Part shown: in pieces, positions 1 through 39,543 of the stretch | How the letters are laid out: every line of letters begins with the position of its first letter | Position numbering within the stretch: position 1 is the stretch's first letter | Source of the DNA: an uncultured Actinomycetes bacterium | GTDB taxonomy: Bacteria > Actinomycetota > Thermoleophilia > RBG-16-64-13 | NCBI GenBank assembly: GCA_963706025.1 | Contig: CAVPLM010000016.1 | Location: 1 to 39,543 of the forward strand | Length of the DNA stretch: 39,543 nt | Direction of reading: 5' to 3' | The notes under the pieces: generated by a model | Database searches by the model: none | What the model saw: the letters and a program-made list of their open reading frames with translations, nothing else | Told to the model about the DNA's origin: nothing | Translations under genes and position numbers: made by a program

Positions 1-26
1 GCCGAGACTTCATTCTGAAACGAGTT

Positions 27-1358
27 CTAAAGGAAGAACACCGCCGTCACCACCACGAAGATGGGGACGAGGATGGCCACGGAATAGCCCATGTAACCGA
101 AGAAAGACGGCATCTTCAGGCCGGAGTGATCGGCTATTGCCTTCACCGCCAGGTTGGGGGCGTTACCGATGTAGGTGTTGGCGCCCATCATGACCGCTCC
201 GCAGGAGATGGCGGCCAGGAACTCCGCCGGGGAGAAGCCCATCCCCGGTACGATCTGGGTGGAAGTGAGATCTCCTATGGTGGCCGCCCCCATCTGGCCT
301 TGGGCCGTGGCCGTGAAGACCAGGTAGGTGGGAGCATTGTCCAGGAAAGACGACAAGCCTCCGGTAGCCCAGAAGTAATGCCAGGGCCGGCTGAGACCGA
401 TGGTCTCCCCGTTCGCCTCGAGGAGGGCAAGGGCCGGGATCATGGTCGCGAAGATCCCGGCGAAGAGTACGGCCACCTCCACGATGGGAGCCCAGCGGAA
501 GTGGTTTGCGGCCCGGGGTCCTCGGGGCCCCAGTCTCACCGAGAGGACTGCGAGGACGATCAGGACGACCTCACGGACGAAGGGGAAGTGGACGGTCTCA
601 CCGATCCGTGCGAGCGCATCGGAGAAGAGGATCGTGATGATGACCAGGGCGAAGAAGAGCAGGTTGATGGTGCCCTTGATCCTTATGGGCACGTAATCGG
701 CCTCGTCCCATCGCCTGGCCACGGCCGGCTCGCGCCGATATTGGCGGATCTCGATCATCAAGTAGACCATGAGGGTGAGGCCCAGCGACAAAAGCCATTG
801 GGGCCACAGACTCAGCGTCCAAGCGAACGGAACTCCCCGCAGAAAGCCGAGGAACAAAGGAGGATCGCCCAAAGGGGTGAGCATCCCACCGATGTTCGAT
901 ACCGCGAAGATGAAGAAGACCACCGTGTGCCGGGTGTGGGTCCGCTCGGAATTGGCCCTCAGCAGAGGGCGGATGAGGAGCATAGAGGCGCCCATCGTGC
1001 CGACCAGGCTGGCCAGTAGCCCTCCTATTACAAGGAAGGTGAGGTTGGTACGAGGCGTGGCCACCAGGTTCCCGGTGAGATAGACGCCTCCGGAGATGGT
1101 GAAGAGGGCAAGCAGCAGGACGATGAAGGAGATGTATTCCTCGGCTGTGTTCGCCGCGACGTGCAGGCCGAGGCTGCCGAACCGGGCGAACAGATAGACC
1201 ACGGTGGGAACGCCGAGGACGGCTGCCACGATCCCCTTGTTGCGGTTCGGGTGGAACCATTTCTCGGCCACCAAGGGCAGAACGGCGATGGCTATCAGCA
1301 TGCACGCGAACGGCACGAGCGCCCAGGGACTGAGTTGTTGGCCGAGTTCGATGCTCAT
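27..1358 (-). CDS. Putative sodium:proton antiporter / ion transporter (IT superfamily) membrane protein
   Basis: Very hydrophobic multi-TM protein with NIGGMLTPLGDPPLFLGF, SSFLDNAPTY and GANTYIGNAPN motifs typical of NhaD/ArsB-like IT-superfamily antiporters. The start is placed at ATG 1358 (MSIELG) because the longer ORF overlaps the divergent regulator. Confidence 0.8.
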   Translation of the reverse strand: MSIELGQQLSPWALVPFACMLIAIAVLPLVAEKWFHPNRNKGIVAAVLGVPTVVYLFARFGSLGLHVAANTAEEYISFIVLLLALFTISGGVYLTGNLVATPRTNLTFLVIGGLLASLVGTMGASMLLIRPLLRANSERTHTRHTVVFFIFAVSNIGGMLTPLGDPPLFLGFLRGVPFAWTLSLWPQWLLSLGLTLMVYLMIEIRQYRREPAVARRWDEADYVPIRIKGTINLLFFALVIITILFSDALARIGETVHFPFVREVVLIVLAVLSVRLGPRGPRAANHFRWAPIVEVAVLFAGIFATMIPALALLEANGETIGLSRPWHYFWATGGLSSFLDNAPTYLVFTATAQGQMGAATIGDLTSTQIVPGMGFSPAEFLAAISCGAVMMGANTYIGNAPNLAVKAIADHSGLKMPSFFGYMGYSVAILVPIFVVVTAVFFL

Positions 1359-1476
1359 GGGAATCCAGGGTTCCAGCTTAACACGGCGCCGGTCCATAGC
1401 CGCGCGCCGTTCCCGCGGATCACCTGGCCCGTACCGATGTCCAATCTGGGTGCCCGATGGTATCGTGCGTCTCATC

Positions 1477-3129
1477 ATGCCGGTCACCGTCGCGCAGATT
1501 CTCGAACTCGACGTGCTCAAAGAGGCGCGCCTGCTGGCCGGCGCGGCCGGACTGGACCGCAGGGTGAGTTCGGTGACGGTGGGAGAAGTCCCCGACATCG
1601 CGGATTGGCTTTCCGGGGGAGAGATGGTCCTCTCCACCATGTACGCGGTCAGGGGCAATCTGGAGCGCCAACGGGAGTTCTGCCGGCGGGTGATGATGGC
1701 GGGCGCCGCCGCCTTGTTCGTCAAGACCACCCGCTTCGTCGAGAGCGTTCCCGCAGATGTCATCGCACTGGCCGAGAAGCGCAAGTTCCCCATCATCGAG
1801 GTCCCTCAGGGACTGCGCTGGACCCGACTCATGCAGGACGCCGCGGAAGTGATCATCAATCGCCAGGCTTCGCAGTTGGAGCAGTCGCACGCGATACACC
1901 GCAGTCTCCTGGGGGTGGTGATCCGCGGAGGAGGCTGGCAGGAATTGGCCGACGAGGCAGCTCACCTCTTGGCGAACCCGGTCGTTATCCTCGACATCTC
2001 TCTGGAAGTGTTGGCCGTGTCGGAGGGTCTTCCGCTCGCGACCGCCGACCTCGAGCTGCGACTAGGGAAGCCGGAGGTGCGCGAACGCTTCAACAGCGCG
2101 GCCCGCGAGGACAAGCTCTTCCGCGTCCAGGAAGGGGACCTCCCCACGATGTTCGTGCTACCGATCGTGGCCAGTCACAAGCGACTGGGCTACGTATGCG
2201 CTCTTAGTGACGCCCCCGACCTCTCGTCGATGGAGACGTTGGCGCTTGAGCATTCTGCCACCATAGCCGCCCTGGGGATGGCCCAGGACAGGGTGCGTTT
2301 CGAGACGGAAGTCCGTCTGAAAGGGGATTTCGTCGATGACGTCATCAACGGGGGGGAGCCGGCCGGTGATTCGCTCCTGCGCCGGGGCGCCTTCCTGGGG
2401 TGCGATCTTGGCCAGGGAGCTACGGTCATGCTCCTGGGGGTCGATGAGTTCGACGGGCTCGTCGCCCGGAAGGGCTTGGACCAGGAGGCACTCGACAAGG
2501 CCGTGGAGCGCTTCTTCTCGTTGTGCTCTCGCTTTCTGTCGTCATCCGAGCCGTCTTCGCTCGTCAGCCTCAAATCGGGACACGTGGTGATCTTCGTATG
2601 CGGCAAGACCGCCCACGATACAAACGCTTTGGGGCGTTTGGCCGCGGTGTTGCAGGGTATGGGTCAGAAGGCAGGAGGACTGAGCATCTCCATCGGCGTG
2701 GGGGGGGTCGCTCCTGACTCCGCGCAGATGGGCAGGGGCTACCAGGAAGCGCTTGTGGCTCTCAAGGTAGGGCGGAAGCTGAACGGTCCCGGAAGCGTGC
2801 TTCATTTTCGCGACGTGGGAACGTACCGGCTTCTTCTGGACATATGGGAGAGAGATCCCGATGAGGTCCGTCATCTGTACGAGGAGACCATCGGACCGGT
2901 GGATCGGTACGACCAGGCGAACGGGACCCAACTCACCCAGACCCTGCTTGTGTTCTTCAGGAACAACGAGAGCCTCACCAAGACGGCGGCCGAGCTCTAC
3001 GCTCACCGGCATACCATCCGCTATCGCCTGGAGAAGATCGCTGAGATAAGCGGGCTGAGCGCGTTCCAGACCGAGCACAAAGAGCGCCTCGGCCTGGGCT
3101 TAAAGGCTCGGAGCCTGCTTACCAGCTAA
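1477..3129 (+). CDS. PucR/CdaR-family transcriptional regulator (N-terminal PucR ligand-binding domain, GGDEF-like middle, C-terminal HTH)
   Basis: N-terminus LLAGAAGLDRRVSSVTVGEVPDIADWLSGGEMVLST and C-terminus TAAELYAHRHTIRYRLEKI are typical of this family. ATG at 1477. Confidence 0.9.
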   Translation: MPVTVAQILELDVLKEARLLAGAAGLDRRVSSVTVGEVPDIADWLSGGEMVLSTMYAVRGNLERQREFCRRVMMAGAAALFVKTTRFVESVPADVIALAEKRKFPIIEVPQGLRWTRLMQDAAEVIINRQASQLEQSHAIHRSLLGVVIRGGGWQELADEAAHLLANPVVILDISLEVLAVSEGLPLATADLELRLGKPEVRERFNSAAREDKLFRVQEGDLPTMFVLPIVASHKRLGYVCALSDAPDLSSMETLALEHSATIAALGMAQDRVRFETEVRLKGDFVDDVINGGEPAGDSLLRRGAFLGCDLGQGATVMLLGVDEFDGLVARKGLDQEALDKAVERFFSLCSRFLSSSEPSSLVSLKSGHVVIFVCGKTAHDTNALGRLAAVLQGMGQKAGGLSISIGVGGVAPDSAQMGRGYQEALVALKVGRKLNGPGSVLHFRDVGTYRLLLDIWERDPDEVRHLYEETIGPVDRYDQANGTQLTQTLLVFFRNNESLTKTAAELYAHRHTIRYRLEKIAEISGLSAFQTEHKERLGLGLKARSLLTS

Positions 3130-3137
3130 TACCGCTC

Positions 3138-3166
3138 AGCTCTGGGGCTTGTTCAGCCCCGGGGCT
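3138..3166. terminator. Stem-loop between the convergent regulator and YbjQ genes
   Basis: agctctggggct-tgttc-agccccggggct inverted repeat (with G.U pairs) between the two stop codons. Confidence 0.5.
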
Positions 3167-3495
3167 CATTCCGGCTCGACGATGGCGGCGGTACCGTAGG
3201 CCAGCACCTCGGTCATGTTGTTGCCGAGATCGGTCGCGTCGTACTTCACGGCTATGACGGCATTGGCGCCCATTTGCTCGGCATGCTGCACCATCCAGGA
3301 GAAGGCTTCGGCCCGGGTCTGCTCGCACAGCTCGATGTACTCGGGGATCTGACCTCCACCCAGGGTGCGCAGGGAGGCCGTGATCTGGCTGCCTATCCAG
3401 CGCGCCCGTACCGTGACTCCGCGTACGACTCCGAGGGTGTGGACCACCCGGTAGCCGGGAATCGTCAGGCCCGTGGTGGTCAAGCGGTGATCCAT
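3166..3495 (-). CDS. YbjQ/UPF0145 family protein
   Basis: TTT..IPGYRVVHTLGVVRG...GGQIPEY...GANAVIAVKYD...EVLAYGTA signature, with an AAAGGAG RBS upstream. Confidence 0.9.
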   Translation of the reverse strand: MDHRLTTTGLTIPGYRVVHTLGVVRGVTVRARWIGSQITASLRTLGGGQIPEYIELCEQTRAEAFSWMVQHAEQMGANAVIAVKYDATDLGNNMTEVLAYGTAAIVEPE

Positions 3496-3510
3496 GATGT
3501 CTCCTTTCGT

Positions 3511-3920
3511 GTGTTGGGACTACGCACCGCTTCCGGCTGCGCGATAGCGTATCGCGACTCCTCCACCGGTGCGTAGCCCCAACACCCGCATGTCGGTCGG
3601 AACGGATAGGTGTGACTTTAGCGCTTATCGGAGCTGCATACCGGTTCCGGCTGCGCGATAGCATATCGCGACTCCTCCACCGGCATGCGCGCCCGTAACC
3701 GGTGTCTCAGTACCAGATGGCAGAGGGATGGGGCATCGCGACTCCTCCACCGGCGCGTAGCGCCATCACCCGCATGTCGGTCGGAACGGATAGGTGTGAC
3801 TTTAGCGCTAATCGGAGCTGCATACCGGTTCCGGCTGCGCGATAGCATATCGCGACTCCTCCACCGGCACGTCAGCCCCGTCGCCACTGTATCGGTCCAA
3901 GCAGGTGTGACTTTGGCGCG
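3511..3920. repeat. Intergenic cluster of nested palindromic direct repeats (REP/BIME-like)
   Basis: Core atcgcgactcctccaccgg occurs at 3551, 3665, 3735 and 3849. A ~133 bp block is duplicated at a 184 bp period. The cgcgata-gcR-tatcgcg hairpin occurs three times and aggtgtgacttt three times. Confidence 0.9.
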
Positions 3921-3952
3921 AAAGGCCCCCCGGCGAACGCCGCGGGGCCTTT
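3921..3952. terminator. Intrinsic terminator-like hairpin downstream of glnA
   Basis: aaaggcccc...ggggccttt stem with A/T tails. Confidence 0.6.
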
Positions 3953-4023
3953 CTGAGCTTGTGCACCTGGCTGGAAGGACCCGCCCGGCGGCGGGGGCCG
4001 CCGGGCGGACAGCAGGGTGGCTG

Positions 4024-5355
4024 TCAGAGGATCGGGAGGTACCGCGATATCTCGTAAGGGTTGATGAGGGTCTTGTACTCGTCCCATTCCGCCCATTTGT
4101 TGCGGATGAGGTAGTCGCATACGTGGTTGCCCAGGGCCTCACGCACGAAGCTCGACTTCTCGAACTCCTTGATCGCCTGATAGAGGTCCTCAGGCAGAGA
4201 GTCGATGCCGGCAGCAGCGCGCTCCGCCTCGGTCATCTCGTAGATGTTGTTGCTCGCCTCCGGAGGAAGCTCCATCCCTTTCTCTATGCCATCCAGGCCG
4301 GCGGCCAGCATGGCGGCGAAGGCCAGGTAGGGGTTGCAGGCAGGGTCGGGGTTGCGTAGCTCCACCCGGGTGGCGTTCTCTTTGCCCGGTTTGTACAGGG
4401 GCACGCGCACCATGGCCGAACGGTTCCGGCGTGACCAACAGATGTAGACCGGGGCCTCGTAGCCCGGCACCAGCCGCTTGTAGGAGTTGATCCACTGGTT
4501 GGTGACCAGGGCGATCTCCTTGACGTGAGCAAGGAGACCGGCCACGTACGACTTGCCGACTTTCGACAGGTTGTACTCGTCGCTCGCGTCGAAGAAGGCG
4601 TTGCGATCGCCCTTGAACAACGACTGGTGTACGTGCATCCCCGAGCCGTTCACTCCGAACATGGGCTTGGGCATGAAGGTGGCGTAAACCCCCTGGGCCT
4701 GGGCGATCTCCTTGACCGTGAGGCGGTAGGTCATGACCTGGTCGGCCATGGTCGTCACGTCTTTGAAGCGGAGGTCGATCTCGTGCTGGGAAGGAGCGAC
4801 TTCGTGGTGCGAGTACTCCACCTGGATGCCGAGAGCGTGCAGGGCGTTGATGGTGTCGCGCCGCAGATCACTACCTGCGTCCAGAGTGGTGAGGTCGAAA
4901 TAACCGCCTTGGTCGAGCACGTCGGTGCCGAGGCTGTCCCGAAAGTAGAAGAACTCCAGCTCCGGCCCGACGTTCATGGTGTAGCCCATGGCTTCGGCCT
5001 TGGCCACCACGTTCTTCAGCACGTTGCGGGGATCGCCGTCATAAGGTTCCCCAGAGGGCTGCTTGATGTCGCAGAACATGCGGGCGGTGCCGCCGGCACC
5101 GGCCCGCCAGGGCAGCACGGCGAAGGTGCTCGGATCGGGCCAGGCCACCATGTCGGACTCCTCGATGCGGGCGAAGCCCTCGATCGAGGAACCATCGAAG
5201 CCCATGCCCTCTTCGAACGCGCCCTCGAGCTCCGCGGGGGTGACGGCGAAGCTCTTGAGGAAGCCGAGGACATCCGTGAACCAGAAGCGGATGAACTTGA
5301 TCTGTTTCTCTTCGACGATCCGGATGACGTCTTCCTTGGTCAGTTTCTCCGCCAT
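4024..5355 (-). CDS. glnA: Glutamine synthetase type I
   Basis: FDGSSIEGFARIEESD, VGPELEFF, HHEVAPSQHEI, FMPKPMFGVNGSGMHVHQSL, YKRLVPGYEAP, NRSAMVRVP and RVELRNPD motifs. An AAAGGAG RBS precedes ATG 5355. Confidence 0.96.
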   Translation of the reverse strand: MAEKLTKEDVIRIVEEKQIKFIRFWFTDVLGFLKSFAVTPAELEGAFEEGMGFDGSSIEGFARIEESDMVAWPDPSTFAVLPWRAGAGGTARMFCDIKQPSGEPYDGDPRNVLKNVVAKAEAMGYTMNVGPELEFFYFRDSLGTDVLDQGGYFDLTTLDAGSDLRRDTINALHALGIQVEYSHHEVAPSQHEIDLRFKDVTTMADQVMTYRLTVKEIAQAQGVYATFMPKPMFGVNGSGMHVHQSLFKGDRNAFFDASDEYNLSKVGKSYVAGLLAHVKEIALVTNQWINSYKRLVPGYEAPVYICWSRRNRSAMVRVPLYKPGKENATRVELRNPDPACNPYLAFAAMLAAGLDGIEKGMELPPEASNNIYEMTEAERAAAGIDSLPEDLYQAIKEFEKSSFVREALGNHVCDYLIRNKWAEWDEYKTLINPYEISRYLPIL

Positions 5356-5406
5356 CAACTGCTCCTTTCACAGTAGGCGCGTGGGTGGACTTCGTGTTTG
5401 TGGACG

Positions 5407-6303
5407 CTAGTAGACATACAGCCTGCCATATGGCCTCGAGGTATAGGGATAGATCTTGACGAAAGGCGCCTCCAAGATCGGCTCTGGGTCCAGGTTCATC
5501 ACCCGGGAGTAGTCGGTGACGATGTCCCGCAGGCGCGCTCGGTCGGCCTCGTCCGGCTCGGCGATGCGCACTTCCTTGCCCAGTTGATGCTCGGCCACCG
5601 CGCCTCGGATGTACATCACGCCCGCGTGCATCCCGGTGCCTACGTACGAGCCGACCACGCGGCCGCCGTCATCGCCAAGACCCAGCACCACTATCTCGCC
5701 GCCCGCCATGTATTCGCCCAGGAAGTCGCGCGCGAAGCCACCCACGACGATGAGCGGCCGGCTATCGCCGTAGGCCTTCATGTGGATGCCCACCCGATAG
5801 CCCACGTTGCCGCGCACGTACACCGAACCGCCCCGCATGCCGTAGCCGACCACGTCGCCCGCGTTGCCGTTGACGATGACCAGGCCCGAGTTCATGGTAT
5901 TCGCCACGCCGTCCTGAGCGTTGTCGTTCACCACCAGGGTGAGACCGTTCATGAAGGCGGCCAGGTCGTTGCCAGGGACGCCGTTGATGGTCAGGGTCAC
6001 TCCCGGGAAGGCGAGTCCGGTGCCGATGTAGCGCTGTCCGATTATGCCGTCGAGCACCACTTCGGTGGCGCCCCGTTCGATCTCCTCGCGTATCTGCTCG
6101 TTCAGGGTCTTGTAGTAGACCCCCCTGCCGTCGATGCGCGCGCGGCGCCCTCGGCGAGTGGCCGCACCCCGGTCGGTCCCCGGCTGGCCGGCCGCGATGC
6201 GGGCCGGCTCGATGCCGGTGGGGCCTCTGCGGGCCGGTCCGGTGGGTACCCTCCTGACCGTCGCGGAATCGGGGGCCACAGTCCTGTCCTCGTAGGCCGT
6301 CAT
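5407..6303 (-). CDS. Glutamate synthase GXGXG (GltB C-terminal-type) subunit
   Basis: GQRYIGTG, GVPGNDLAAFMNG, GDVVGYGMRGG, GYRVGIHMK and FLGEYMAGG beta-helix repeats. Confidence 0.88.
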   Translation of the reverse strand: MTAYEDRTVAPDSATVRRVPTGPARRGPTGIEPARIAAGQPGTDRGAATRRGRRARIDGRGVYYKTLNEQIREEIERGATEVVLDGIIGQRYIGTGLAFPGVTLTINGVPGNDLAAFMNGLTLVVNDNAQDGVANTMNSGLVIVNGNAGDVVGYGMRGGSVYVRGNVGYRVGIHMKAYGDSRPLIVVGGFARDFLGEYMAGGEIVVLGLGDDGGRVVGSYVGTGMHAGVMYIRGAVAEHQLGKEVRIAEPDEADRARLRDIVTDYSRVMNLDPEPILEAPFVKIYPYTSRPYGRLYVY

Positions 6304-6316
6304 CGGACGAAGCCCC

Positions 6317-7837
6317 TCACAGGCCGGCGGGCTTGACGCCCAGGATGTCGAGGGTCATCTTGTCCAGTCCCAAGCCGCGGAGCCTCTCCCGGCTGCCGCG
6401 CAGGCTCTCGATGGCGTTCACTCCCAGCGCTCCCAACACCTCGGCGAGCTCGTGGGTCCAGGCGTTGACCAGATTGACCACCTGCGAGGCGCCCCACTCC
6501 GGGTCCAACCGGCGGGTCAGCTCCGGCCGCTGGGTGCAGATGCCCCACGAACAGCTGCCGGTGTGGCACTTCTGACAGACGTGGCAGCCCAGGGCTACCA
6601 GAGCCGCGGTGCCGATGGCGCAGGCATCCGCTCCCAGAGCGATGGCCTTGGCCACGTCGGCCGACTGGCGGATGCCGCCCGCCGCCACGATCGACGCCCG
6701 GTTGCGGATGCCCTCGTCGCGCAGCTGCTGGTCGACGGTCGCGATGGCGATCTCGACGGGGATACCCACGTGGTCGCGGATGATGGTGGGGGAGGCCCCG
6801 GTACCGCCGCGGAAGCCGTCCAGATAGATGATGTCGGCCCCGGCTCTGACCACTCCCGAGGCGATGGCCGCCACGTTGTGCACGCAGGCTATCTTCACCG
6901 AGATGGGCTTGTAGCCGGTCGCCTCTTTGAGGGCGTAGATCAGCTGGCGCAGGTCTTCGATGGAGTAGATGTCGTGGTGCGGGGCAGGGGAGAGGGCGTC
7001 GGTGCCCTGCGGGATCATCCGGGTGATGGAGACCTCGTAGTCGATCTTCTCCCCGGGGAGGTGACCGCCGATGCCGGGCTTGGCGCCCTGGCCGATCTTG
7101 ATCTCGACGGCGGCGCCGGCCTGCAGGTAGCTCGAGTCGACCCCGAAGCGTCCCGAGGCACACTGGACGATGATGTGATCTTGATAGGGCTCCAGGTCGG
7201 CGTGCAGGCCACCCTCGCCGGTGTTCATGAAGGTTCCCAGCTCGGCCGCCGCCATGGCGATAGAGCGGTGGACGTTGAGCGACACCGACCCGTAGCTCAT
7301 GCCCCCGAACATGATGGGAGTCTCGAGCTGGAGTTGCCGGTCGAGTTCGGTGAGCAGGCGCAGGCCGCCGCCCACTCGATCCGCTGCCACCTCGAGCAGA
7401 TCGGGCTTGCGGCCCAGGAAGGTGCGCATCTCCATGGGCTCCCGCAGCGGGTCGATGGAGGGGTTGGTCACCTGGCAGGCATCCAGCAGAAGATGATCGA
7501 AGATGCGCAGATACGGCTTGTCGTTGCCCATGCCGGTGAGCTGCACGCCGCCGGTCTCGGCCTGCTTCCAGATGGCCTTGATCAGGTCGGGCGACATGCT
7601 GTCGGAGTGCTTGAAGGCCAAGTCGTTCTTCTTGATGCTGATGGCCCCGCCGGGACAGTAGGTCACGCAGCGATGGCAGGCGGAGCACTTGCCGTGGTCG
7701 GGCAGGGGTCGCCGTTCCACCTCGTCGAACGCGTACACGTTCCAGCCGCACTGCCGAACGCAGCGGCCGCACTGAAGGCAGGCCTCCTTGTCGATGACCA
7801 CCCGGAACTCGGAAGGAATGAAGGTCGTGAGCGCCAT
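6317..7837 (-). CDS. Glutamate synthase FMN-binding subunit with N-terminal 2x[4Fe-4S] ferredoxin (archaeal-type GltB2)
   Basis: CLQCGRCVRQC and CSACHRCVTYCP motifs, then MSYGSVS, NTGEGG, EIKIGQGAKPGIGGHLPGEK, SPAPHHDIYSIEDL and CHVCQKCHTGSC. It has its own likely start (GGGGTGGTGTG-ATG 7837) although it is in frame with the upstream GATase. Confidence 0.9.
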   Translation of the reverse strand: MALTTFIPSEFRVVIDKEACLQCGRCVRQCGWNVYAFDEVERRPLPDHGKCSACHRCVTYCPGGAISIKKNDLAFKHSDSMSPDLIKAIWKQAETGGVQLTGMGNDKPYLRIFDHLLLDACQVTNPSIDPLREPMEMRTFLGRKPDLLEVAADRVGGGLRLLTELDRQLQLETPIMFGGMSYGSVSLNVHRSIAMAAAELGTFMNTGEGGLHADLEPYQDHIIVQCASGRFGVDSSYLQAGAAVEIKIGQGAKPGIGGHLPGEKIDYEVSITRMIPQGTDALSPAPHHDIYSIEDLRQLIYALKEATGYKPISVKIACVHNVAAIASGVVRAGADIIYLDGFRGGTGASPTIIRDHVGIPVEIAIATVDQQLRDEGIRNRASIVAAGGIRQSADVAKAIALGADACAIGTAALVALGCHVCQKCHTGSCSWGICTQRPELTRRLDPEWGASQVVNLVNAWTHELAEVLGALGVNAIESLRGSRERLRGLGLDKMTLDILGVKPAGL

Positions 7838-9124
7838 CACACCACCCCGGACACGGTGGCCTGCCGGGCCGCCCGCCTCTGTCCGGCGCTCCGATGGGCC
7901 TGGGCGATGGCCTTCTGCCGGCCCTTCTCGCTCGACCCGGGCCACCACCGGCTCGCCTGCCAGGGGCATCCAGCTCTCTTCCGGATGGGGGCAGATCTCG
8001 CGGATGGCCGATTCCTCGCTGGCCACGTAGACGATGTCGCCGTCCCGCGCGGCCACCAGCGGGCGCAGCTTGATGCGGTCGTTGAGAGCCACCATGCCGT
8101 CGCTCATCCCCAGGACCACGGCGAAGGGGCCGTTGAGGAGGGCGGGTCCGTATACCATCCGCAACGCCGTGAACAGCCTGCGCTGCTCCTCGGGCATCAG
8201 GTCGATGTCCCTCCAGAAGGGACTGGCCAAAGCCTTGCACGCTATCTCCACGGGCAGTCCGTGCCGCCGGAGCATGAGATCGAACAGGTAGGTGACCACC
8301 TCTGTGTCGGTCTTGAGCGAGCACTTGTAGCCGAACATCTCCAGGTAGCGCTCGTTGATGCCGTAGGAACTGATCTCGCCGTTGTGGACGATGGAGTAGT
8401 CGAGCAGGGTGAAGGGATGAGCCCCGCCCCACCAGCCGGGGGTATTGGTGGGAAAGCGGCCGTGGCCGGTCCAGGTCCAACCCTGGTATTCGTCGATGCG
8501 GAAGAACTCCCCGATCTCCTCCGGGAACCCCACACCTTTGAACGCGCCCATGTTCTTGCCCGAAGAGGCGACGAAGGAGCCATCCACATAGGTGTTGATG
8601 TCCATGACCGCGTGGACCACGTAATCCTCGGCGCTCAGTTGGGTCTCGTGCAGCCGCTCCTCCGCGATATCCAGGAAGTAGCGCCAGAGGATGGGCTCAT
8701 CCTCGATGCCGCGGATAGGCTTGGTGGGGATGGGTTCGTCCATGACCACGCGGAAGTGCTTCTTGAGATAGAACTCGGTGTCTTCCTTGGCCAGATCGTC
8801 GTTGTAGAGCAGATGGAAGCAGAACAGGTGGGGCAGTTCGGGGTAGATGCCGTAGCCGGCGAACCCCCCGCCCAGCCCGTTGCCGCGGTCGTGCATGGAG
8901 GCCATGCTGCGTAGGGCCAGCTCGCCGCTCATCCGGGCGCCCGATTGATCGCACACCCCCATCAGGCCGCAGCCGCCGAGGATCCGCTGCTCGGCTTCCT
9001 CCCTGTAGCTCGGCCGGGGCGCGAAATGGCGCCCAAGCTCGGACCGGGCCACGGGCGCGGCCGCTCCGATCCGGCCGCTGTTACCGCTGTCGAGGCCGCG
9101 CGGTCTCATCCCCGGTCCTGTCAT
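7837..9124 (-). CDS. Class II glutamine amidotransferase subunit of split glutamate synthase (GltB1-type)
   Basis: GGCG, DRGNGLGGGFAGYGIYP, HGRFPTNTPGWWGGAHPF, HNGEISSYG and DRIKLRPL motifs. ATG 9124 overlaps the upstream TGA (ATGA). The 3' end is uncertain because it reads through into the FMN subunit. Confidence 0.85.
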
Positions 9125-10453
9125 TCCCGGTCCTCTGTCTCTTCGAGGATCGTCCTCAGTTCGTCGAAGCCGCTCCCGGGAAGGGAGGGGAGACCCAGCT
9201 TTTCTCGGGCGGTGGACCTGGGCGTGCCCAGCATCCCGGTGTCCGCGAAGGTCTGATAGTTGGAGCGGACGGCTACCGGGACTTTGCCCTCTTCCTGGGC
9301 CAACCACTTGAGTCTCTGGAACACGTCCGCCATGCCCATGCGGCTGTGGCAGTGCTCGTAACAGGTCAGGCAGTCGGAGCAGCGCCAGATATCACCGCGC
9401 TCGAGGATCCCTTCCAGATCGCCGGCCAGAAGCTCCCCCATGATGGCCGAAGGCAGGAACCGGTCGTCGGAGCGGGCGACAGGGCAGTCGTCGTCGCAGG
9501 CCTTGCAGGCGGCGCAGGTCTGCAGCTCGGCCAGGTCGAAATCGCGGGCGATAGCCGCTCGCTGAGCGAGCTTGAGCGGCCACTTCTCCAGGAACGGCGC
9601 CACGCTCACCCGGTGCATGTCCAGCCCCAGCTCACTCGGATCCATGCCCAAGGCCAGAGCGATCAACTCCGTGATGTAGAAGACCGGGACGCCTGCCTCT
9701 CCGGCCGCGCGCAGCTGGGTGGCCTGGTTGAGGTCGAACTGGAGGAAGCACGATGGGCACGAGACCACCAGGGCGTCGGCCCCTTGGTCGCGGATATCGG
9801 AGAGCTTCCGCTCGCACATGTCCAGAGAGGCCTGGCGCTCTCCCACCCGGTCCAGGGCGTTGCCGCAGCAGTCCATCTTGGTCTCATAGTCGACCACGGT
9901 CGCTCCCAGGGCCCGTACCAACTGCTCGAACTTGGTAGGCGCGGTGGGACTATCCCAACGGATGGCGGGGCTGGGACGGAGCAGGTGGCAGCCGTAGTGC
10001 ACGGCGATCCGCATGCCCCAGAGAGGCTTGACCACGCGCTTGCTCAGGGCGGCCGGTCCCAGGTCTTCGCTCAGCCATTCCACCAAGTGCCAGACGTCCG
10101 CGTCACCCCTGTACTGGACCCCGCTCGGGGCCAGACGGCGGTTCACGCTCTCGTGCAGCCGCCAATCGACCTTGAGGGCGGAGATCACCGACTTGAACGT
10201 GGAGTAGCAGCCGTTGCACGGGGTGAGCAGGGGATGGCCTTGACGCTTCGGCCACGGCCAGATTGCGGGCCGCCGTCAGGTAGTAGGCCTCCTCGTCCAC
10301 GGCTTTGACCAAGGTCGTCTCCGGGCAACAGGTGAAACCATCGGCGTCCACCAGGTCGATCCCCAGCTCGCGAACCACCAGGCGGGTGGCCTTTTCAATG
10401 AAAGGGAAGCGGGCGGGGATGGTGCAGCCCCAAAACATGGTCATCCGTCTCAT
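9121..10453 (-). CDS. Heterodisulfide reductase subunit B-like (two CCG domains) fused to a C-terminal HdrC-like 2x[4Fe-4S] domain; frameshift near 10240
   Basis: FWGC..FTCCP..(TPCNGC) and HYGCH..DCCG..SCPSC CCG motifs, then CAACKACDDDCP and CSDCLTCYEHC. Joined from ORFs 10103-10453 and 9121-10188. Confidence 0.82.
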
Positions 10454-10620
10454 AGCGCGCTCACCACCCTGTGTCGCTACCAGTCCGCCCTTGCCGGCCC
10501 CGCCTCAACGGGACGCAGGGAGAATAGCAACAGAAGAGCGTGTGTGGTCTATCCAGGTGGCCTATCTTTAGCCGGTCTGGATGTACAGTTGGATAGACCG
10601 CAGGCCGGCGGCGCCCCCGG

Positions 10621-11619
10621 TCAATCGCGCTCGAACGGTATCCCCAGACTTCGCGGTTGGACCACCCGCATCGAGCGGAGCACGCGGGCTACCACCCGCC
10701 GGGATCGTTCAGGCAGGGCGGCCAGCACCTTCTCCACCCATTCGGCGTTGCCGATGTTCACCAGCAAGAGCGCGAGGATCATGAGGGGGAAGGGCGCCAC
10801 CTGCAGGACCTGGGACGGGGATGCCCTGCAGGTCCGGCTGAAGCACCAGGCTCAGCCACTGCAGGAACCCGAACAGATAGGCACCGAGGGCGACGCGGAC
10901 AGGGCTCCACGCCCCGAAGATGACGATGGCGAGAACGATCCACCCCAGTCCGTCCAGCCCCGAGATCGTCCCCTTCCAGCCGGCCTTGACACTGAGCGAG
11001 AACATGGGACCGGCCAGCCCGACCAGCGCGCCTCCCAGAGCGGTGTAGAAATAGCGGATGACGTTGACCCGGGCCCCGCGGGCGAAGGCGGCCTCCGGAC
11101 GCTCTCCCACAGCCCGCAGAACCAGACCGGGCCGAGTGCGGAAGATCCACCAAGAGGCCACGAAGATCAACGCGAAGCTGAAGTAGGTCATGACGTCGTG
11201 CTTGAAGAAGAGCGTGCCCAGGATGGGTATGTTCTCCAGTCCGGGTATGGGCCGGAGCGAGAGCGTGGGGCCCTGTTCGCCCATATAGGGATTGCCCAGG
11301 AAGTAGGCCAGATCCCGGCAGAAGAGCGTGAGCACGAAGCCCACGGCCACCTGCGATTGACGCAGGGTGATGCTGCCGAAGGCTACCACCAGGGCCACCG
11401 CAGCCCCGATGACGCATCCGGCCAGGAAGCCAGCACGAGGCTGTCGGTGGTGAGCGCCACCACGAAGCTGCCCATGGCCGAGAGGAGTATGGTCCCGTTC
11501 ACCGACAGGTTGATGATCCCGGCCCTCTCGGTCAGGGTCTCGCCGATGGCGGCCACCACGATGGGCGCCGCCGTCGCCAGCACTCCCGCCAGACCTATGA
11601 GCCAGGTGGTGGCGTCCAC
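10621..11619 (-). CDS. ABC transporter permease (BMP/nucleoside-type, CUT2), frameshifted
   Basis: GETLTERAGIINLSVNG, RTRPGLVLRAVGERP and GLGWIVLAIVIFG segments lie in different frames. The reconstructed C-terminus ...GIPFERD ends at TGA 10621. Confidence 0.8.
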
Positions 11620-11623
11620 GGCG

Positions 11624-12834
11624 CTACCCTGGGCTTCCCGGATTAGCGGTGCCCACGCCCAGGCTGGTCGGCAAGTGGACCTCCGCCGGCTCCAGCAGCG
11701 CTTCCCCTCCCGTCGACGCCCCGGGCGGCGTCACCGACGCGTCGGCGGCCCGCTTGCGGCGCAGGTAGCGCTGCCGCGCCCCCTCGACCAGGATCACGAA
11801 GAGCACCAACGCGCCCTGCAGCACTCCCGCGAGAGTGGAGTCGAGCTTGAGGACGATAGGCAACTGGATGCTGCCTATGTTGAGGGCGGCGAAGAACAGC
11901 GCCACCGGGGCCACCCAGATGGCTCGGTACAGGATGAGCATCCCCACCATCAGGCCCAAGAACCCGTAGCCGCTGGAGATGGAGGGGATGAGACGGTGAT
12001 AGACGCTCGTCACCTGGATGGCCCCCGCCAGACCGGCCAGCCCGCCGCAGAAGAGGAAGGCCAGCAGACCATATTGCCAGGTAGGTACGCCCAGGAGAAA
12101 GGCGGCCCGGTTGTTGAGGCCCACCGCCTTCAGGCGCAGACCGAAGTAGGTGCGCTCGAGGAGGATGTAGACGACTATCACCGCCAGGATACCCAGCCCG
12201 AGCGACCACAGGCTGAGGCGCAGGCCGCCCACCGTGGGCAGAGACAGCTGGTCGGGGAAAGGTTCGGTGCCGCTCATCGAGCCGATCCCGGGTCGCTTCC
12301 AGGGTCCGAAGATGAGCCAGAGGGTGAGAGCCGATGGCCACGTAGTTGAGCCCCAGGCCCCCGAAGATCTCGTTGACTCCGCCGAAGGTCTTCAGGATGC
12401 CGGCCAGCGTCGGCCCACAGGCCTCCGCCGACGACGCCGGCGATCATGGCCAGCACGATGATGAGCGCGGGGGAGAGGGCCGTGTCCTGCAGCAGGCGCA
12501 AGACCCAGGTGGTGAGCACCGCGCCCAGGACGATCTGTCCTTCCACCCCGATGTTCCACAGGCCGGCGGCGAAGGTGATGAGGACGCCGGCCGCCGCCAG
12601 CAGGAGCGGGACCCAGGCCACCAGGACGTTCGAGAAGCTGCGAGCGAACCAACAGCCCCCTTGGCGATCTGCACGTAGGCCTCAAACGGTGGGGCTCCCG
12701 CCACCAGGAGGATGAGACTGGTGATCAGGAAAGCCAGTACCAGGGCGCCCAACTGTATGCCCAGATTGATCCAGGTCTGGCGGGTGAAATGGGCGCGGCC
12801 CCGGGCGTCCTGGGGAGAGTCCGCGGTCTCGCAT
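11624..12834 (-). CDS. ABC transporter permease (BMP/nucleoside-type), frameshifted
   Basis: AGLWNIGVEGQ, RTYFGLRLKAVGLN and GGLAGLAGAIQV...GYGF segments are spread over several frames. The start is approximate. Confidence 0.78.
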
Positions 12835-14312
12835 CGCCACCCCGCCCCTCTCGCCGCCTCCTCCGATGAGTTGCCCCAGCTCCTGCACCGTCGTGGTAGC
12901 CGCTTCGAGCGGCCCCGATACGTTCCCGGCGAAGAACACCAGTATGCGGTCGCTGTAGCGGAGAAGCTCCTCGAGATCGCTCGACGCGAAGATGATGGCC
13001 CCACCTTGGTTGCAGCGGTCTTTGAGCTTGCTCCAGAGGTAGATGACCGACTCGATGTCCAAGCCCCGGGTGGGGTGCTCGAGAAGCATCAACTTGGCCC
13101 CGGCTTTGACCAGGGCAAGCAGGGCCCGTTGCTGGTTGCCTCCCGACAGCGACTCGACCTTGTTGGCGGGCGTTCCCCGTATGTTGAACTCGGCGATACG
13201 CTCCTGGGCCAGGCGGCGGCCCTTCTCACGGTCGATGAACAGACCGGGCTTCGGCTGGGTGAGCAGGAAATGGTCGGTCAGGCTGAGACCGGGGATCAAG
13301 CCCTCTTCCAAGCGGCTGGCCGGAACGTAGGCGACGCCCTTTCTCTTGAAATGACGGTAGTTCTTGCCGGTGAGATCGACGTTCTCGAACAACAAACGCC
13401 CGCCGGTGACCGGCACCAGCCCGGCACACGCCCGCAAGAGCAGGCTTTGGCCGCTGCCTTCCATTCCCGCGAGCCCTATGGTCTCGCCTGCGCGTACCTC
13501 GAGATCGACCCCGTCGATGCGGAGGCGACCGTGCTCGGCTTCCAGCGCGGACAGCCGCAGCAACGTCTCGCCGGGCGTGCAGGCTACCCGCTCTCCCGGA
13601 GAGATCTCGCGCTCGAACATCATGGTCACAAGTCGTTGCACTTCAAACGGGGGCCGCGCCTCCCCGACGAGGCGGCCCTGTCTGAGCACCGCCACCCTCG
13701 TGCACAGGTCCTGGATCTCGTCCAGTTTGTGGGACACGAAGATCACGGTCTTCCCCTGGGCGGCCAGGCGACGTAAGGTCTCGAACAGCTCGGCCCTCTG
13801 CCGCGCGCTGATCCCTGTGGTCGGCTCGTCCAGGATAAGGACCCCGGCTCCCAACCAGAGGAGGCGGAGTAGTTCGAGCTGCTGCCGCTCGCCCACCGTC
13901 AGGGACGCGACCTCTGCCTTCAGGTCGATCGAGAGTCCGAGCGAACGCGGCCAACTCCTCGATGGCGGCGGTGGCCTCTGCTCGGCGGGGGACTATCCGG
14001 CCGGGCGCGCCGATGAGCAGATTGTCGACCACCCGCATGGGGGGGAAGTCGAGGGGGTCCTGGTGGAGCATGCCCACGCCGTGCCTGATGGCGTCTGCCG
14101 GGGTACGCATCGCCACCCTGTTCCCGTCCAGGAGGATGTGGCCACTGTCCGCGGGCTGGAAGCCGGACAGGATCTTCATGAGCGTGCTCTTGCCGGCCCC
14201 GTTCTCTCCCAAGATCCCTTGGATCGTGCCGGCAGGCACGGTGAGAGCTGATCCCGTCGTTCGCTTTGACGGGCCCGAAGTGCTTGTGGATATCGGTCAG
14301 TCGGACTTCCAC
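12835..14312 (-). CDS. ABC transporter ATP-binding protein (tandem NBD, CUT2), frameshifted
   Basis: KHFGPVKAND, GENGAGKSTLM, LILDEPT, FVSHKL, LSGGNQQ and EHPTRGLD motifs. The 3' boundary is approximate. Confidence 0.85.
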
Positions 14313-14347
14313 GTGTCAGGGATCCTCAGGGTCGTTTCCTAGGGGAA

Positions 14348-14383
14348 CCAGAAAGGGGAGACCGCACGGTCTCCCCTTTCTGG
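14348..14383. terminator. Perfect intercistronic hairpin after the binding-protein gene
   Basis: ccagaaaggggagacc-gcac-ggtctcccctttctgg, a 16 bp perfect stem. Confidence 0.7.
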
Positions 14384-14410
14384 ATACATCCTTCGCCAAC
14401 GTTGGCGTGC

Positions 14411-15730
14411 TTATTCGGATGCGCTCTGGCCTTCCATGCCCTCCAACAGTTGGGGCAGGTACCAGATCTGTTGGTCGGTGGCGGTCTCCCCGTCAGCGAG
14501 GTAGGCGGTGCCGTCCTGCAGGTTCAGGGGGCCCTTCCAGAGGTTCAGACCTCCGGCCAGAGCCGCGATGAACTCATCCACCTTTGTGGAGGCATCGGCC
14601 GACAATCCTTCGCCTTTCTTGAAGCCCACGATGGAGGTGTCCGGGTTGTTGATGTCGGTCCAGTCGGGGCCCACCCAGTTCCAGAAGCTCGTCCATTGCC
14701 CGTCGCGGGCGGCGGTGACTGCCGTCAGGTATTCCGGACCCCAATTGAAGTAGGGAACGCCCAGGGCGACCTCGGGAGCTTCCTCCAGCGAGCCCACGAA
14801 GTCGTAGGGGATCGCCCACACCTTCTTGCCGGCGTCGGACAGCTTGCCGGCCTCCACGAGGGCCTCGGTGGTGTCGATGCCGGAGATGACCACGTCAAAG
14901 CCTTGATTGAAGAAGTTGTCGGCCACCTGGGTGGGATCGGAGGTGACGCCTGGGATGTTGAACCAGAAACCGATCCAGTTGACGCTGAACTTCAGCTCGG
15001 CCGGGTCTTTCTTCAGATACTCGGTCCAGGCGTATCTAGCGCCCAGATAGACGGAAGCGGCCAGGCGGCGGGTCTCGTCGTTGATCAGGGGCCCCAAATA
15101 GCCGATCTTCCCTGTTTGAGTGGTCAAGGCGGCGGCGACACCGGCGATCATCTTGCCGTATTCCATCTTGCCCATGATGTTGCTCAGGTTGGGAAGGTCC
15201 TGGAAGTCCTTGCCGTCTTTCCAGGCGCCGTCGCCGGAGGTGTGGAGCACCGGGATGTCCGGGTGGGCCTTGGTGAAGGCGATGGCGCCGTCTTTCATGT
15301 CGTCAGAGGTGAAGAAGATCATCTTGGCGCCTTGGGCGAGCAGCTCTTCGGCCAGTTGCTCGACAGTGGTGCCCGGCCGGTCGGACAGGTTGGCCTTGTC
15401 GACGTAGACCATCTTGGCGCCGGGGAGTTTCTCCTCGACGTAGAGGCCGCCTTCGTAGTTGGCCTGGCTCCAGCCGTTGTCGTTGTAGGGCCCCACGAGC
15501 ACCATGCCGAAGACGAACTCCTCGGGGGCCTGGCTCGTCGTGGTGGTCGCGGCCTCTGTCACCGACGTCGTGGTGGAAGCAGGAGCGGCAGTGGCTGTGG
15601 TTTCGGTAGCAGTAGTGGTCGTCGTCTCCTCGGTGTCGTCGCCACACGCGGCCGCGAACAGGCCGACGGCGATGAGGAGTATCACAAGTGCGCTGCAGAT
15701 GAAGACGCGGCGTGATCGTAATGCGGGCAT
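14411..15730 (-). CDS. BMP-family (PnrA-like, purine/nucleoside) ABC substrate-binding lipoprotein
   Basis: Signal peptide with lipobox AAAC, a Thr-rich linker, GPYNDNGWSQANYEG, KIGYLG, WIGFWF and FNWGPEY motifs. Confidence 0.88.
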   Translation of the reverse strand: MPALRSRRVFICSALVILLIAVGLFAAACGDDTEETTTTTATETTATAAPASTTTSVTEAATTTTSQAPEEFVFGMVLVGPYNDNGWSQANYEGGLYVEEKLPGAKMVYVDKANLSDRPGTTVEQLAEELLAQGAKMIFFTSDDMKDGAIAFTKAHPDIPVLHTSGDGAWKDGKDFQDLPNLSNIMGKMEYGKMIAGVAAALTTQTGKIGYLGPLINDETRRLAASVYLGARYAWTEYLKKDPAELKFSVNWIGFWFNIPGVTSDPTQVADNFFNQGFDVVISGIDTTEALVEAGKLSDAGKKVWAIPYDFVGSLEEAPEVALGVPYFNWGPEYLTAVTAARDGQWTSFWNWVGPDWTDINNPDTSIVGFKKGEGLSADASTKVDEFIAALAGGLNLWKGPLNLQDGTAYLADGETATDQQIWYLPQLLEGMEGQSASE

Positions 15731-15932
15731 TGCGGAGAGCACCTCACACTTCTTGTTCAAACTTGACGCCCAACGGTCCAGCATGCGGAGAACCGCCGTC
15801 TGATGCCTGGTGTGACCTCCTTTCGTCTTCTCTCTCAAGCGCAGGCGCCACACTGGCGTGACGCCGAGGAACCTGAGGCCATTCTAACCACTAACGGCCG
15901 CCGTGTTCCAGCGGTTGCTTGGGGTTCGGGGG

Positions 15933-17547
15933 TCACAGGTCGATGATCTTGATCTCGTAGATCTCGTCGAACTCCAGGCAGCGGTCGATGGCGGCCTGGG
16001 GCACTTCGTTGTCGACTTTGAGGATCATGATCGAATCCGTGGAACCGTCGTCCATGCCGCTCGAGGTGACCATACTCGAGATGTTCACGTCGAACTCGCC
16101 CATAGTGGTGCCCACCCTCCCGATGACGCCGGGGAGATTGCGGTGAGGAGCGTACAGGAGCCGGCCTTTGGGAATGAAGGTGATGGGGAAATCCCCTATC
16201 TGAACGATGCGCGGGTGCCTCCGCTCCAGCAAGGTTCCTGCGATGACGAACTCCTTGCCCTCTCCCTCGGTGACGATCATCCGGATGAGATTGCGGTAGT
16301 CGCCACTCTCCAGGGAGATGGTCTCGCTGACTTCGATCCCGATCTGCTCGGCCAGGAAATTGGCGTTCACGAAGTTGACGTTGCCGCGGGACATACTACC
16401 CTCGAGGATACCCTTGAGGGCGACCACCGACAGGATCTTCGCATCGGCGGGGTTGTCTATTTCCTTGCCCGCGAAAACGATCTCCACGCGCTTGACGCTT
16501 TCCCGGCGGATCTGTCTGTAGAGGATCCCCATCTGCTCGGCCAGATGGATGAACGAGCGCAGCTTCGTGAACGATTCCTCGGAGAGCGTGGGGATATTGA
16601 CCGCGTTCTTGACGATCTCGCCCTTGAGACCGGCGAGGACCTCCGCCACCACCTCTTCGCCCACCCGTTTCGACGCCTCCAAGGTGGACGCTCCCAGGTG
16701 GGGCGTGCCCACCACGGATTCGAACTCGTAGAGCGGGTGGCTTTCCTGGGGCTCGTGCACCCACGTGTCGACGCCCAAAGAGGCTATGTGGCCCGACTTC
16801 AGCCCCCGGTAGAGAGCCTCCTCGCTGAACAGCCCCCCCCGGGCGCAGTTGACCAAACGCACGCCGGGCTTCATAAGGGAGATCTGCTCGTCGCTCACCA
16901 TGTTCACGGTCTCTTTGGTGCGGGGCGTGTGGATGGTTATGAAGTCGGACTCCTGGAGTAGCTCTTCCAGGGTCGTCTTCTTCTCCACGTTCAGATTCGT
17001 GAAGCGGGAATCGGGGATGTAGGGATCGTAGGCGATCACCCGCATGGCGAAGCCCCGCGCTCGCTGAGATACCAGGCCCCCGATCCGCCCTAGACCGATG
17101 ATGCCCAGAGTCTTGCCGTAGAGCTCGCTACCCTCGAACTGCTTGCGCCCCCACTTCCCGCTCTTGATGAAGCGGTCGGCCCAGGGGATGTTGCGGCTGC
17201 TGGCCAGCAAGAGGCCCATGGTTTGCTCGGCCGCGGAGATGACGTTGCTCTCCGGGGTGTTGCAGACGATGACGCCCTTCCGCGTGGCATAGGGGACGTC
17301 GATGTTGTCCAAGCCCGGAGCCGGCTCTCCCCACTATGCGCAGGTTGATCGCAGCGTCGAGAAGCTCCCGGTCGATGAGAGTCTCGCTCCGCACGATGAT
17401 GCCCTGGTACTCGGGGATGATGGCGAGCAGCTCGTCACTGCTCAACTTGTATCTCACGTCCACGTGGCAACCGGCCGACAGCAGGGCGATGGCGTCATCG
17501 TCCATGAGCTCGGCCACAAGGACCTTGGCATCTTTGAGGTCTTCCAA
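15933..17547 (-). CDS. serA: D-3-phosphoglycerate dehydrogenase with ASB/ACT C-terminus; frameshift near 17315
   Basis: IIVRSET, VGRAG(xG)-DNID, GKTLGIIGLGRIG, VNCARGG, TPHLGAST and NLPGVIGRVGT motifs. TTG start with a GGAGG RBS. Confidence 0.9.
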
Positions 17548-17655
17548 CCTGCCTCCCTCGAGCCGCGCGCGGCCGGCGCGCCGGGTTCACGTTGAGCGAG
17601 CCCTAGGCTAACACACGGTCGCGCCGTGCTTCCACAGGCTGGGGAGGCGGCAGAA

Positions 17656-17695
17656 GGGGCGGAGGCGGCGGGCTTCCGCCCGCCGCCCCCGCCCC
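17656..17695 (-). terminator. GC-rich hairpin downstream of the grx-FTR pair
   Basis: ggggcggaggcggcgggc-ttcc-gcccgccgcccccgcccc, 17/18 paired with the mismatch a G.U on the minus strand. Confidence 0.55.
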
Positions 17696-17717
17696 TCGAG
17701 ATCGAGTCCGATCCGAC

Positions 17718-18074
17718 TCAGGCGTCGCCGCTAGGCCACTGGAAGAAGAATTTCTCCGGTGGACGCCGCTCGGGCACCGTCGTGTGGGGGATCGTCCCTT
17801 CGTTCCATTCTTTCGATACGTACAGGTTGCAGTAGCAGCTGCCAAATTGCGCGACATCGGGCTCGCGGTAGTCGCAGGGACAGATGATGTCTCGGTCGGC
17901 CTCCCGGTCTGCGGAGGCCAGACGGCAGGGGCAGCACATGTAGCCGTACCGCTCCTTGTTGGTCAAGAGACCCCCTATGAGTTCCATGACCATCTGCTGG
18001 TTATCACTGAAGAAGTAGCCCTTGGGCTCGTTGACTTTCTTCAGGCGCTCATACATCTCTTCAACAGTACTCAC
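17718..18074 (-). CDS. Ferredoxin-thioredoxin reductase catalytic-subunit-like protein
   Basis: CPCRLA, ICPCDY and SCYCNLY motifs. The GTG start overlaps the upstream TGA. Confidence 0.9.
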   Translation of the reverse strand: MSTVEEMYERLKKVNEPKGYFFSDNQQMVMELIGGLLTNKERYGYMCCPCRLASADREADRDIICPCDYREPDVAQFGSCYCNLYVSKEWNEGTIPHTTVPERRPPEKFFFQWPSGDA

Positions 18075-18334
18075 AGCCCCAGCGCCTCCAGGATCTCGAG
18101 TTCGCGGTAACCGACGATAACCTTTTCTCCGTTTTCGCCGATGACGATAGTGGGAAACGAGGTCTGCGGATTGACCTTCCGCACCTCGTCCAGGACCTTG
18201 CCCATCTCGTCCTTGGAAAGGAGGTCCACGAACACATAGTCATACACGACGTTGTTGTCGTCGAGCAGCTTCTTTGTGTTCCTGCAGTGACCGCAGGTGC
18301 TGAGTGCGTATAGGAAGACTTTCGGTTGATCCAT
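18071..18334 (-). CDS. Glutaredoxin-like (NrdH/Grx) protein
   Basis: LYALSTCGHC active site, SFPTIVI and IVGY motifs, coupled to the FTR gene. Confidence 0.9.
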   Translation of the reverse strand: MDQPKVFLYALSTCGHCRNTKKLLDDNNVVYDYVFVDLLSKDEMGKVLDEVRKVNPQTSFPTIVIGENGEKVIVGYRELEILEALGL

Positions 18335-18499
18335 GTCGTCACCTTTCCGTTGTCACCGGGTTCACAGTTCCCGGGTTGCCCGCATCGCGGAAGGAGATAC
18401 CCCAAGTCGCCTGGAACTATGCTTCACGCGTCGTGACATAATGGCCCCGTCGGCTGCCGGTGGCGTCGACGGGGGACCCTGGCTGAACGGGAGGCGAAC

Positions 18500-19792
18500 G
18501 TGAGATATGGCCTGATCCGGCCGCGGATGCGTGTGCTCCGAGTTATCGTGGGGAGCTTCGCGCTGGCCTTCGCCCTGCTCTTGGCGCTGTCGGCTGTGGC
18601 CTCGGCTCAATCCTTTTCGGACGTCAGGGGAGACGAGTGGTTCGCCGAGGCTGTGGACGCACTGGCCGCGGAAGGGATCGTGAGCGGGCGCGACGACGGC
18701 TCGTTCGGACCTTCGGACCCGGTCACCCGGGCCCAACTGGCGGCGCTCCTGGCCCGCACTCTCGATCTGCAGGACTTCCCGTACACCCCGTTCATCGACG
18801 TCACCACCCAGGATTGGTTCTCCGGGCCTGTAGGCGCTCTCTATCAGACGGGTATCGTCTCCGGGACCGGCCCCATCACGTTCTCTCCCCAGCTGCCCGT
18901 CAGCCGCCAGCAAGCGGCTACTCTCGTCATGCGGGCACTGTCCTACACCCAAGAGAGTGAGCCGCCGGCCGAGGGAGACCACGTTCTACCCCCCGGTACG
19001 GCCGATCTCTGGCTGGCCGGTTTTCGCGACCGGGCTCTGATCGGGCCTGAGCACTCCGAGTCCGTCGCCAACGCCTATCGGCTGGGCATCATCGAAGGGG
19101 CTCCGGACGGCTGGTTCTATCCCTCACTGACCCTTACCCGAGCTCAGATGGCGGCCGTGCTCTACCGGGCCTTCCTGCAGCCGGTCGAGGCCAAGAACAC
19201 CTACCCGGTGGAGTTGGAGGCCTTGTCGTACTACCCGGCCCAGTCGGTTGGCTCAGAGGGGCCTCTCGTGTCTTTCCTGGAGTCCCGGCTCACGGCTCTC
19301 TGCTTCCCTTGTGGACCGGTCGACGGCGTCTACGACTACCGTACCAAGGACGCCGTGATGGCCTTCGAGAAGGCGGAACGGCTCAGCCGGGACGGCAAGG
19401 TCGGGCCGGAGGTCTGGCAGCATCTCTTCAGCGCCCAGACCCCCACGCCGCGTCTGGCGGCGGGTGGTGATCGGGTGGAGGTGGACATATCCCGGCAGAT
19501 CCTTCTGATGATCAAAGACGGCAAGGTGACCAAGGTGCTGCACGTGTCCACGGGCAAACTGGGCACTCCCACCGGTCATGGCAAAGTGCGCAGCAAGAGC
19601 CAAGGTTGGACCCATTGCCCCGTGGGGTGGATGTACTCACCGTCGTACATCATGCCCCACATCGCCATCCACGGCTACAAGAGCGTCCCCCCGTGGCCCG
19701 CCAGTCACGGGTGCGTCCGCGTGCCGGTGTGGACGGCCGACGAGCTGTACGACGAGCTGCCCCTCGGGCTCCCGGTGGACGTGTACTACTAG
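18500..19792 (+). CDS. Secreted S-layer-homology + peptidoglycan-binding + L,D-transpeptidase (YkuD) protein
   Basis: Signal peptide, SLH repeats (FSDV...GIVSG...FGP...TRAQ), PG-binding motif (GPVDGVYD..T..AV..F) and the catalytic HG...SHGCVR motif. Confidence 0.9.
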   Translation: MRYGLIRPRMRVLRVIVGSFALAFALLLALSAVASAQSFSDVRGDEWFAEAVDALAAEGIVSGRDDGSFGPSDPVTRAQLAALLARTLDLQDFPYTPFIDVTTQDWFSGPVGALYQTGIVSGTGPITFSPQLPVSRQQAATLVMRALSYTQESEPPAEGDHVLPPGTADLWLAGFRDRALIGPEHSESVANAYRLGIIEGAPDGWFYPSLTLTRAQMAAVLYRAFLQPVEAKNTYPVELEALSYYPAQSVGSEGPLVSFLESRLTALCFPCGPVDGVYDYRTKDAVMAFEKAERLSRDGKVGPEVWQHLFSAQTPTPRLAAGGDRVEVDISRQILLMIKDGKVTKVLHVSTGKLGTPTGHGKVRSKSQGWTHCPVGWMYSPSYIMPHIAIHGYKSVPPWPASHGCVRVPVWTADELYDELPLGLPVDVYY

Positions 19793-19820
19793 AGCCGAAC
19801 TGCCACGGTGGGACCACCAG
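19761..19820 (+). repeat. Left copy of ~60 bp direct repeat (3' end of the L,D-transpeptidase gene; attL-like)
   Basis: ccctcgggctcccggtggacgtgtactactagagccgaactgccacggtgggaccaccag matches 39445-39503 with 2 substitutions and 1 indel. Confidence 0.92.
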
Positions 19821-20102
19821 AGCGGAAAATACGGGGTCAGTAGACCGACGTCTTGGTGCGGTCTAGGGGCCCCACTGGTTTGACTGTGACAAAGACGTGC
19901 TGCAATTCGGCCCACGGGGGCGCCCCACCCGTAGCGACCTCCACCATCCCCTGTGCGGGAGCAAGAAGACATGCTCCCCCGGGGGCTTTGCGATGCATTC
20001 GAACGTCACGCCGCAAAAGCCATTGGTGTAGTTGGGTCTGTGATGTCGGACAGGCGCTCGTATCTTTGATGTCCCTCGCGACGCTAGATTCTGGCAGGCT
20101 TC

Positions 20103-21848
20103 CTATGCATCGATCCAGCCGTCCTCAGCCCAACCGCGCATGAGCCAATAACGACGTACGCGCGCTTCAAGTTCCTCCCGATCCAAAGCTGGGGCCCCGT
20201 CAATAGGGTCCCTAAAAAAGCGGTCGGCAACCGTGTCATCCGCGGGACTGAGACCGAAAGCGAAGTTGAGCCGTCGTATTCGGGTGGCAACATCTGTGCA
20301 GAGACTCTGTAGCTCTTGCTTGCTGACCGGGCTACCGTGGAGCTGGCCGACGACGGAAGCGATAGTGTCCCAGCTCATGAAATCGCGATAGAACCGGCAC
20401 ATGGTCAACGAGTCGAGCAGAATCATACGGTCCTCGAAGTCGATGTAGGTTCGGACATACGCCTCGTCGTCCATCCCGTCCAGGACTCCGCCCAGTTCCG
20501 GTTTGTAGAAGGTGGCGCGAAGGTGGCAGGCGCCGCGTACACTCACCGCGTAGCTCAAAGCCATGCCCTTGAGTCTGCGCGGGTCATAGCCGGCTGGGTC
20601 CAAACCTTTGGTCGTGACCGACCACTCGCTCATCCCGAAATACCGGGCGGCATGATCCATCCCTTCTGCAAGAACATCACCGAGAGGTGTGGAGCGATGG
20701 GCGATAGCGTCGAGAAGTACGCCTATCACCGCGGCGTCACCCCAGGCCGGACCATCATCTAGCAGGCCCAAATCCTTGCCCTTCATGGCCAGAGCGACCA
20801 GATTCCCGGTGCTCATCGTGTCAAGGCCTAGGTGATTGCAGCGTTCGTTGAGCTTAGCCACATCACGGGCATGGCGCACCATACATGATCCGCCAAAGAC
20901 GTAGAGCGTCTCGTACTCTGGCCCGTGCAACTCCCGGCCCGTTTCGGGCCCTTCGGTGAGGACAAGGCGCTTGCGACAGCGCATTGGGCACGGTGGACAG
21001 GTGTCGGTTTCGATCCTCGCCCAGTCCGGCCAGGTCTCAGCCTCCAGTTCGCGCCTGTGCTCAACGGTCCCCTTGCTGAAGAAACTGCCGGGGAAAGCAC
21101 CGGCCTCGTTCACTATGGCTACCATCATCGGCGTGCCGAAGCGGCGATAGTTGCCAGCCACCGGCGCCTCTGTCGCCAGTCTGGAGACCCCACGCCGCGT
21201 CGCTACGAAATCGTCTGAGGCGGCAAGCTTGAGCGGCCCGGAAGACGTCACCGTTATCGCCTTCAGCTTCTTGCTTCCCAGGACCGCTCCCATCCCTCCT
21301 CGGCCCAGGGTGTGAGCTTGTTCGTGCATCACGCTGGCAACCTTCACGAGGTTCTCCCCTGCCACGCCGATGGAGAGCACCGCAGACCGTTTGTCGAGTT
21401 GTGCCCACAGCCGGGCCTCGACATCGAATGTGTCGCGGCCCCAGAGGTCATCCGCGGGGAGGACGGTGGCGCCGTCTTTCGTGATGTGGACTCTCACCGG
21501 GCTGCCCGCGGCACCGGATATGACAACCGCATCCCATTCCGTCTCCCGGAGCGTGCGGGCGAATGTCCCGCCGCAGTAGCTCTCCAGCCAGATGCCGGTG
21601 AGAGGGCTCTTGGTGAACGCCCCGAAACGATCCGAGCCAGACATGCCGAAGGCAGCGATGGGGCTGGGGGTCAGTGCGACGATATTGCCGGGTTGGAGTG
21701 GCCCCACGTCGGGGTCGAGGTACTTCTCCAAGAGCCGCATGCCGAGCGCCTTTCCCCCGAGACCGAGCATCCCTGCCGTGTCGATGCGATCGACGCGAGA
21801 GCTGCGGGACGCGAGATCGACAACCAGCACGGTCCGCGTTTCGGTCAT
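20103..21848 (-). CDS. Aldehyde:ferredoxin oxidoreductase (W/Mo-pterin AOR family)
   Basis: KSPLTG, GRGGMGAVLGSKKLKAI, CPPCPMRC, GPEYET, LGLDTMSTG, RGACHL and DSLTMCRF motifs. Confidence 0.92.
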   Translation of the reverse strand: MTETRTVLVVDLASRSSRVDRIDTAGMLGLGGKALGMRLLEKYLDPDVGPLQPGNIVALTPSPIAAFGMSGSDRFGAFTKSPLTGIWLESYCGGTFARTLRETEWDAVVISGAAGSPVRVHITKDGATVLPADDLWGRDTFDVEARLWAQLDKRSAVLSIGVAGENLVKVASVMHEQAHTLGRGGMGAVLGSKKLKAITVTSSGPLKLAASDDFVATRRGVSRLATEAPVAGNYRRFGTPMMVAIVNEAGAFPGSFFSKGTVEHRRELEAETWPDWARIETDTCPPCPMRCRKRLVLTEGPETGRELHGPEYETLYVFGGSCMVRHARDVAKLNERCNHLGLDTMSTGNLVALAMKGKDLGLLDDGPAWGDAAVIGVLLDAIAHRSTPLGDVLAEGMDHAARYFGMSEWSVTTKGLDPAGYDPRRLKGMALSYAVSVRGACHLRATFYKPELGGVLDGMDDEAYVRTYIDFEDRMILLDSLTMCRFYRDFMSWDTIASVVGQLHGSPVSKQELQSLCTDVATRIRRLNFAFGLSPADDTVADRFFRDPIDGAPALDREELEARVRRYWLMRGWAEDGWIDA

Positions 21849-21902
21849 GCGTGCGTCCTTTCTAGAGGCCCCTTTTCCAGTCCATCCGACTTCTCCTGTG
21901 TG

Positions 21903-22419
21903 TCACGCGGTCACATATCCCTCATCGATGAGAATCTGCATCACCTTCTCGGCAGCCGTTCTCGTGACCACGGGGCAGTGCTCGGTGTGGCCGCCGGCCG
22001 CCACGAACGCGTCAAGCCCATCTTGGAAGTTCGTGTTGAACGAGCGGCCCATCAGTTTCTCCTGAACACCGCGACAGTCGATACTCCAGAAGGTCTCCTT
22101 GAAATGATTCGTCAGACGCTGTCCGAGCTCGAACGAGCGGAACATCTTCTCTTTGTCGGCCCACGAGTCAAGGTCTCGGCCGGAATATAGAACTAAGAAC
22201 CATCACACCACCCGATACGGCTCCGCAAACGTTCCCGGTGTTCGCGCAACCTCCGCAGAGACCAGTTGCGGACTTGAAAACCCCCTCATTGACCACGTCA
22301 TCGCCCATGACTTCCCTGAACGCCCCAAGGACCGCTTGAGCGCATCCCGAGTACTGCTTCTCGTTGTCATAGGCCAGTTTGCCTACTCTCTCGATCATTG
22401 CCTTCTCCGAATCCTTCAT
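21903..22419 (-). CDS. C-GCAxxG-C-C family putative redox protein; frameshift near 22175
   Basis: GCAQAVL...GLCGG...VCGAVSGG in the first ORF, and IDCRGVQ...EHCP in the second ORF. Confidence 0.8.
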
Positions 22420-22453
22420 ACTATGTGCCCTCCCTTTCTTGATGTGCTTCGGC

Positions 22454-22765
22454 TCAGCTTCCGAAGACCGTGTCTCCGCTCTTGTTGTCGATCACAGGCA
22501 GTCCATCGAAACGGATCGCGCCAACAGGGACTTCTCCGTTGACTGCCTCCGTGACCATGCCCAGACCGATATTGCCAAAGCCGGCACACAGTTCGAGCAT
22601 TACGCAACCCGCTGCAACGAGATCCTTCGCAACACTCATGGCGGAGCTATAGTCAGGGACCGCGACCACTTCGACCTCTACTCCGTCGGGTGATGGTTGT
22701 CTCATGCGGTGAACTGCCGGGTCGGCTCCCTTCGCTAAATAGATGTAGGCAAATCTGACTGCCAT
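22454..22765 (-). CDS. Small conserved protein (DUF6506-like)
   Basis: FAYIY...VVAV...AKDLVAAGCVMLELCAGFG...VPVGAIRF pattern, with an AAGGAGG RBS before ATG 22765. Confidence 0.65.
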   Translation of the reverse strand: MAVRFAYIYLAKGADPAVHRMRQPSPDGVEVEVVAVPDYSSAMSVAKDLVAAGCVMLELCAGFGNIGLGMVTEAVNGEVPVGAIRFDGLPVIDNKSGDTVFGS

Positions 22766-22832
22766 TCGGGTACCTCCTTGTTGATTATTACGTGGGTATC
22801 GCTGGCGCGACTTCGTTCGCATGTCGGTGTCA

Positions 22833-22945
22833 CTACGGGAGCCCGCCCCAGTATCTCCGGTAGAGAAGGTGGTCGTGTGTGTCCGCTCCGACCTCACCTG
22901 TGGAGAGGTCGACTCTCAGGACGTTCTGGTTGCAACCAAGAACAG
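22833..22945 (-). pseudogene. N-terminal stump of a third AOR gene
   Basis: GCNQNVLRVDLSTGEVGADTHDHLLYRRYWGG* aligns by eye with the N-terminus of the AOR at 32209 (GFHGKTLRIDLTTGRTWVDAHDETFYRRYWGG). Confidence 0.75.
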
Positions 22946-22992
22946 CTCCTGCGATCCTCGGCAGGATGTCTAGCGGAGTAGACCCATAACGT

Positions 22993-24017
22993 TCACGGAA
23001 CAAGCAAGATCTTCGCGCCTTCTTTGCCAACTGCCATCTCGAACGCCTCTTCCCATCTGCGGAGGGGAAGCACCGCAGAAACGAGAGTCTCGAGCGAAAG
23101 CGTTCCTCGTTCCATCAGCCTGAGGGCCCGATCCCACGAACTCGAGTTCGATCTGCAGCATCCGATCAACCGAATATCCTTGAGTACGGCCTGGTCCCAG
23201 TCGAACCCCACCGGTCTTCCGAAAAGGCCGAGTTGAACGAAGCTGCCCCGTCTTTCGAGAAGGTCGAGGCCGATCTGGACTGCTGGTGACGCACCGGAAC
23301 ACTCGATCACGAAGTCGACCTTGCCGCAGCCCAACAGATCGCCATGCTCTTCCGTGGTGTCGCCGTCCAGTTCGATGATCCGATCGGCACCCAGTTCGCG
23401 GCCGAGATCGAGCCGTCTTCTGTCGCTGCTGAGACCGGCCAATATGACCAGCGCGCCTTGGAGCTTTGCAAGCCGTGTACAAATGAGGCCGATGGGGCCA
23501 GGGCCAGTTATCAATACGCGATCGGCCGCCTTGATGCACACTGCTTCTCTTGGATGGCCTTGACGCAGCAGGCCACGGGTTCGGCGAGGGCCCCTACCTC
23601 GAAACTGACTCCGGGTGGCAGATGCCTGACAACGTGGGCAGGCAGAACCAAGTAAGGGGCGAACGCGCCATCCAGACCGCTGCCGAAAGACAGGCGTTCT
23701 TCGCACAGCGCAGGTTCGCCATTGAGGCAGTGTGGACAACGCCCGCACGTGTGGGCGAACGGGAGTGCGGTGACATGATCGCCGACGCGAAACTCGTCCA
23801 CCCCCGCACCCGCCTCGACGATTTCTCCTGCCATTTCATGACCAAGAACCACCGGCGGGCTGTACGGGTACTCGTCACGCATGATGTGAATGTCCGTCCC
23901 ACAGACTCCTGCTGCCTTGACAGCGATCTTCACGGAGCCTGGGATCACCTGAGGCTCTGGTATCTCTCGTAGCTCCAGTTTGCCCGGACCGCTGGCGTAT
24001 TTGACAAGACCCAGCAT
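22993..24017 (-). CDS. Zinc-dependent alcohol/polyol dehydrogenase (MDR family); frameshift near 23545
   Basis: GVCGTD, LGHE, CGRCPHCLNGEPALC, EPVAC and GPGPIG motifs. Confidence 0.88.
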
Positions 24018-24058
24018 GATGTCGCCGCCTAGAATGACCTGGGGATTTGCGCAGTAGC

Positions 24059-25162
24059 CTACGGAATGGCCACGCCGCTTTCGGCATCAAATAGGTGAGC
24101 TTGGCCAAGATCGAAGCCCACGTAGACTATTTCGCCTATATCGGGCCTGAGAGCGGCGTCCGCCCTGATCTTGACGGTCTGCTCTCCGATCTTCACCGTC
24201 ACGTGCGTCTCACGTCCAACGATCTCCGCGAGGTAGACCTCGCCTGAGATCGGGGCGTCTGGATGCGGGCTACTGGCGAATCGGGTATCTGCGGGACGCA
24301 CTCCCAGGAGAACGTTGGGCGATGGAGCGGACTTCGCTCGCCTCAGTAGGCCACCCTCGAGGGGCAGTTGTACCCCGTCAAGGGCAAAGTAGGTGTTGCC
24401 GTCTGCGGCCGTCAGCGAGCCTTCCATAATGCTCATGGGAGGATCACCCAGAAAGCCGGCCACAAACCGGTTGGCGGGCCTATCGTAGACGTCCTCCGGT
24501 GTTCCGATCTGCTGGACCACACCGTGATTCAGGACCGCGATCAAATCAGCCATCGAGAGAGCTTCAGCTTGGTCCGGTGTTGCGTAGATCGCAGTCGTCC
24601 CGAAGTCCTTCTGCATGCGCTTCAGCTCAGCGCGCATCAGATAGCGCAGCTTGGCATCCAGGTGAGCAATGGGCTCGTCCAGAAGGAACACCTGCGGCTG
24701 CCTCACGAGGCTGCGGGCAAGCGCGACTCTCTGTTTCTGTCCACCACTCAATTCGTTTGGTCGCCGCTCGAGGAGTTCATCGATCTGCAGCATGCCCGCT
24801 ATGTGTTCGACTCGCTCTTTTGTCTGGGCGCGGCTGTACTGCTTCTTCCTTCCTGGAGATCGAAGTGGAAAGGCCACGTTGTCGAACACCGAAAGGTGCG
24901 GGTAAAGCGCGTAGTTCTCAAAAGCCAATGCGACGTCGCGAAATCGCGGTTCGAGCTGGCTAACCGGGCTGGCGCCGATATGGATTTCGCCATCGTCAAT
25001 CTCTTCCAGGCCAGCGATAGAACGCAGTATCGACGTCTTCCCTGCTCCTGAGGGACCGAGAATGAACAGGAAACACTGGTCCGGGCAAGTGATCGTCACG
25101 CCGTCGAGGGCCTTGACCCGCCCGTAGGACTTCGTAACATTCTGGAGCTCTACGCTCGCCAT
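24059..25162 (-). CDS. Sugar/polyol ABC ATP-binding protein (MalK-like) with non-canonical H-loop
   Basis: GPSGAGKT, LSGGQKQRVALAR and LLDEP motifs. YATPDQ replaces YVTHDQ. C-terminal TOBE-like region. Confidence 0.92.
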   Translation of the reverse strand: MASVELQNVTKSYGRVKALDGVTITCPDQCFLFILGPSGAGKTSILRSIAGLEEIDDGEIHIGASPVSQLEPRFRDVALAFENYALYPHLSVFDNVAFPLRSPGRKKQYSRAQTKERVEHIAGMLQIDELLERRPNELSGGQKQRVALARSLVRQPQVFLLDEPIAHLDAKLRYLMRAELKRMQKDFGTTAIYATPDQAEALSMADLIAVLNHGVVQQIGTPEDVYDRPANRFVAGFLGDPPMSIMEGSLTAADGNTYFALDGVQLPLEGGLLRRAKSAPSPNVLLGVRPADTRFASSPHPDAPISGEVYLAEIVGRETHVTVKIGEQTVKIRADAALRPDIGEIVYVGFDLGQAHLFDAESGVAIP

Positions 25163-25192
25163 AGTTCGTACATCCTCTGTTCTTGGCTTTGT

Positions 25193-26293
25193 TCAGGCCA
25201 GAAGATTAGTTCCGTTGCTTTCGTCAAAGACGTGGACTCGAGACATATCTACTTCGAGGGCCACCTGTTCATCCTGTCCCCCGAGGCGTCGCGGATCCGC
25301 TGCCGCAAGGACCGGTTGCCCACCTATTTCCACTTCCACCTCGGCGCGGTCTCCGAGAGGCTCCCAAGCTATCGCGCGACCGGAGATCGTGCCGGCCTCT
25401 CCGTAAGGACCGGTGCACACGTTCAGGTCAATGGACCGGACACCAAGCACCACATTGCGACACGACGCTCCGCATACCTTCGTTGTCATCTCGCCATCAA
25501 GCAGCAGCGAGAACCCCTCACCCACAAGCCTAGCCTGACCGTTTTCTGTGGATAGCTCGCACCGCAACATGTTCATGGGGGGCGAGCCGATGAAGCCGGC
25601 CACGAACATGTTCGCCGGATGATCGAATAGCTCGAAGGGCTTGCCGACCTGCTGGAGCACGCCCAGGTTCATGACGGCGATCCTGTCGGCGATAGCCAGG
25701 GCCTCGAGCTGATCGTGTGTAACGTAGATGGTGGTGGCTTTCGTGGTGATGTGAAGACGCCTGAGCTCGCCTCGCAAGTCGATCCTCAGTTGGGCGTCCA
25801 GGTGCGAGATAGGTTCATCCATCAGAAACACGGCAGGTTCGCGGACGATGGCTCGCCCGATGCCCACTCTCTGCTTCTGGCCTCCACTCAAACCACGAAC
25901 TCGTTTGGGGAGAAGGTCGACGATAGCAAGCACCTTGGCTGCATGCATGACCCTCTCTTCGATCATCGCCTTTGGCATGCCGCGGGCTACGAGAGGTGTG
26001 GCCATGTTCTGCCGGACGGTCATGTGGGGATAGAGAGCATAGTTCTCAAAAATCATGGCGATGTTGCGGTCTCTCGGGGGTACTTCATTGATCAACTGGT
26101 CGCCGATGTAGATCTCGCCCGAGGTAACGGACTCGAGGCCGGCCACCATGCGCAGCGTGGTCGTCTTGCCGCATCCAGACGGCCCTATCAGGCAAAGGAG
26201 TTCACCGTCCTCGATATCGAGATCGAGGCTCTTTACCGCCTCGACAGACGTGCCGTAGGTCTTATAGAGACCCTTGATACTGATGTTGCTCAT
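25193..26293 (-). CDS. Sugar/polyol ABC ATP-binding protein (MalK-like)
   Basis: GPSGCGKTT, LSGGQKQRVGIGR, LMDEP and YVTHDQ motifs, with a GGAGG RBS before ATG 26293. Confidence 0.93.
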   Translation of the reverse strand: MSNISIKGLYKTYGTSVEAVKSLDLDIEDGELLCLIGPSGCGKTTTLRMVAGLESVTSGEIYIGDQLINEVPPRDRNIAMIFENYALYPHMTVRQNMATPLVARGMPKAMIEERVMHAAKVLAIVDLLPKRVRGLSGGQKQRVGIGRAIVREPAVFLMDEPISHLDAQLRIDLRGELRRLHITTKATTIYVTHDQLEALAIADRIAVMNLGVLQQVGKPFELFDHPANMFVAGFIGSPPMNMLRCELSTENGQARLVGEGFSLLLDGEMTTKVCGASCRNVVLGVRSIDLNVCTGPYGEAGTISGRAIAWEPLGDRAEVEVEIGGQPVLAAADPRRLGGQDEQVALEVDMSRVHVFDESNGTNLLA

Positions 26294-26312
26294 CGTTTGT
26301 CTTCCGCCTCCC

Positions 26313-27240
26313 TCACTTGACAGCACCGAAGGTGAGACCTCTTACCAGGTACTTCTGCAGTATGAACGTGAATATGAGGATCGGGAGGACAGCCACGAAG
26401 GCAACAGCCATAAAAGTGCCCCAGTCGATCCCCATAGAGGTTGAGAATCCGGTAATACTCACGGGGATGGTCTTCGCCTGGGTTCGGGTAAGGATCAGCG
26501 CGAAAAGGAATTCATTCCAGGAGAATATGGCCGAGAATACCGCGACGGCGGCGAGGCCGGGTTTCACCAGGGGCAAAGCCACTCGCAGAAAGACCTGCAG
26601 GCGACTGTAACCATCCACGAGCGCAGATTCCTCGAGTTCGCGCGGGATCTCGAGGAAGAAACCCCTGAGAAGCCAAACCGAGAAGGACAAGGTTCATAGC
26701 GACGTAGAGACAATAAGCGCGATATGGGTGTCCAGCAGCCCAAGCCCCGACATCAGTACGAACATCGGGACGATGAAGGCTATGGGCGGAGCCATCCTGG
26801 TTGACAGTATCCAGAAGGATAGATTACTACTCCCACGGAACTTGTACCGCGCGAGACCATAGCCGGCCGTGGCGCCGAACACCACCGATACGATCGTGCT
26901 CCCCACGACCACGATGATACTATTGACCAAGAACGGCAACTGGCTTGTACCCGCGTTCAAGGAACGCTTTTTATAGTTATCCAAGGTCGGCTCGAAAAGC
27001 CAGACCGGCGGGCTGGCAAAGATGTCGACCTGGGTCTTCAGAGAGGTCAGAAGAGATCACCACCAGTGGAAAGAGGCAGAAGCACAGGAATAGCACGGCC
27101 ACTGCATAGAGCGCGAGTCTTCCAGCCAGTGCCCCTGCGGCGGGGGCCTTGGCGACCGCCACTCGGCTGGAACCGCCCTCGATACGTCCGAGGCCATTGA
27201 TCACTGTAGGTTCAGGATCGAATCCGGTGTCCTTGTTCAT
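26313..27240 (-). CDS. Carbohydrate ABC permease (MalG-like), frameshifted twice
   Basis: NSIIV..AGYGLARY, ELEESALVDG (EAA loop) and FSWNEF segments lie across three frames. Confidence 0.85.
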
Positions 27241-27265
27241 CGAGCAGACCTTCCTATGACTGTTT

Positions 27266-28171
27266 TCATGATGTGGTCGCCTCGCGTTTCTGTAGCCAGC
27301 GAACGAAGATCTGGCTGATCAGAAGAATGAGCACCAGCATCAGAATCGCCATCGCGGCGGCATACCCTATGTCAAAGAACTGGAAGGCGTGCCGGTAGAT
27401 GTAGTAGGACATGGTCTCGGTCGCCCCGGCGGGACCCCCCGAAGTCATCTGATAGACGATGTCGAAGACTTTGAACGCATCCATGACCCGCAGCAGTGTC
27501 ACTATGAGGAGCACGGGGGCGAGCAGGGGTAACGTGACCTTCCGGAACGTCTGGAACCGAGTCAGTCCGTCGATCTGAGCCGCCTCATAGACATACTCGG
27601 GCAGGCTGTGCAGGCCGGCGAGTACTACCAGCATGATGAAAGGCGTCCACTGCCAGAAATCGGCGATCACGATCGCCAGCATGGCTAGAGGGCCGTTCGT
27701 CAACCAAGGCACGGAGGTCCCCAGAGCCCAGTTGACGACTCCGTAGCGCTGGTTGAACATGTAGAAGAAGATCAGCCCGGTGACGATGGGCATGACCATG
27801 ACGGGGATGACTGCGAACTTGCGTATGGTGGGCATTCCGCGGAGTCTCTGGTTCAAGACGAACGCCAGCGCGAACCCCACCAAGAACTGGAGCCCCACGG
27901 CGAAGACCACGAAGATGATCGTCCGCCATGTGCTGTTGATGAACCCTGGATCGGTGAAGGCGTGCGCGTAGTTCGAGAAGCCGGCCCAGCCCTGGAAGCG
28001 CGGAGTTCGAGCCATGTTGTAGTTCTGGAAGCTCAGAATCAGTGCGTACACGAAGGGAAACATGAAGAGCACGCCCAAGAGCAGCGTCGGCGGGGCAACA
28101 AGGAGCAGGGCTGCGTTGCGCCTGGCGACACGGTCACTGCCTGGCTTGCGAGTGGATCTCGAGAATCGCAA
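27266..28171 (-). CDS. Carbohydrate ABC permease (MalF-like)
   Basis: GFSNY, WQWTPF, YEAAQIDG and FKVFDIV...TSGGP motifs. Confidence 0.92.
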   Translation of the reverse strand: MRFSRSTRKPGSDRVARRNAALLLVAPPTLLLGVLFMFPFVYALILSFQNYNMARTPRFQGWAGFSNYAHAFTDPGFINSTWRTIIFVVFAVGLQFLVGFALAFVLNQRLRGMPTIRKFAVIPVMVMPIVTGLIFFYMFNQRYGVVNWALGTSVPWLTNGPLAMLAIVIADFWQWTPFIMLVVLAGLHSLPEYVYEAAQIDGLTRFQTFRKVTLPLLAPVLLIVTLLRVMDAFKVFDIVYQMTSGGPAGATETMSYYIYRHAFQFFDIGYAAAMAILMLVLILLISQIFVRWLQKREATTS

Positions 28172-28191
28172 TCCTATTTCCTTTCTGGACC

Positions 28192-28224
28192 CGCCAGAGC
28201 CGGCCGGACAGCGCCGGCTCTGGC
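28192..28224. terminator. Intercistronic stem-loop after the binding-protein gene
   Basis: cgccagagccggc...gccggctctggcg inverted repeat. Confidence 0.6.
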
Positions 28225-28255
28225 GATAGGGGTGGGCCAGACGCGGCCGGCCTGA

Positions 28256-29770
28256 CTAAATGTATCCGGCCTTCTTCATGATATCGGTGAGCCCCTGCTG
28301 CATCTTTTCATTCGCCTGCTCGGGGCCCATTAGGCCGCTCAGCATCTCGTGGTAGACCGTGCCGAACAGGTCACAGGACTGGTTCCACTCCGGAATGGCA
28401 TGTCGCATCCAATCCTGCAACTGGCCCTTCATTGCGAGGTCCAACACCACCGGCATCGAGGGGAAGGCCTCCTGGAGCTCGGGGTCCTTCATGATAGAGA
28501 ACCGAGGCATTCCGCTGTTGCCCTGCAGGGCCAGTATCTTGAGCTGGGGGAAGGAGGTGAACCAGGAGAGGAATCTCCAAGCCAGGTCCATTTTTCCGGG
28601 CTCAAGGTTCTTGGATAGCCCAAGCGCCCATCCGCCCATGGGGCTAAACGGCTCCTGGCCAGGCGCCACTGGCGTGGCCGCGCAACTCCATTTGTCGACG
28701 ATCACCGACTTCGTGGGGTCTTGCAGCCATGCGGCACGAGCACCCCACTCGTAACACATCGGGGCTTGGCCCTGCGCAAACATACGGAGCCGCTCATCCC
28801 ACCCGATGTTAAGAAGATCCGGGGCGGTGACCTTCTGGCATTCCAGAATGTAGTTGGCAGCCGCCAAGGCTTCTGGGGTATCCATGTTCGGGGTCATATC
28901 TGGCTTGAGCCAGTCATTGCCGAAAGCCGCGTTGGCATGGATCATCTGCTGCCCGAGGGGCTGGCCACGCTGCCCGTTGAGCAGTACCCCGTAGAAGTTT
29001 TTGTCGGGATTATGAAAGTGCTTGGCAGCGGCCAGTAGTTCGTCAGTCGTGGTCGGGATGAGTATCTTGTCTTGTTCGAGCAGATCTTTGCGGAAGTAGA
29101 GGATCTCCGGATGCGGTTGCACCGGTAGAGCCTGCAGTTCATCCTTGACGGTACAGGACTTGATATAGGCATCCGGGAAGTCCTTCATGTCTACATCGTA
29201 TTTGGCGACGTACTCGTTGAGTGGTGCGTACACGCCAGCCGCATTGAACTCCCCAGCCCAGAGCCAATCCATCGCTATGATGTCGTACGCAGTCTGCTTC
29301 TGCGTCGCATTCAGCAAGGCTTTCTGGTGATTACCGTCGTAGGGCACGATGTCCATCTCGATCTTGCACCCGGCCAGTGAGGCCCATTCCGCAAGATTCG
29401 GCTGCATGGCCTGAGGCCAGACATCGGCAGCGGTTAGGATACGAATAGTATTCCCCTCCCCAGGAGGCGTTGTGCTTACCTCCGCGTAGGTCACTTCGAA
29501 ACCGCCCGCGGCAGCGGTGGTGGTCGCCCCCGCGGCAGTGGTGGTGGTCGCCCCCGCGGTAGTGGTGGTCTCGCCACCGGCTGCAGCGGTAGTGGTGGTC
29601 GTTTCTTCTTCGCCGCAGGCGGCGAGCACGCCTGCAAGCCCACCTCCGACCGCGACCGTCGCACCTGCAAGGGCGGCGATTTTTAGAAACTCGCGACGGC
29701 TGTAGGGCCCGCCTTCCACAACAGGACTCTGCTCCGTGCCTTTGCCGTTCTCGTCTACGTTGCGGTCCAC
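28256..29770 (-). CDS. Sugar/polyol ABC substrate-binding lipoprotein with twin-arginine signal
   Basis: SRREFLK Tat motif, lipobox LAAC, Thr/Ala tandem linker, and YDIIAMD, LYFRKDLL and GGWALG motifs. Confidence 0.88.
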   Translation of the reverse strand: MDRNVDENGKGTEQSPVVEGGPYSRREFLKIAALAGATVAVGGGLAGVLAACGEEETTTTTAAAGGETTTTAGATTTTAAGATTTAAAGGFEVTYAEVSTTPPGEGNTIRILTAADVWPQAMQPNLAEWASLAGCKIEMDIVPYDGNHQKALLNATQKQTAYDIIAMDWLWAGEFNAAGVYAPLNEYVAKYDVDMKDFPDAYIKSCTVKDELQALPVQPHPEILYFRKDLLEQDKILIPTTTDELLAAAKHFHNPDKNFYGVLLNGQRGQPLGQQMIHANAAFGNDWLKPDMTPNMDTPEALAAANYILECQKVTAPDLLNIGWDERLRMFAQGQAPMCYEWGARAAWLQDPTKSVIVDKWSCAATPVAPGQEPFSPMGGWALGLSKNLEPGKMDLAWRFLSWFTSFPQLKILALQGNSGMPRFSIMKDPELQEAFPSMPVVLDLAMKGQLQDWMRHAIPEWNQSCDLFGTVYHEMLSGLMGPEQANEKMQQGLTDIMKKAGYI

Positions 29771-29875
29771 TGAACTTGCCCCCTTATTAACGAACCAGAT
29801 TGACCCAGCCTCTGCTTGCCCCAGTCAGCGTCTCCTTCGTATGGCCTCCTTTCTACCATAAGACCGGTAGATCAT

Positions 29876-29906
29876 ATGTATACCGCATACCTAATACCAA
29901 ATGCAA
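29876..29906 (-). promoter_or_regulatory. Promoter/operator of the ABC-ADH operon
   Basis: atgtataccgcatacc-N9-atgcaa has the same layout as 32241-32271. It reads TTGCAT-N18-TATACA on the minus strand. Confidence 0.65.
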
Positions 29907-30014
29907 ACGGTCAGTGAGTCCGTGCGCAGAAGTCCTGTTACCGACGACCTGGTTGGTCTTGCCCCCTTCAACCTCCCTAACCTCCGGTACGCATTCCGGG
30001 GAACATCCCGCACG

Positions 30015-30284
30015 TCATCCGCCAGCCGCAGGCATGAGAACGGTAATCACATCCCCCGACGTCAGCACCCAATCATTCTTTCGTGGTTGCCCGTTGACAA
30101 AGAAACTGACGCCGTAGGTTCCGTTCGGCTGCCGAATCGCACGCTCCACATTCCGGCCTCCTTGCTGGACCAGCAACTCCACTGCCCCGGCGAGAGTGGA
30201 CCCCTCAGGAACGTTCAGCAACACCTCCCTTGCACCCCAAGCCAACCGCAGTACGCCGTGGAGCTCAATCGTGAGGTTCATCAT
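30015..30284 (-). CDS. MoaD/ThiS-family sulfur carrier
   Basis: Ubiquitin-like size, FVNG, GDVITVLMPAAGG C-terminal diglycine. It overlaps the AOR stop. Confidence 0.88.
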   Translation of the reverse strand: MMNLTIELHGVLRLAWGAREVLLNVPEGSTLAGAVELLVQQGGRNVERAIRQPNGTYGVSFFVNGQPRKNDWVLTSGDVITVLMPAAGG

Positions 30285-32209
30285 CGAAGGAGAAGCTCAC
30301 GCGCCGCATCGTTGACCCGTTCGATCTCGGGAACCAGCCATCCGAGTTCCAGCTCCCACAGCTTCTCGGGAGTGGGGACGCCTGTGTCCCGGTCCCAACC
30401 GCACAGGCGGTAGTAGAGCCCCTTCATCGCCTGGAAGGTCTCTCTATCAAGGTGCTTACCAGCGAGGACGCCCGCTGGGAGTGGCTCGAAGAACCGGTCG
30501 GGCAGGGTCTCGTCGTCAGCGCTGATGCCCTCCCGGGCGTTGAAGCATCGCGCCATGACTGTCCGCTTTTCCCCCAGCTTCATCAGTTCATAGAGACTGA
30601 CCTCTCTCCCGGTCGCTGCGCTCAGAATGCTGGTGATGTCCGCGAAGGTAAAACTCCTGACCGGGGCCGCTACAAACACGCACATACAGAGTGCATCAAG
30701 GAAACTGAAGTGCTGCGAGAGCACGTAATGCATCCGCACTTTCTGCTCGTCCAGAACCACGGAGTCCAGACGCTCGTAGATACCCAGCGGAAGAGCCTGT
30801 TGCAGGAAGATCTCGGGCGCGTCGAAGTCGAAATCACAGTCATGCTCGACCCTGATGTGATCGGCCCCGATATCGGAGGTGGAATAAGAGAGGTACAGCA
30901 TTCCCTTGCCGCGCGGGTCATGTAGTGGAGCTTCTTGCTTCTTGCTGACAATGGCGTATTGCTGCGTGTCATTGCCCACGATCCCAGCCGCACGATGCGC
31001 CCCTTCGGCAAGCACGTCGCCGAACCCCCGACGGAACGCGATGGCCTCGAGTGTTTCGAGCAACCCCGCCTCGCTGCCGAAGGTAAGGTCCAGCCCGCCG
31101 GTGTCGGCCGGGGAGAGGAGACCCCGCTGGCTGCACTCCATGGCCCAGGCTATGGTGCCACCCGCAGAGATGCTATCCAGACCATACTTGTTGCAGAGTT
31201 CGTGCCCTTTGGCGACGGCCTCAGCATTCCAGATATCGAGATTCGAACCCAGCGCTCCGATAGTCTCGTATTCCGGCCCGCCGTACGTCGGGTCTACATG
31301 GTAGGGTTCTCCCGTCTGCACGATGGGCTTGCAGCCGACCGCACAGTGCCAGCAGGTTCCGTGACCGGTCATGATCGTCTCTTTGAAGGTCTCGCCAGAG
31401 AGCCGATCAGCGTTTTCGTACCAACCGGCCTGAAAGTTCCTGATGGGCAGCATGCCCCTGACGTTGTTCGCGTTCACGTAATAGCCGGTGCCGATCGCCT
31501 TCAGATTCGAGTTGTCAGGATTTGTCCTGATGCGCTCCGCGAAGAGCTTGTTGCGGCGCCGTATCTCATCCTGGTCCGCGAGGGGAAGCCCGACAGTACC
31601 CCGCACCGCGATGGCCTTCAGGTTCTTCGAGCCGAACACGGCCCCCGCCCCGCTGCGTCCATTCACGTGATGTCTATCCGTGACCACACAGGCGAATCTG
31701 ACCAGGTTTTCGCCGGCAGGCCCGATGCAACAGATGCGGGCCTTGGGTTCCTGGACCTCTTGCCTTATCTGCGTCTCGGTGTCCCCTGTACTAAGACCCC
31801 ATAGGGAGCGGGCATCGCGGATATCGACCTTCCCGTCCTGTATGTAGACGTAGACGGGTTGGCCTGCGCGGCCCTCGATCACGATCCCGTCCCAGCCTGC
31901 GTGGCGGAGTTCAGGACCGAAGAAGCCGGCCGCCTGACTGTCGATCAGCGCGCCCGTGAGCGGAGATTTCGCTTGAATGCTGTAGCGATTGAAACCGGAT
32001 GCGGGGATTCCTGCGATGCCGGCGGAGATGCACAGAACGTTATCGGGACCGAGAGGGTCGATGCCTGGTGACGACTCTCTGAGGAGGTAGTAGATGCCTT
32101 GGCAAGCTCCGCCCCAGTAGCGTCGATAGAATGTCTCATCATGCGCGTCGACCCACGTCCGACCAGTTGTCAGGTCGATTCTTAGAGTCTTGCCGTGGAA
32201 GCCGTACAT
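30281..32209 (-). CDS. Aldehyde:ferredoxin oxidoreductase (W/Mo-pterin AOR family)
   Basis: MYGFHGKTLRIDL, KSPLTG, GRSGAGAVFGSKNLKAI, CWHCAVGC, GPEYET, YGLDSIS and DALCMC motifs, with a GGAGG RBS. Confidence 0.93.
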   Translation of the reverse strand: MYGFHGKTLRIDLTTGRTWVDAHDETFYRRYWGGACQGIYYLLRESSPGIDPLGPDNVLCISAGIAGIPASGFNRYSIQAKSPLTGALIDSQAAGFFGPELRHAGWDGIVIEGRAGQPVYVYIQDGKVDIRDARSLWGLSTGDTETQIRQEVQEPKARICCIGPAGENLVRFACVVTDRHHVNGRSGAGAVFGSKNLKAIAVRGTVGLPLADQDEIRRRNKLFAERIRTNPDNSNLKAIGTGYYVNANNVRGMLPIRNFQAGWYENADRLSGETFKETIMTGHGTCWHCAVGCKPIVQTGEPYHVDPTYGGPEYETIGALGSNLDIWNAEAVAKGHELCNKYGLDSISAGGTIAWAMECSQRGLLSPADTGGLDLTFGSEAGLLETLEAIAFRRGFGDVLAEGAHRAAGIVGNDTQQYAIVSKKQEAPLHDPRGKGMLYLSYSTSDIGADHIRVEHDCDFDFDAPEIFLQQALPLGIYERLDSVVLDEQKVRMHYVLSQHFSFLDALCMCVFVAAPVRSFTFADITSILSAATGREVSLYELMKLGEKRTVMARCFNAREGISADDETLPDRFFEPLPAGVLAGKHLDRETFQAMKGLYYRLCGWDRDTGVPTPEKLWELELGWLVPEIERVNDAARELLLR

Positions 32210-32240
32210 CCGTCCTCCCGAATCACGAATGTGATAGAGC

Positions 32241-32271
32241 ATGTATACCGCATACCCCATACATAATGCAA
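32241..32271 (-). promoter_or_regulatory. Promoter/operator in the AOR-gntR divergent region
   Basis: atgtataccgcatacc-ccatacata-atgcaa, whose first 16 bp are identical to 29876-29891. Confidence 0.65.
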
Positions 32272-32360
32272 GTGGCTTTTCTTCAGCGACTGACTGCGGT
32301 AGACTTCAGCAAGGGAACAAACGCCACAGACCGCGAGTGACCATTCCTGGGAGTGAGGCC

Positions 32361-33176
32361 TTGAACGAGAACCCTGTTACCGGCGACCTGATAGATCAGA
32401 AGACCCTTGCTGAAGCCGCACGCGAGAAGATAAGGGAAGCAATCCTGCAAGGGAGGTTCGAGCCAGGGAAGAAGCTAGACCAGGCGATGCTGGCCCGAGC
32501 ATATGGAATAAGCCGCATGCCCATTCGCGATGCCCTTCGCGCGCTTGAGCGCGACGGCTTCGTGGCTCTGGATTCCCGCCGGGGGGCTTCAGTGGTGGAT
32601 GTCGACCCGAAGGAAATGGCGCAGCTGTACGAAATCAGAGAGGTAGTCGAGATGCTGGCCGCGAAGCAAGCCGCACCTCGCATCACAGATGAAGATCTTG
32701 AAGGCCTGAGAGACCTCTCTAGGCGGATGGAGGAAGCCAATTCCGTCGGTGATACGGCGCGCTTTCTGCAGCTGGATCACGACTTCCACCTGGCTGCGTA
32801 CCGGGCCTGCGAGAACGTTCCATTGCTGAGAATCGTCGGTGATCTCATAAACTCTACTTGGATCTACCGCATCGCTGCGACGCGGCAAGCTCGCGATCGC
32901 GCGGCGTATCAGAGCGAGCATGGTGAGATCATCGACGCACTAGTGGCGAGAGACTGCCGGCTCGCATGTCGGCTGGTCAAACAGCACCTGCGGCAAACGG
33001 AGCGAATCATCGGCCATGGACACAAGGGTAGCCGTCCGAAAGATAACCATGAGGCCATCGCCGACCAGCCGAAACCCCGTAACATCCAGGAAGAGAGGTC
33101 GCACCACAGTGTCTCCCGAGCGAGCCAAAGTGCGGACTTGCACAGGATCGGACGCCGCGCTGGCTCGCCCGAATAA
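32361..33176 (+). CDS. GntR-family (FCD) transcriptional regulator
   Basis: IREAILQGRFEPGKKL...LARAYGISRMPIRDAL HTH and FCD motifs (D..FH, EH..I...L..RD). The start is uncertain (TTG 32361 or GTG 32337). Confidence 0.9.
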   Translation: MNENPVTGDLIDQKTLAEAAREKIREAILQGRFEPGKKLDQAMLARAYGISRMPIRDALRALERDGFVALDSRRGASVVDVDPKEMAQLYEIREVVEMLAAKQAAPRITDEDLEGLRDLSRRMEEANSVGDTARFLQLDHDFHLAAYRACENVPLLRIVGDLINSTWIYRIAATRQARDRAAYQSEHGEIIDALVARDCRLACRLVKQHLRQTERIIGHGHKGSRPKDNHEAIADQPKPRNIQEERSHHSVSRASQSADLHRIGRRAGSPE

Positions 33177-33274
33177 AATACGGACTGCTTCCTGCCTGAA
33201 CTCCGGCGCGCAAGCTGCGTCGACACTCCCTTCTGGACCGTCGGGAGCCGATTCTGAGTGTCAATGGAACCGGG

Positions 33275-33402
33275 TCAGGTCCGGAGGATCGCCTCCCAGG
33301 CGCTCACCATCGTATGCGAGATGTTGGACGCCTCGTCGGCATCGCCTATCACGAAGACCTCTGGGGCCAGCCCAGCCCGCCCCCTCAAGTCGCGCACCAA
33401 GG
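33275..33402 (-). pseudogene. C-terminal remnant of an FAD-dependent oxidoreductase (NADH:flavin oxidoreductase/enoate-reductase-like) cut by the IS end
   Basis: LAPEVFVIGDADEASNISHTMVSAWEA resembles the VYVIGD...NI.HA...A.E terminal motif of that family. Confidence 0.5.
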
Positions 33403-33780
33403 TGAACCGCTCCGGGTTCGGTAGAGACTCGTTTGTTTGAGTCCCGCCTCTCCGGCCGAGACTCTTCCGCAGCATCTCTTCCGGCTGCGCCGGTGGCATG
33501 TGACTGATCGTTGTGATACTCGACGGTGATTGAGCCAACCGACTCATTCCAGCGTCGCGTATTCCACTTCGCCCGGAGTCTTCCAGGGGCCTCGCTTTCT
33601 GATGACTTCGGTCACCCTTAGAAGGCCGATGATGGTTTCGGTGAGAGCGTTGTCGCGCGAATCCCGACGAGAGCCGACGGGAGTGACGGCGCCGGCCCCA
33701 GCCTCGGCCAGGCGTTCGGTGTGGCTGATGGAGAGGTATCGTGCTCCAACACCAGACGCACGGCCCGCTCCCGTATCTCC
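33403..33780 (-). mobile_element. Degenerate IS3-family (IS51/IS6110-like) remnant: right end plus OrfB C-terminus
   Basis: YLSISHTERLAEAG...VGS..DSRDNALTETIIGL..TEVIRKRGPWKT..EVEYATLE. The terminal IR tgaaccgctccgggttcggtagagactc at 33403 resembles IS6110-type TGAACCGCCCCGG...GAGACTC ends. Confidence 0.85.
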
Positions 33781-33902
33781 TGTGGTTACCTCGCTTATAT
33801 GCTCATGCTCCAATCCTCTTCCATAAGAGGCGAGCATTTCATTCCATCTAAAGAGTTCGAGCCTCCCACATCGACTGCGAGAAGATGCTCGGGTCGATTC
33901 GA

Positions 33903-34099
33903 TTGACCGCCCACCGGCTCCGTGCTATAAACTGCGTGTACGGTATACGCCCGGGCGCGCGCCGACTTCAGTCAGGACAGCCGCCCCTAGCGGAGCACTC
34001 TCGCTCCAATAGTCCGGGCACAGCGATCTCTTGACAAGGGGAAAGATACGGTTATAGTTGTATACCGTGTACGGTATGTGTTGAAGTGTGCGGTATAGG
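33903..34099 (+). promoter_or_regulatory. Tandem sigma70-like promoters with operator motifs upstream of the dehydrogenase operon
   Basis: TTGACC-17-TATAAA (33903-33931) is followed by gtgtacggtatac. TTGACA-16-TATAGT (34031-34058) is followed by the palindrome ATACCGT-GT-ACGGTAT (34062-34077). A further gcggtata lies near 34090. Confidence 0.7.
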
Positions 34100-34231
34100 G
34101 CAGCCCGAGCACCACATCGAGGGGCGGCTCCTCGATTCGAGCCTTGGCGGTCTTGGGGACTCCCGGTTTCGCAGCACAAGCCGCGGGTGATTGATGTCGA
34201 CCAAGAAGATCTGATGAGGGAGGTTGCGGCA

Positions 34232-35239
34232 GTGGAGCTCACCAAGAAGCGTCTACTCGAGATGTACCGAACCATGGTCAGGATTCGGCGATTCGAGGAG
34301 AAGATCGTGGAGATGTACGCCGAAGGCACGATGCCCGGTCTCGCTCACCTCTACAACGGTGAGGAGGCGGTAGCCGTGGGGGCGTGCAGCGCTCTCAACC
34401 CCGACGACTACATCACCAGCACCCACAGGGGCCACGGGCATCTGATCGCCAAAGGCGGCAAGACGGACTTGATGATGGCCGAACTCTTTGGTCGTGAAGC
34501 CGGATACTGCAAAGGAAAAGGCGGATCGATGCACATCGCCGACCTCGATCTCGGTATTCTCGGCGCCATGGGCATCGTGGGGTCTGGCCTTCCCATTGCG
34601 GTGGGCGCTGGATACTCCGCGTACTTGCGCAAGTCAGGCCAGGTATGCGTCGCCTTCTTCGGAGATGCGGCCTCCAACATCGGAGCAGCGCACGAGTCTC
34701 TCAATCTTGCCGCCGTCTGGAAGCTCCCGGTGGTCTTCGTGTGCGAGAACAACGGATATGGCATTTCGGTGTCCCAGAAACGGCACCAAGCCATCACCGA
34801 CATCGTTGACAGGGCCCCTGGGTATGGCATGCCGGGGGTCATAGTCGACGGGAACGACGTGGTCGCGGTGCACCGGGCCGTATCTGAAGCAGTTGAGCGA
34901 GCAAGGGCCGGCGAGGGCCCCTCGTTGATCGAGTGCAAGACGTATCGAATGCGCGGTCACTTCGAAGGAGACCCGGGTCGCGGAATGCGCTACCGATCAA
35001 CGGAAGAGATCCAGCTTTGGGATTCGCCAGAGAAGGACGCCATCGCTCGTTTCGGCGCTGAGTTGGTGAAATCCAAGAAAGCGACGCAAAAGGAGCTGGA
35101 TGACATCCTCGCCGAAATCGCAGCAGAAATAGAAGCTGCTGTGGTCTTCGCGAAGGCGGCGCCGTTCCCCGACATGACTGAGGGTATGGAAGACGTCTAT
35201 AGCGCCGAGTATGCGCACTTGGCCCAGACCGGGCTCTAG
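34232..35239 (+). CDS. TPP-dependent acetoin/2-oxoacid dehydrogenase E1 alpha (AcoA/PdhA-like)
   Basis: HLYNGEEA, STHRGHGH, GKGGSMH, FGDAA..N and ENNGYG motifs. GGGAGGT RBS before GTG 34232. Confidence 0.92.
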   Translation: MELTKKRLLEMYRTMVRIRRFEEKIVEMYAEGTMPGLAHLYNGEEAVAVGACSALNPDDYITSTHRGHGHLIAKGGKTDLMMAELFGREAGYCKGKGGSMHIADLDLGILGAMGIVGSGLPIAVGAGYSAYLRKSGQVCVAFFGDAASNIGAAHESLNLAAVWKLPVVFVCENNGYGISVSQKRHQAITDIVDRAPGYGMPGVIVDGNDVVAVHRAVSEAVERARAGEGPSLIECKTYRMRGHFEGDPGRGMRYRSTEEIQLWDSPEKDAIARFGAELVKSKKATQKELDDILAEIAAEIEAAVVFAKAAPFPDMTEGMEDVYSAEYAHLAQTGL

Positions 35240-35281
35240 CTCGCTCGAAACTTCGTTTGGTCACAGCAAGGAGTACAGAGG

Positions 35282-36259
35282 ATGAGAACCATTTCCTATA
35301 GCCAGGCGGTCCGAGAGGCCTTGCGGGAAGAGATGCTTCGGGACCCCAGCGTCATCATGTTCGGTGAGGACTGCGGACCCTACGGGGGGATCTACGGCGT
35401 AAGTGGGGACCTGCGCGAGCAGTTCGGCGAAGAACGAGTTCGCGACACGCCCATTTCGGAATCGGCGATCGTGGGCTGCGGCATAGGAGCAGCCATGACC
35501 GGAATGCGTCCAGTCCCGGAAATCATGCAGACGGACTTCTTCGGGGTCTGCCTGGACCAGATCGCCAACCAAGCGGGCCAGATCCGGTACATGTTCGGGG
35601 GCAAAGCCCGGCTGCCCCTGGTGATCCGGACCGCGGAAGGTGCCGGCCGCGGAGCAGCCGCCCACCATTCCCAGTGCCTGGAAGCCTGGATCCTGCATTC
35701 CCCCGGCCTCCTTCTGGTGATGCCCGCCACCCCCTATGATGCCAAGGGTCTCTTAAAGACCGCCATCCGGGGCGAGGACCCGGTGGTTTTCATCGAGCAC
35801 AAGATGCTCTACCGCACCACCGGACCGGTGCCGGACGAGGGGGAGGAGTACACCATCCCCTTCGGGGTGGCCGCGGTTCCCCGAGAGGGCACGGATGTCA
35901 CCGTGGTGGCCATATCGGCCATGGTGCCCAAGGCGCTCGCGGCGGCCGAGAAGTTGGCTGAGGAGGATGTGAGCGTTGAGGTTATTGACCCGCGCACAAT
36001 AAGACCCCTGGATCTTGACCGGATTTGCGAATCGGTTCGTAAGACCCATAGGGCGGTCATCGTTCATGAAGCTCGCAAGACGTGCGGCATAGGGGCGGAG
36101 ATCGCCTCGCGGATAACGGAGAACGTCTTTGACTACCTTGATGCCCCGGTGGCGCGCGTGTGCGGGTGGGACACTCCCGTTCCCTTCAGCCCGGTGCTCG
36201 AGAAGGCGTTCATCCCCGACGAGAACGACATCGTTAGTGCCGTCCGCGGACTCCTTTAG
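35282..36259 (+). CDS. Dehydrogenase E1 beta (AcoB/PdhB-like)
   Basis: FGEDCG..GG, RVRDTPISE, AAHHSQ, DAKGLL and EVIDPRT motifs. Confidence 0.93.
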   Translation: MRTISYSQAVREALREEMLRDPSVIMFGEDCGPYGGIYGVSGDLREQFGEERVRDTPISESAIVGCGIGAAMTGMRPVPEIMQTDFFGVCLDQIANQAGQIRYMFGGKARLPLVIRTAEGAGRGAAAHHSQCLEAWILHSPGLLLVMPATPYDAKGLLKTAIRGEDPVVFIEHKMLYRTTGPVPDEGEEYTIPFGVAAVPREGTDVTVVAISAMVPKALAAAEKLAEEDVSVEVIDPRTIRPLDLDRICESVRKTHRAVIVHEARKTCGIGAEIASRITENVFDYLDAPVARVCGWDTPVPFSPVLEKAFIPDENDIVSAVRGLL

Positions 36260-36268
36260 GGGGCAATC

Positions 36269-37661
36269 ATGGCGACCAGAGTGAATGTGCCCTATATGGG
36301 ACTCACCACCGAAGAAGTCACGGTGACTGAGTGGCTGAAGCAGGAGGGAGAGGCCGTCGCCAAGGGCGAGTCGATTGTGGAGGTGCTCACCGACAAGGTG
36401 AACAATGTGGTCGAAGCCCCCGAAGCCGGGGTGCTGCTCAAGATCGTGGCTCCCGCGGATACAGTCGTCCCTGTCGAGGGTGCCCTCTGCTGGATCGGCG
36501 AGGCTGGGGAGGAAGTGCCCGATAAGGAGGCAGCTGCGACCGCCGTGCCTGGCGAGGAACGGGCCGATGCCACCAAGCCCGCGGAAGCCGTGGCGACCGT
36601 GGCCGCCCAGTCGGTCGGGAGCGGCGAATACGTGAAGGCCTCTCCCGCGGCCAAGCGGGCGGCCCGCGAGCGGGGCGTCGATCTGGCTCTGGTCACCGGC
36701 ACCGGTCCCGGGGGCCGGGTGACCGAAGACGATGTGGCCACATACGGAGAAGAGCAGGCCCCTGCCGGCACGGTCCGGGCCACGCCCCTAGCCAAGAAGC
36801 TGGCCGCTGAGTCCGGAGTGGACCTGGCCGGCGTGTCAGGCACCGGGGTTAACGGCCGCATCCGCGGAGCCGATATCGTGGCCGCGGGGGCGCCGGCTGC
36901 CGGGCCGGCCCCTGCCGACGTGGGCTCCGCCACCCGAGCGGGTCTGCCCCTCGCCCCGGCAGAGATCGCCTCCGTGGTGCCCATGGCCGGCCTGCGTCGG
37001 ATCGTCGCCCAGAGGATGTTCCAGAGCGCCCGGACCATCCCCCGGGTCACGCACACCACCGAAGTGGACGTCACCGAAACGGTGCGGATGCGCGACTGCT
37101 TGCTGGCCCGGGCCGAGAGCCAGGGCGGGGTACGTCCCTCCTACACCGACATCGTGGTCAAGATCACGGCCCAAGCATTGCGCGAGCACCCCCTGATGAA
37201 CGCCCGAGTGGCCGAGGAAGAGATCCAGGTGCTGGACGCGGTCAACGTGGGGGTGGCGGTCGCGGTTGCCGACGGCCTGGTGGTCCCGGTGATCCACGAC
37301 GCCGACCTCAAGGGTGTGCAGGCTATAGCCGAGGAGTCGCGGGACAAGATCGAACGGGCCCGGGCCGGTACGCTGGTTGCCGACGATGTGACCGGTGGCA
37401 CCTTCACGGTCACCAACCTGGGCACCTACGAGATCGATGCCTTCACCCCCATCATCAACCTTCCCGAGGCGGGAATCCTAGGGATCGGCCGCATCGTCAA
37501 GAAACCGGTGGTTGTGGACGGCCAGATCGCGATCCGTTCGATGATGTACCTGAGTCTGACCTTCGACCACCGCGATCATCGACGGAGCCCCGGCCGCAGC
37601 CTTCTTGCGCACCATCAAGGGGTACCTAGAGAAGCCTTACGAGCTTCTTGCGGTGCGCTGA
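36269..37661 (+). CDS. Dihydrolipoamide acyltransferase E2 (one lipoyl domain, two E3-binding domains); frameshift near 37574
   Basis: TDKV lipoyl lysine, ASPAAKR..GTGPGGR and ATPLAKK..GTGVNGR subunit-binding domains, TFTVTNLG. The shifted frame restores DHRIIDGAPAAAFL...* at 37661. Confidence 0.9.
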
Positions 37662-37721
37662 CGCGATCAAACACATTCAACTGCATCCGGAAGTCGGGCC
37701 CGACCCCGAGAGGAGCCTGCT

Positions 37722-39154
37722 TTGGTAACGACTGATTTGGCCATCATCGGCGCCGGCCCCGGCGGATATGTGGCCGCCCTGCGCGCCGCCCAGTTGGGGA
37801 TGAAGGTGACCGTAATAGAGAGTACCCATCTGGGCGGCATCTGCCTGAACCGAGGGTGTATTCCCACCAAGGCTATGCTGCATACGGCCGCCGTCGCTCA
37901 CGAAGTTCGGCAGGCGGGCTACCTACGGGGTGATCGTCAAGGGGGAGCCGCGCATCGACTACGCGGCTGCTCTTAAGCGCCGCGAGGACGTGGTCGCGGG
38001 GCTCCGCAGCGGGGTGCGCACCCTGCTCAGGCAGGGCAAGGTGGAGGTCCTGGCCGGGCGCGCTTCGTTTGTTGGGCCGCGCACGCTGGTTGTCGAGCCG
38101 GTCGAGGCCGATATCGGCGCCGGCAAAGGCGTGGTGCTTGGCGCCCAAGAGACGGTGGAGGCCGCCCACATTATGGTGGCGACCGGTTCGAAGCCGGCGG
38201 CCCTGCCCATTCCGGGCGTCGATCATCCCCGGGTGATCGACTCGGACGGAGCCCTTGCCCTCACGAAGGTCCCGGCCAGCCTGCTGGTGGCGGGCGCTGG
38301 GGCCGTGGGCTGCGAGTGGAGCCTGATCTTCGCCCGTCTGGGTGCCAAGGTCACCCTGGTCGAGATGCTGCCGGAGGTGCTGCCCCGGGAAGACGCCGAC
38401 ATGGGCAAGGTGCTGGCCAAAGCCTTAAAAGGCGAGGGGGTCACCGTCCACACCGGCACTTCCGTCACGGCGGTCAGGGAGAAGGGCGGTGAGCTCGAGG
38501 TTGAGCTTTCAGGCCAGTCTACGAGCATCGTCGCTGCCGACTACGTTCTCGTCGCGGCCGGCCGGGCGCCTCTCATCGACGGTCTAGCCCTGGAAGCTGC
38601 CGGGGTCGCGACCGACCCCAAAGGCTGGATTCTCGACCGACCCCTATCAGAAGACCAACGCCCCGTCGGTTCTTGCCGTCGGGGACGTCACCGGTCGGGC
38701 GCTTCTTGCCCACGTAGCCTCGAGGCAGGGGATCGTGGCGGTGGAGAAGCTGGCCGGGCTTTCTCCGGAGCCGGTCCGCGATGACCGCATCCCTTCCGTC
38801 ACCTATACCGACCCGGAAGTCGCGAGCGTGGGACTCACCGAGACGCAGGCCCGGGAGACGGGCCTCCCAGTGGTCGTCGGCACGTTCCCCTTCTCCGCTT
38901 CCGGTCGGGCTCAGGCCCAGGGCGCGGACACCGGACTGGTGAAGGTGGTGGCCGAATCCGGGTTTGGCCGGGTTCTCGGGGTGCACATGGTCGGCCCTCA
39001 CGTGGGCGAGTTGTTAGCCGAAGCTGTCCTGGCGCTGGAACTCGAGACCACTCTGGACGAGCTGTCGTCGGTCATCCGCGCGCATCCCACACTCTCGGAG
39101 GCTCTGGGTGAAGCTTCCCTGGCGGCGGCAGGCCGGGCGCTGCACTCGACCTAG
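37722..39154 (+). CDS. lpdA: Dihydrolipoamide dehydrogenase E3, frameshifted twice
   Basis: [41 protein letters not shown] and HPTLSE motifs across three frames. Confidence 0.88.
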
Positions 39155-39191
39155 GAGGAGGGCACAGGAGACCATAACCATCGAACGCCAC

Positions 39192-39476
39192 ATGCCCGTC
39201 CGCAGACTGACCCTGGAGGAAGGCCCGATTCAGCCCCCCTCGGTGGCGGCATCGCCGCACCACGTCTCTGCTTCTCCCCGAGCGCGCGCTCATGCCGCAG
39301 CCCTGGGGATCGATTTTGCCACTATTGCCCTGAGTGGCGATCGGATCAGCAAGCCAGACGTGGTTCTTGCGGCCGGCGCCGCTCCTCAGCATGTGCCAGG
39401 CGCGCGACCAACCCCCCCGGCGCGCGCCTGGCTGCTGAACTGGTCCCTCGGGCTCCCGGTCGACGTGTACTACTAG
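39192..39476 (+). pseudogene. E3-binding-domain (E2-like) fragment fused in frame to the duplicated L,D-transpeptidase C-terminus
   Basis: ASPRARAHAAALGIDFATI...RISKPDV resembles a peripheral subunit-binding domain. The ORF ends LGLPVDVYY*, identical to the 18500-19792 protein end. Confidence 0.55.
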
Positions 39477-39503
39477 AGCCTAACTGCCACGGTGGACCAC
39501 CAG
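39445..39503 (+). repeat. Right copy of the direct repeat (attR-like)
   Basis: ccctcgggctcccggtcgacgtgtactactagagcctaactgccacggtggaccaccag, followed by a gggccgc/gcggccc hairpin at 39517-39535. Confidence 0.92.
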
Positions 39504-39543
39504 TGCCGAGCCACTGGGGCCGCGCTGTGCGGCCCGGGCTCCC

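What the first reader, a model, noticed from the sequence alone, without database searches (positions are those of the whole stretch)
4024..10453. HdrB-HdrC fusion translationally coupled to a split glutamate synthase and glnA, with no GltD
Seen: the operon order is HdrBC-like, GATase, ferredoxin-FMN subunit, GXGXG subunit, glnA. The HdrBC stop overlaps the GATase start (ATGA at 9121-9124). No NAD(P)H-binding GltD or FrhB-like subunit lies in the cluster. Established: GOGAT needs an electron-input module (GltD, ferredoxin, or an F420-linked subunit), and HdrB CCG domains perform thiol/disulfide chemistry at non-cubane Fe-S clusters. Inference: a glutamate synthase linked to an Hdr-like module, possibly thiol/disulfide-coupled or connected to an HdrA encoded elsewhere. 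The B-before-C single-chain arrangement is also notable.
Basis: partly seen in the sequence, partly recalled or inferred. Interest (0 to 1): 0.72.

Follow-up and report, generated by a model that had tools for sequence, protein, structure and literature searches.

The report
Glutamate synthase operon led by HdrBC
A group of anaerobic actinobacteria always places a fused heterodisulfide-reductase-like iron-sulfur protein directly in front of their split glutamate synthase, where related bacteria carry an NAD(P)H-type flavoprotein, which points to a nitrogen-assimilation enzyme fed by an electron donor not yet described for it.

Summary
The gene order is real: hdrBC, GATase, ferredoxin-FMN subunit, GXGXG subunit, glnA, all on the minus strand. 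The ATGA stop/start overlap at 9121-9124 is real, and no GltD or FrhB lies in the cluster.

One, near 10246-10248, breaks HdrBC. One, near 7932-7934, merges GATase and FMN subunit into a 996-aa ORF. Contigs from three independent studies lack both bases, so they are probably assembly errors.

The HdrB-then-HdrC fusion (443 aa when intact) keeps all 18 cluster cysteines.
- **Synteny:** in 80 actinobacterial loci it is followed by GATase in 73 of 73, FMN subunit in 63 of 63 and GXGXG in 60 of 60 loci with enough DNA. Start/stop coupling holds in 70 of 73.
- **Co-occurrence:** in 401 genomes of the phylum, the 17 with the fusion are the 17 with the best-matching FMN subunits.
- **Sister clusters:** these carry a ferredoxin plus NAD(P)H-type flavoprotein pair, or a GltD-like protein, instead.
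- **HdrA:** one family has the operon, but neither HdrA (4 genomes) nor MvhD (3) was found.

Best reading: HdrBC is this GOGAT's electron-input subunit. The donor (thiol, quinol or other) is unknown. My literature searches found no description.

The parts
9121..10453 (-). hdrBC: a single-chain HdrB (two CCG domains) followed by an HdrC-like 2x[4Fe-4S] domain, 443 aa when intact. The window copy is broken by one extra base near 10246-10248.
   Evidence: Pfam finds CCG twice plus Fer4_8. The frames are shown. The intact C15 copy is P0003. All 10 CCG cysteines and 8 ferredoxin cysteines are invariant in 16 sequences. HdrB in the PDB matches at E 8e-63. The fold has TM 0.91-0.92 to HdrB. Run contigs lack the extra base.
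7837..9124 (-). gltB1-like class II glutamine amidotransferase subunit with an N-terminal propeptide before the conserved GGCGL cysteine. Its ATG 9124-9122 overlaps the hdrBC stop. One extra base near 7932-7934 fuses it in frame to the next gene in the window. The true stop is TGA 7839-7837.
   Evidence: Pfam finds GATase_2, GATase_6 and GATase_7. Relatives end ...SGVV* at the FMN start. The extra base is absent in C15 and in the contigs of X2 and X7. A start codon lies within -7..+5 nt of the hdrBC stop in 70 of 73 loci, with an ATGA overlap in 40 of 73.
6317..7837 (-). gltB2-like subunit: an N-terminal 2x[4Fe-4S] ferredoxin domain plus the FMN/2-oxoglutarate (Glu_synthase) domain, which has a further four-cysteine motif.
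   Evidence: Pfam gives Glu_synthase 466.8 bits and Fer4 families at residues 503-557 of the 996-aa ORF. C20/23/26/30, C51/54/57/61 and C418/421/424/429 are invariant in 21 sequences.
5407..6303 (-). gltB3-like GXGXG subunit, the C-terminal domain of the GOGAT large subunit.
   Evidence: Pfam gives GXGXG 108.3 bits. It follows the FMN subunit in 60 of 60 loci with enough DNA.
4024..5358 (-). glnA, type I glutamine synthetase.
   Evidence: TIGR00653 scores 521.6 bits (cut-off 429.15). It is below the cut-off for type III/GmaS-like GS, 321.3 against 469.6. It lies within 10 kb downstream in 46 of 54 loci and directly adjacent in 28 of 54.

Best explanation
This is a nitrogen-assimilation operon, hdrBC-gltB1-gltB2-gltB3-glnA. 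The HdrB-HdrC fusion is a dedicated redox subunit of an archaeal-type, three-subunit glutamate synthase.

Proposed path (inferred):
1. A two-electron donor is oxidised at the two non-cubane [4Fe-4S] clusters of the HdrB part.
2. Electrons pass through the two cubane clusters of the HdrC-like part.
3. They move to the two clusters of the ferredoxin domain at the N-terminus of GltB2.
4. They continue to the four-cysteine cluster and FMN of GltB2.
5. There 2-iminoglutarate, formed from 2-oxoglutarate and ammonia channelled from the GATase subunit, is reduced to glutamate.

HdrBC occupies the slot that a ferredoxin plus NAD(P)H-type flavoprotein pair, or a GltD-like protein, fills in sister clusters. 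The donor specificity has therefore probably changed.

The most likely donor class is a thiol or dithiol, by analogy with thiol:fumarate reductase. I put this at about 0.3. Menaquinol is the main alternative.

Shown: gene content, intact cofactor motifs, fold, conserved order and coupling, co-occurrence, module replacement. Inferred: physical complex, direction of electron flow, donor.
For: 1. **Synteny.** Among the best 80 of 246 confirmed genome loci, hdrBC is followed on the same strand by GATase in 73 of 73, FMN subunit in 63 of 63 and GXGXG in 60 of 60 loci with enough downstream DNA. glnA lies within 10 kb in 46 of 54.
2. **Coupling.** A GATase-frame start codon lies within -7..+5 nt of the hdrBC stop in 70 of 73 loci, with an ATGA overlap in 40 of 73. 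The GATase stop and FMN start lie within -5..+12 nt in 62 of 63.
3. **Co-occurrence.** In a 401-genome sample of the phylum, 17 genomes hold a full-length fusion. These are exactly the 17 with the highest FMN-subunit scores, at least 911 bits. The other 64 genomes with an FMN-subunit match at E<=1e-100 score 852 bits or less and lack the fusion. In 16 of the 17 the two genes lie within about 2.5 kb on one contig. In G389 hdrBC sits 660 nt from a contig end.
4. **Module replacement.** I fetched 10 fusion-less clusters from 9 families.
   - 7 carry a Pyr_redox_2 plus Rubredoxin_C flavoprotein, 6 of them next to a scanned Fer4_11 protein.
   - 1 carries a GltD-like Fer4_20 plus Pyr_redox_2 protein.
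   - 2 had nothing found.
   - Homologues of these input proteins are absent from the 80 hdrBC loci, apart from one weak hit about 9 kb upstream in L017.
5. **Tree.** On an FMN-subunit tree the 21 hdrBC-linked rows form one side of a branch (support 82/79), next to the GltD-like-linked row (100/100).
6. **Cofactor sites.** C10, C42, C43, C79, C82 and C155, C195, C196, C232, C235 are invariant, as are two CxxCxxCxxxC motifs. The HdrB fold has TM 0.91-0.92, rmsd about 2 A and 37-38% identity.
7. **Only GOGAT.** The genome has no other bona fide GOGAT. PF01645 hits are this locus, its C15 duplicate and one 57.6-bit hit.
8. **Regulation.** A PdtaS-like kinase and an ANTAR response regulator have homologues in 37 and 40 of the 80 loci. 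In the loci scanned they lie upstream of hdrBC, which fits a nitrogen regulon.
Against: - No experiment or structure shows that the proteins bind.
- GltB2 has its own ferredoxin domain and could take electrons from free ferredoxin. 2 of 10 sister clusters have no input gene in cis, so a partner may not be obligatory.
- The fusion scores below NCBIfam's equivalog cut-offs for HdrB (265.1 against 345.15) and HdrC (46.9 against 160). Its substrate need not be a disulfide or thiol.
- Its second-best family is SdhE, the methylmenaquinol:fumarate reductase anchor (162.1 bits), which points to a quinol instead.
- Six GltD-like Fer4_20 hits exist elsewhere in the genome, so an NAD(P)H subunit acting in trans is not excluded.
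- Related genomes are not independent. The counts come from two or three lineages, and the branch uniting the hdrBC-linked FMN subunits has only 82/79 support.
- The loci and the G-handle genomes come from overlapping collections, so they may count some genomes twice.
Confidence: 0.6

Rival explanations
1. The GOGAT is simply ferredoxin-dependent through the ferredoxin domain of GltB2. HdrBC is a co-regulated but separate enzyme, for example a disulfide reductase or redox-balancing protein needed during nitrogen assimilation, or an accessory rather than the electron entry point.
For: GltB2 carries two complete 4Fe-4S motifs of its own. 2 of 10 sister clusters have no redox partner in cis. No binding has been shown.
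Against: Adjacency holds in 73 of 73 loci, and stop/start coupling to the GATase gene in 70 of 73. The fusion maps one-to-one onto a distinct FMN-subunit clade, 17 of 17. It also occupies the slot of NAD(P)H input modules in sister clusters.
Confidence: 0.2
2. HdrBC is the GOGAT input subunit, but the donor is menaquinol. The CCG domains would act as in SdhE of methylmenaquinol:fumarate reductase, or as in GlpC/GlcF-type proteins.
For: The second-best NCBIfam family is SdhE, NF042965, at 162.1 bits. The futalosine-pathway marker PF02621 is present in G000, G220, G272 and G319.
Against: PF02621 was not found in G233, rated 99% complete. MenD stays below its cut-off in all 5 genomes tested. The best match by far is soluble HdrB, at 265 bits and E 8e-63 in the PDB. 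From recall, the menaquinone potential is close to that of the GOGAT couple, so the driving force would be small.
Confidence: 0.12
3. HdrBC docks onto an HdrA/MvhD module encoded elsewhere. GOGAT would then be fed by, or form the exergonic branch of, a flavin-based electron-bifurcating Hdr complex.
For: The window's genome has an HdrA2-like gene (748.7 bits to NF040770) next to its own HdrB and an MvhD-like gene at C3:441-446 kb. FlpD is present in 7 of 10 other tested genomes with the operon.
Against: Family f59 has the operon, but MvhD was not found in 3 of 3 genomes tested. HdrA matches in 4 genomes did not exceed 23-26 bits. One of these genomes is a single contig rated 100% complete. The genome's HdrA already sits beside its own HdrB gene; an adjacent HdrC was not confirmed.
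Confidence: 0.06
4. The cluster is not a GOGAT/GS pair. It would be the N-methylglutamate pathway, with MgsABC built from GOGAT-like domains plus the GS-like GmaS.
For: The gene order GATase-like, FMN-like, GXGXG-like, GS-like matches mgsABC-gmaS. That cluster is recalled; the lead came from the search listing of PMC6237917.
Against: The GS passes the type I GlnA model and fails the type III model. The FMN subunit has three invariant four-cysteine motifs, which fit a redox enzyme. No N-methylglutamate dehydrogenase genes were seen among the conserved neighbours.
Confidence: 0.02
5. In this particular organism, hdrBC is a decaying pseudogene and GATase-FMN is a real fusion.
For: The window sequence as given has both frameshifts. 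X8 showed no deletion at 10247.
Against: Both extra bases are absent from the C15 copy and from contigs of runs from three studies. The two contigs differ by 19 one-base indels over about 7.2 kb, which fits a noisy consensus.
Confidence: 0.05

Closest known systems
HdrB and HdrC of methanogen HdrABC heterodisulfide reductase (PDB 5odc, 7bkb, 8rvu)
   Same: Residues 5-291 align along the whole of HdrB at E 8e-63 with 37-38% identity, and the fold has TM 0.91-0.92. Both CCG motifs are complete. Residues 303-426 align with the two-cluster part of HdrC.
   Different: B and C are one chain in the order B then C. No hdrA or mvhD lies in the cluster, and neither was found in one family that has the operon. 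The scores are below the NCBIfam equivalog cut-offs. From recall, the hosts are bacteria not known to make CoM or CoB. The neighbour is a GOGAT.
Thiol:fumarate reductase TfrAB of Methanothermobacter (function recalled; family NF004898)
   Same: Same working principle as proposed here. A CCG-domain iron-sulfur subunit takes electrons from thiols and passes them to a flavoenzyme that reduces a central metabolite.
   Different: The score is only 55.6 bits against a cut-off of 385. From recall, TfrB places SdhB-like clusters before the CCG domains. The acceptor enzyme is unrelated.
Archaeal-type split glutamate synthase and its variants with other input subunits (GltD in NADPH-GOGAT; FrhB-like subunit in the proposed F420-dependent GOGAT, PMC3087415 and PMC9012536, passages read)
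   Same: There are three separate subunits for the GATase, FMN and GXGXG domains, with a ferredoxin domain on the FMN subunit. A separately encoded module presumably sets the donor.
   Different: Here the extra subunit is an HdrB-HdrC fusion. It is not GltD, not FrhB-like, and not the Fer4_11 plus Pyr_redox_2 pair of sister actinobacterial clusters.
HdrD, GlcF and GlpC-type fused CCG proteins
   Same: Ferredoxin-like and CCG domains lie in one chain.
   Different: Those proteins have the Fe-S motifs N-terminal to the CCG domains. So do the other seven fused CCG ORFs of this genome, two pairs of them contig duplicates. Only the GOGAT-linked protein is B then C.

Membership tests
HdrB (CoB-CoM heterodisulfide reductase subunit B, TIGR03288) | Two CCG motifs (CXnCCXnCXXC) providing ten cysteines for two non-cubane [4Fe-4S] clusters | tested here: met
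   C10, C42, C43, C79, C82 and C155, C195, C196, C232, C235 are invariant in 16 sequences. Pfam finds CCG twice.
HdrB (CoB-CoM heterodisulfide reductase subunit B, TIGR03288) | Score above the curated equivalog cut-off | tested here: not met
   265.1 bits against a cut-off of 345.15.
HdrB (CoB-CoM heterodisulfide reductase subunit B, TIGR03288) | HdrB fold | tested here: met
   The AlphaFold2 model has pLDDT 84. Foldseek gives TM 0.91-0.92 normalised to the target and rmsd 2.0-2.3 A to HdrB chains.
HdrB (CoB-CoM heterodisulfide reductase subunit B, TIGR03288) | Works with HdrA (and MvhD) in an HdrABC complex | tested here: not met
   No hdrA or mvhD lies in any of the clusters. In family f59, FlpD was not found in 3 of 3 genomes and HdrA not beyond 23-26-bit hits in 4 genomes.
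HdrB (CoB-CoM heterodisulfide reductase subunit B, TIGR03288) | Reduces CoM-S-S-CoB | not testable with these tools
   This needs an enzyme assay.
HdrC (TIGR03290) | Two CxxCxxCxxxC(P) motifs for two [4Fe-4S] clusters, and a score above the cut-off | tested here: inconclusive
   The motifs are met: C313/316/319/323 and C358/361/364/368 are invariant. The score is 46.9 bits against a cut-off of 160. TM is about 0.6 to HdrC chains.
Archaeal-type split glutamate synthase | Separate GATase, FMN (Glu_synthase) and GXGXG subunits, with a ferredoxin domain on the FMN subunit | tested here: met
   Pfam finds GATase_2/6/7, Glu_synthase at 466.8 bits, Fer4 families and GXGXG at 108.3 bits. The genes are separate in relatives. 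In the window, GATase and FMN are merged only by the extra base.
Archaeal-type split glutamate synthase | Glutamine- and 2-oxoglutarate-dependent glutamate formation | not testable with these tools
   This needs an enzyme assay.
NADPH-GOGAT (GltBD) | GltD subunit (Fer4_20 plus Pyr_redox_2) encoded with the large subunit | tested here: not met
   None lies in the window cluster. No homologue was found in the 80 loci with a GltD-like query. Six Fer4_20 hits lie elsewhere in the genome.
F420-dependent GOGAT (proposed) | FrhB-like subunit in the cluster | tested here: not met
   The five cluster proteins and their neighbours gave no FrhB-type Pfam family.
N-methylglutamate pathway (MgsABC plus GmaS) | The GS-like gene is of the type III/GmaS kind | tested here: not met
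   TIGR00653 type I is passed (521.6 against 429.15). TIGR03105 is failed (321.3 against 469.6).
Thiol:fumarate reductase TfrB (NF004898) | Score above the family cut-off | tested here: not met
   55.6 bits against a cut-off of 385. It is an analogy of mechanism only.

The most novel reading that the evidence does not exclude
These actinobacteria have a new class of glutamate synthase. Its reducing power comes from oxidation of a thiol or dithiol at HdrB-type non-cubane iron-sulfur clusters, not from NAD(P)H, ferredoxin or F420. It would be a thiol:2-oxoglutarate/glutamine reductase, analogous to thiol:fumarate reductase. Nitrogen assimilation would then be tied directly to the cell's thiol/disulfide pool.
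Probability: 0.3. Interest if true: 0.8.

Novelty: new variant of a known kind. Interest (0 to 1): 0.62.

Why it matters
Glutamate synthase is the main entry of ammonia into biomass, and its classes are defined by electron donor.
- The donor of the archaeal-type split enzyme has never been settled biochemically (recalled). The review PMC8097209, in the passages I read, only notes that such ORFs exist.
- Within one phylum, the same three-subunit core is paired with at least three different input modules. One of them is an HdrB-HdrC fusion.
- This gives a natural experiment for testing how donor specificity is set.
- It also gives a tractable, HdrA-free setting for studying what non-methanogen HdrB proteins oxidise or reduce, which is an open question (recalled).
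- Database annotations as 'heterodisulfide reductase subunit B/C' would mislead metabolic reconstructions of these sediment and subsurface bacteria.

Tried and rejected
**Complex prediction.** HdrBC (alignment A1) was folded against the FMN subunit (A2). The result was no verdict (score 0.07, mark 0.32, controls not run). I do not use it either way.

**Expression.** No RNA holder was listed among the 20 runs, so nothing can be said about expression.

**Other blanks.**
- Rfam at gathering threshold gave 0 matches over the whole window.
- The promoter/terminator scan of 3400-10800 found 0 promoter-like sites and 1 terminator-like site on the plus strand. This is fewer than in shuffles and not informative.
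- Tandem Repeats Finder found nothing in 3100-4100. The repeat finder did find repeats there.
- The menaquinone marker searches could not exclude a quinol donor.

**N-methylglutamate pathway.** Considered and rejected.

**Literature.**
- I ran four full-text searches: heterodisulfide reductase, glutamate synthase, HdrB, glutamine synthetase; archaeal-type glutamate synthase, gltB1, gltB3 and others; HdrBC, HdrCB, CCG domain, GOGAT, glutamate synthase; OPB41, Anaerosomat, heterodisulfide reductase, glutamate synthase.
- I read passages only, via 'find', of PMC12054007, PMC9012536, PMC7325909, PMC3087415, PMC9888227, PMC7282089 and PMC8097209.
- None describes an HdrBC-GOGAT cluster.
- Subscription journals and supplements were not searchable, so 'not in print' holds for these searches only.

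**Limits on distribution.** Only the best 80 of 246 confirmed genome loci were returned. The other 166 were not examined. I ran no survey of phyla other than Actinomycetota.

Full report
**What is in the window**

The finding region holds five coding regions on the minus strand:
- glnA, 4024-5358
- a GXGXG-domain gene, 5407-6303
- one 996-aa ORF, 6317-9307, that contains a class II amidotransferase part, a 4Fe-4S dicluster and a Glu_synthase FMN domain (466.8 bits)
- two ORFs in different frames, 9121-10188 and 10103-10453, that together carry two CCG domains and a Fer4_8 domain

TGA 9123-9121 closes the Hdr frame and ATG 9124-9122 opens the amidotransferase frame. The neighbours carry no GltD or FrhB-like domain. 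They are ABC-transporter genes upstream, and a PucR-like regulator and a CitMHS_2 transporter downstream.

The Hdr frame changes between '...NLAVAEA' and 'QGHPLLTPCNGCY...'. The amidotransferase frame slides into the FMN frame about 100 nt before the FMN start.

The same assembly holds a second, 94.1%-identical copy of the locus on contig C15.
- The two copies differ by 392 substitutions, 19 one-base indels and one two-base indel over 7,227 aligned columns.
- C15 lacks one base at window position about 10248, which gives an intact 443-aa HdrB-HdrC protein (P0003).
- C15 also lacks one base at about 7933, which restores the amidotransferase C-terminus seen in relatives.
- C15 has its own frame-breaking deletions elsewhere in the GOGAT genes.

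Contigs of four public runs from four studies were laid on 7700-10500. The only indels listed lie at these two places: one base left out at each, called at 7932 or 7934 and at 10246 or 10247.
- Near 10246-10247: X1 47.2 of 47.3 depth, X2 14.8 of 14.8, X7 11.8 of 18.9.
- Near 7932-7934: X2 12.6 of 12.6, X7 6.46 of 6.46.
- X8 showed no deletion at 10247 and had no depth in the bin around 7932-7934.

I conclude that the two extra bases are most likely consensus errors. The real gene set is then five separate genes. The amidotransferase stop (TGA 7839-7837) overlaps the FMN-subunit ATG (7837-7835) by one base.

**The Hdr-like protein**

The intact form is a single chain of HdrB followed by an HdrC-like domain.
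- Against solved structures, residues 5-291 match the whole of HdrB (E 8e-63) and residues 303-426 match the cluster-binding part of HdrC.
- An AlphaFold2 model (pLDDT 84) superposes on HdrB chains with TM 0.91-0.92 and rmsd about 2 A.
- In an alignment of 16 family members with 55-76% identity to the query, all ten cysteines of the two CCG motifs and all eight of the two CxxCxxCxxxC motifs are invariant.
- NCBIfam scores stay below the equivalog cut-offs: HdrB 265.1 against 345.15, HdrC 46.9 against 160. The next families are SdhE (162.1 bits) and, far lower, TfrB (55.6 bits).
- The family is large: 1,153 proteins at E<=0.001 among the 8,000 candidates scored. Sources annotate it as heterodisulfide reductase subunit B or B/C.
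- Within this genome the B-then-C order is unique. The other seven fused CCG ORFs, two pairs of them contig duplicates, have their Fe-S motifs N-terminal to the CCG domains.

**Is the adjacency conserved?**

A scan of one genome per species found 246 confirmed relatives, of which the best 80 loci were returned. All carry actinobacterial labels or fall inside that clade.

| Downstream feature, same strand | Loci with it / loci with enough DNA |
|---|---|
| Amidotransferase | 73 / 73 |
| FMN subunit | 63 / 63 |
| GXGXG subunit | 60 / 60 |
| glnA within 10 kb | 46 / 54 |
| glnA directly adjacent | 28 / 54 |

The gene junctions are tight.
- A start codon in the amidotransferase frame lies within -7 to +5 nt of the hdrBC stop in 70 of 73 loci. 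It is the same ATGA overlap as in the window in 40 of 73.
- The amidotransferase stop and FMN start lie within -5 to +12 nt in 62 of 63.
- The amidotransferase has a variable N-terminal propeptide ending in a conserved I-x-G-G-C-G-L motif. From recall, other GOGATs are likewise processed to expose the catalytic cysteine.

**Co-occurrence and module replacement**

In a 401-genome sample of the phylum, 17 genomes have a full-length fusion. 81 have a ferredoxin-type FMN subunit at E<=1e-100.
- The 17 are exactly the 17 top-scoring FMN subunits (at least 911 bits). The next best scores 852 bits and its genome has no fusion.
- The profile was built from hdrBC-linked sequences, so the score gap is partly circular.
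- A tree of 31 FMN subunits nonetheless puts the 21 hdrBC-linked rows on one side of a branch (82/79). Their nearest neighbour is a GltD-like-linked row (100/100).

I fetched ten fusion-less clusters from nine families.
- Seven carry a Pyr_redox_2 plus Rubredoxin_C flavoprotein inside or at the head of the cluster. Six of these sit next to a Fer4_11 protein that I scanned.
- One carries a GltD-like Fer4_20 plus Pyr_redox_2 protein between the amidotransferase and the FMN subunit.
- Two have nothing recognisable.

Queries made from these input proteins find no homologue in the 80 hdrBC loci, except one weak hit about 9 kb upstream in L017. The same three-subunit core is thus combined with alternative redox modules, and HdrBC is one of them.

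**HdrA and other partners**

- The window's genome has an HdrA2-like gene with its own HdrB gene and an MvhD-like gene at C3:441-446 kb.
- It has six GltD-like Fer4_20 hits elsewhere.
- It has no second GOGAT.
- Family f59 has the operon. MvhD/FlpD was not found in 3 of 3 genomes tested. With the HdrA query, no match beyond 23-26-bit Fe-S hits was found in 4 genomes, one a single contig rated 100% complete.
- The other seven operon-bearing genomes tested all have FlpD.

A link to HdrA therefore cannot be the general mechanism.

**How it most likely works**

Shown: the cofactor-binding motifs, the fold, the conserved order, the coupling, the co-occurrence and the module swap.

Inferred: HdrBC binds the GOGAT and feeds it electrons. 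The path would run from the HdrB non-cubane clusters through the HdrC-like clusters to the GltB2 ferredoxin domain and on to FMN.

The donor is open.
- A thiol or dithiol is my first choice. HdrB is by far the best match, and thiol:fumarate reductase is a precedent for thiols driving a flavoenzyme through a CCG subunit.
- From recall, thiol/disulfide couples (about -140 to -260 mV) lie well below the GOGAT couple. Menaquinol (about -74 mV) would be near equilibrium.
- The menaquinone markers did not decide this. PF02621 is present in 4 of 5 genomes tested, and MenD is below its cut-off in all 5.

In the Coriobacteriia-type loci scanned, a PdtaS-like kinase and an ANTAR regulator lie upstream of hdrBC. 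Homologues are present in 37 and 40 of the 80 loci. This fits a nitrogen regulon.

**Rivals**

- Ferredoxin may reduce GltB2 directly, with HdrBC as an accessory or separate enzyme (0.2).
- The donor may be a quinol (0.12).
- HdrA may act in trans (0.06).
- The locus may be a real pseudogene in this strain (0.05).
- The N-methylglutamate pathway is rejected (0.02), because glnA passes the type I model and fails the type III model.

**Novelty**

Four full-text searches and the passages I read gave no description of an HdrBC-linked GOGAT. Published donor classes in those passages are NAD(P)H and ferredoxin, plus a proposed F420-dependent form with an FrhB-like subunit.

I rate this a new variant of a known kind. 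The enzyme core is known. The input module is new for it, conserved across at least two actinobacterial classes, and untested experimentally.

Noticed in passing
G000:C15:12030-19130 (L001) versus window 3500-10700: The assembly holds a second copy of the whole locus at 94.1% identity. It differs by 19 one-base indels, one two-base indel and a 114-nt indel. Other contig pairs (C21 and C3) also give duplicate hits. The genome is rated 7.3% contaminated, so it probably mixes two strains or carries noisy contigs.
   Followed up: partly
window 3535-3694 and 3719-3878: Two direct copies of a 160-nt unit (91% identical), with shorter internal repeats and a 39-nt inverted repeat at 3508-3588. They lie in the intergenic region between glnA and the PucR-like regulator gene. 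The C15 copy lacks 114 nt here.
   Followed up: partly
window 10709-12621, minus strand: The ABC-transporter permease genes upstream of hdrBC appear as fragments (BPD_transp_2 profile positions 70-247 and 137-268 in separate ORFs). This suggests further frameshift errors in the contig.
   Followed up: no
L037:6930-9092 and L072:1954-4009: In Coriobacteriia-type loci, a PdtaS-like histidine kinase (GAF_PdtaS, HisKA_2) and an ANTAR response regulator lie upstream of hdrBC. Homologues occur in 37 and 40 of the 80 loci. The leader RNA that an ANTAR protein would bind was not looked for.
   Followed up: partly
L083:9588-11460, L085:6197-7940, L088:4157-6142, L089:9711-11445, L090:5164-6898, L091:5175-6892, L082:5996-7852: Sister actinobacterial split-GOGAT clusters carry a Fer4_11 protein plus a Pyr_redox_2/Rubredoxin_C flavoprotein, or in L082 a GltD-like protein with extra Fer4 motifs. 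Their position varies: before the amidotransferase, between amidotransferase and FMN subunit, or between FMN subunit and GXGXG.
   Followed up: partly
window 6124-6303 (first 60 residues of the GXGXG subunit): The Thermoleophilia-type GXGXG subunits have an N-terminal extension of about 60 residues with a conserved VPTGPARRGPTGIEP-like motif. The Coriobacteriia-type subunits lack it; their matches begin at residue 62.
   Followed up: no
L002:18745-21015: A close relative has further Glu_synthase-domain ORFs (285.8 and 63.1 bits) 2.3-4.5 kb downstream of glnA. The window has no counterpart within its bounds.
   Followed up: no
L087:4965-7115: One fusion-less sister cluster is followed by a type III glutamine synthetase (GSIII_N, Gln-synt_C-ter) instead of type I glnA.
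   Followed up: no

Follow-up and report, generated by a model that had tools for sequence, protein, structure and literature searches.

The window analysed here is a stretch of DNA of 39,543 nucleotides, and it is the entire contig C16 in the metagenome-assembled genome (G000) of an uncultured sediment bacterium. On the forward strand, at 18500..19792, it carries the gene of a 430 aa protein with three SLH domains, a PG_binding_1 domain and a YkuD L,D-transpeptidase domain (Pfam SLH 6.7e-37, YkuD 1e-15, PG_binding_1 2.7e-12). Orthologues with 76-81% nucleotide identity are present in the relatives G001, G003 and G019, and two paralogues at about 70% lie on contigs C12 and C13 of the same genome. 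ARAGORN finds no tRNA or tmRNA gene in the window.

The end of the transpeptidase gene recurs further along the contig. A 60-nt direct repeat joins 19761..19820 to 39445..39503, with agreement at 57 of 60 positions (two mismatches and one 1-base gap over 60 columns; 95%, E 2.7e-18 by blastn-short in the 3.66-Mb assembly), and a repeat search of the window gives a core of 51 nt at 96% without gaps. The left copy, which is attL-like and on the forward strand, holds the last 29 coding nucleotides, the stop codon TAG at 19790-19792 and 28 nt downstream. The right copy, attR-like and also forward, was located like the left by repeat search, blastn-short and alignment, and one short-read contig crosses its left edge. 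Both the duplication (57/60) and its content of about ten codons, a stop and some 28 bases had been named in the original prediction, and both are confirmed. The edges of the repeat are sharp and its position is exact in the alignment. Other direct repeats in the window reach at most 38 nt and 87%, save a local 160-nt pair at 3535/3719.

The same prediction had raised the possibility of a common dispersed repeat. Among 61 family genomes the full 60-mer is confined to the source genome, at four places (twice on C16, at the end of the allelic contig C15, and on C17), and its 23-nt core has no match in two public contig collections (genome_contigs and metagenome_contigs), from which the source genome was possibly left out. 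By this distribution the 60-mer is not a dispersed repeat. Two further claims on the copies find no support. The drift between them had been taken to suggest an older event, but this inference fails, as single-base indels are frequent in the assembly, and the differences at 3 of 60 positions fall within the indel and mismatch noise of the contigs. A terminator-like hairpin had been taken to suggest that the right copy is the displaced original end; the hairpin 3' of that copy is weak (-32.1 kcal/mol, z = -0.88, with 36 of 200 shuffles folding equally well and no T-run after it) and cannot tell which copy is original.

Genes carried between the repeats

The left inner end, 19821..20102, is non-coding and has no homologue elsewhere in the source genome; a terminator scan places a terminator-like site on its minus strand at 19849-19836, after the first oxidoreductase gene. 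The genes that follow lie on the minus strand up to the regulator. The first, at 20103..21848, encodes an aldehyde:ferredoxin oxidoreductase of the AOR family (AOR1, 581 aa; Pfam AFOR_C 7.3e-87, AFOR_N 8.3e-57). A small ORF at 21903..22145 has a weak match to the redox protein family C_GCAxxG_C_C (E 2e-4, 21.9 bits, under the Pfam cut-off of 27), and 22454..22897 encodes a DUF6506 protein (8.2e-25). A Zn-dependent alcohol dehydrogenase at 22993..24017 is read as two overlapping ORFs (ADH_N 2.4e-29 at 23511-24017, ADH_zinc_N 5.5e-22 at 22993-23748), and the frame break at about 23511-23748 is probably assembly noise. Two ABC-transporter ATPases with TOBE domains, UgpC/MalK-like, occupy 24059..26326 (ABC_tran 2.1e-28 and 3.7e-31; NCBIfam UgpC subfamily 2.7e-112, below cut-off). 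Two ABC permeases follow at 26313..28171 (BPD_transp_1 8.6e-17 at 26313-26690 and 2.6e-20 at 27266-28171). The first of these, 26313-27240, is read as three ORFs, and 26694-27240, where Pfam gives no match, is presumably part of it.

A solute-binding protein of 504 aa with a TAT-like signal is encoded at 28256..29770 (SBP_bac_1 7.4e-32). Among 400 other genomes of the class it has one match at E<=1e-30, with 28% identity, and it found nothing in genome_contigs or metagenome_contigs, where the source genome may be missing. Its look-alikes in the atlas are polyol or carbohydrate binding proteins, which is a lead only. A second aldehyde:ferredoxin oxidoreductase (659 aa) lies at 30281..32260 (AFOR_C 2.6e-115, AFOR_N 8.9e-70), and a regulator of the GntR/FCD family at 32241..33176 on the plus strand (FCD 1.3e-27, GntR 2.1e-16). 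The repeat search also found a 31-nt motif at 29876..29906 and again at 32241-32271 (87%), in both promoter regions, a pair that may represent a putative GntR operator. The set thus comprises a binding-protein transporter, a Zn alcohol dehydrogenase, two tungsten-type aldehyde oxidoreductases and a GntR regulator.

The composition of the island is divided. Measured against 709 background windows of 5 kb, the GC of the left 13.6 kb (0.594) falls in the 1st-3rd percentile; its tetranucleotide distance is at the 93rd-97th percentile. The right 5 kb, with a GC of 0.650, resembles the host. The composition check proposed with the prediction is therefore borne out for the left module, which reads as foreign, and not for the right part. 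The transporter, dehydrogenase, oxidoreductases and regulator look like a catabolic unit, the substrate of which would be a polyol or an alcohol.

At the border of the modules, 33403..33819 on the minus strand, lies an internally deleted relic of an IS3-family element, recognized by DNA matches and BLASTP. It retains the C-terminal ~95 codons of orfB and, from one end, a piece of 79 nt, and it lacks a transposase domain; a complete IS3 element would carry orfA, orfB with rve, and the frameshift signal. The DNA matches in relatives are at 70-74% and 90%, and the BLASTP match is 64% over 70 aa (E 3e-23). The relatives have 0.84-2.1 kb between the two pieces, the ALIL frameshift pseudoknot RF01497 falls in that interval, and the copy in G006 carries HTH_Tnp_1, HTH_21 and rve. 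A structured RNA or group II intron was considered for this interval and rejected for the IS3 relic on account of the pseudoknot, the G006 domains and the BLASTP match; Rfam gives 0 matches at the gathering score in the whole window and 0 at E<=1 in 33100-34100. A composite transposon, with cargo between two copies of an IS, does not fit either: there is a single internal IS relic, and the inner ends of the island have no inverted or direct similarity above shuffles (scores 17-18 against a shuffle mean of 18.5).

The right part is a 2-oxoacid dehydrogenase operon of the pyruvate/acetoin type, at 34088..39154 on the plus strand, encoding E1 alpha, E1 beta, E2 and E3, the last read as three ORFs (E1_dh 3e-91, Transket_pyr/Transketolase_C, 2-oxoacid_dh 2e-70, Pyr_redox_2, Pyr_redox_dim). 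It is 88% identical in nucleotides to 566188-569586 of contig C3 in the same genome (E3 77%), with mismatches by codon position of 142/82/421, and it is a second, diverged copy of the host-type operon. A non-coding spacer of 290 nt, 39155..39444, forms the right inner end; it holds only a sub-threshold E3_binding match (E 0.0035) and has no homologue in the source genome or among PDB sequences. The cargo is thus a mosaic of a low-GC foreign module, an IS3 relic at the module border and a host-type dehydrogenase operon; neither the mosaic nor the relic had figured in the original prediction.

The block had been predicted to be integrase-less, and this is what we find. Neither a tyrosine nor a serine recombinase is present on it by Pfam on picked ORFs of at least 80 aa and by six-frame family searches of C16, and the same searches find no integration or transfer genes inside. 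Family searches of the source genome give 8 matches to Phage_integrase, 0 of them on C15, C16 or C17, no Resolvase match above cut-off and no rve match. Relics of conjugation, mobilisation or excision functions are absent from the ORFs scanned on the island, which are metabolic genes, the regulator, the IS3 relic or family-less. An integrase next to other copies of the 60-mer was looked for as proposed, and neither a cognate integrase nor a related integrative element with this site turned up in the source genome (92% complete) or in 60 family genomes. The borders thus carry no tRNA gene and no integrase, and the only trace of mobility is the internal IS3 relic.

The empty site and the insertion

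Over 17545-19826 of C16 the sister contig C17 agrees at 98-100%, and it then runs on with the sequence that is found after the right copy. In C17 and in 3/3 relatives examined (G001, G003 and G019) the transpeptidase stop leads straight into a convergent gene for a class-III aminotransferase, followed by CinA. The 20 kb after the transpeptidase gene in the three relatives align collinearly with C17 7175-27100, and nothing in this stretch matches the island. The 19.6 kb between the two copies is therefore an insertion relative to the empty site, and in this part the prediction, which is otherwise only partly supported, is upheld by the very comparison that had been suggested for it. Among 41 genomes (40 relatives and the source genome) the relatives hold no contiguous copy of the block, only single-gene matches at 65-74%. 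One lineage thus has the block, and in its close relatives the site is empty.

These comparisons weigh on the idea that a second transpeptidase gene, a tandem paralogue, once stood at the right border and was deleted save for the right copy, so that the block was never an inserted unit. The paralogues on C12 and C13 lend themselves to such a history. Against it, the similarity ends sharply at 39445, upstream of which there is no DNA or protein likeness to the gene; the right copy is 95% identical to the adjacent gene, versus ~70% for the paralogues; and all three relatives have one gene and then the aminotransferase. We regard a deleted tandem paralogue as highly improbable.

Junctions, strain mixture and routes of entry

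An artefact of assembly or strain mixture would mean that at least one junction is absent from any single genome: the island would come from elsewhere or from a co-binned relative, and a short shared stretch would have caused the contig to be joined or to end there. Several features fit such an origin. Just 40 nt lie between the right copy and the end of the contig, a position that the original prediction had missed, and as the window is the whole contig, the right flank is read from these 40 nt alone (39504..39543, plus strand, resembling the post-transpeptidase spacer of C17 7163-7199, with 16 nt at 100% and 26 nt at 92%). C15 ends exactly at the left copy. The genome has 7.3% contamination, with at least three haplotypes mixed at the locus; C16 and C17 differ by 39 indel events in 7.1 kb, and genes are split in C16, C17 and C3. 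A codon-position test of C16 against C15/C17 was mixed and partly frame-ambiguous, so that error and divergence are not separable from it.

The public short-read contigs bear on both sides. The right junction, E3 through spacer to repeat, is crossed by X3 record 24 (38538-39511), X2 record 16 (38814-39495) and X4 record 31 (38929-39474), from 3 runs in 2 studies, which argues against an artefact. The left junction is carried by C16 itself and otherwise only by four terminal bases of C15, just two of which discriminate the filled from the empty form. At about 19868, within the left end of the island, the short-read contigs part from C16: X2 record 9 (509 nt) places 279 letters on 19869-20150 and its other 230 fit nothing in the window, and the same break is indicated by differences in X1, X2, X4 and one X3 contig. 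The flank of AOR1 therefore continues differently in those samples. Among the public-run contigs listed, none spans 19745-19868, and the 15 of 43 joints listed include no empty-site or circle joint. The best four public runs hold only ~0.2 of the sampled words, with next to no cover in bins 22879-24212 and 26214-28881, gaps that are no proof either way. The left junction, however, lies mid-contig in a contig of 39.5 kb, and the right end is a copy of neither C17 (88%) nor the left copy (95%), unlike a simple graph overlap. The contig ends are compatible with an assembly graph where the path through the island runs into a collapsed C17 flank, the second flank copy being absent from the assembly. 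An artefact is, on balance, improbable.

If the insertion is real, its entry may have required no site-specific recombinase. Circular or linear DNA that is homologous over ~60 nt to the 3' end of the transpeptidase gene could enter by RecA-type (Campbell-like) recombination. Homologous recombination between the conserved flanks of different strains could then pass the block on, as at hot spots of flexible genomic islands next to a surface-protein gene that evolves fast. The island without a recombinase or a cognate element, the hypervariable locus with its three assembled haplotypes, and the mosaic cargo, in which an IS relic marks the border between modules, are consistent with this route. 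The C15 allele also points to it, being only 51-71% identical to C16 over 18.3-19.5 kb, yet 94% in the last 125 nt, and this pattern suggests that a recombination breakpoint lies within the 3' end of the gene. However, a stretch of 60 nt is short for homologous recombination, and RecA-type entry leaves unexplained how the donor gained a sharp-edged copy of the exact gene end and spacer. The 28 non-coding nucleotides of the repeat are species-specific, and under this route the donor must therefore be a close relative. We consider RecA-type entry possible, though unlikely.

The reading that we place first, tentatively, is conservative recombination across the 60-nt site, giving a 19.6-kb, cargo-only, CIME-like island that was horizontally acquired and is strain-variable. 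Circular DNA with its own copy of the site would have recombined conservatively with the chromosomal site, namely the last 10 codons, the stop and the 28-nt spacer of the transpeptidase gene. The outcome would be an intact transpeptidase gene and an island flanked by two copies of the site, in the manner of attL and attR. The enzyme would be a site-specific recombinase, lost from the island or never encoded there, and a related integrative element could mobilise the island in trans, as for a CIME. A bolder proposal, which we hold doubtful, is that the 60-nt gene end plus spacer is a portable address, by which recombinase-less cargo enters and leaves the surface-protein locus through host enzymes only (RecA or a chromosomal recombinase), as one case of a class of repeat-bounded cargo islands without integrases that would be widespread and undescribed.

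Should conservative recombination hold, the locus would offer a clean natural pair of filled and empty forms within one population. An uncultured sediment bacterium would have gained, at a cell-wall gene, a catabolic module that includes a spare 2-oxoacid dehydrogenase complex and encodes no recombinase of its own. The end of an L,D-transpeptidase gene would join the list of island target sites, and there would be a further case for the question of how cargo-only islands move. The island is real but fairly ordinary, the metagenome assembly is noisy, and a new mechanism is not revealed by the island alone.

Comparison with known systems

The pattern is that of a known kind of island. Additive flexible genomic islands of aquatic bacteria, in the portion of the literature at hand, resemble it as strain-variable, mosaic blocks with IS relics at a fixed spot beside a diverging surface-protein gene. 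Such islands usually adjoin tRNA genes and carry integrases; the present island sits at a protein gene, between the copies of a 60-nt duplication, and lacks an integrase.

The target had been called unusual, which is overstated: according to the available part of PMC8409611, the 3' ends of protein genes are standard targets of integrative elements, with trmE as one example. Like the mobilizable islands in such ends (SGI1 at trmE), the present island keeps the gene intact between flanking repeats (PMC8409611, same part). Unlike SGI1-type islands, which encode their own integrase and mobilisation functions, it encodes neither.

CIMEs of Streptococcus and other Firmicutes are described, in the portion of PMC5704250 used here, as decayed ICEs or IMEs in which attL and attR are retained. 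The island has no relics of an ICE or IME backbone, its genes being metabolic save for the regulator and the IS3 relic, and no related ICE or IME sharing the site was found in the source genome (92% complete) or in 60 family genomes. It also differs from the CIMEs of Firmicutes in its host, an uncultured sediment bacterium, and in its target, an SLH L,D-transpeptidase gene, and it is known here from sequence. It is like a CIME, as that portion of PMC5704250 presents them, in its direct repeats of attL/attR type that include the target gene 3' end (60 nt, 57/60, sharp edges), in its freedom from integrase and transfer genes, and in carrying cargo only.

The duplicated gene end and the empty site

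The left border of the island lies at the 3' end of an SLH/PG_binding_1/YkuD L,D-transpeptidase gene of 430 aa (18500-19792). The two copies of the repeat, at 19761-19820 and 39445-39503, differ by 2 mismatches and one single-base gap over 60 aligned columns (E 2.7e-18 in a search against the whole assembly), and the left copy combines the gene's 29 final coding bases and its TAG stop with the 28 bases that come next. The similarity has sharp edges on both sides, and the duplication of the transpeptidase 3' end, claimed in the original prediction at 57 of 60 positions, is borne out. It is very improbable that the right copy represents the remnant of a tandem transpeptidase paralogue, since the similarity ends abruptly there and the copy is 95% identical, not about 70%. 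The window constitutes an entire contig, and the 40 nt remaining after the right copy do contain the hairpin that had been described as terminator-like, but it has no T-run behind it and its folding is no better than that of shuffles (z = -0.88).

Within the assembly, the 60-mer occurs twice in the window (contig C16), at 7102-7162 of the sister contig C17 and at the extreme end of the sister contig C15, the last two being allelic positions. Although 53 of the 61 family genomes match the query somewhere at E<=1, more than about 40 of its 65 bases are covered only at 4 places, all of them in this assembly, and the match in the other family genomes is limited to the conserved coding part. The full 60-mer is therefore not a common dispersed repeat. 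Nothing in the metagenome and genome contig collections matches the 23-nt core of the repeat exactly. The 28 non-coding bases have no counterpart in the corresponding spacers of two related genomes, G001 and G003, so the site in its present form is species-specific.

The window from 1 to 19824 is matched by C15 8538-28278 at 98%, then 91%, and 12709-19826 by C17 1-7168 at 94% overall, reaching 98-100% over 17545-19826. The bases shared past the transpeptidase stop end with CCACCAG; from there the window enters the island, and C17 continues into the sequence found after the right copy (16 nt at 100% and 26 nt at 92%). Three relatives, G001 and G003 of the same genus and G019 of the same family, were compared around the orthologous gene in regions of about 33-35 kb, with 13-15 kb taken from the gene's own side and 20 kb from downstream of it. 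All three are collinear with the window on the upstream side; downstream, their 20 kb are collinear with C17 7175-27100 and nowhere match the island. At the base level, a short spacer separates the transpeptidase stop from that of a class-III aminotransferase gene in convergent orientation, and CinA comes next. The empty site sought by the original prediction is thus present in the sister contig and in every relative compared, and the conclusion is that the empty arrangement is ancestral and the 19.6 kb an addition in the haplotype of the window. Downstream of the empty site, C17 also carries, at approximately 21900-42300, several paralogous units in tandem, each about 2.6 kb long, with mutual identity of 74-82%.

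Assembly quality and the junctions

The metagenome-assembled genome consists of 30 contigs and 3.66 Mb, with 92.3% completeness and 7.3% contamination. Over 7.1 kb, 343 mismatches and 39 indel events separate the window from C17, the indels being mostly single bases, inside genes and outside homopolymers. Split genes in the window include ADH, a permease and E3, the last gene of the 2-oxoacid dehydrogenase operon, as well as PGDH in the flank; the transpeptidase gene itself is split in C17 (L027 5840-7133), and the operon genes of contig C3 are apparently split too (L029 6192-8306). Both frame breaks of E3, at 37920 and 38633/38635, are single bases that the short-read contigs of public runs omit. 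Together with the dense single-base indels, this makes the split genes read as consensus errors rather than decay. No weight is accordingly given to the 3 positions at which the repeat copies differ, and the older event that the original prediction drew from them does not follow. Across the assembly, the splitting of genes by single-base indels resembles long-read consensus noise. The window itself starts within a short dispersed repeat (1-33; 20-33 nt, 95-100% identity), which occurs dozens of times across C3, C5, C11, C20 and other contigs, often as close inverted pairs.

The junctions were compared with four public sediment-metagenome runs (X1-X4) from two studies, covering about a fifth of sampled words and of uncertain independence from the source sample. 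Three contigs cover the right junction: X3 record 24, of 1023 nt (38538-39511), X2 record 16 (38814-39495) and X4 record 31 (38929-39474); the join of E3, spacer and repeat therefore exists outside this assembly. At the left junction, 19745-19868 is crossed by none of the public-run pieces listed. X2 record 9 aligns at 19869-20150 and has a further 230 letters without a match in the window; for X1, X2 and X4, and for one contig of X3, the listed differences indicate the same break. The flank of the first aldehyde:ferredoxin oxidoreductase gene (20103-21848) continues differently in those samples: either the module lies elsewhere there, or the left end of the window is wrong. C15 ends 4 bases beyond the left copy and these are of the filled type, just 2 of the 4 being discriminating. 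The contig graph runs from C11 (reversed) through the C15 and C16 variants to C17, and no second copy of the C17 flank is assembled; this layout fits an island-bearing path merging into a collapsed flank. That an artefact of assembly or strain mixture lies behind the junctions is rather improbable. The finding is real, and the first interpretation is partly right, within the limits of a noisy multi-strain assembly.

A mosaic cargo and the search for a recombinase

On the minus strand, the block encodes two aldehyde:ferredoxin oxidoreductases, an ORF weakly matching C_GCAxxG_C_C, a DUF6506 gene, a Zn alcohol dehydrogenase, two ABC ATPases, two permeases and a binding protein with a TAT signal. 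On the plus strand are a GntR/FCD regulator and the four-gene 2-oxoacid dehydrogenase operon (E1 alpha, E1 beta, E2, E3). A 31-nt motif recurs at 87% in two promoter regions of the left module (29876-29906 and 32241-32271) and may be the operator of this regulator. The 290-nt spacer from E3 to the right repeat copy (39155-39444) has a sub-threshold E3_binding match only, and no relative of it occurs anywhere in the assembly. Elsewhere in the window, two 160-nt direct copies (3535-3694 and 3719-3878; 91%, 184 nt apart) occupy the spacer from a PucR-type regulator gene to a glutamine synthetase gene, with no Rfam match.

The block is a mosaic. In the composition profile proposed with the original prediction, the left 13.6 kb is atypical: its GC of 0.594, where the genome median is 0.643, falls in the 1st-3rd percentile of 709 background windows, and its tetranucleotide distance in the 93rd-97th. 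The dehydrogenase operon has a GC of 0.650, like the host. A search of 400 other genomes of the class with the left-module binding protein gave a single match at E<=1e-30, with 28% identity; the Atlas look-alikes of this protein, a lead only, are polyol/carbohydrate binding proteins labelled mostly Chloroflexota. The dehydrogenase operon is 88% identical to an operon on C3 neighboured by GAPDH, PGK and an IclR gene (E3 77%), with differences heavy at the third codon position (142/82/421), and reaches at most 72% to any relative searched, being nearer to the host's own operon. It is a genuinely diverged copy. The whole block is contiguous in none of the 40 relatives searched.

An internally deleted IS3-family element lies between the regulator and the operon (33403-33819, minus strand), and marks the border of the foreign left module with the host-like operon. 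Many relatives have matches to its two pieces (70-74% and 90%); in them the pieces lie 0.84-2.1 kb apart, with an ALIL frameshift pseudoknot in the interval. The copy in the related genome G006 encodes an HTH_Tnp_1 protein and an HTH_21 + rve protein, and the ORF in the window aligns to the tail of its orfB (64% over 70 residues, E 3e-23). In a six-frame search of the whole assembly, none of the 8 Phage_integrase matches is on C15, C16 or C17, no Resolvase match is over the cut-off and rve has no match. The description of the island as integrase-less therefore holds, with a dead IS inside.

Mode of integration and known elements

Conservative recombination of a circular molecule with the chromosome would leave an intact target gene and one 60-nt site per side. 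Such recombination is usually catalyzed by a tyrosine or serine recombinase. The observed structure, in which the gene is intact, a 60-nt site stands at either end, the edges are sharp and the empty site has a single copy, matches this outcome, and on this ground we propose conservative recombination across the 60-nt site, yielding a CIME-like island, as a tentative reading with nearly an even chance of being right. The main rival, less likely but with an appreciable chance, is that the DNA entered without a recombinase and spread through homologous recombination, the surface-protein locus being hypervariable. The C15 transpeptidase allele (26973-28278, compared with 18300-19826 of the window) speaks for it, being 51-71% identical with a final 125 nt at 94%, which looks like a recombination breakpoint within the 3' end of the gene.

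Among the titles and abstracts of the matches listed in a full-text search, none reports an island that targets an L,D-transpeptidase gene. Protein genes are commonly targeted for insertion at their 3' ends (PMC8409611), and elements that keep attL and attR after losing their recombinase are named cis-mobilizable elements (CIMEs; PMC5704250). Set against a CIME, the block lacks any ICE or IME backbone relic, and a search of this genome and of 60 family genomes turned up no cognate element for it; for these two reasons it is not called a CIME proper. The architecture of the block is of a known kind, and it would work like a CIME.

Follow-up and report, generated by a model that had tools for sequence, protein, structure and literature searches.

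The window analysed here, a stretch of 39,543 nucleotides, raises the question of whether an ABC importer, a zinc-dependent dehydrogenase, a TPP-dependent enzyme complex and two aldehyde:ferredoxin oxidoreductases (AORs) that lie close together serve one catabolic pathway. The first-pass annotation had proposed that they form one functional unit, in which a polyol or diol is oxidised to a ketol and cleaved. The genes suggest, without proving it, an undescribed anaerobic breakdown route for a polyol or diol.

Gene content and borders of the island

These genes lie in a 19.7-kb insertion bracketed by direct repeats of ~60 nucleotides, whose junctions were read by comparison with contig C17, where the site is empty. 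A repeat scan places the two copies at 19761-19811 and 39445-39495 (51 nucleotides, 96% identity, spacing 19,684), and contigs from runs X2 and X3 bridge the E3 gene into the right repeat (38538-39511). The island is accessory DNA that varies between strains of an uncultured actinobacterium from sediment, whose closest named RpoB relatives carry the label Thermoleophilia. It contains the following features.

19761..19821, no strand: left direct-repeat copy, covering the 3' end of an L,D-transpeptidase/SLH gene and downstream bases
20103..21848, minus: AOR1, AOR family, 581 amino acids (AFOR_N 192.6, AFOR_C 292.4 bits)
21903..22419, minus: C_GCAxxG_C_C family protein, one frameshift near 22170-22200
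22454..22759, minus: DUF6506 protein (PF20116, 87.6 bits)
22993..24017, minus: Zn-dependent MDR alcohol/polyol dehydrogenase (ADH_N 23511-24017, ADH_zinc_N 22993-23748)
24059..25162, minus: ABC ATPase 2, MalK/UgpC-like (ABC_tran, OB_MalK, TOBE_2)
25193..26326, minus: ABC ATPase 1, MalK/UgpC-like (ABC_tran, OB_MalK, TOBE)
26313..27240, minus: permease 2, in three frames (BPD_transp_1 on 26313-26690)
27266..28171, minus: permease 1 (BPD_transp_1, 73.4 bits)
28256..29770, minus: SBP, a CUT1 solute-binding lipoprotein (SBP_bac_1 and TAT_signal, Thr/Ala-rich linker)
29871..29906, minus: promoter-like site with embedded operator-like motif, 5' of the SBP operon (TATACCGCATAC at 29879)
30015..30284, minus: ThiS/MoaD-family protein, 89 amino acids, ending AAGG (PF02597, 24.4 bits, cut-off 22.5)
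30281..32260, minus: AOR2 (AFOR_N 234.9, AFOR_C 386.1 bits), likely true start M18 at 32209
32241..32271, no strand: second D2 repeat copy, with an operator-like motif, where AOR2 and gntR diverge (TATACCGCATAC at 32244)
32241..33176, plus: GntR-family regulator with FCD domain (GntR 59.8, FCD 97.1 bits), start codon uncertain
33385..33924, minus: probable, weakly matching IS3-family transposase C-terminal remnant (NF033516, E=0.0081, 15.4 bits)
33936..34097, plus: E1alpha promoter region, with a sigma-70-like match and three operator-like motifs
34088..35239, plus: E1alpha, TPP-dependent (E1_dh, 305.9 bits), likely start ATG 34214
35282..36259, plus: E1beta (Transket_pyr and Transketolase_C)
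36269..37661, plus: E2 (Pfam lipoyl domain, two E3-binding domains, catalytic domain)
37722..39154, plus: E3 dihydrolipoyl dehydrogenase, in three frames (Pyr_redox_2 and Pyr_redox_dim on three ORFs)
39445..39504, no strand: right direct-repeat copy, past which the sequence is that of the empty-site contig C17

Pfam and NCBIfam profiles bear out every gene class that the first-pass annotation had named. It had not recorded the insertion itself, the regulator gene, the IS3-like remnant (~33.4-33.9 kb, between gntR and E1alpha), seven frameshifts, or a copy of the E1-E3 genes on contig C3 with 88% DNA identity. The remnant aligns to positions 284-344 of the 369 in NF033516, contains an internal stop, and its region has no Pfam match. 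As had been claimed, no sugar kinase, isomerase or aldolase family has a match among the ORFs scanned in 19.8-39.5 kb; a kinase could be encoded elsewhere, so its absence from the island is weak evidence.

The two AORs are indeed divergent (~34% identity), and both carry the AFOR_N and AFOR_C domains of the Pyrococcus furiosus enzyme (1AOR). AOR1 has 1AOR as its best PDB match (298.9 bits) and a 68% paralog on contig C5. AOR2 matches 9MQX_D (404.3 bits) and 1AOR (401.5 bits) in alignments that begin at residue 18, and is at most 47% identical to its matches in species-representative genomes. NF007354, with a cut-off of 868, scores 204 and 121 bits on the island AORs. The start of the MoaD-family gene, which had also been noted correctly, overlaps the AOR2 stop; its product scores 24.9 bits on moaD_arch, below the cut-off of 49.5. 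According to a passage in PMC6365974, aor operons contain MoaD-like genes whose proposed role is tungsten-cofactor maturation. Unlike aorABCDE of A. aromaticum, the island is without electron-transfer subunits of the AorA/AorC type. The two ORFs of the C_GCAxxG_C_C protein align to positions 3-54 (22168-22419) and 54-118 (21903-22202) of PF09719, the N-terminal half also matching TIGR01909 (39.3 bits), and the DUF6506 gene is a single copy in the genome.

The importer resembles known polyol ABC systems (5IAI, 4RYA) in its SBP_bac_1 protein, two permeases, MalK/UgpC-like ATPases and adjacent MDR dehydrogenase. It differs from them in having two different ATPase genes and no kinase in the cluster, and in sharing its control with a TPP complex and an AOR. 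The two-ATPase arrangement is kept in 36 of 80 SBP-anchored loci, and both ATPases score below the cut-off of 432 for the UgpC subfamily (ATPase 1, 408.9 bits; ATPase 2, 375.4 bits). Orthologs of permease 2 in metagenome loci are 55-82% identical. The best PDB match of the SBP is 5IAI (E=2.6e-49, 391 residues aligned), a structure that holds ribitol according to a passage in PMC8468352; 4RYA, a "sorbitol" SBP, is matched as well. Because its identity to 5IAI is only about one third, the ligand is putative. These resemblances suggest that the imported compound is a polyol or diol, the substrate itself being presumed from sequence.

A shared control motif and co-occurrence elsewhere

The motif TATACCGYRYAC, in a pattern refined after the sites were seen, occurs five times in the window, where 0.04 occurrences would be expected, and the rest of the genome has none (3,661,609 bases scanned in all); an unbiased scan gave only the two 31-nucleotide copies of repeat D2. 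With none elsewhere in the genome, the five sites indicate a grouping beyond chance. They lie at 29879, 32244, 33936 (minus), 34061 (plus) and 34086 (minus), spread over the promoter regions of the importer-dehydrogenase operon, AOR2-moaD/gntR and the E1-E3 genes. The promoter-like site of the SBP operon reads TTGGTA-18-TATGAT (29900-29871) and contains one D2 copy; the other, 87% identical, lies at 32241..32271, so that the copies flank AOR2-moaD as direct repeats. Before E1alpha is the best sigma-70-like match of the island (TTGACA-16-TATAGT, 34031-34058, 11 of 12 positions), flanked by the last three of these sites, in a region where the dyad ATACCG-TGTA-CGGTAT can be read. The 12-mer motif is absent from the C3 copy of E1-E3, whose homology begins only at 34253.

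That the importer-dehydrogenase genes, AOR2-moaD and E1-E3 form one co-regulated unit is therefore well supported, and for them the idea of a single functional unit is favoured. It does not extend equally to AOR1, the C_GCAxxG_C_C protein and the DUF6506 protein, for which the whole-genome scan gave no motif sites; these are tied to the unit by adjacency alone, and any role for them is presumed from that position.

The HTH of the regulator begins at residue 57, and the protein scores 50.2 bits against 330 on the PdhR model, a weak match. FCD-type regulators usually sense carboxylates, so a sugar acid fits as well as a polyol.

Part of the unit recurs in an unrelated organism. Metagenome contig L177 (52% GC) carries, collinear and on one strand, genes for a GntR/FCD regulator, an SBP, two permeases, two ATPases, a dehydrogenase and E1alpha (53% identity). 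Its SBP is 48% identical to that of the island, the level of the best relative in a search of 5.8 billion proteins, and its intact dehydrogenase shares 48% of its residues with the island protein in the N half and 43% in the C half. The island E1alpha is not sister to that of L177. Since this cluster exists, the objection that such genes never co-occur elsewhere falls for the regulator, importer, dehydrogenase and E1alpha. For an AOR with the importer, co-occurrence was not borne out: none of 80 AOR2-anchored loci has the SBP (one has E1alpha), and one of 80 SBP-anchored loci (L237) has an AOR, there part of another unit. A GntR/FCD gene lies directly 5' of the SBP in L175, L176, L177, L178 and L237. 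Downstream genes were read at four close SBP loci, and of these L177 alone has the dehydrogenase-E1alpha order; L178 has an Ldh_2 enzyme, L183 encodes a protein that weakly matches a fucose-isomerase domain, and nothing was found in the genes read in L175.

The proposed route and the substrate of the E1-E3 complex

We tentatively regard the following as the best explanation of the locus as a whole. One regulon under GntR/FCD control would comprise three transcription units: the polyol-type CUT1 importer (SBP, two permeases, two MalK-like ATPases) and, behind it, the Zn-MDR dehydrogenase; AOR2, a homodimer-type tungsten or molybdenum AOR, with its MoaD-like cofactor-maturation protein; and a TPP/lipoamide E1alpha-beta/E2/E3 complex of the AcoABCL/PDH type. 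A polyol or vicinal diol would be taken up and converted by the dehydrogenase into an alpha-hydroxyketone, which the complex might cleave oxidatively to acyl-CoA and an aldehyde in the manner of acetoin dehydrogenase; AOR2 could then oxidise the aldehyde to the acid while reducing ferredoxin. This putative chemistry is the most economical reading of the gene set, and we infer the ketol-cleaving activity of E1 and the role of AOR2.

One close known system is 2,3-butanediol and acetoin catabolism by butanediol dehydrogenase and AcoABCL (Pelobacter carbinolicus, Klebsiella acoABCD, Burkholderia acoRXABC and an Enterococcus plasmid). Like the island, it combines a dehydrogenase of the Zn-MDR type with a TPP-dependent E1alpha-beta of the heterotetramer type, a lipoyl E2 and an E3. 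A passage in PMC4275255 describes an acetoin:DCPIP oxidoreductase and a benzyl-viologen-linked, non-acetylating acetaldehyde oxidation in acetoin-grown P. carbinolicus. The N-terminal half of the island dehydrogenase is 33% identical to the Enterococcus butanediol dehydrogenase. Unlike AcoABCL systems, the island has a dedicated CUT1 importer with an SBP resembling a ribitol binder, an AOR gene inside the regulon, and a GntR/FCD regulator instead of the sigma-54 AcoR or LuxR-type AcoK of the reference loci.

On TIGR03182, E1alpha reaches 361.5 bits, short of the cut-off of 393.85 and within the range of four context-verified acetoin E1alpha proteins (320.5-371), to which it is 46-50% identical; unlike the AcoABCL references, it falls outside the clade that three reference AcoA proteins form (support 98, maximum-likelihood tree). 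Among annotated plasmid proteins its closest homologs are 51-55% identical, and all four that were examined (Shinella, Rhizobium, Terrarubrum and Rubrobacter) come from sugar-alcohol contexts.

Alternative readings of the island

In the same regulon, the complex could instead be a dehydrogenase of 2-oxoacids, pyruvate being the likeliest. Enzymes of the island and elsewhere would then turn the compound taken up into pyruvate or another 2-oxoacid, the GntR/FCD protein would act like PdhR, and AOR2 would take a side aldehyde or reduce an acid. The heterotetrameric PDH complex (TIGR03182/TIGR03181) has the identical subunit set, and E. coli PdhR sets a precedent for control of a PDH operon by a GntR/FCD-type regulator; the match of the island regulator to the PdhR model is weak. 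Among solved structures, E1alpha is closest to human PDH E1alpha (226.5 bits; branched-chain enzymes 166 and 149), E1beta exceeds the cut-off of the "PDH E1 beta" subfamily NF006667 (368.4 against 321 bits), PDH E2 models are best for E2, and the E1-E3 lineage occurs with E2/E3 in many genomes of the family, in other contexts. E1alpha falls under both NCBI PDH equivalog cut-offs, however, and phylogeny, the check proposed in the first-pass annotation, divides: two maximum-likelihood trees place E1alpha outside 12 HMM-certified PDH-y sequences (clade support 89, then 99), but an AU test does not reject its grouping with them (p=0.166). No island enzyme would turn a polyol into a 2-oxoacid, housekeeping needs no second, separately regulated copy beside that on C3, and the complex, unlike PDH, is co-regulated with an importer, a dehydrogenase and AOR2, which is left unexplained because a 2-oxoacid complex yields no aldehyde. 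We consider this combined account rather unlikely.

That the island is a mosaic without a common pathway we judge distinctly unlikely. A polyol uptake-dehydrogenase operon would supply a ketose to a kinase elsewhere, a spare E1-E3 copy and two members of a large AOR expansion would have been joined by recombination or IS activity, and the common motif would be duplicated promoter DNA. The strain-variable, repeat-bracketed setting, the IS3-like remnant, the 88% copy with its late onset of homology and the direct D2 repeats around AOR2-moaD all fit such an origin, as do the 16 AOR loci in G000, the AORs in 22 of 24 family genomes, and the limited proximity of E1 to AOR genes in G000 (only 2 of 5 lie within 10 kb; P=0.06 by permutation). 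Against it, what stands in front of E1alpha is no copied block but three half-sites that have diverged, are partly inverted and sit at a strong promoter match, and L177, another organism, has the orthologous importer, then the dehydrogenase, then E1alpha.

Very improbable, finally, is that the seven frameshifts (near 22.2, 23.54, 26.69, 26.96, 37.57, 37.92 and 38.64 kb) are real and the genes pseudogenes in this strain. In favour of decay, seven breaks fall in ~17 kb of coding sequence, while four long housekeeping genes on C3 (rpoB, rpoC, ileS, secA) have unbroken frames. Yet the extra letter or letters are absent at five of the seven sites in independent sediment contigs from relatives 88-98% identical, and all 12 indels listed against other-sample contigs are extra letters in the window. 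Taken with the intact C3 genes, this indicates that the frameshifts are probably assembly errors. Contigs from all four runs lack two letters near 23543 in the dehydrogenase, and at each permease 2 site (near 26692 and 26962) those from runs X1 and X2 are one letter shorter. One extra base at 37573, which breaks E2 inside its DHR-IIDG motif, is absent from the C3 copy and three run X3 contigs. In E3, the site near 37918 is a gap against the C3 copy, where E3 is one 484-residue ORF, and contigs from three runs lack one letter at 38635. The C3 copies of E1beta and E2 carry four single-base indels, yet their proteins are 84-96% identical, and an aminoacyl-tRNA-synthetase-like gene on C5 (7-9.4 kb) is likewise in four frames. 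The bin is a strain mixture (contamination 7.31%; C15, C16 and C17 overlap), and consensus errors in mixed-strain regions fit better than real decay. Natural relatives carry intact frames, and the same contigs bridge the dehydrogenase to the importer and SBP, the SBP to MoaD and AOR2 (29530-32159), and E3 to the right repeat.

Gene order and a candidate operator

Pfam and NCBIfam models confirmed all gene classes that the first-pass annotation had named for 20.1-39.2 kb, and the lack of a sugar kinase, isomerase or aldolase noted there agrees with the absence of any match to such families among the island ORFs scanned. The genes are arranged as follows:

Minus strand, in the direction of transcription: solute-binding protein (SBP), permease 1, permease 2, two MalK/UgpC-like ATPases, Zn-MDR dehydrogenase (ADH), DUF6506, C_GCAxxG_C_C, AOR1
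Minus strand, upstream of the SBP gene: AOR2 and an overlapping 89-aa ThiS/MoaD-family gene whose product ends in GG
Plus strand, divergent from AOR2: GntR/FCD regulator (gntR)
Plus strand, ~1 kb past the GntR/FCD gene: E1alpha, E1beta, E2, E3

An unbiased repeat scan detected two copies of a 31-nt sequence (87% identity), one before the SBP operon and one in the divergent region between AOR2 and gntR. A 16-mer of this repeat has 2 matches, compared with 0.05 expected. Near-matches of the repeat led to three more sites directly upstream of E1alpha. The resulting consensus, TATACCGYRYAC, is found 5 times in the window (29879, 32244, 33936, 34061 and 34086), compared with 0.04 expected, a nominal statistic that is too favourable because the degenerate pattern was fitted after the sites had been seen. 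These are also the only 5 matches in the genome, and all of them fall in three promoter regions of the island. In 2.03 Mb of fetched loci, one match lies in an unrelated locus and the remaining matches are in copies of the window. Clustering of the exact 7-nt core before E1alpha is independent of motif fitting: the genome contains 108 copies of the core (both strands), and 3 of these lie within 165 nt before E1alpha.

The best sigma-70-like match of the island, TTGACA-16-TATAGT (11/12), is situated before E1alpha and is directly followed by an ATACCG-TGTA-CGGTAT dyad. In the promoter-like site of the SBP gene, the motif sits between the two hexamers. A second E1-E3 set, on contig C3 of the same genome bin, lacks the 12-mer, and the E1-E3 genes of the island are therefore probably under island-specific control. 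The repeated candidate operator in the promoters of all three units fits a GntR/FCD regulon, and the island genes probably form one co-regulated unit. No motif was found for AOR1, C_GCAxxG_C_C and DUF6506, which are putative members of the unit by adjacency, and a terminator-like hairpin is present 3' of ADH. Upstream of SBP genes in relatives the motif was not found, and a different conserved promoter box occurs there. Among the sequencing runs for the island, no RNA runs are listed.

Insertion, strain mixture and frame breaks

The bin (G000) comprises 3.66 Mb in 30 contigs and is 92.29% complete, with 7.31% contamination. The closest named relatives of RpoB residues 300-800 are MAGs labelled Thermoleophilia or Actinobacteria (80-91% identity), which makes the host an uncultured actinobacterium. 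The island is a 19,684-nt insert between direct repeats (51 nt at 96% identity, ~60 nt including one gap). The window is the entire contig C16, and its positions 1-19824 are 91-98% identical to C15 and 94% identical to C17, two other contigs of the bin; a further contig, C11, matches the same region (1-19826) at 80%. In C17, the end of the L,D-transpeptidase gene joins directly to sequence matching C16:39445-39543, and C17 therefore corresponds to the empty site, whereas C15 stops 5 nt into the island. The presence of several haplotypes of one region indicates a strain mixture, and contig-level claims need that caution.

The flank itself (window 1-19800) encodes a CitMHS_2 transporter, a PucR-type regulator, a 996-aa glutamate-synthase-like protein with ferredoxin domains, an ABC ATPase and, as read from the sequence, an SLH/L,D-transpeptidase-like protein. 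Five of the 10 ORFs scanned there, several long ones among them, have no Pfam match.

Seven frame breaks interrupt island genes, with one each in C_GCAxxG_C_C, ADH and E2 (within the DHR-IIDG motif), and two each in permease 2 and E3. These were compared with contigs from four public sediment or freshwater-sediment runs (two studies) that are 88-98% identical to the island. The run contigs have fewer letters than the window at 23543 (2 letters, 4/4 runs), 26692 and 26962 (2 runs each), 37573-37574 (3 contigs, one run) and 38635 (3 runs). Thus, they lack the extra letters at 5 of the 7 frame breaks, and all 12 listed indels relative to them are extra letters in the window. The C3 copy, too, is without the extra base at both 37573 and 37918; it carries four single-base indels in E1beta and E2, and protein identity is still 84-96%.

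Elsewhere in the bin, rpoB, rpoC, ileS and secA on C3 each occupy one open frame. A synthetase-like gene at C5:7.0-9.4 kb is spread over four frames, an E1alpha gene at C5:16.0-17.1 kb over two, and E1beta and E2 at C3:566-568.6 kb over three and two, respectively. Frame breaks thus cluster by region within this strain-mixed bin. The seven in the island are very probably consensus errors, and true decay of the genes that carry them is improbable.

Between gntR and E1alpha there is a weak IS3-like remnant (NF033516, E=0.0081, 15.4 bits versus a cut-off of 160), in a region where no Pfam match was found. Cover by run contigs is sparse from gntR to E1alpha (~32.9-34.3 kb), and no bridging piece was seen there.

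The importer, the dehydrogenase and the AOR genes

The CUT1 importer set is complete, with a lipoprotein SBP (SBP_bac_1, TAT signal), two BPD_transp_1 permeases, and two genes for MalK-like ATPases with C-terminal OB/TOBE domains. UgpC and MalK models are the top matches of the ATPases, at scores below their cut-offs. CUT1 systems normally have one ATPase gene, and two are unusual. The SBP matches the structure 5IAI with E=2.6e-49 over 391 residues, compared with 1.8e-27 for the next best match and 1.6e-19 for 4RYA ('sorbitol'). 5IAI is bound to ribitol (PMC8468352), and on this similarity the SBP may bind a sugar alcohol. We rejected a reading of the system as a tungstate or molybdate transporter, given a 504-aa SBP_bac_1 protein near sugar and polyol binders, two permeases, and MalK/UgpC-like ATPases. 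The N-terminal half of ADH resembles threonine, polyol and butanediol dehydrogenases and reaches no equivalog cut-off.

Relatives of this SBP are scarce. The nearest one among 5.8 billion proteins has 48% identity, the best non-self match in 301 genomes of the phylum has 32%, and a search of metagenome contigs with the SBP alone as the query retrieved no relative. When metagenome contigs were scanned with an SBP profile, 80 loci (L175-L254), many of them short, were obtained, and the permeases and both ATPases lie beside the SBP in 33-36 of these. Two different MalK-like ATPase genes in tandem are kept in this CUT1 family; both are found in 36/80 loci.

One of the metagenome contigs, L177 (52% GC), carries on one strand GntR/FCD, SBP, permease, permease, ATPase, ATPase, ADH and, at the contig end, E1alpha. 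Its intact ADH (343 aa) shares 48% and 43% identity with the two halves found in the window, and its E1alpha is 53% identical to, and not sister to, that of the island. With the C-terminal half of ADH as the query, only L177 (43%) and L004 (31%) were detected. GntR/FCD genes are directly upstream of SBP in L175, L176, L178 and L237 as well. The two 31-nt copies in the window (29876-29906 and 32241-32271) are direct repeats that bound exactly AOR2-moaD. Together with the direct contact of gntR and SBP in L177, this arrangement suggests that gntR and SBP were once neighbours and that AOR2-moaD came in between them later, duplicating the control region.

Both AOR proteins have AFOR_N and AFOR_C domains. 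The C-x2-C-x3-C cluster motif, a mark of the AOR family, reads CWHCAVGC in AOR2 and CPPCPMRC in AOR1. Neither protein reaches the NF007354 equivalog cut-off of 868 bits (AOR1 121.3, AOR2 204.4). AOR2 resembles the homodimeric AOR of P. furiosus. Its best matches in species-representative genomes come chiefly from Chloroflexota MAGs, reach 47% identity at most, and do not mirror the taxonomy of the host. The MoaD-like protein scores 24.4 bits on PF02597 (cut-off 22.5), ends in GG, and is below the cut-off of moaD_arch. MoaD-like genes of aor operons are proposed to encode cofactor-maturation factors (PMC6365974).

A synteny search anchored on AOR2 in species-representative genomes found SBP, MoaD and DUF6506 in none of 80 loci, E1alpha in 1, and E1beta and ADH in 2 each, a result that says little because AOR2 has no close ortholog (best 47%). 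Among the five E1alpha-E1beta loci of G000, 2 are within 10 kb of one of its 16 AOR loci (tblastn) and a third is at 10.4 kb (permutation P for at least 2, 0.06). In relatives, an AOR is near E1 in 4/20 loci, from 3 genomes. This proximity is no more than suggestive, and the relatives do not count as independent cases.

AOR genes are greatly expanded in G000 and related genomes. AFOR_C is present in 22/24 genomes of the same family, with up to 26 per genome, and in 1/16 genomes of other families in the class. At C3:420-427 kb, an ADH match (423183-424217) lies between two AOR genes (420237-422021 and 425504-427312), which echoes the pairing of AOR and MDR dehydrogenase in the island. The E1-E3 copy at C3:556-592 kb (L093, L094) adjoins a divergent ABC system, comprising a TOBE_2 ATPase, a protein of 459 aa that no Pfam model matches, and two permeases. 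After these come genes for an OYE/Pyr_redox_2 flavoprotein, an AOR with 44% identity to AOR2, a URO-D-like protein and a pterin-binding protein. In 8/80 AOR2-anchored loci, homologs of the C3 ABC system adjoin an AOR, and an AOR followed by a URO-D-like gene is seen again in L237.

The E1-E3 complex and candidate pathways

Pfam domains correspond to a full subunit set of the acetoin-dehydrogenase type, with a TPP-dependent E1 of the heterotetramer kind, in one gene cluster: E1_dh in E1alpha; Transket_pyr and Transketolase_C in E1beta; Biotin_lipoyl, E3_binding and 2-oxoacid_dh in E2; and Pyr_redox_2 and Pyr_redox_dim in E3, with E2 and E3 both out of frame in the assembly. The four genes match the C3 copy at 88.2% DNA identity over 3,415 nt and then at 77.4% over 1,429 nt. 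Homology starts at 34253, just within E1alpha, and the upstream region is therefore not common to both.

Island E1alpha is under the cut-offs of TIGR03182 (361.5 versus 393.85 bits) and TIGR03181 (257.6 versus 411.35). The equivalog level of these models is reached by no E1alpha copy of G000 and by 15 of 121 genomes of the phylum. Four acetoin E1alpha proteins backed by gene context score 320.5-371 bits on TIGR03182 (Burkholderia acoR-acoX-acoABC, Klebsiella with LuxR-type acoK, Enterococcus with a sigma-54 regulator and butanediol dehydrogenase, and C. difficile). In maximum-likelihood trees, island E1alpha is on the AcoA-like side and outside the Enterococcus/Burkholderia/Klebsiella clade, in a poorly resolved backbone (support 79-93). 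It pairs with the C3 copy and, weakly (support 85), with an E1-E2-E3 cluster lineage of related genomes.

The first-pass annotation had proposed that an imported polyol or diol is oxidized to a ketol, which is cleaved to acyl-CoA and an aldehyde, the latter being oxidized by AORs. We arrive at the same scheme as the most economical one, because it uses all of the co-regulated parts. An imported polyol or diol would be oxidized to an alpha-hydroxyketone, this would be cleaved to acyl-CoA plus an aldehyde, and the aldehyde would be oxidized by AOR2. The island scheme runs parallel to butanediol/acetoin catabolism, and it is best placed as a variant of that type, the likely additions being an importer of polyol type and an AOR gene within the regulon. 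Pelobacter carbinolicus grown on acetoin shows an acetoin:DCPIP oxidoreductase and viologen-linked, non-acetylating oxidation of acetaldehyde (PMC4275255). This was the only relevant paper found when prior descriptions were sought in the searchable literature, which excludes subscription journals and supplements. The complete chemistry is quite possible, at somewhat less than an even chance.

The main rival is that E1-E3 are a pyruvate or other 2-oxoacid dehydrogenase. Twelve E1alpha proteins of the phylum that score above the cut-off form a clade (support 89, then 99), and the trees place island E1alpha outside it, so that the grouping with canonical pyruvate dehydrogenases regarded at the outset as evidence against acyloin cleavage was not obtained. 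Constraining island E1alpha into this clade costs 11.2 log-likelihood units, a placement that the AU test does not reject (p=0.166). We consider a 2-oxoacid dehydrogenase less probable than the full acyloin chemistry. A mosaic of genes with no common pathway is less likely still. The enzyme downstream of the importer varies among the metagenome loci, with an Ldh_2 enzyme in L178 and a protein with a weak fucose-isomerase domain in L183. The initial interpretation is partly supported, and it has gained co-regulation, through the shared motif, and one independent co-occurrence, in L177; its substrate and chemistry are what we infer.

If the polyol-ketol scheme is true, oxidative-thiolytic acyloin cleavage, known from acetoin, extends to imported larger polyhydroxy compounds and is tied to W/Mo AOR chemistry in an anaerobic, uncultured lineage of actinobacteria rich in AOR genes. 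It would help to explain the roles of some expanded AOR and AcoAB-like paralogs in sediments and, as the island is strain-variable, would be an accessory trait that defines a niche, outside core metabolism. The SBP, dehydrogenase, E1, AOR, and regulator with its candidate operator would then be defined, testable proteins.

A more specific and tentative possibility is that a CoA-dependent TPP/lipoamide complex of the acetoin-dehydrogenase type was recruited to cleave a ketose or deoxy-ketose derived from an imported sugar alcohol. Cleavage would yield acetyl- or glycolyl-CoA and a polyhydroxy-aldehyde, which a tungsten AOR would oxidize. Such a route would amount to a kinase-free, non-phosphorylative polyol fermentation, with ATP from acyl-CoA and low-potential electrons from the aldehyde. 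Related E1 genes do occur with sugar-alcohol genes on plasmids, and under ketose cleavage this pairing would point to a broader enzyme class that is as yet undescribed. Among the nearest annotated plasmid homologs of E1alpha (51-55% identity), 4 of the 4 that were read have a sugar-alcohol context (H2, H3, H5 and H8 of the top eight matches; H1 and H6 have no annotation where they match, and H4 and H7 were left out):

Shinella plasmid (L111/L171): SorC-type regulators, Zn-ADH, G3P-dehydrogenase-like gene, sugar ABC system
Rhizobium (L172) and Terrarubrum (L173) plasmids: glucitol-type PTS
Rubrobacter plasmid (L174): Zn dehydrogenase, sugar ABC system, GlpD, glycerol kinase, class II aldolase

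No described association of AcoAB-like E1 with sugar-alcohol genes was found in the literature searched (subscription journals and supplements lie outside it), and the pairing may mean that E1 proteins of this kind have a so far undescribed function in the breakdown of polyols. The Shinella Zn-ADH is 40% identical to the N-terminal half of island ADH, and the three alphaproteobacterial plasmid E1alpha proteins form a clade of their own (support 99).
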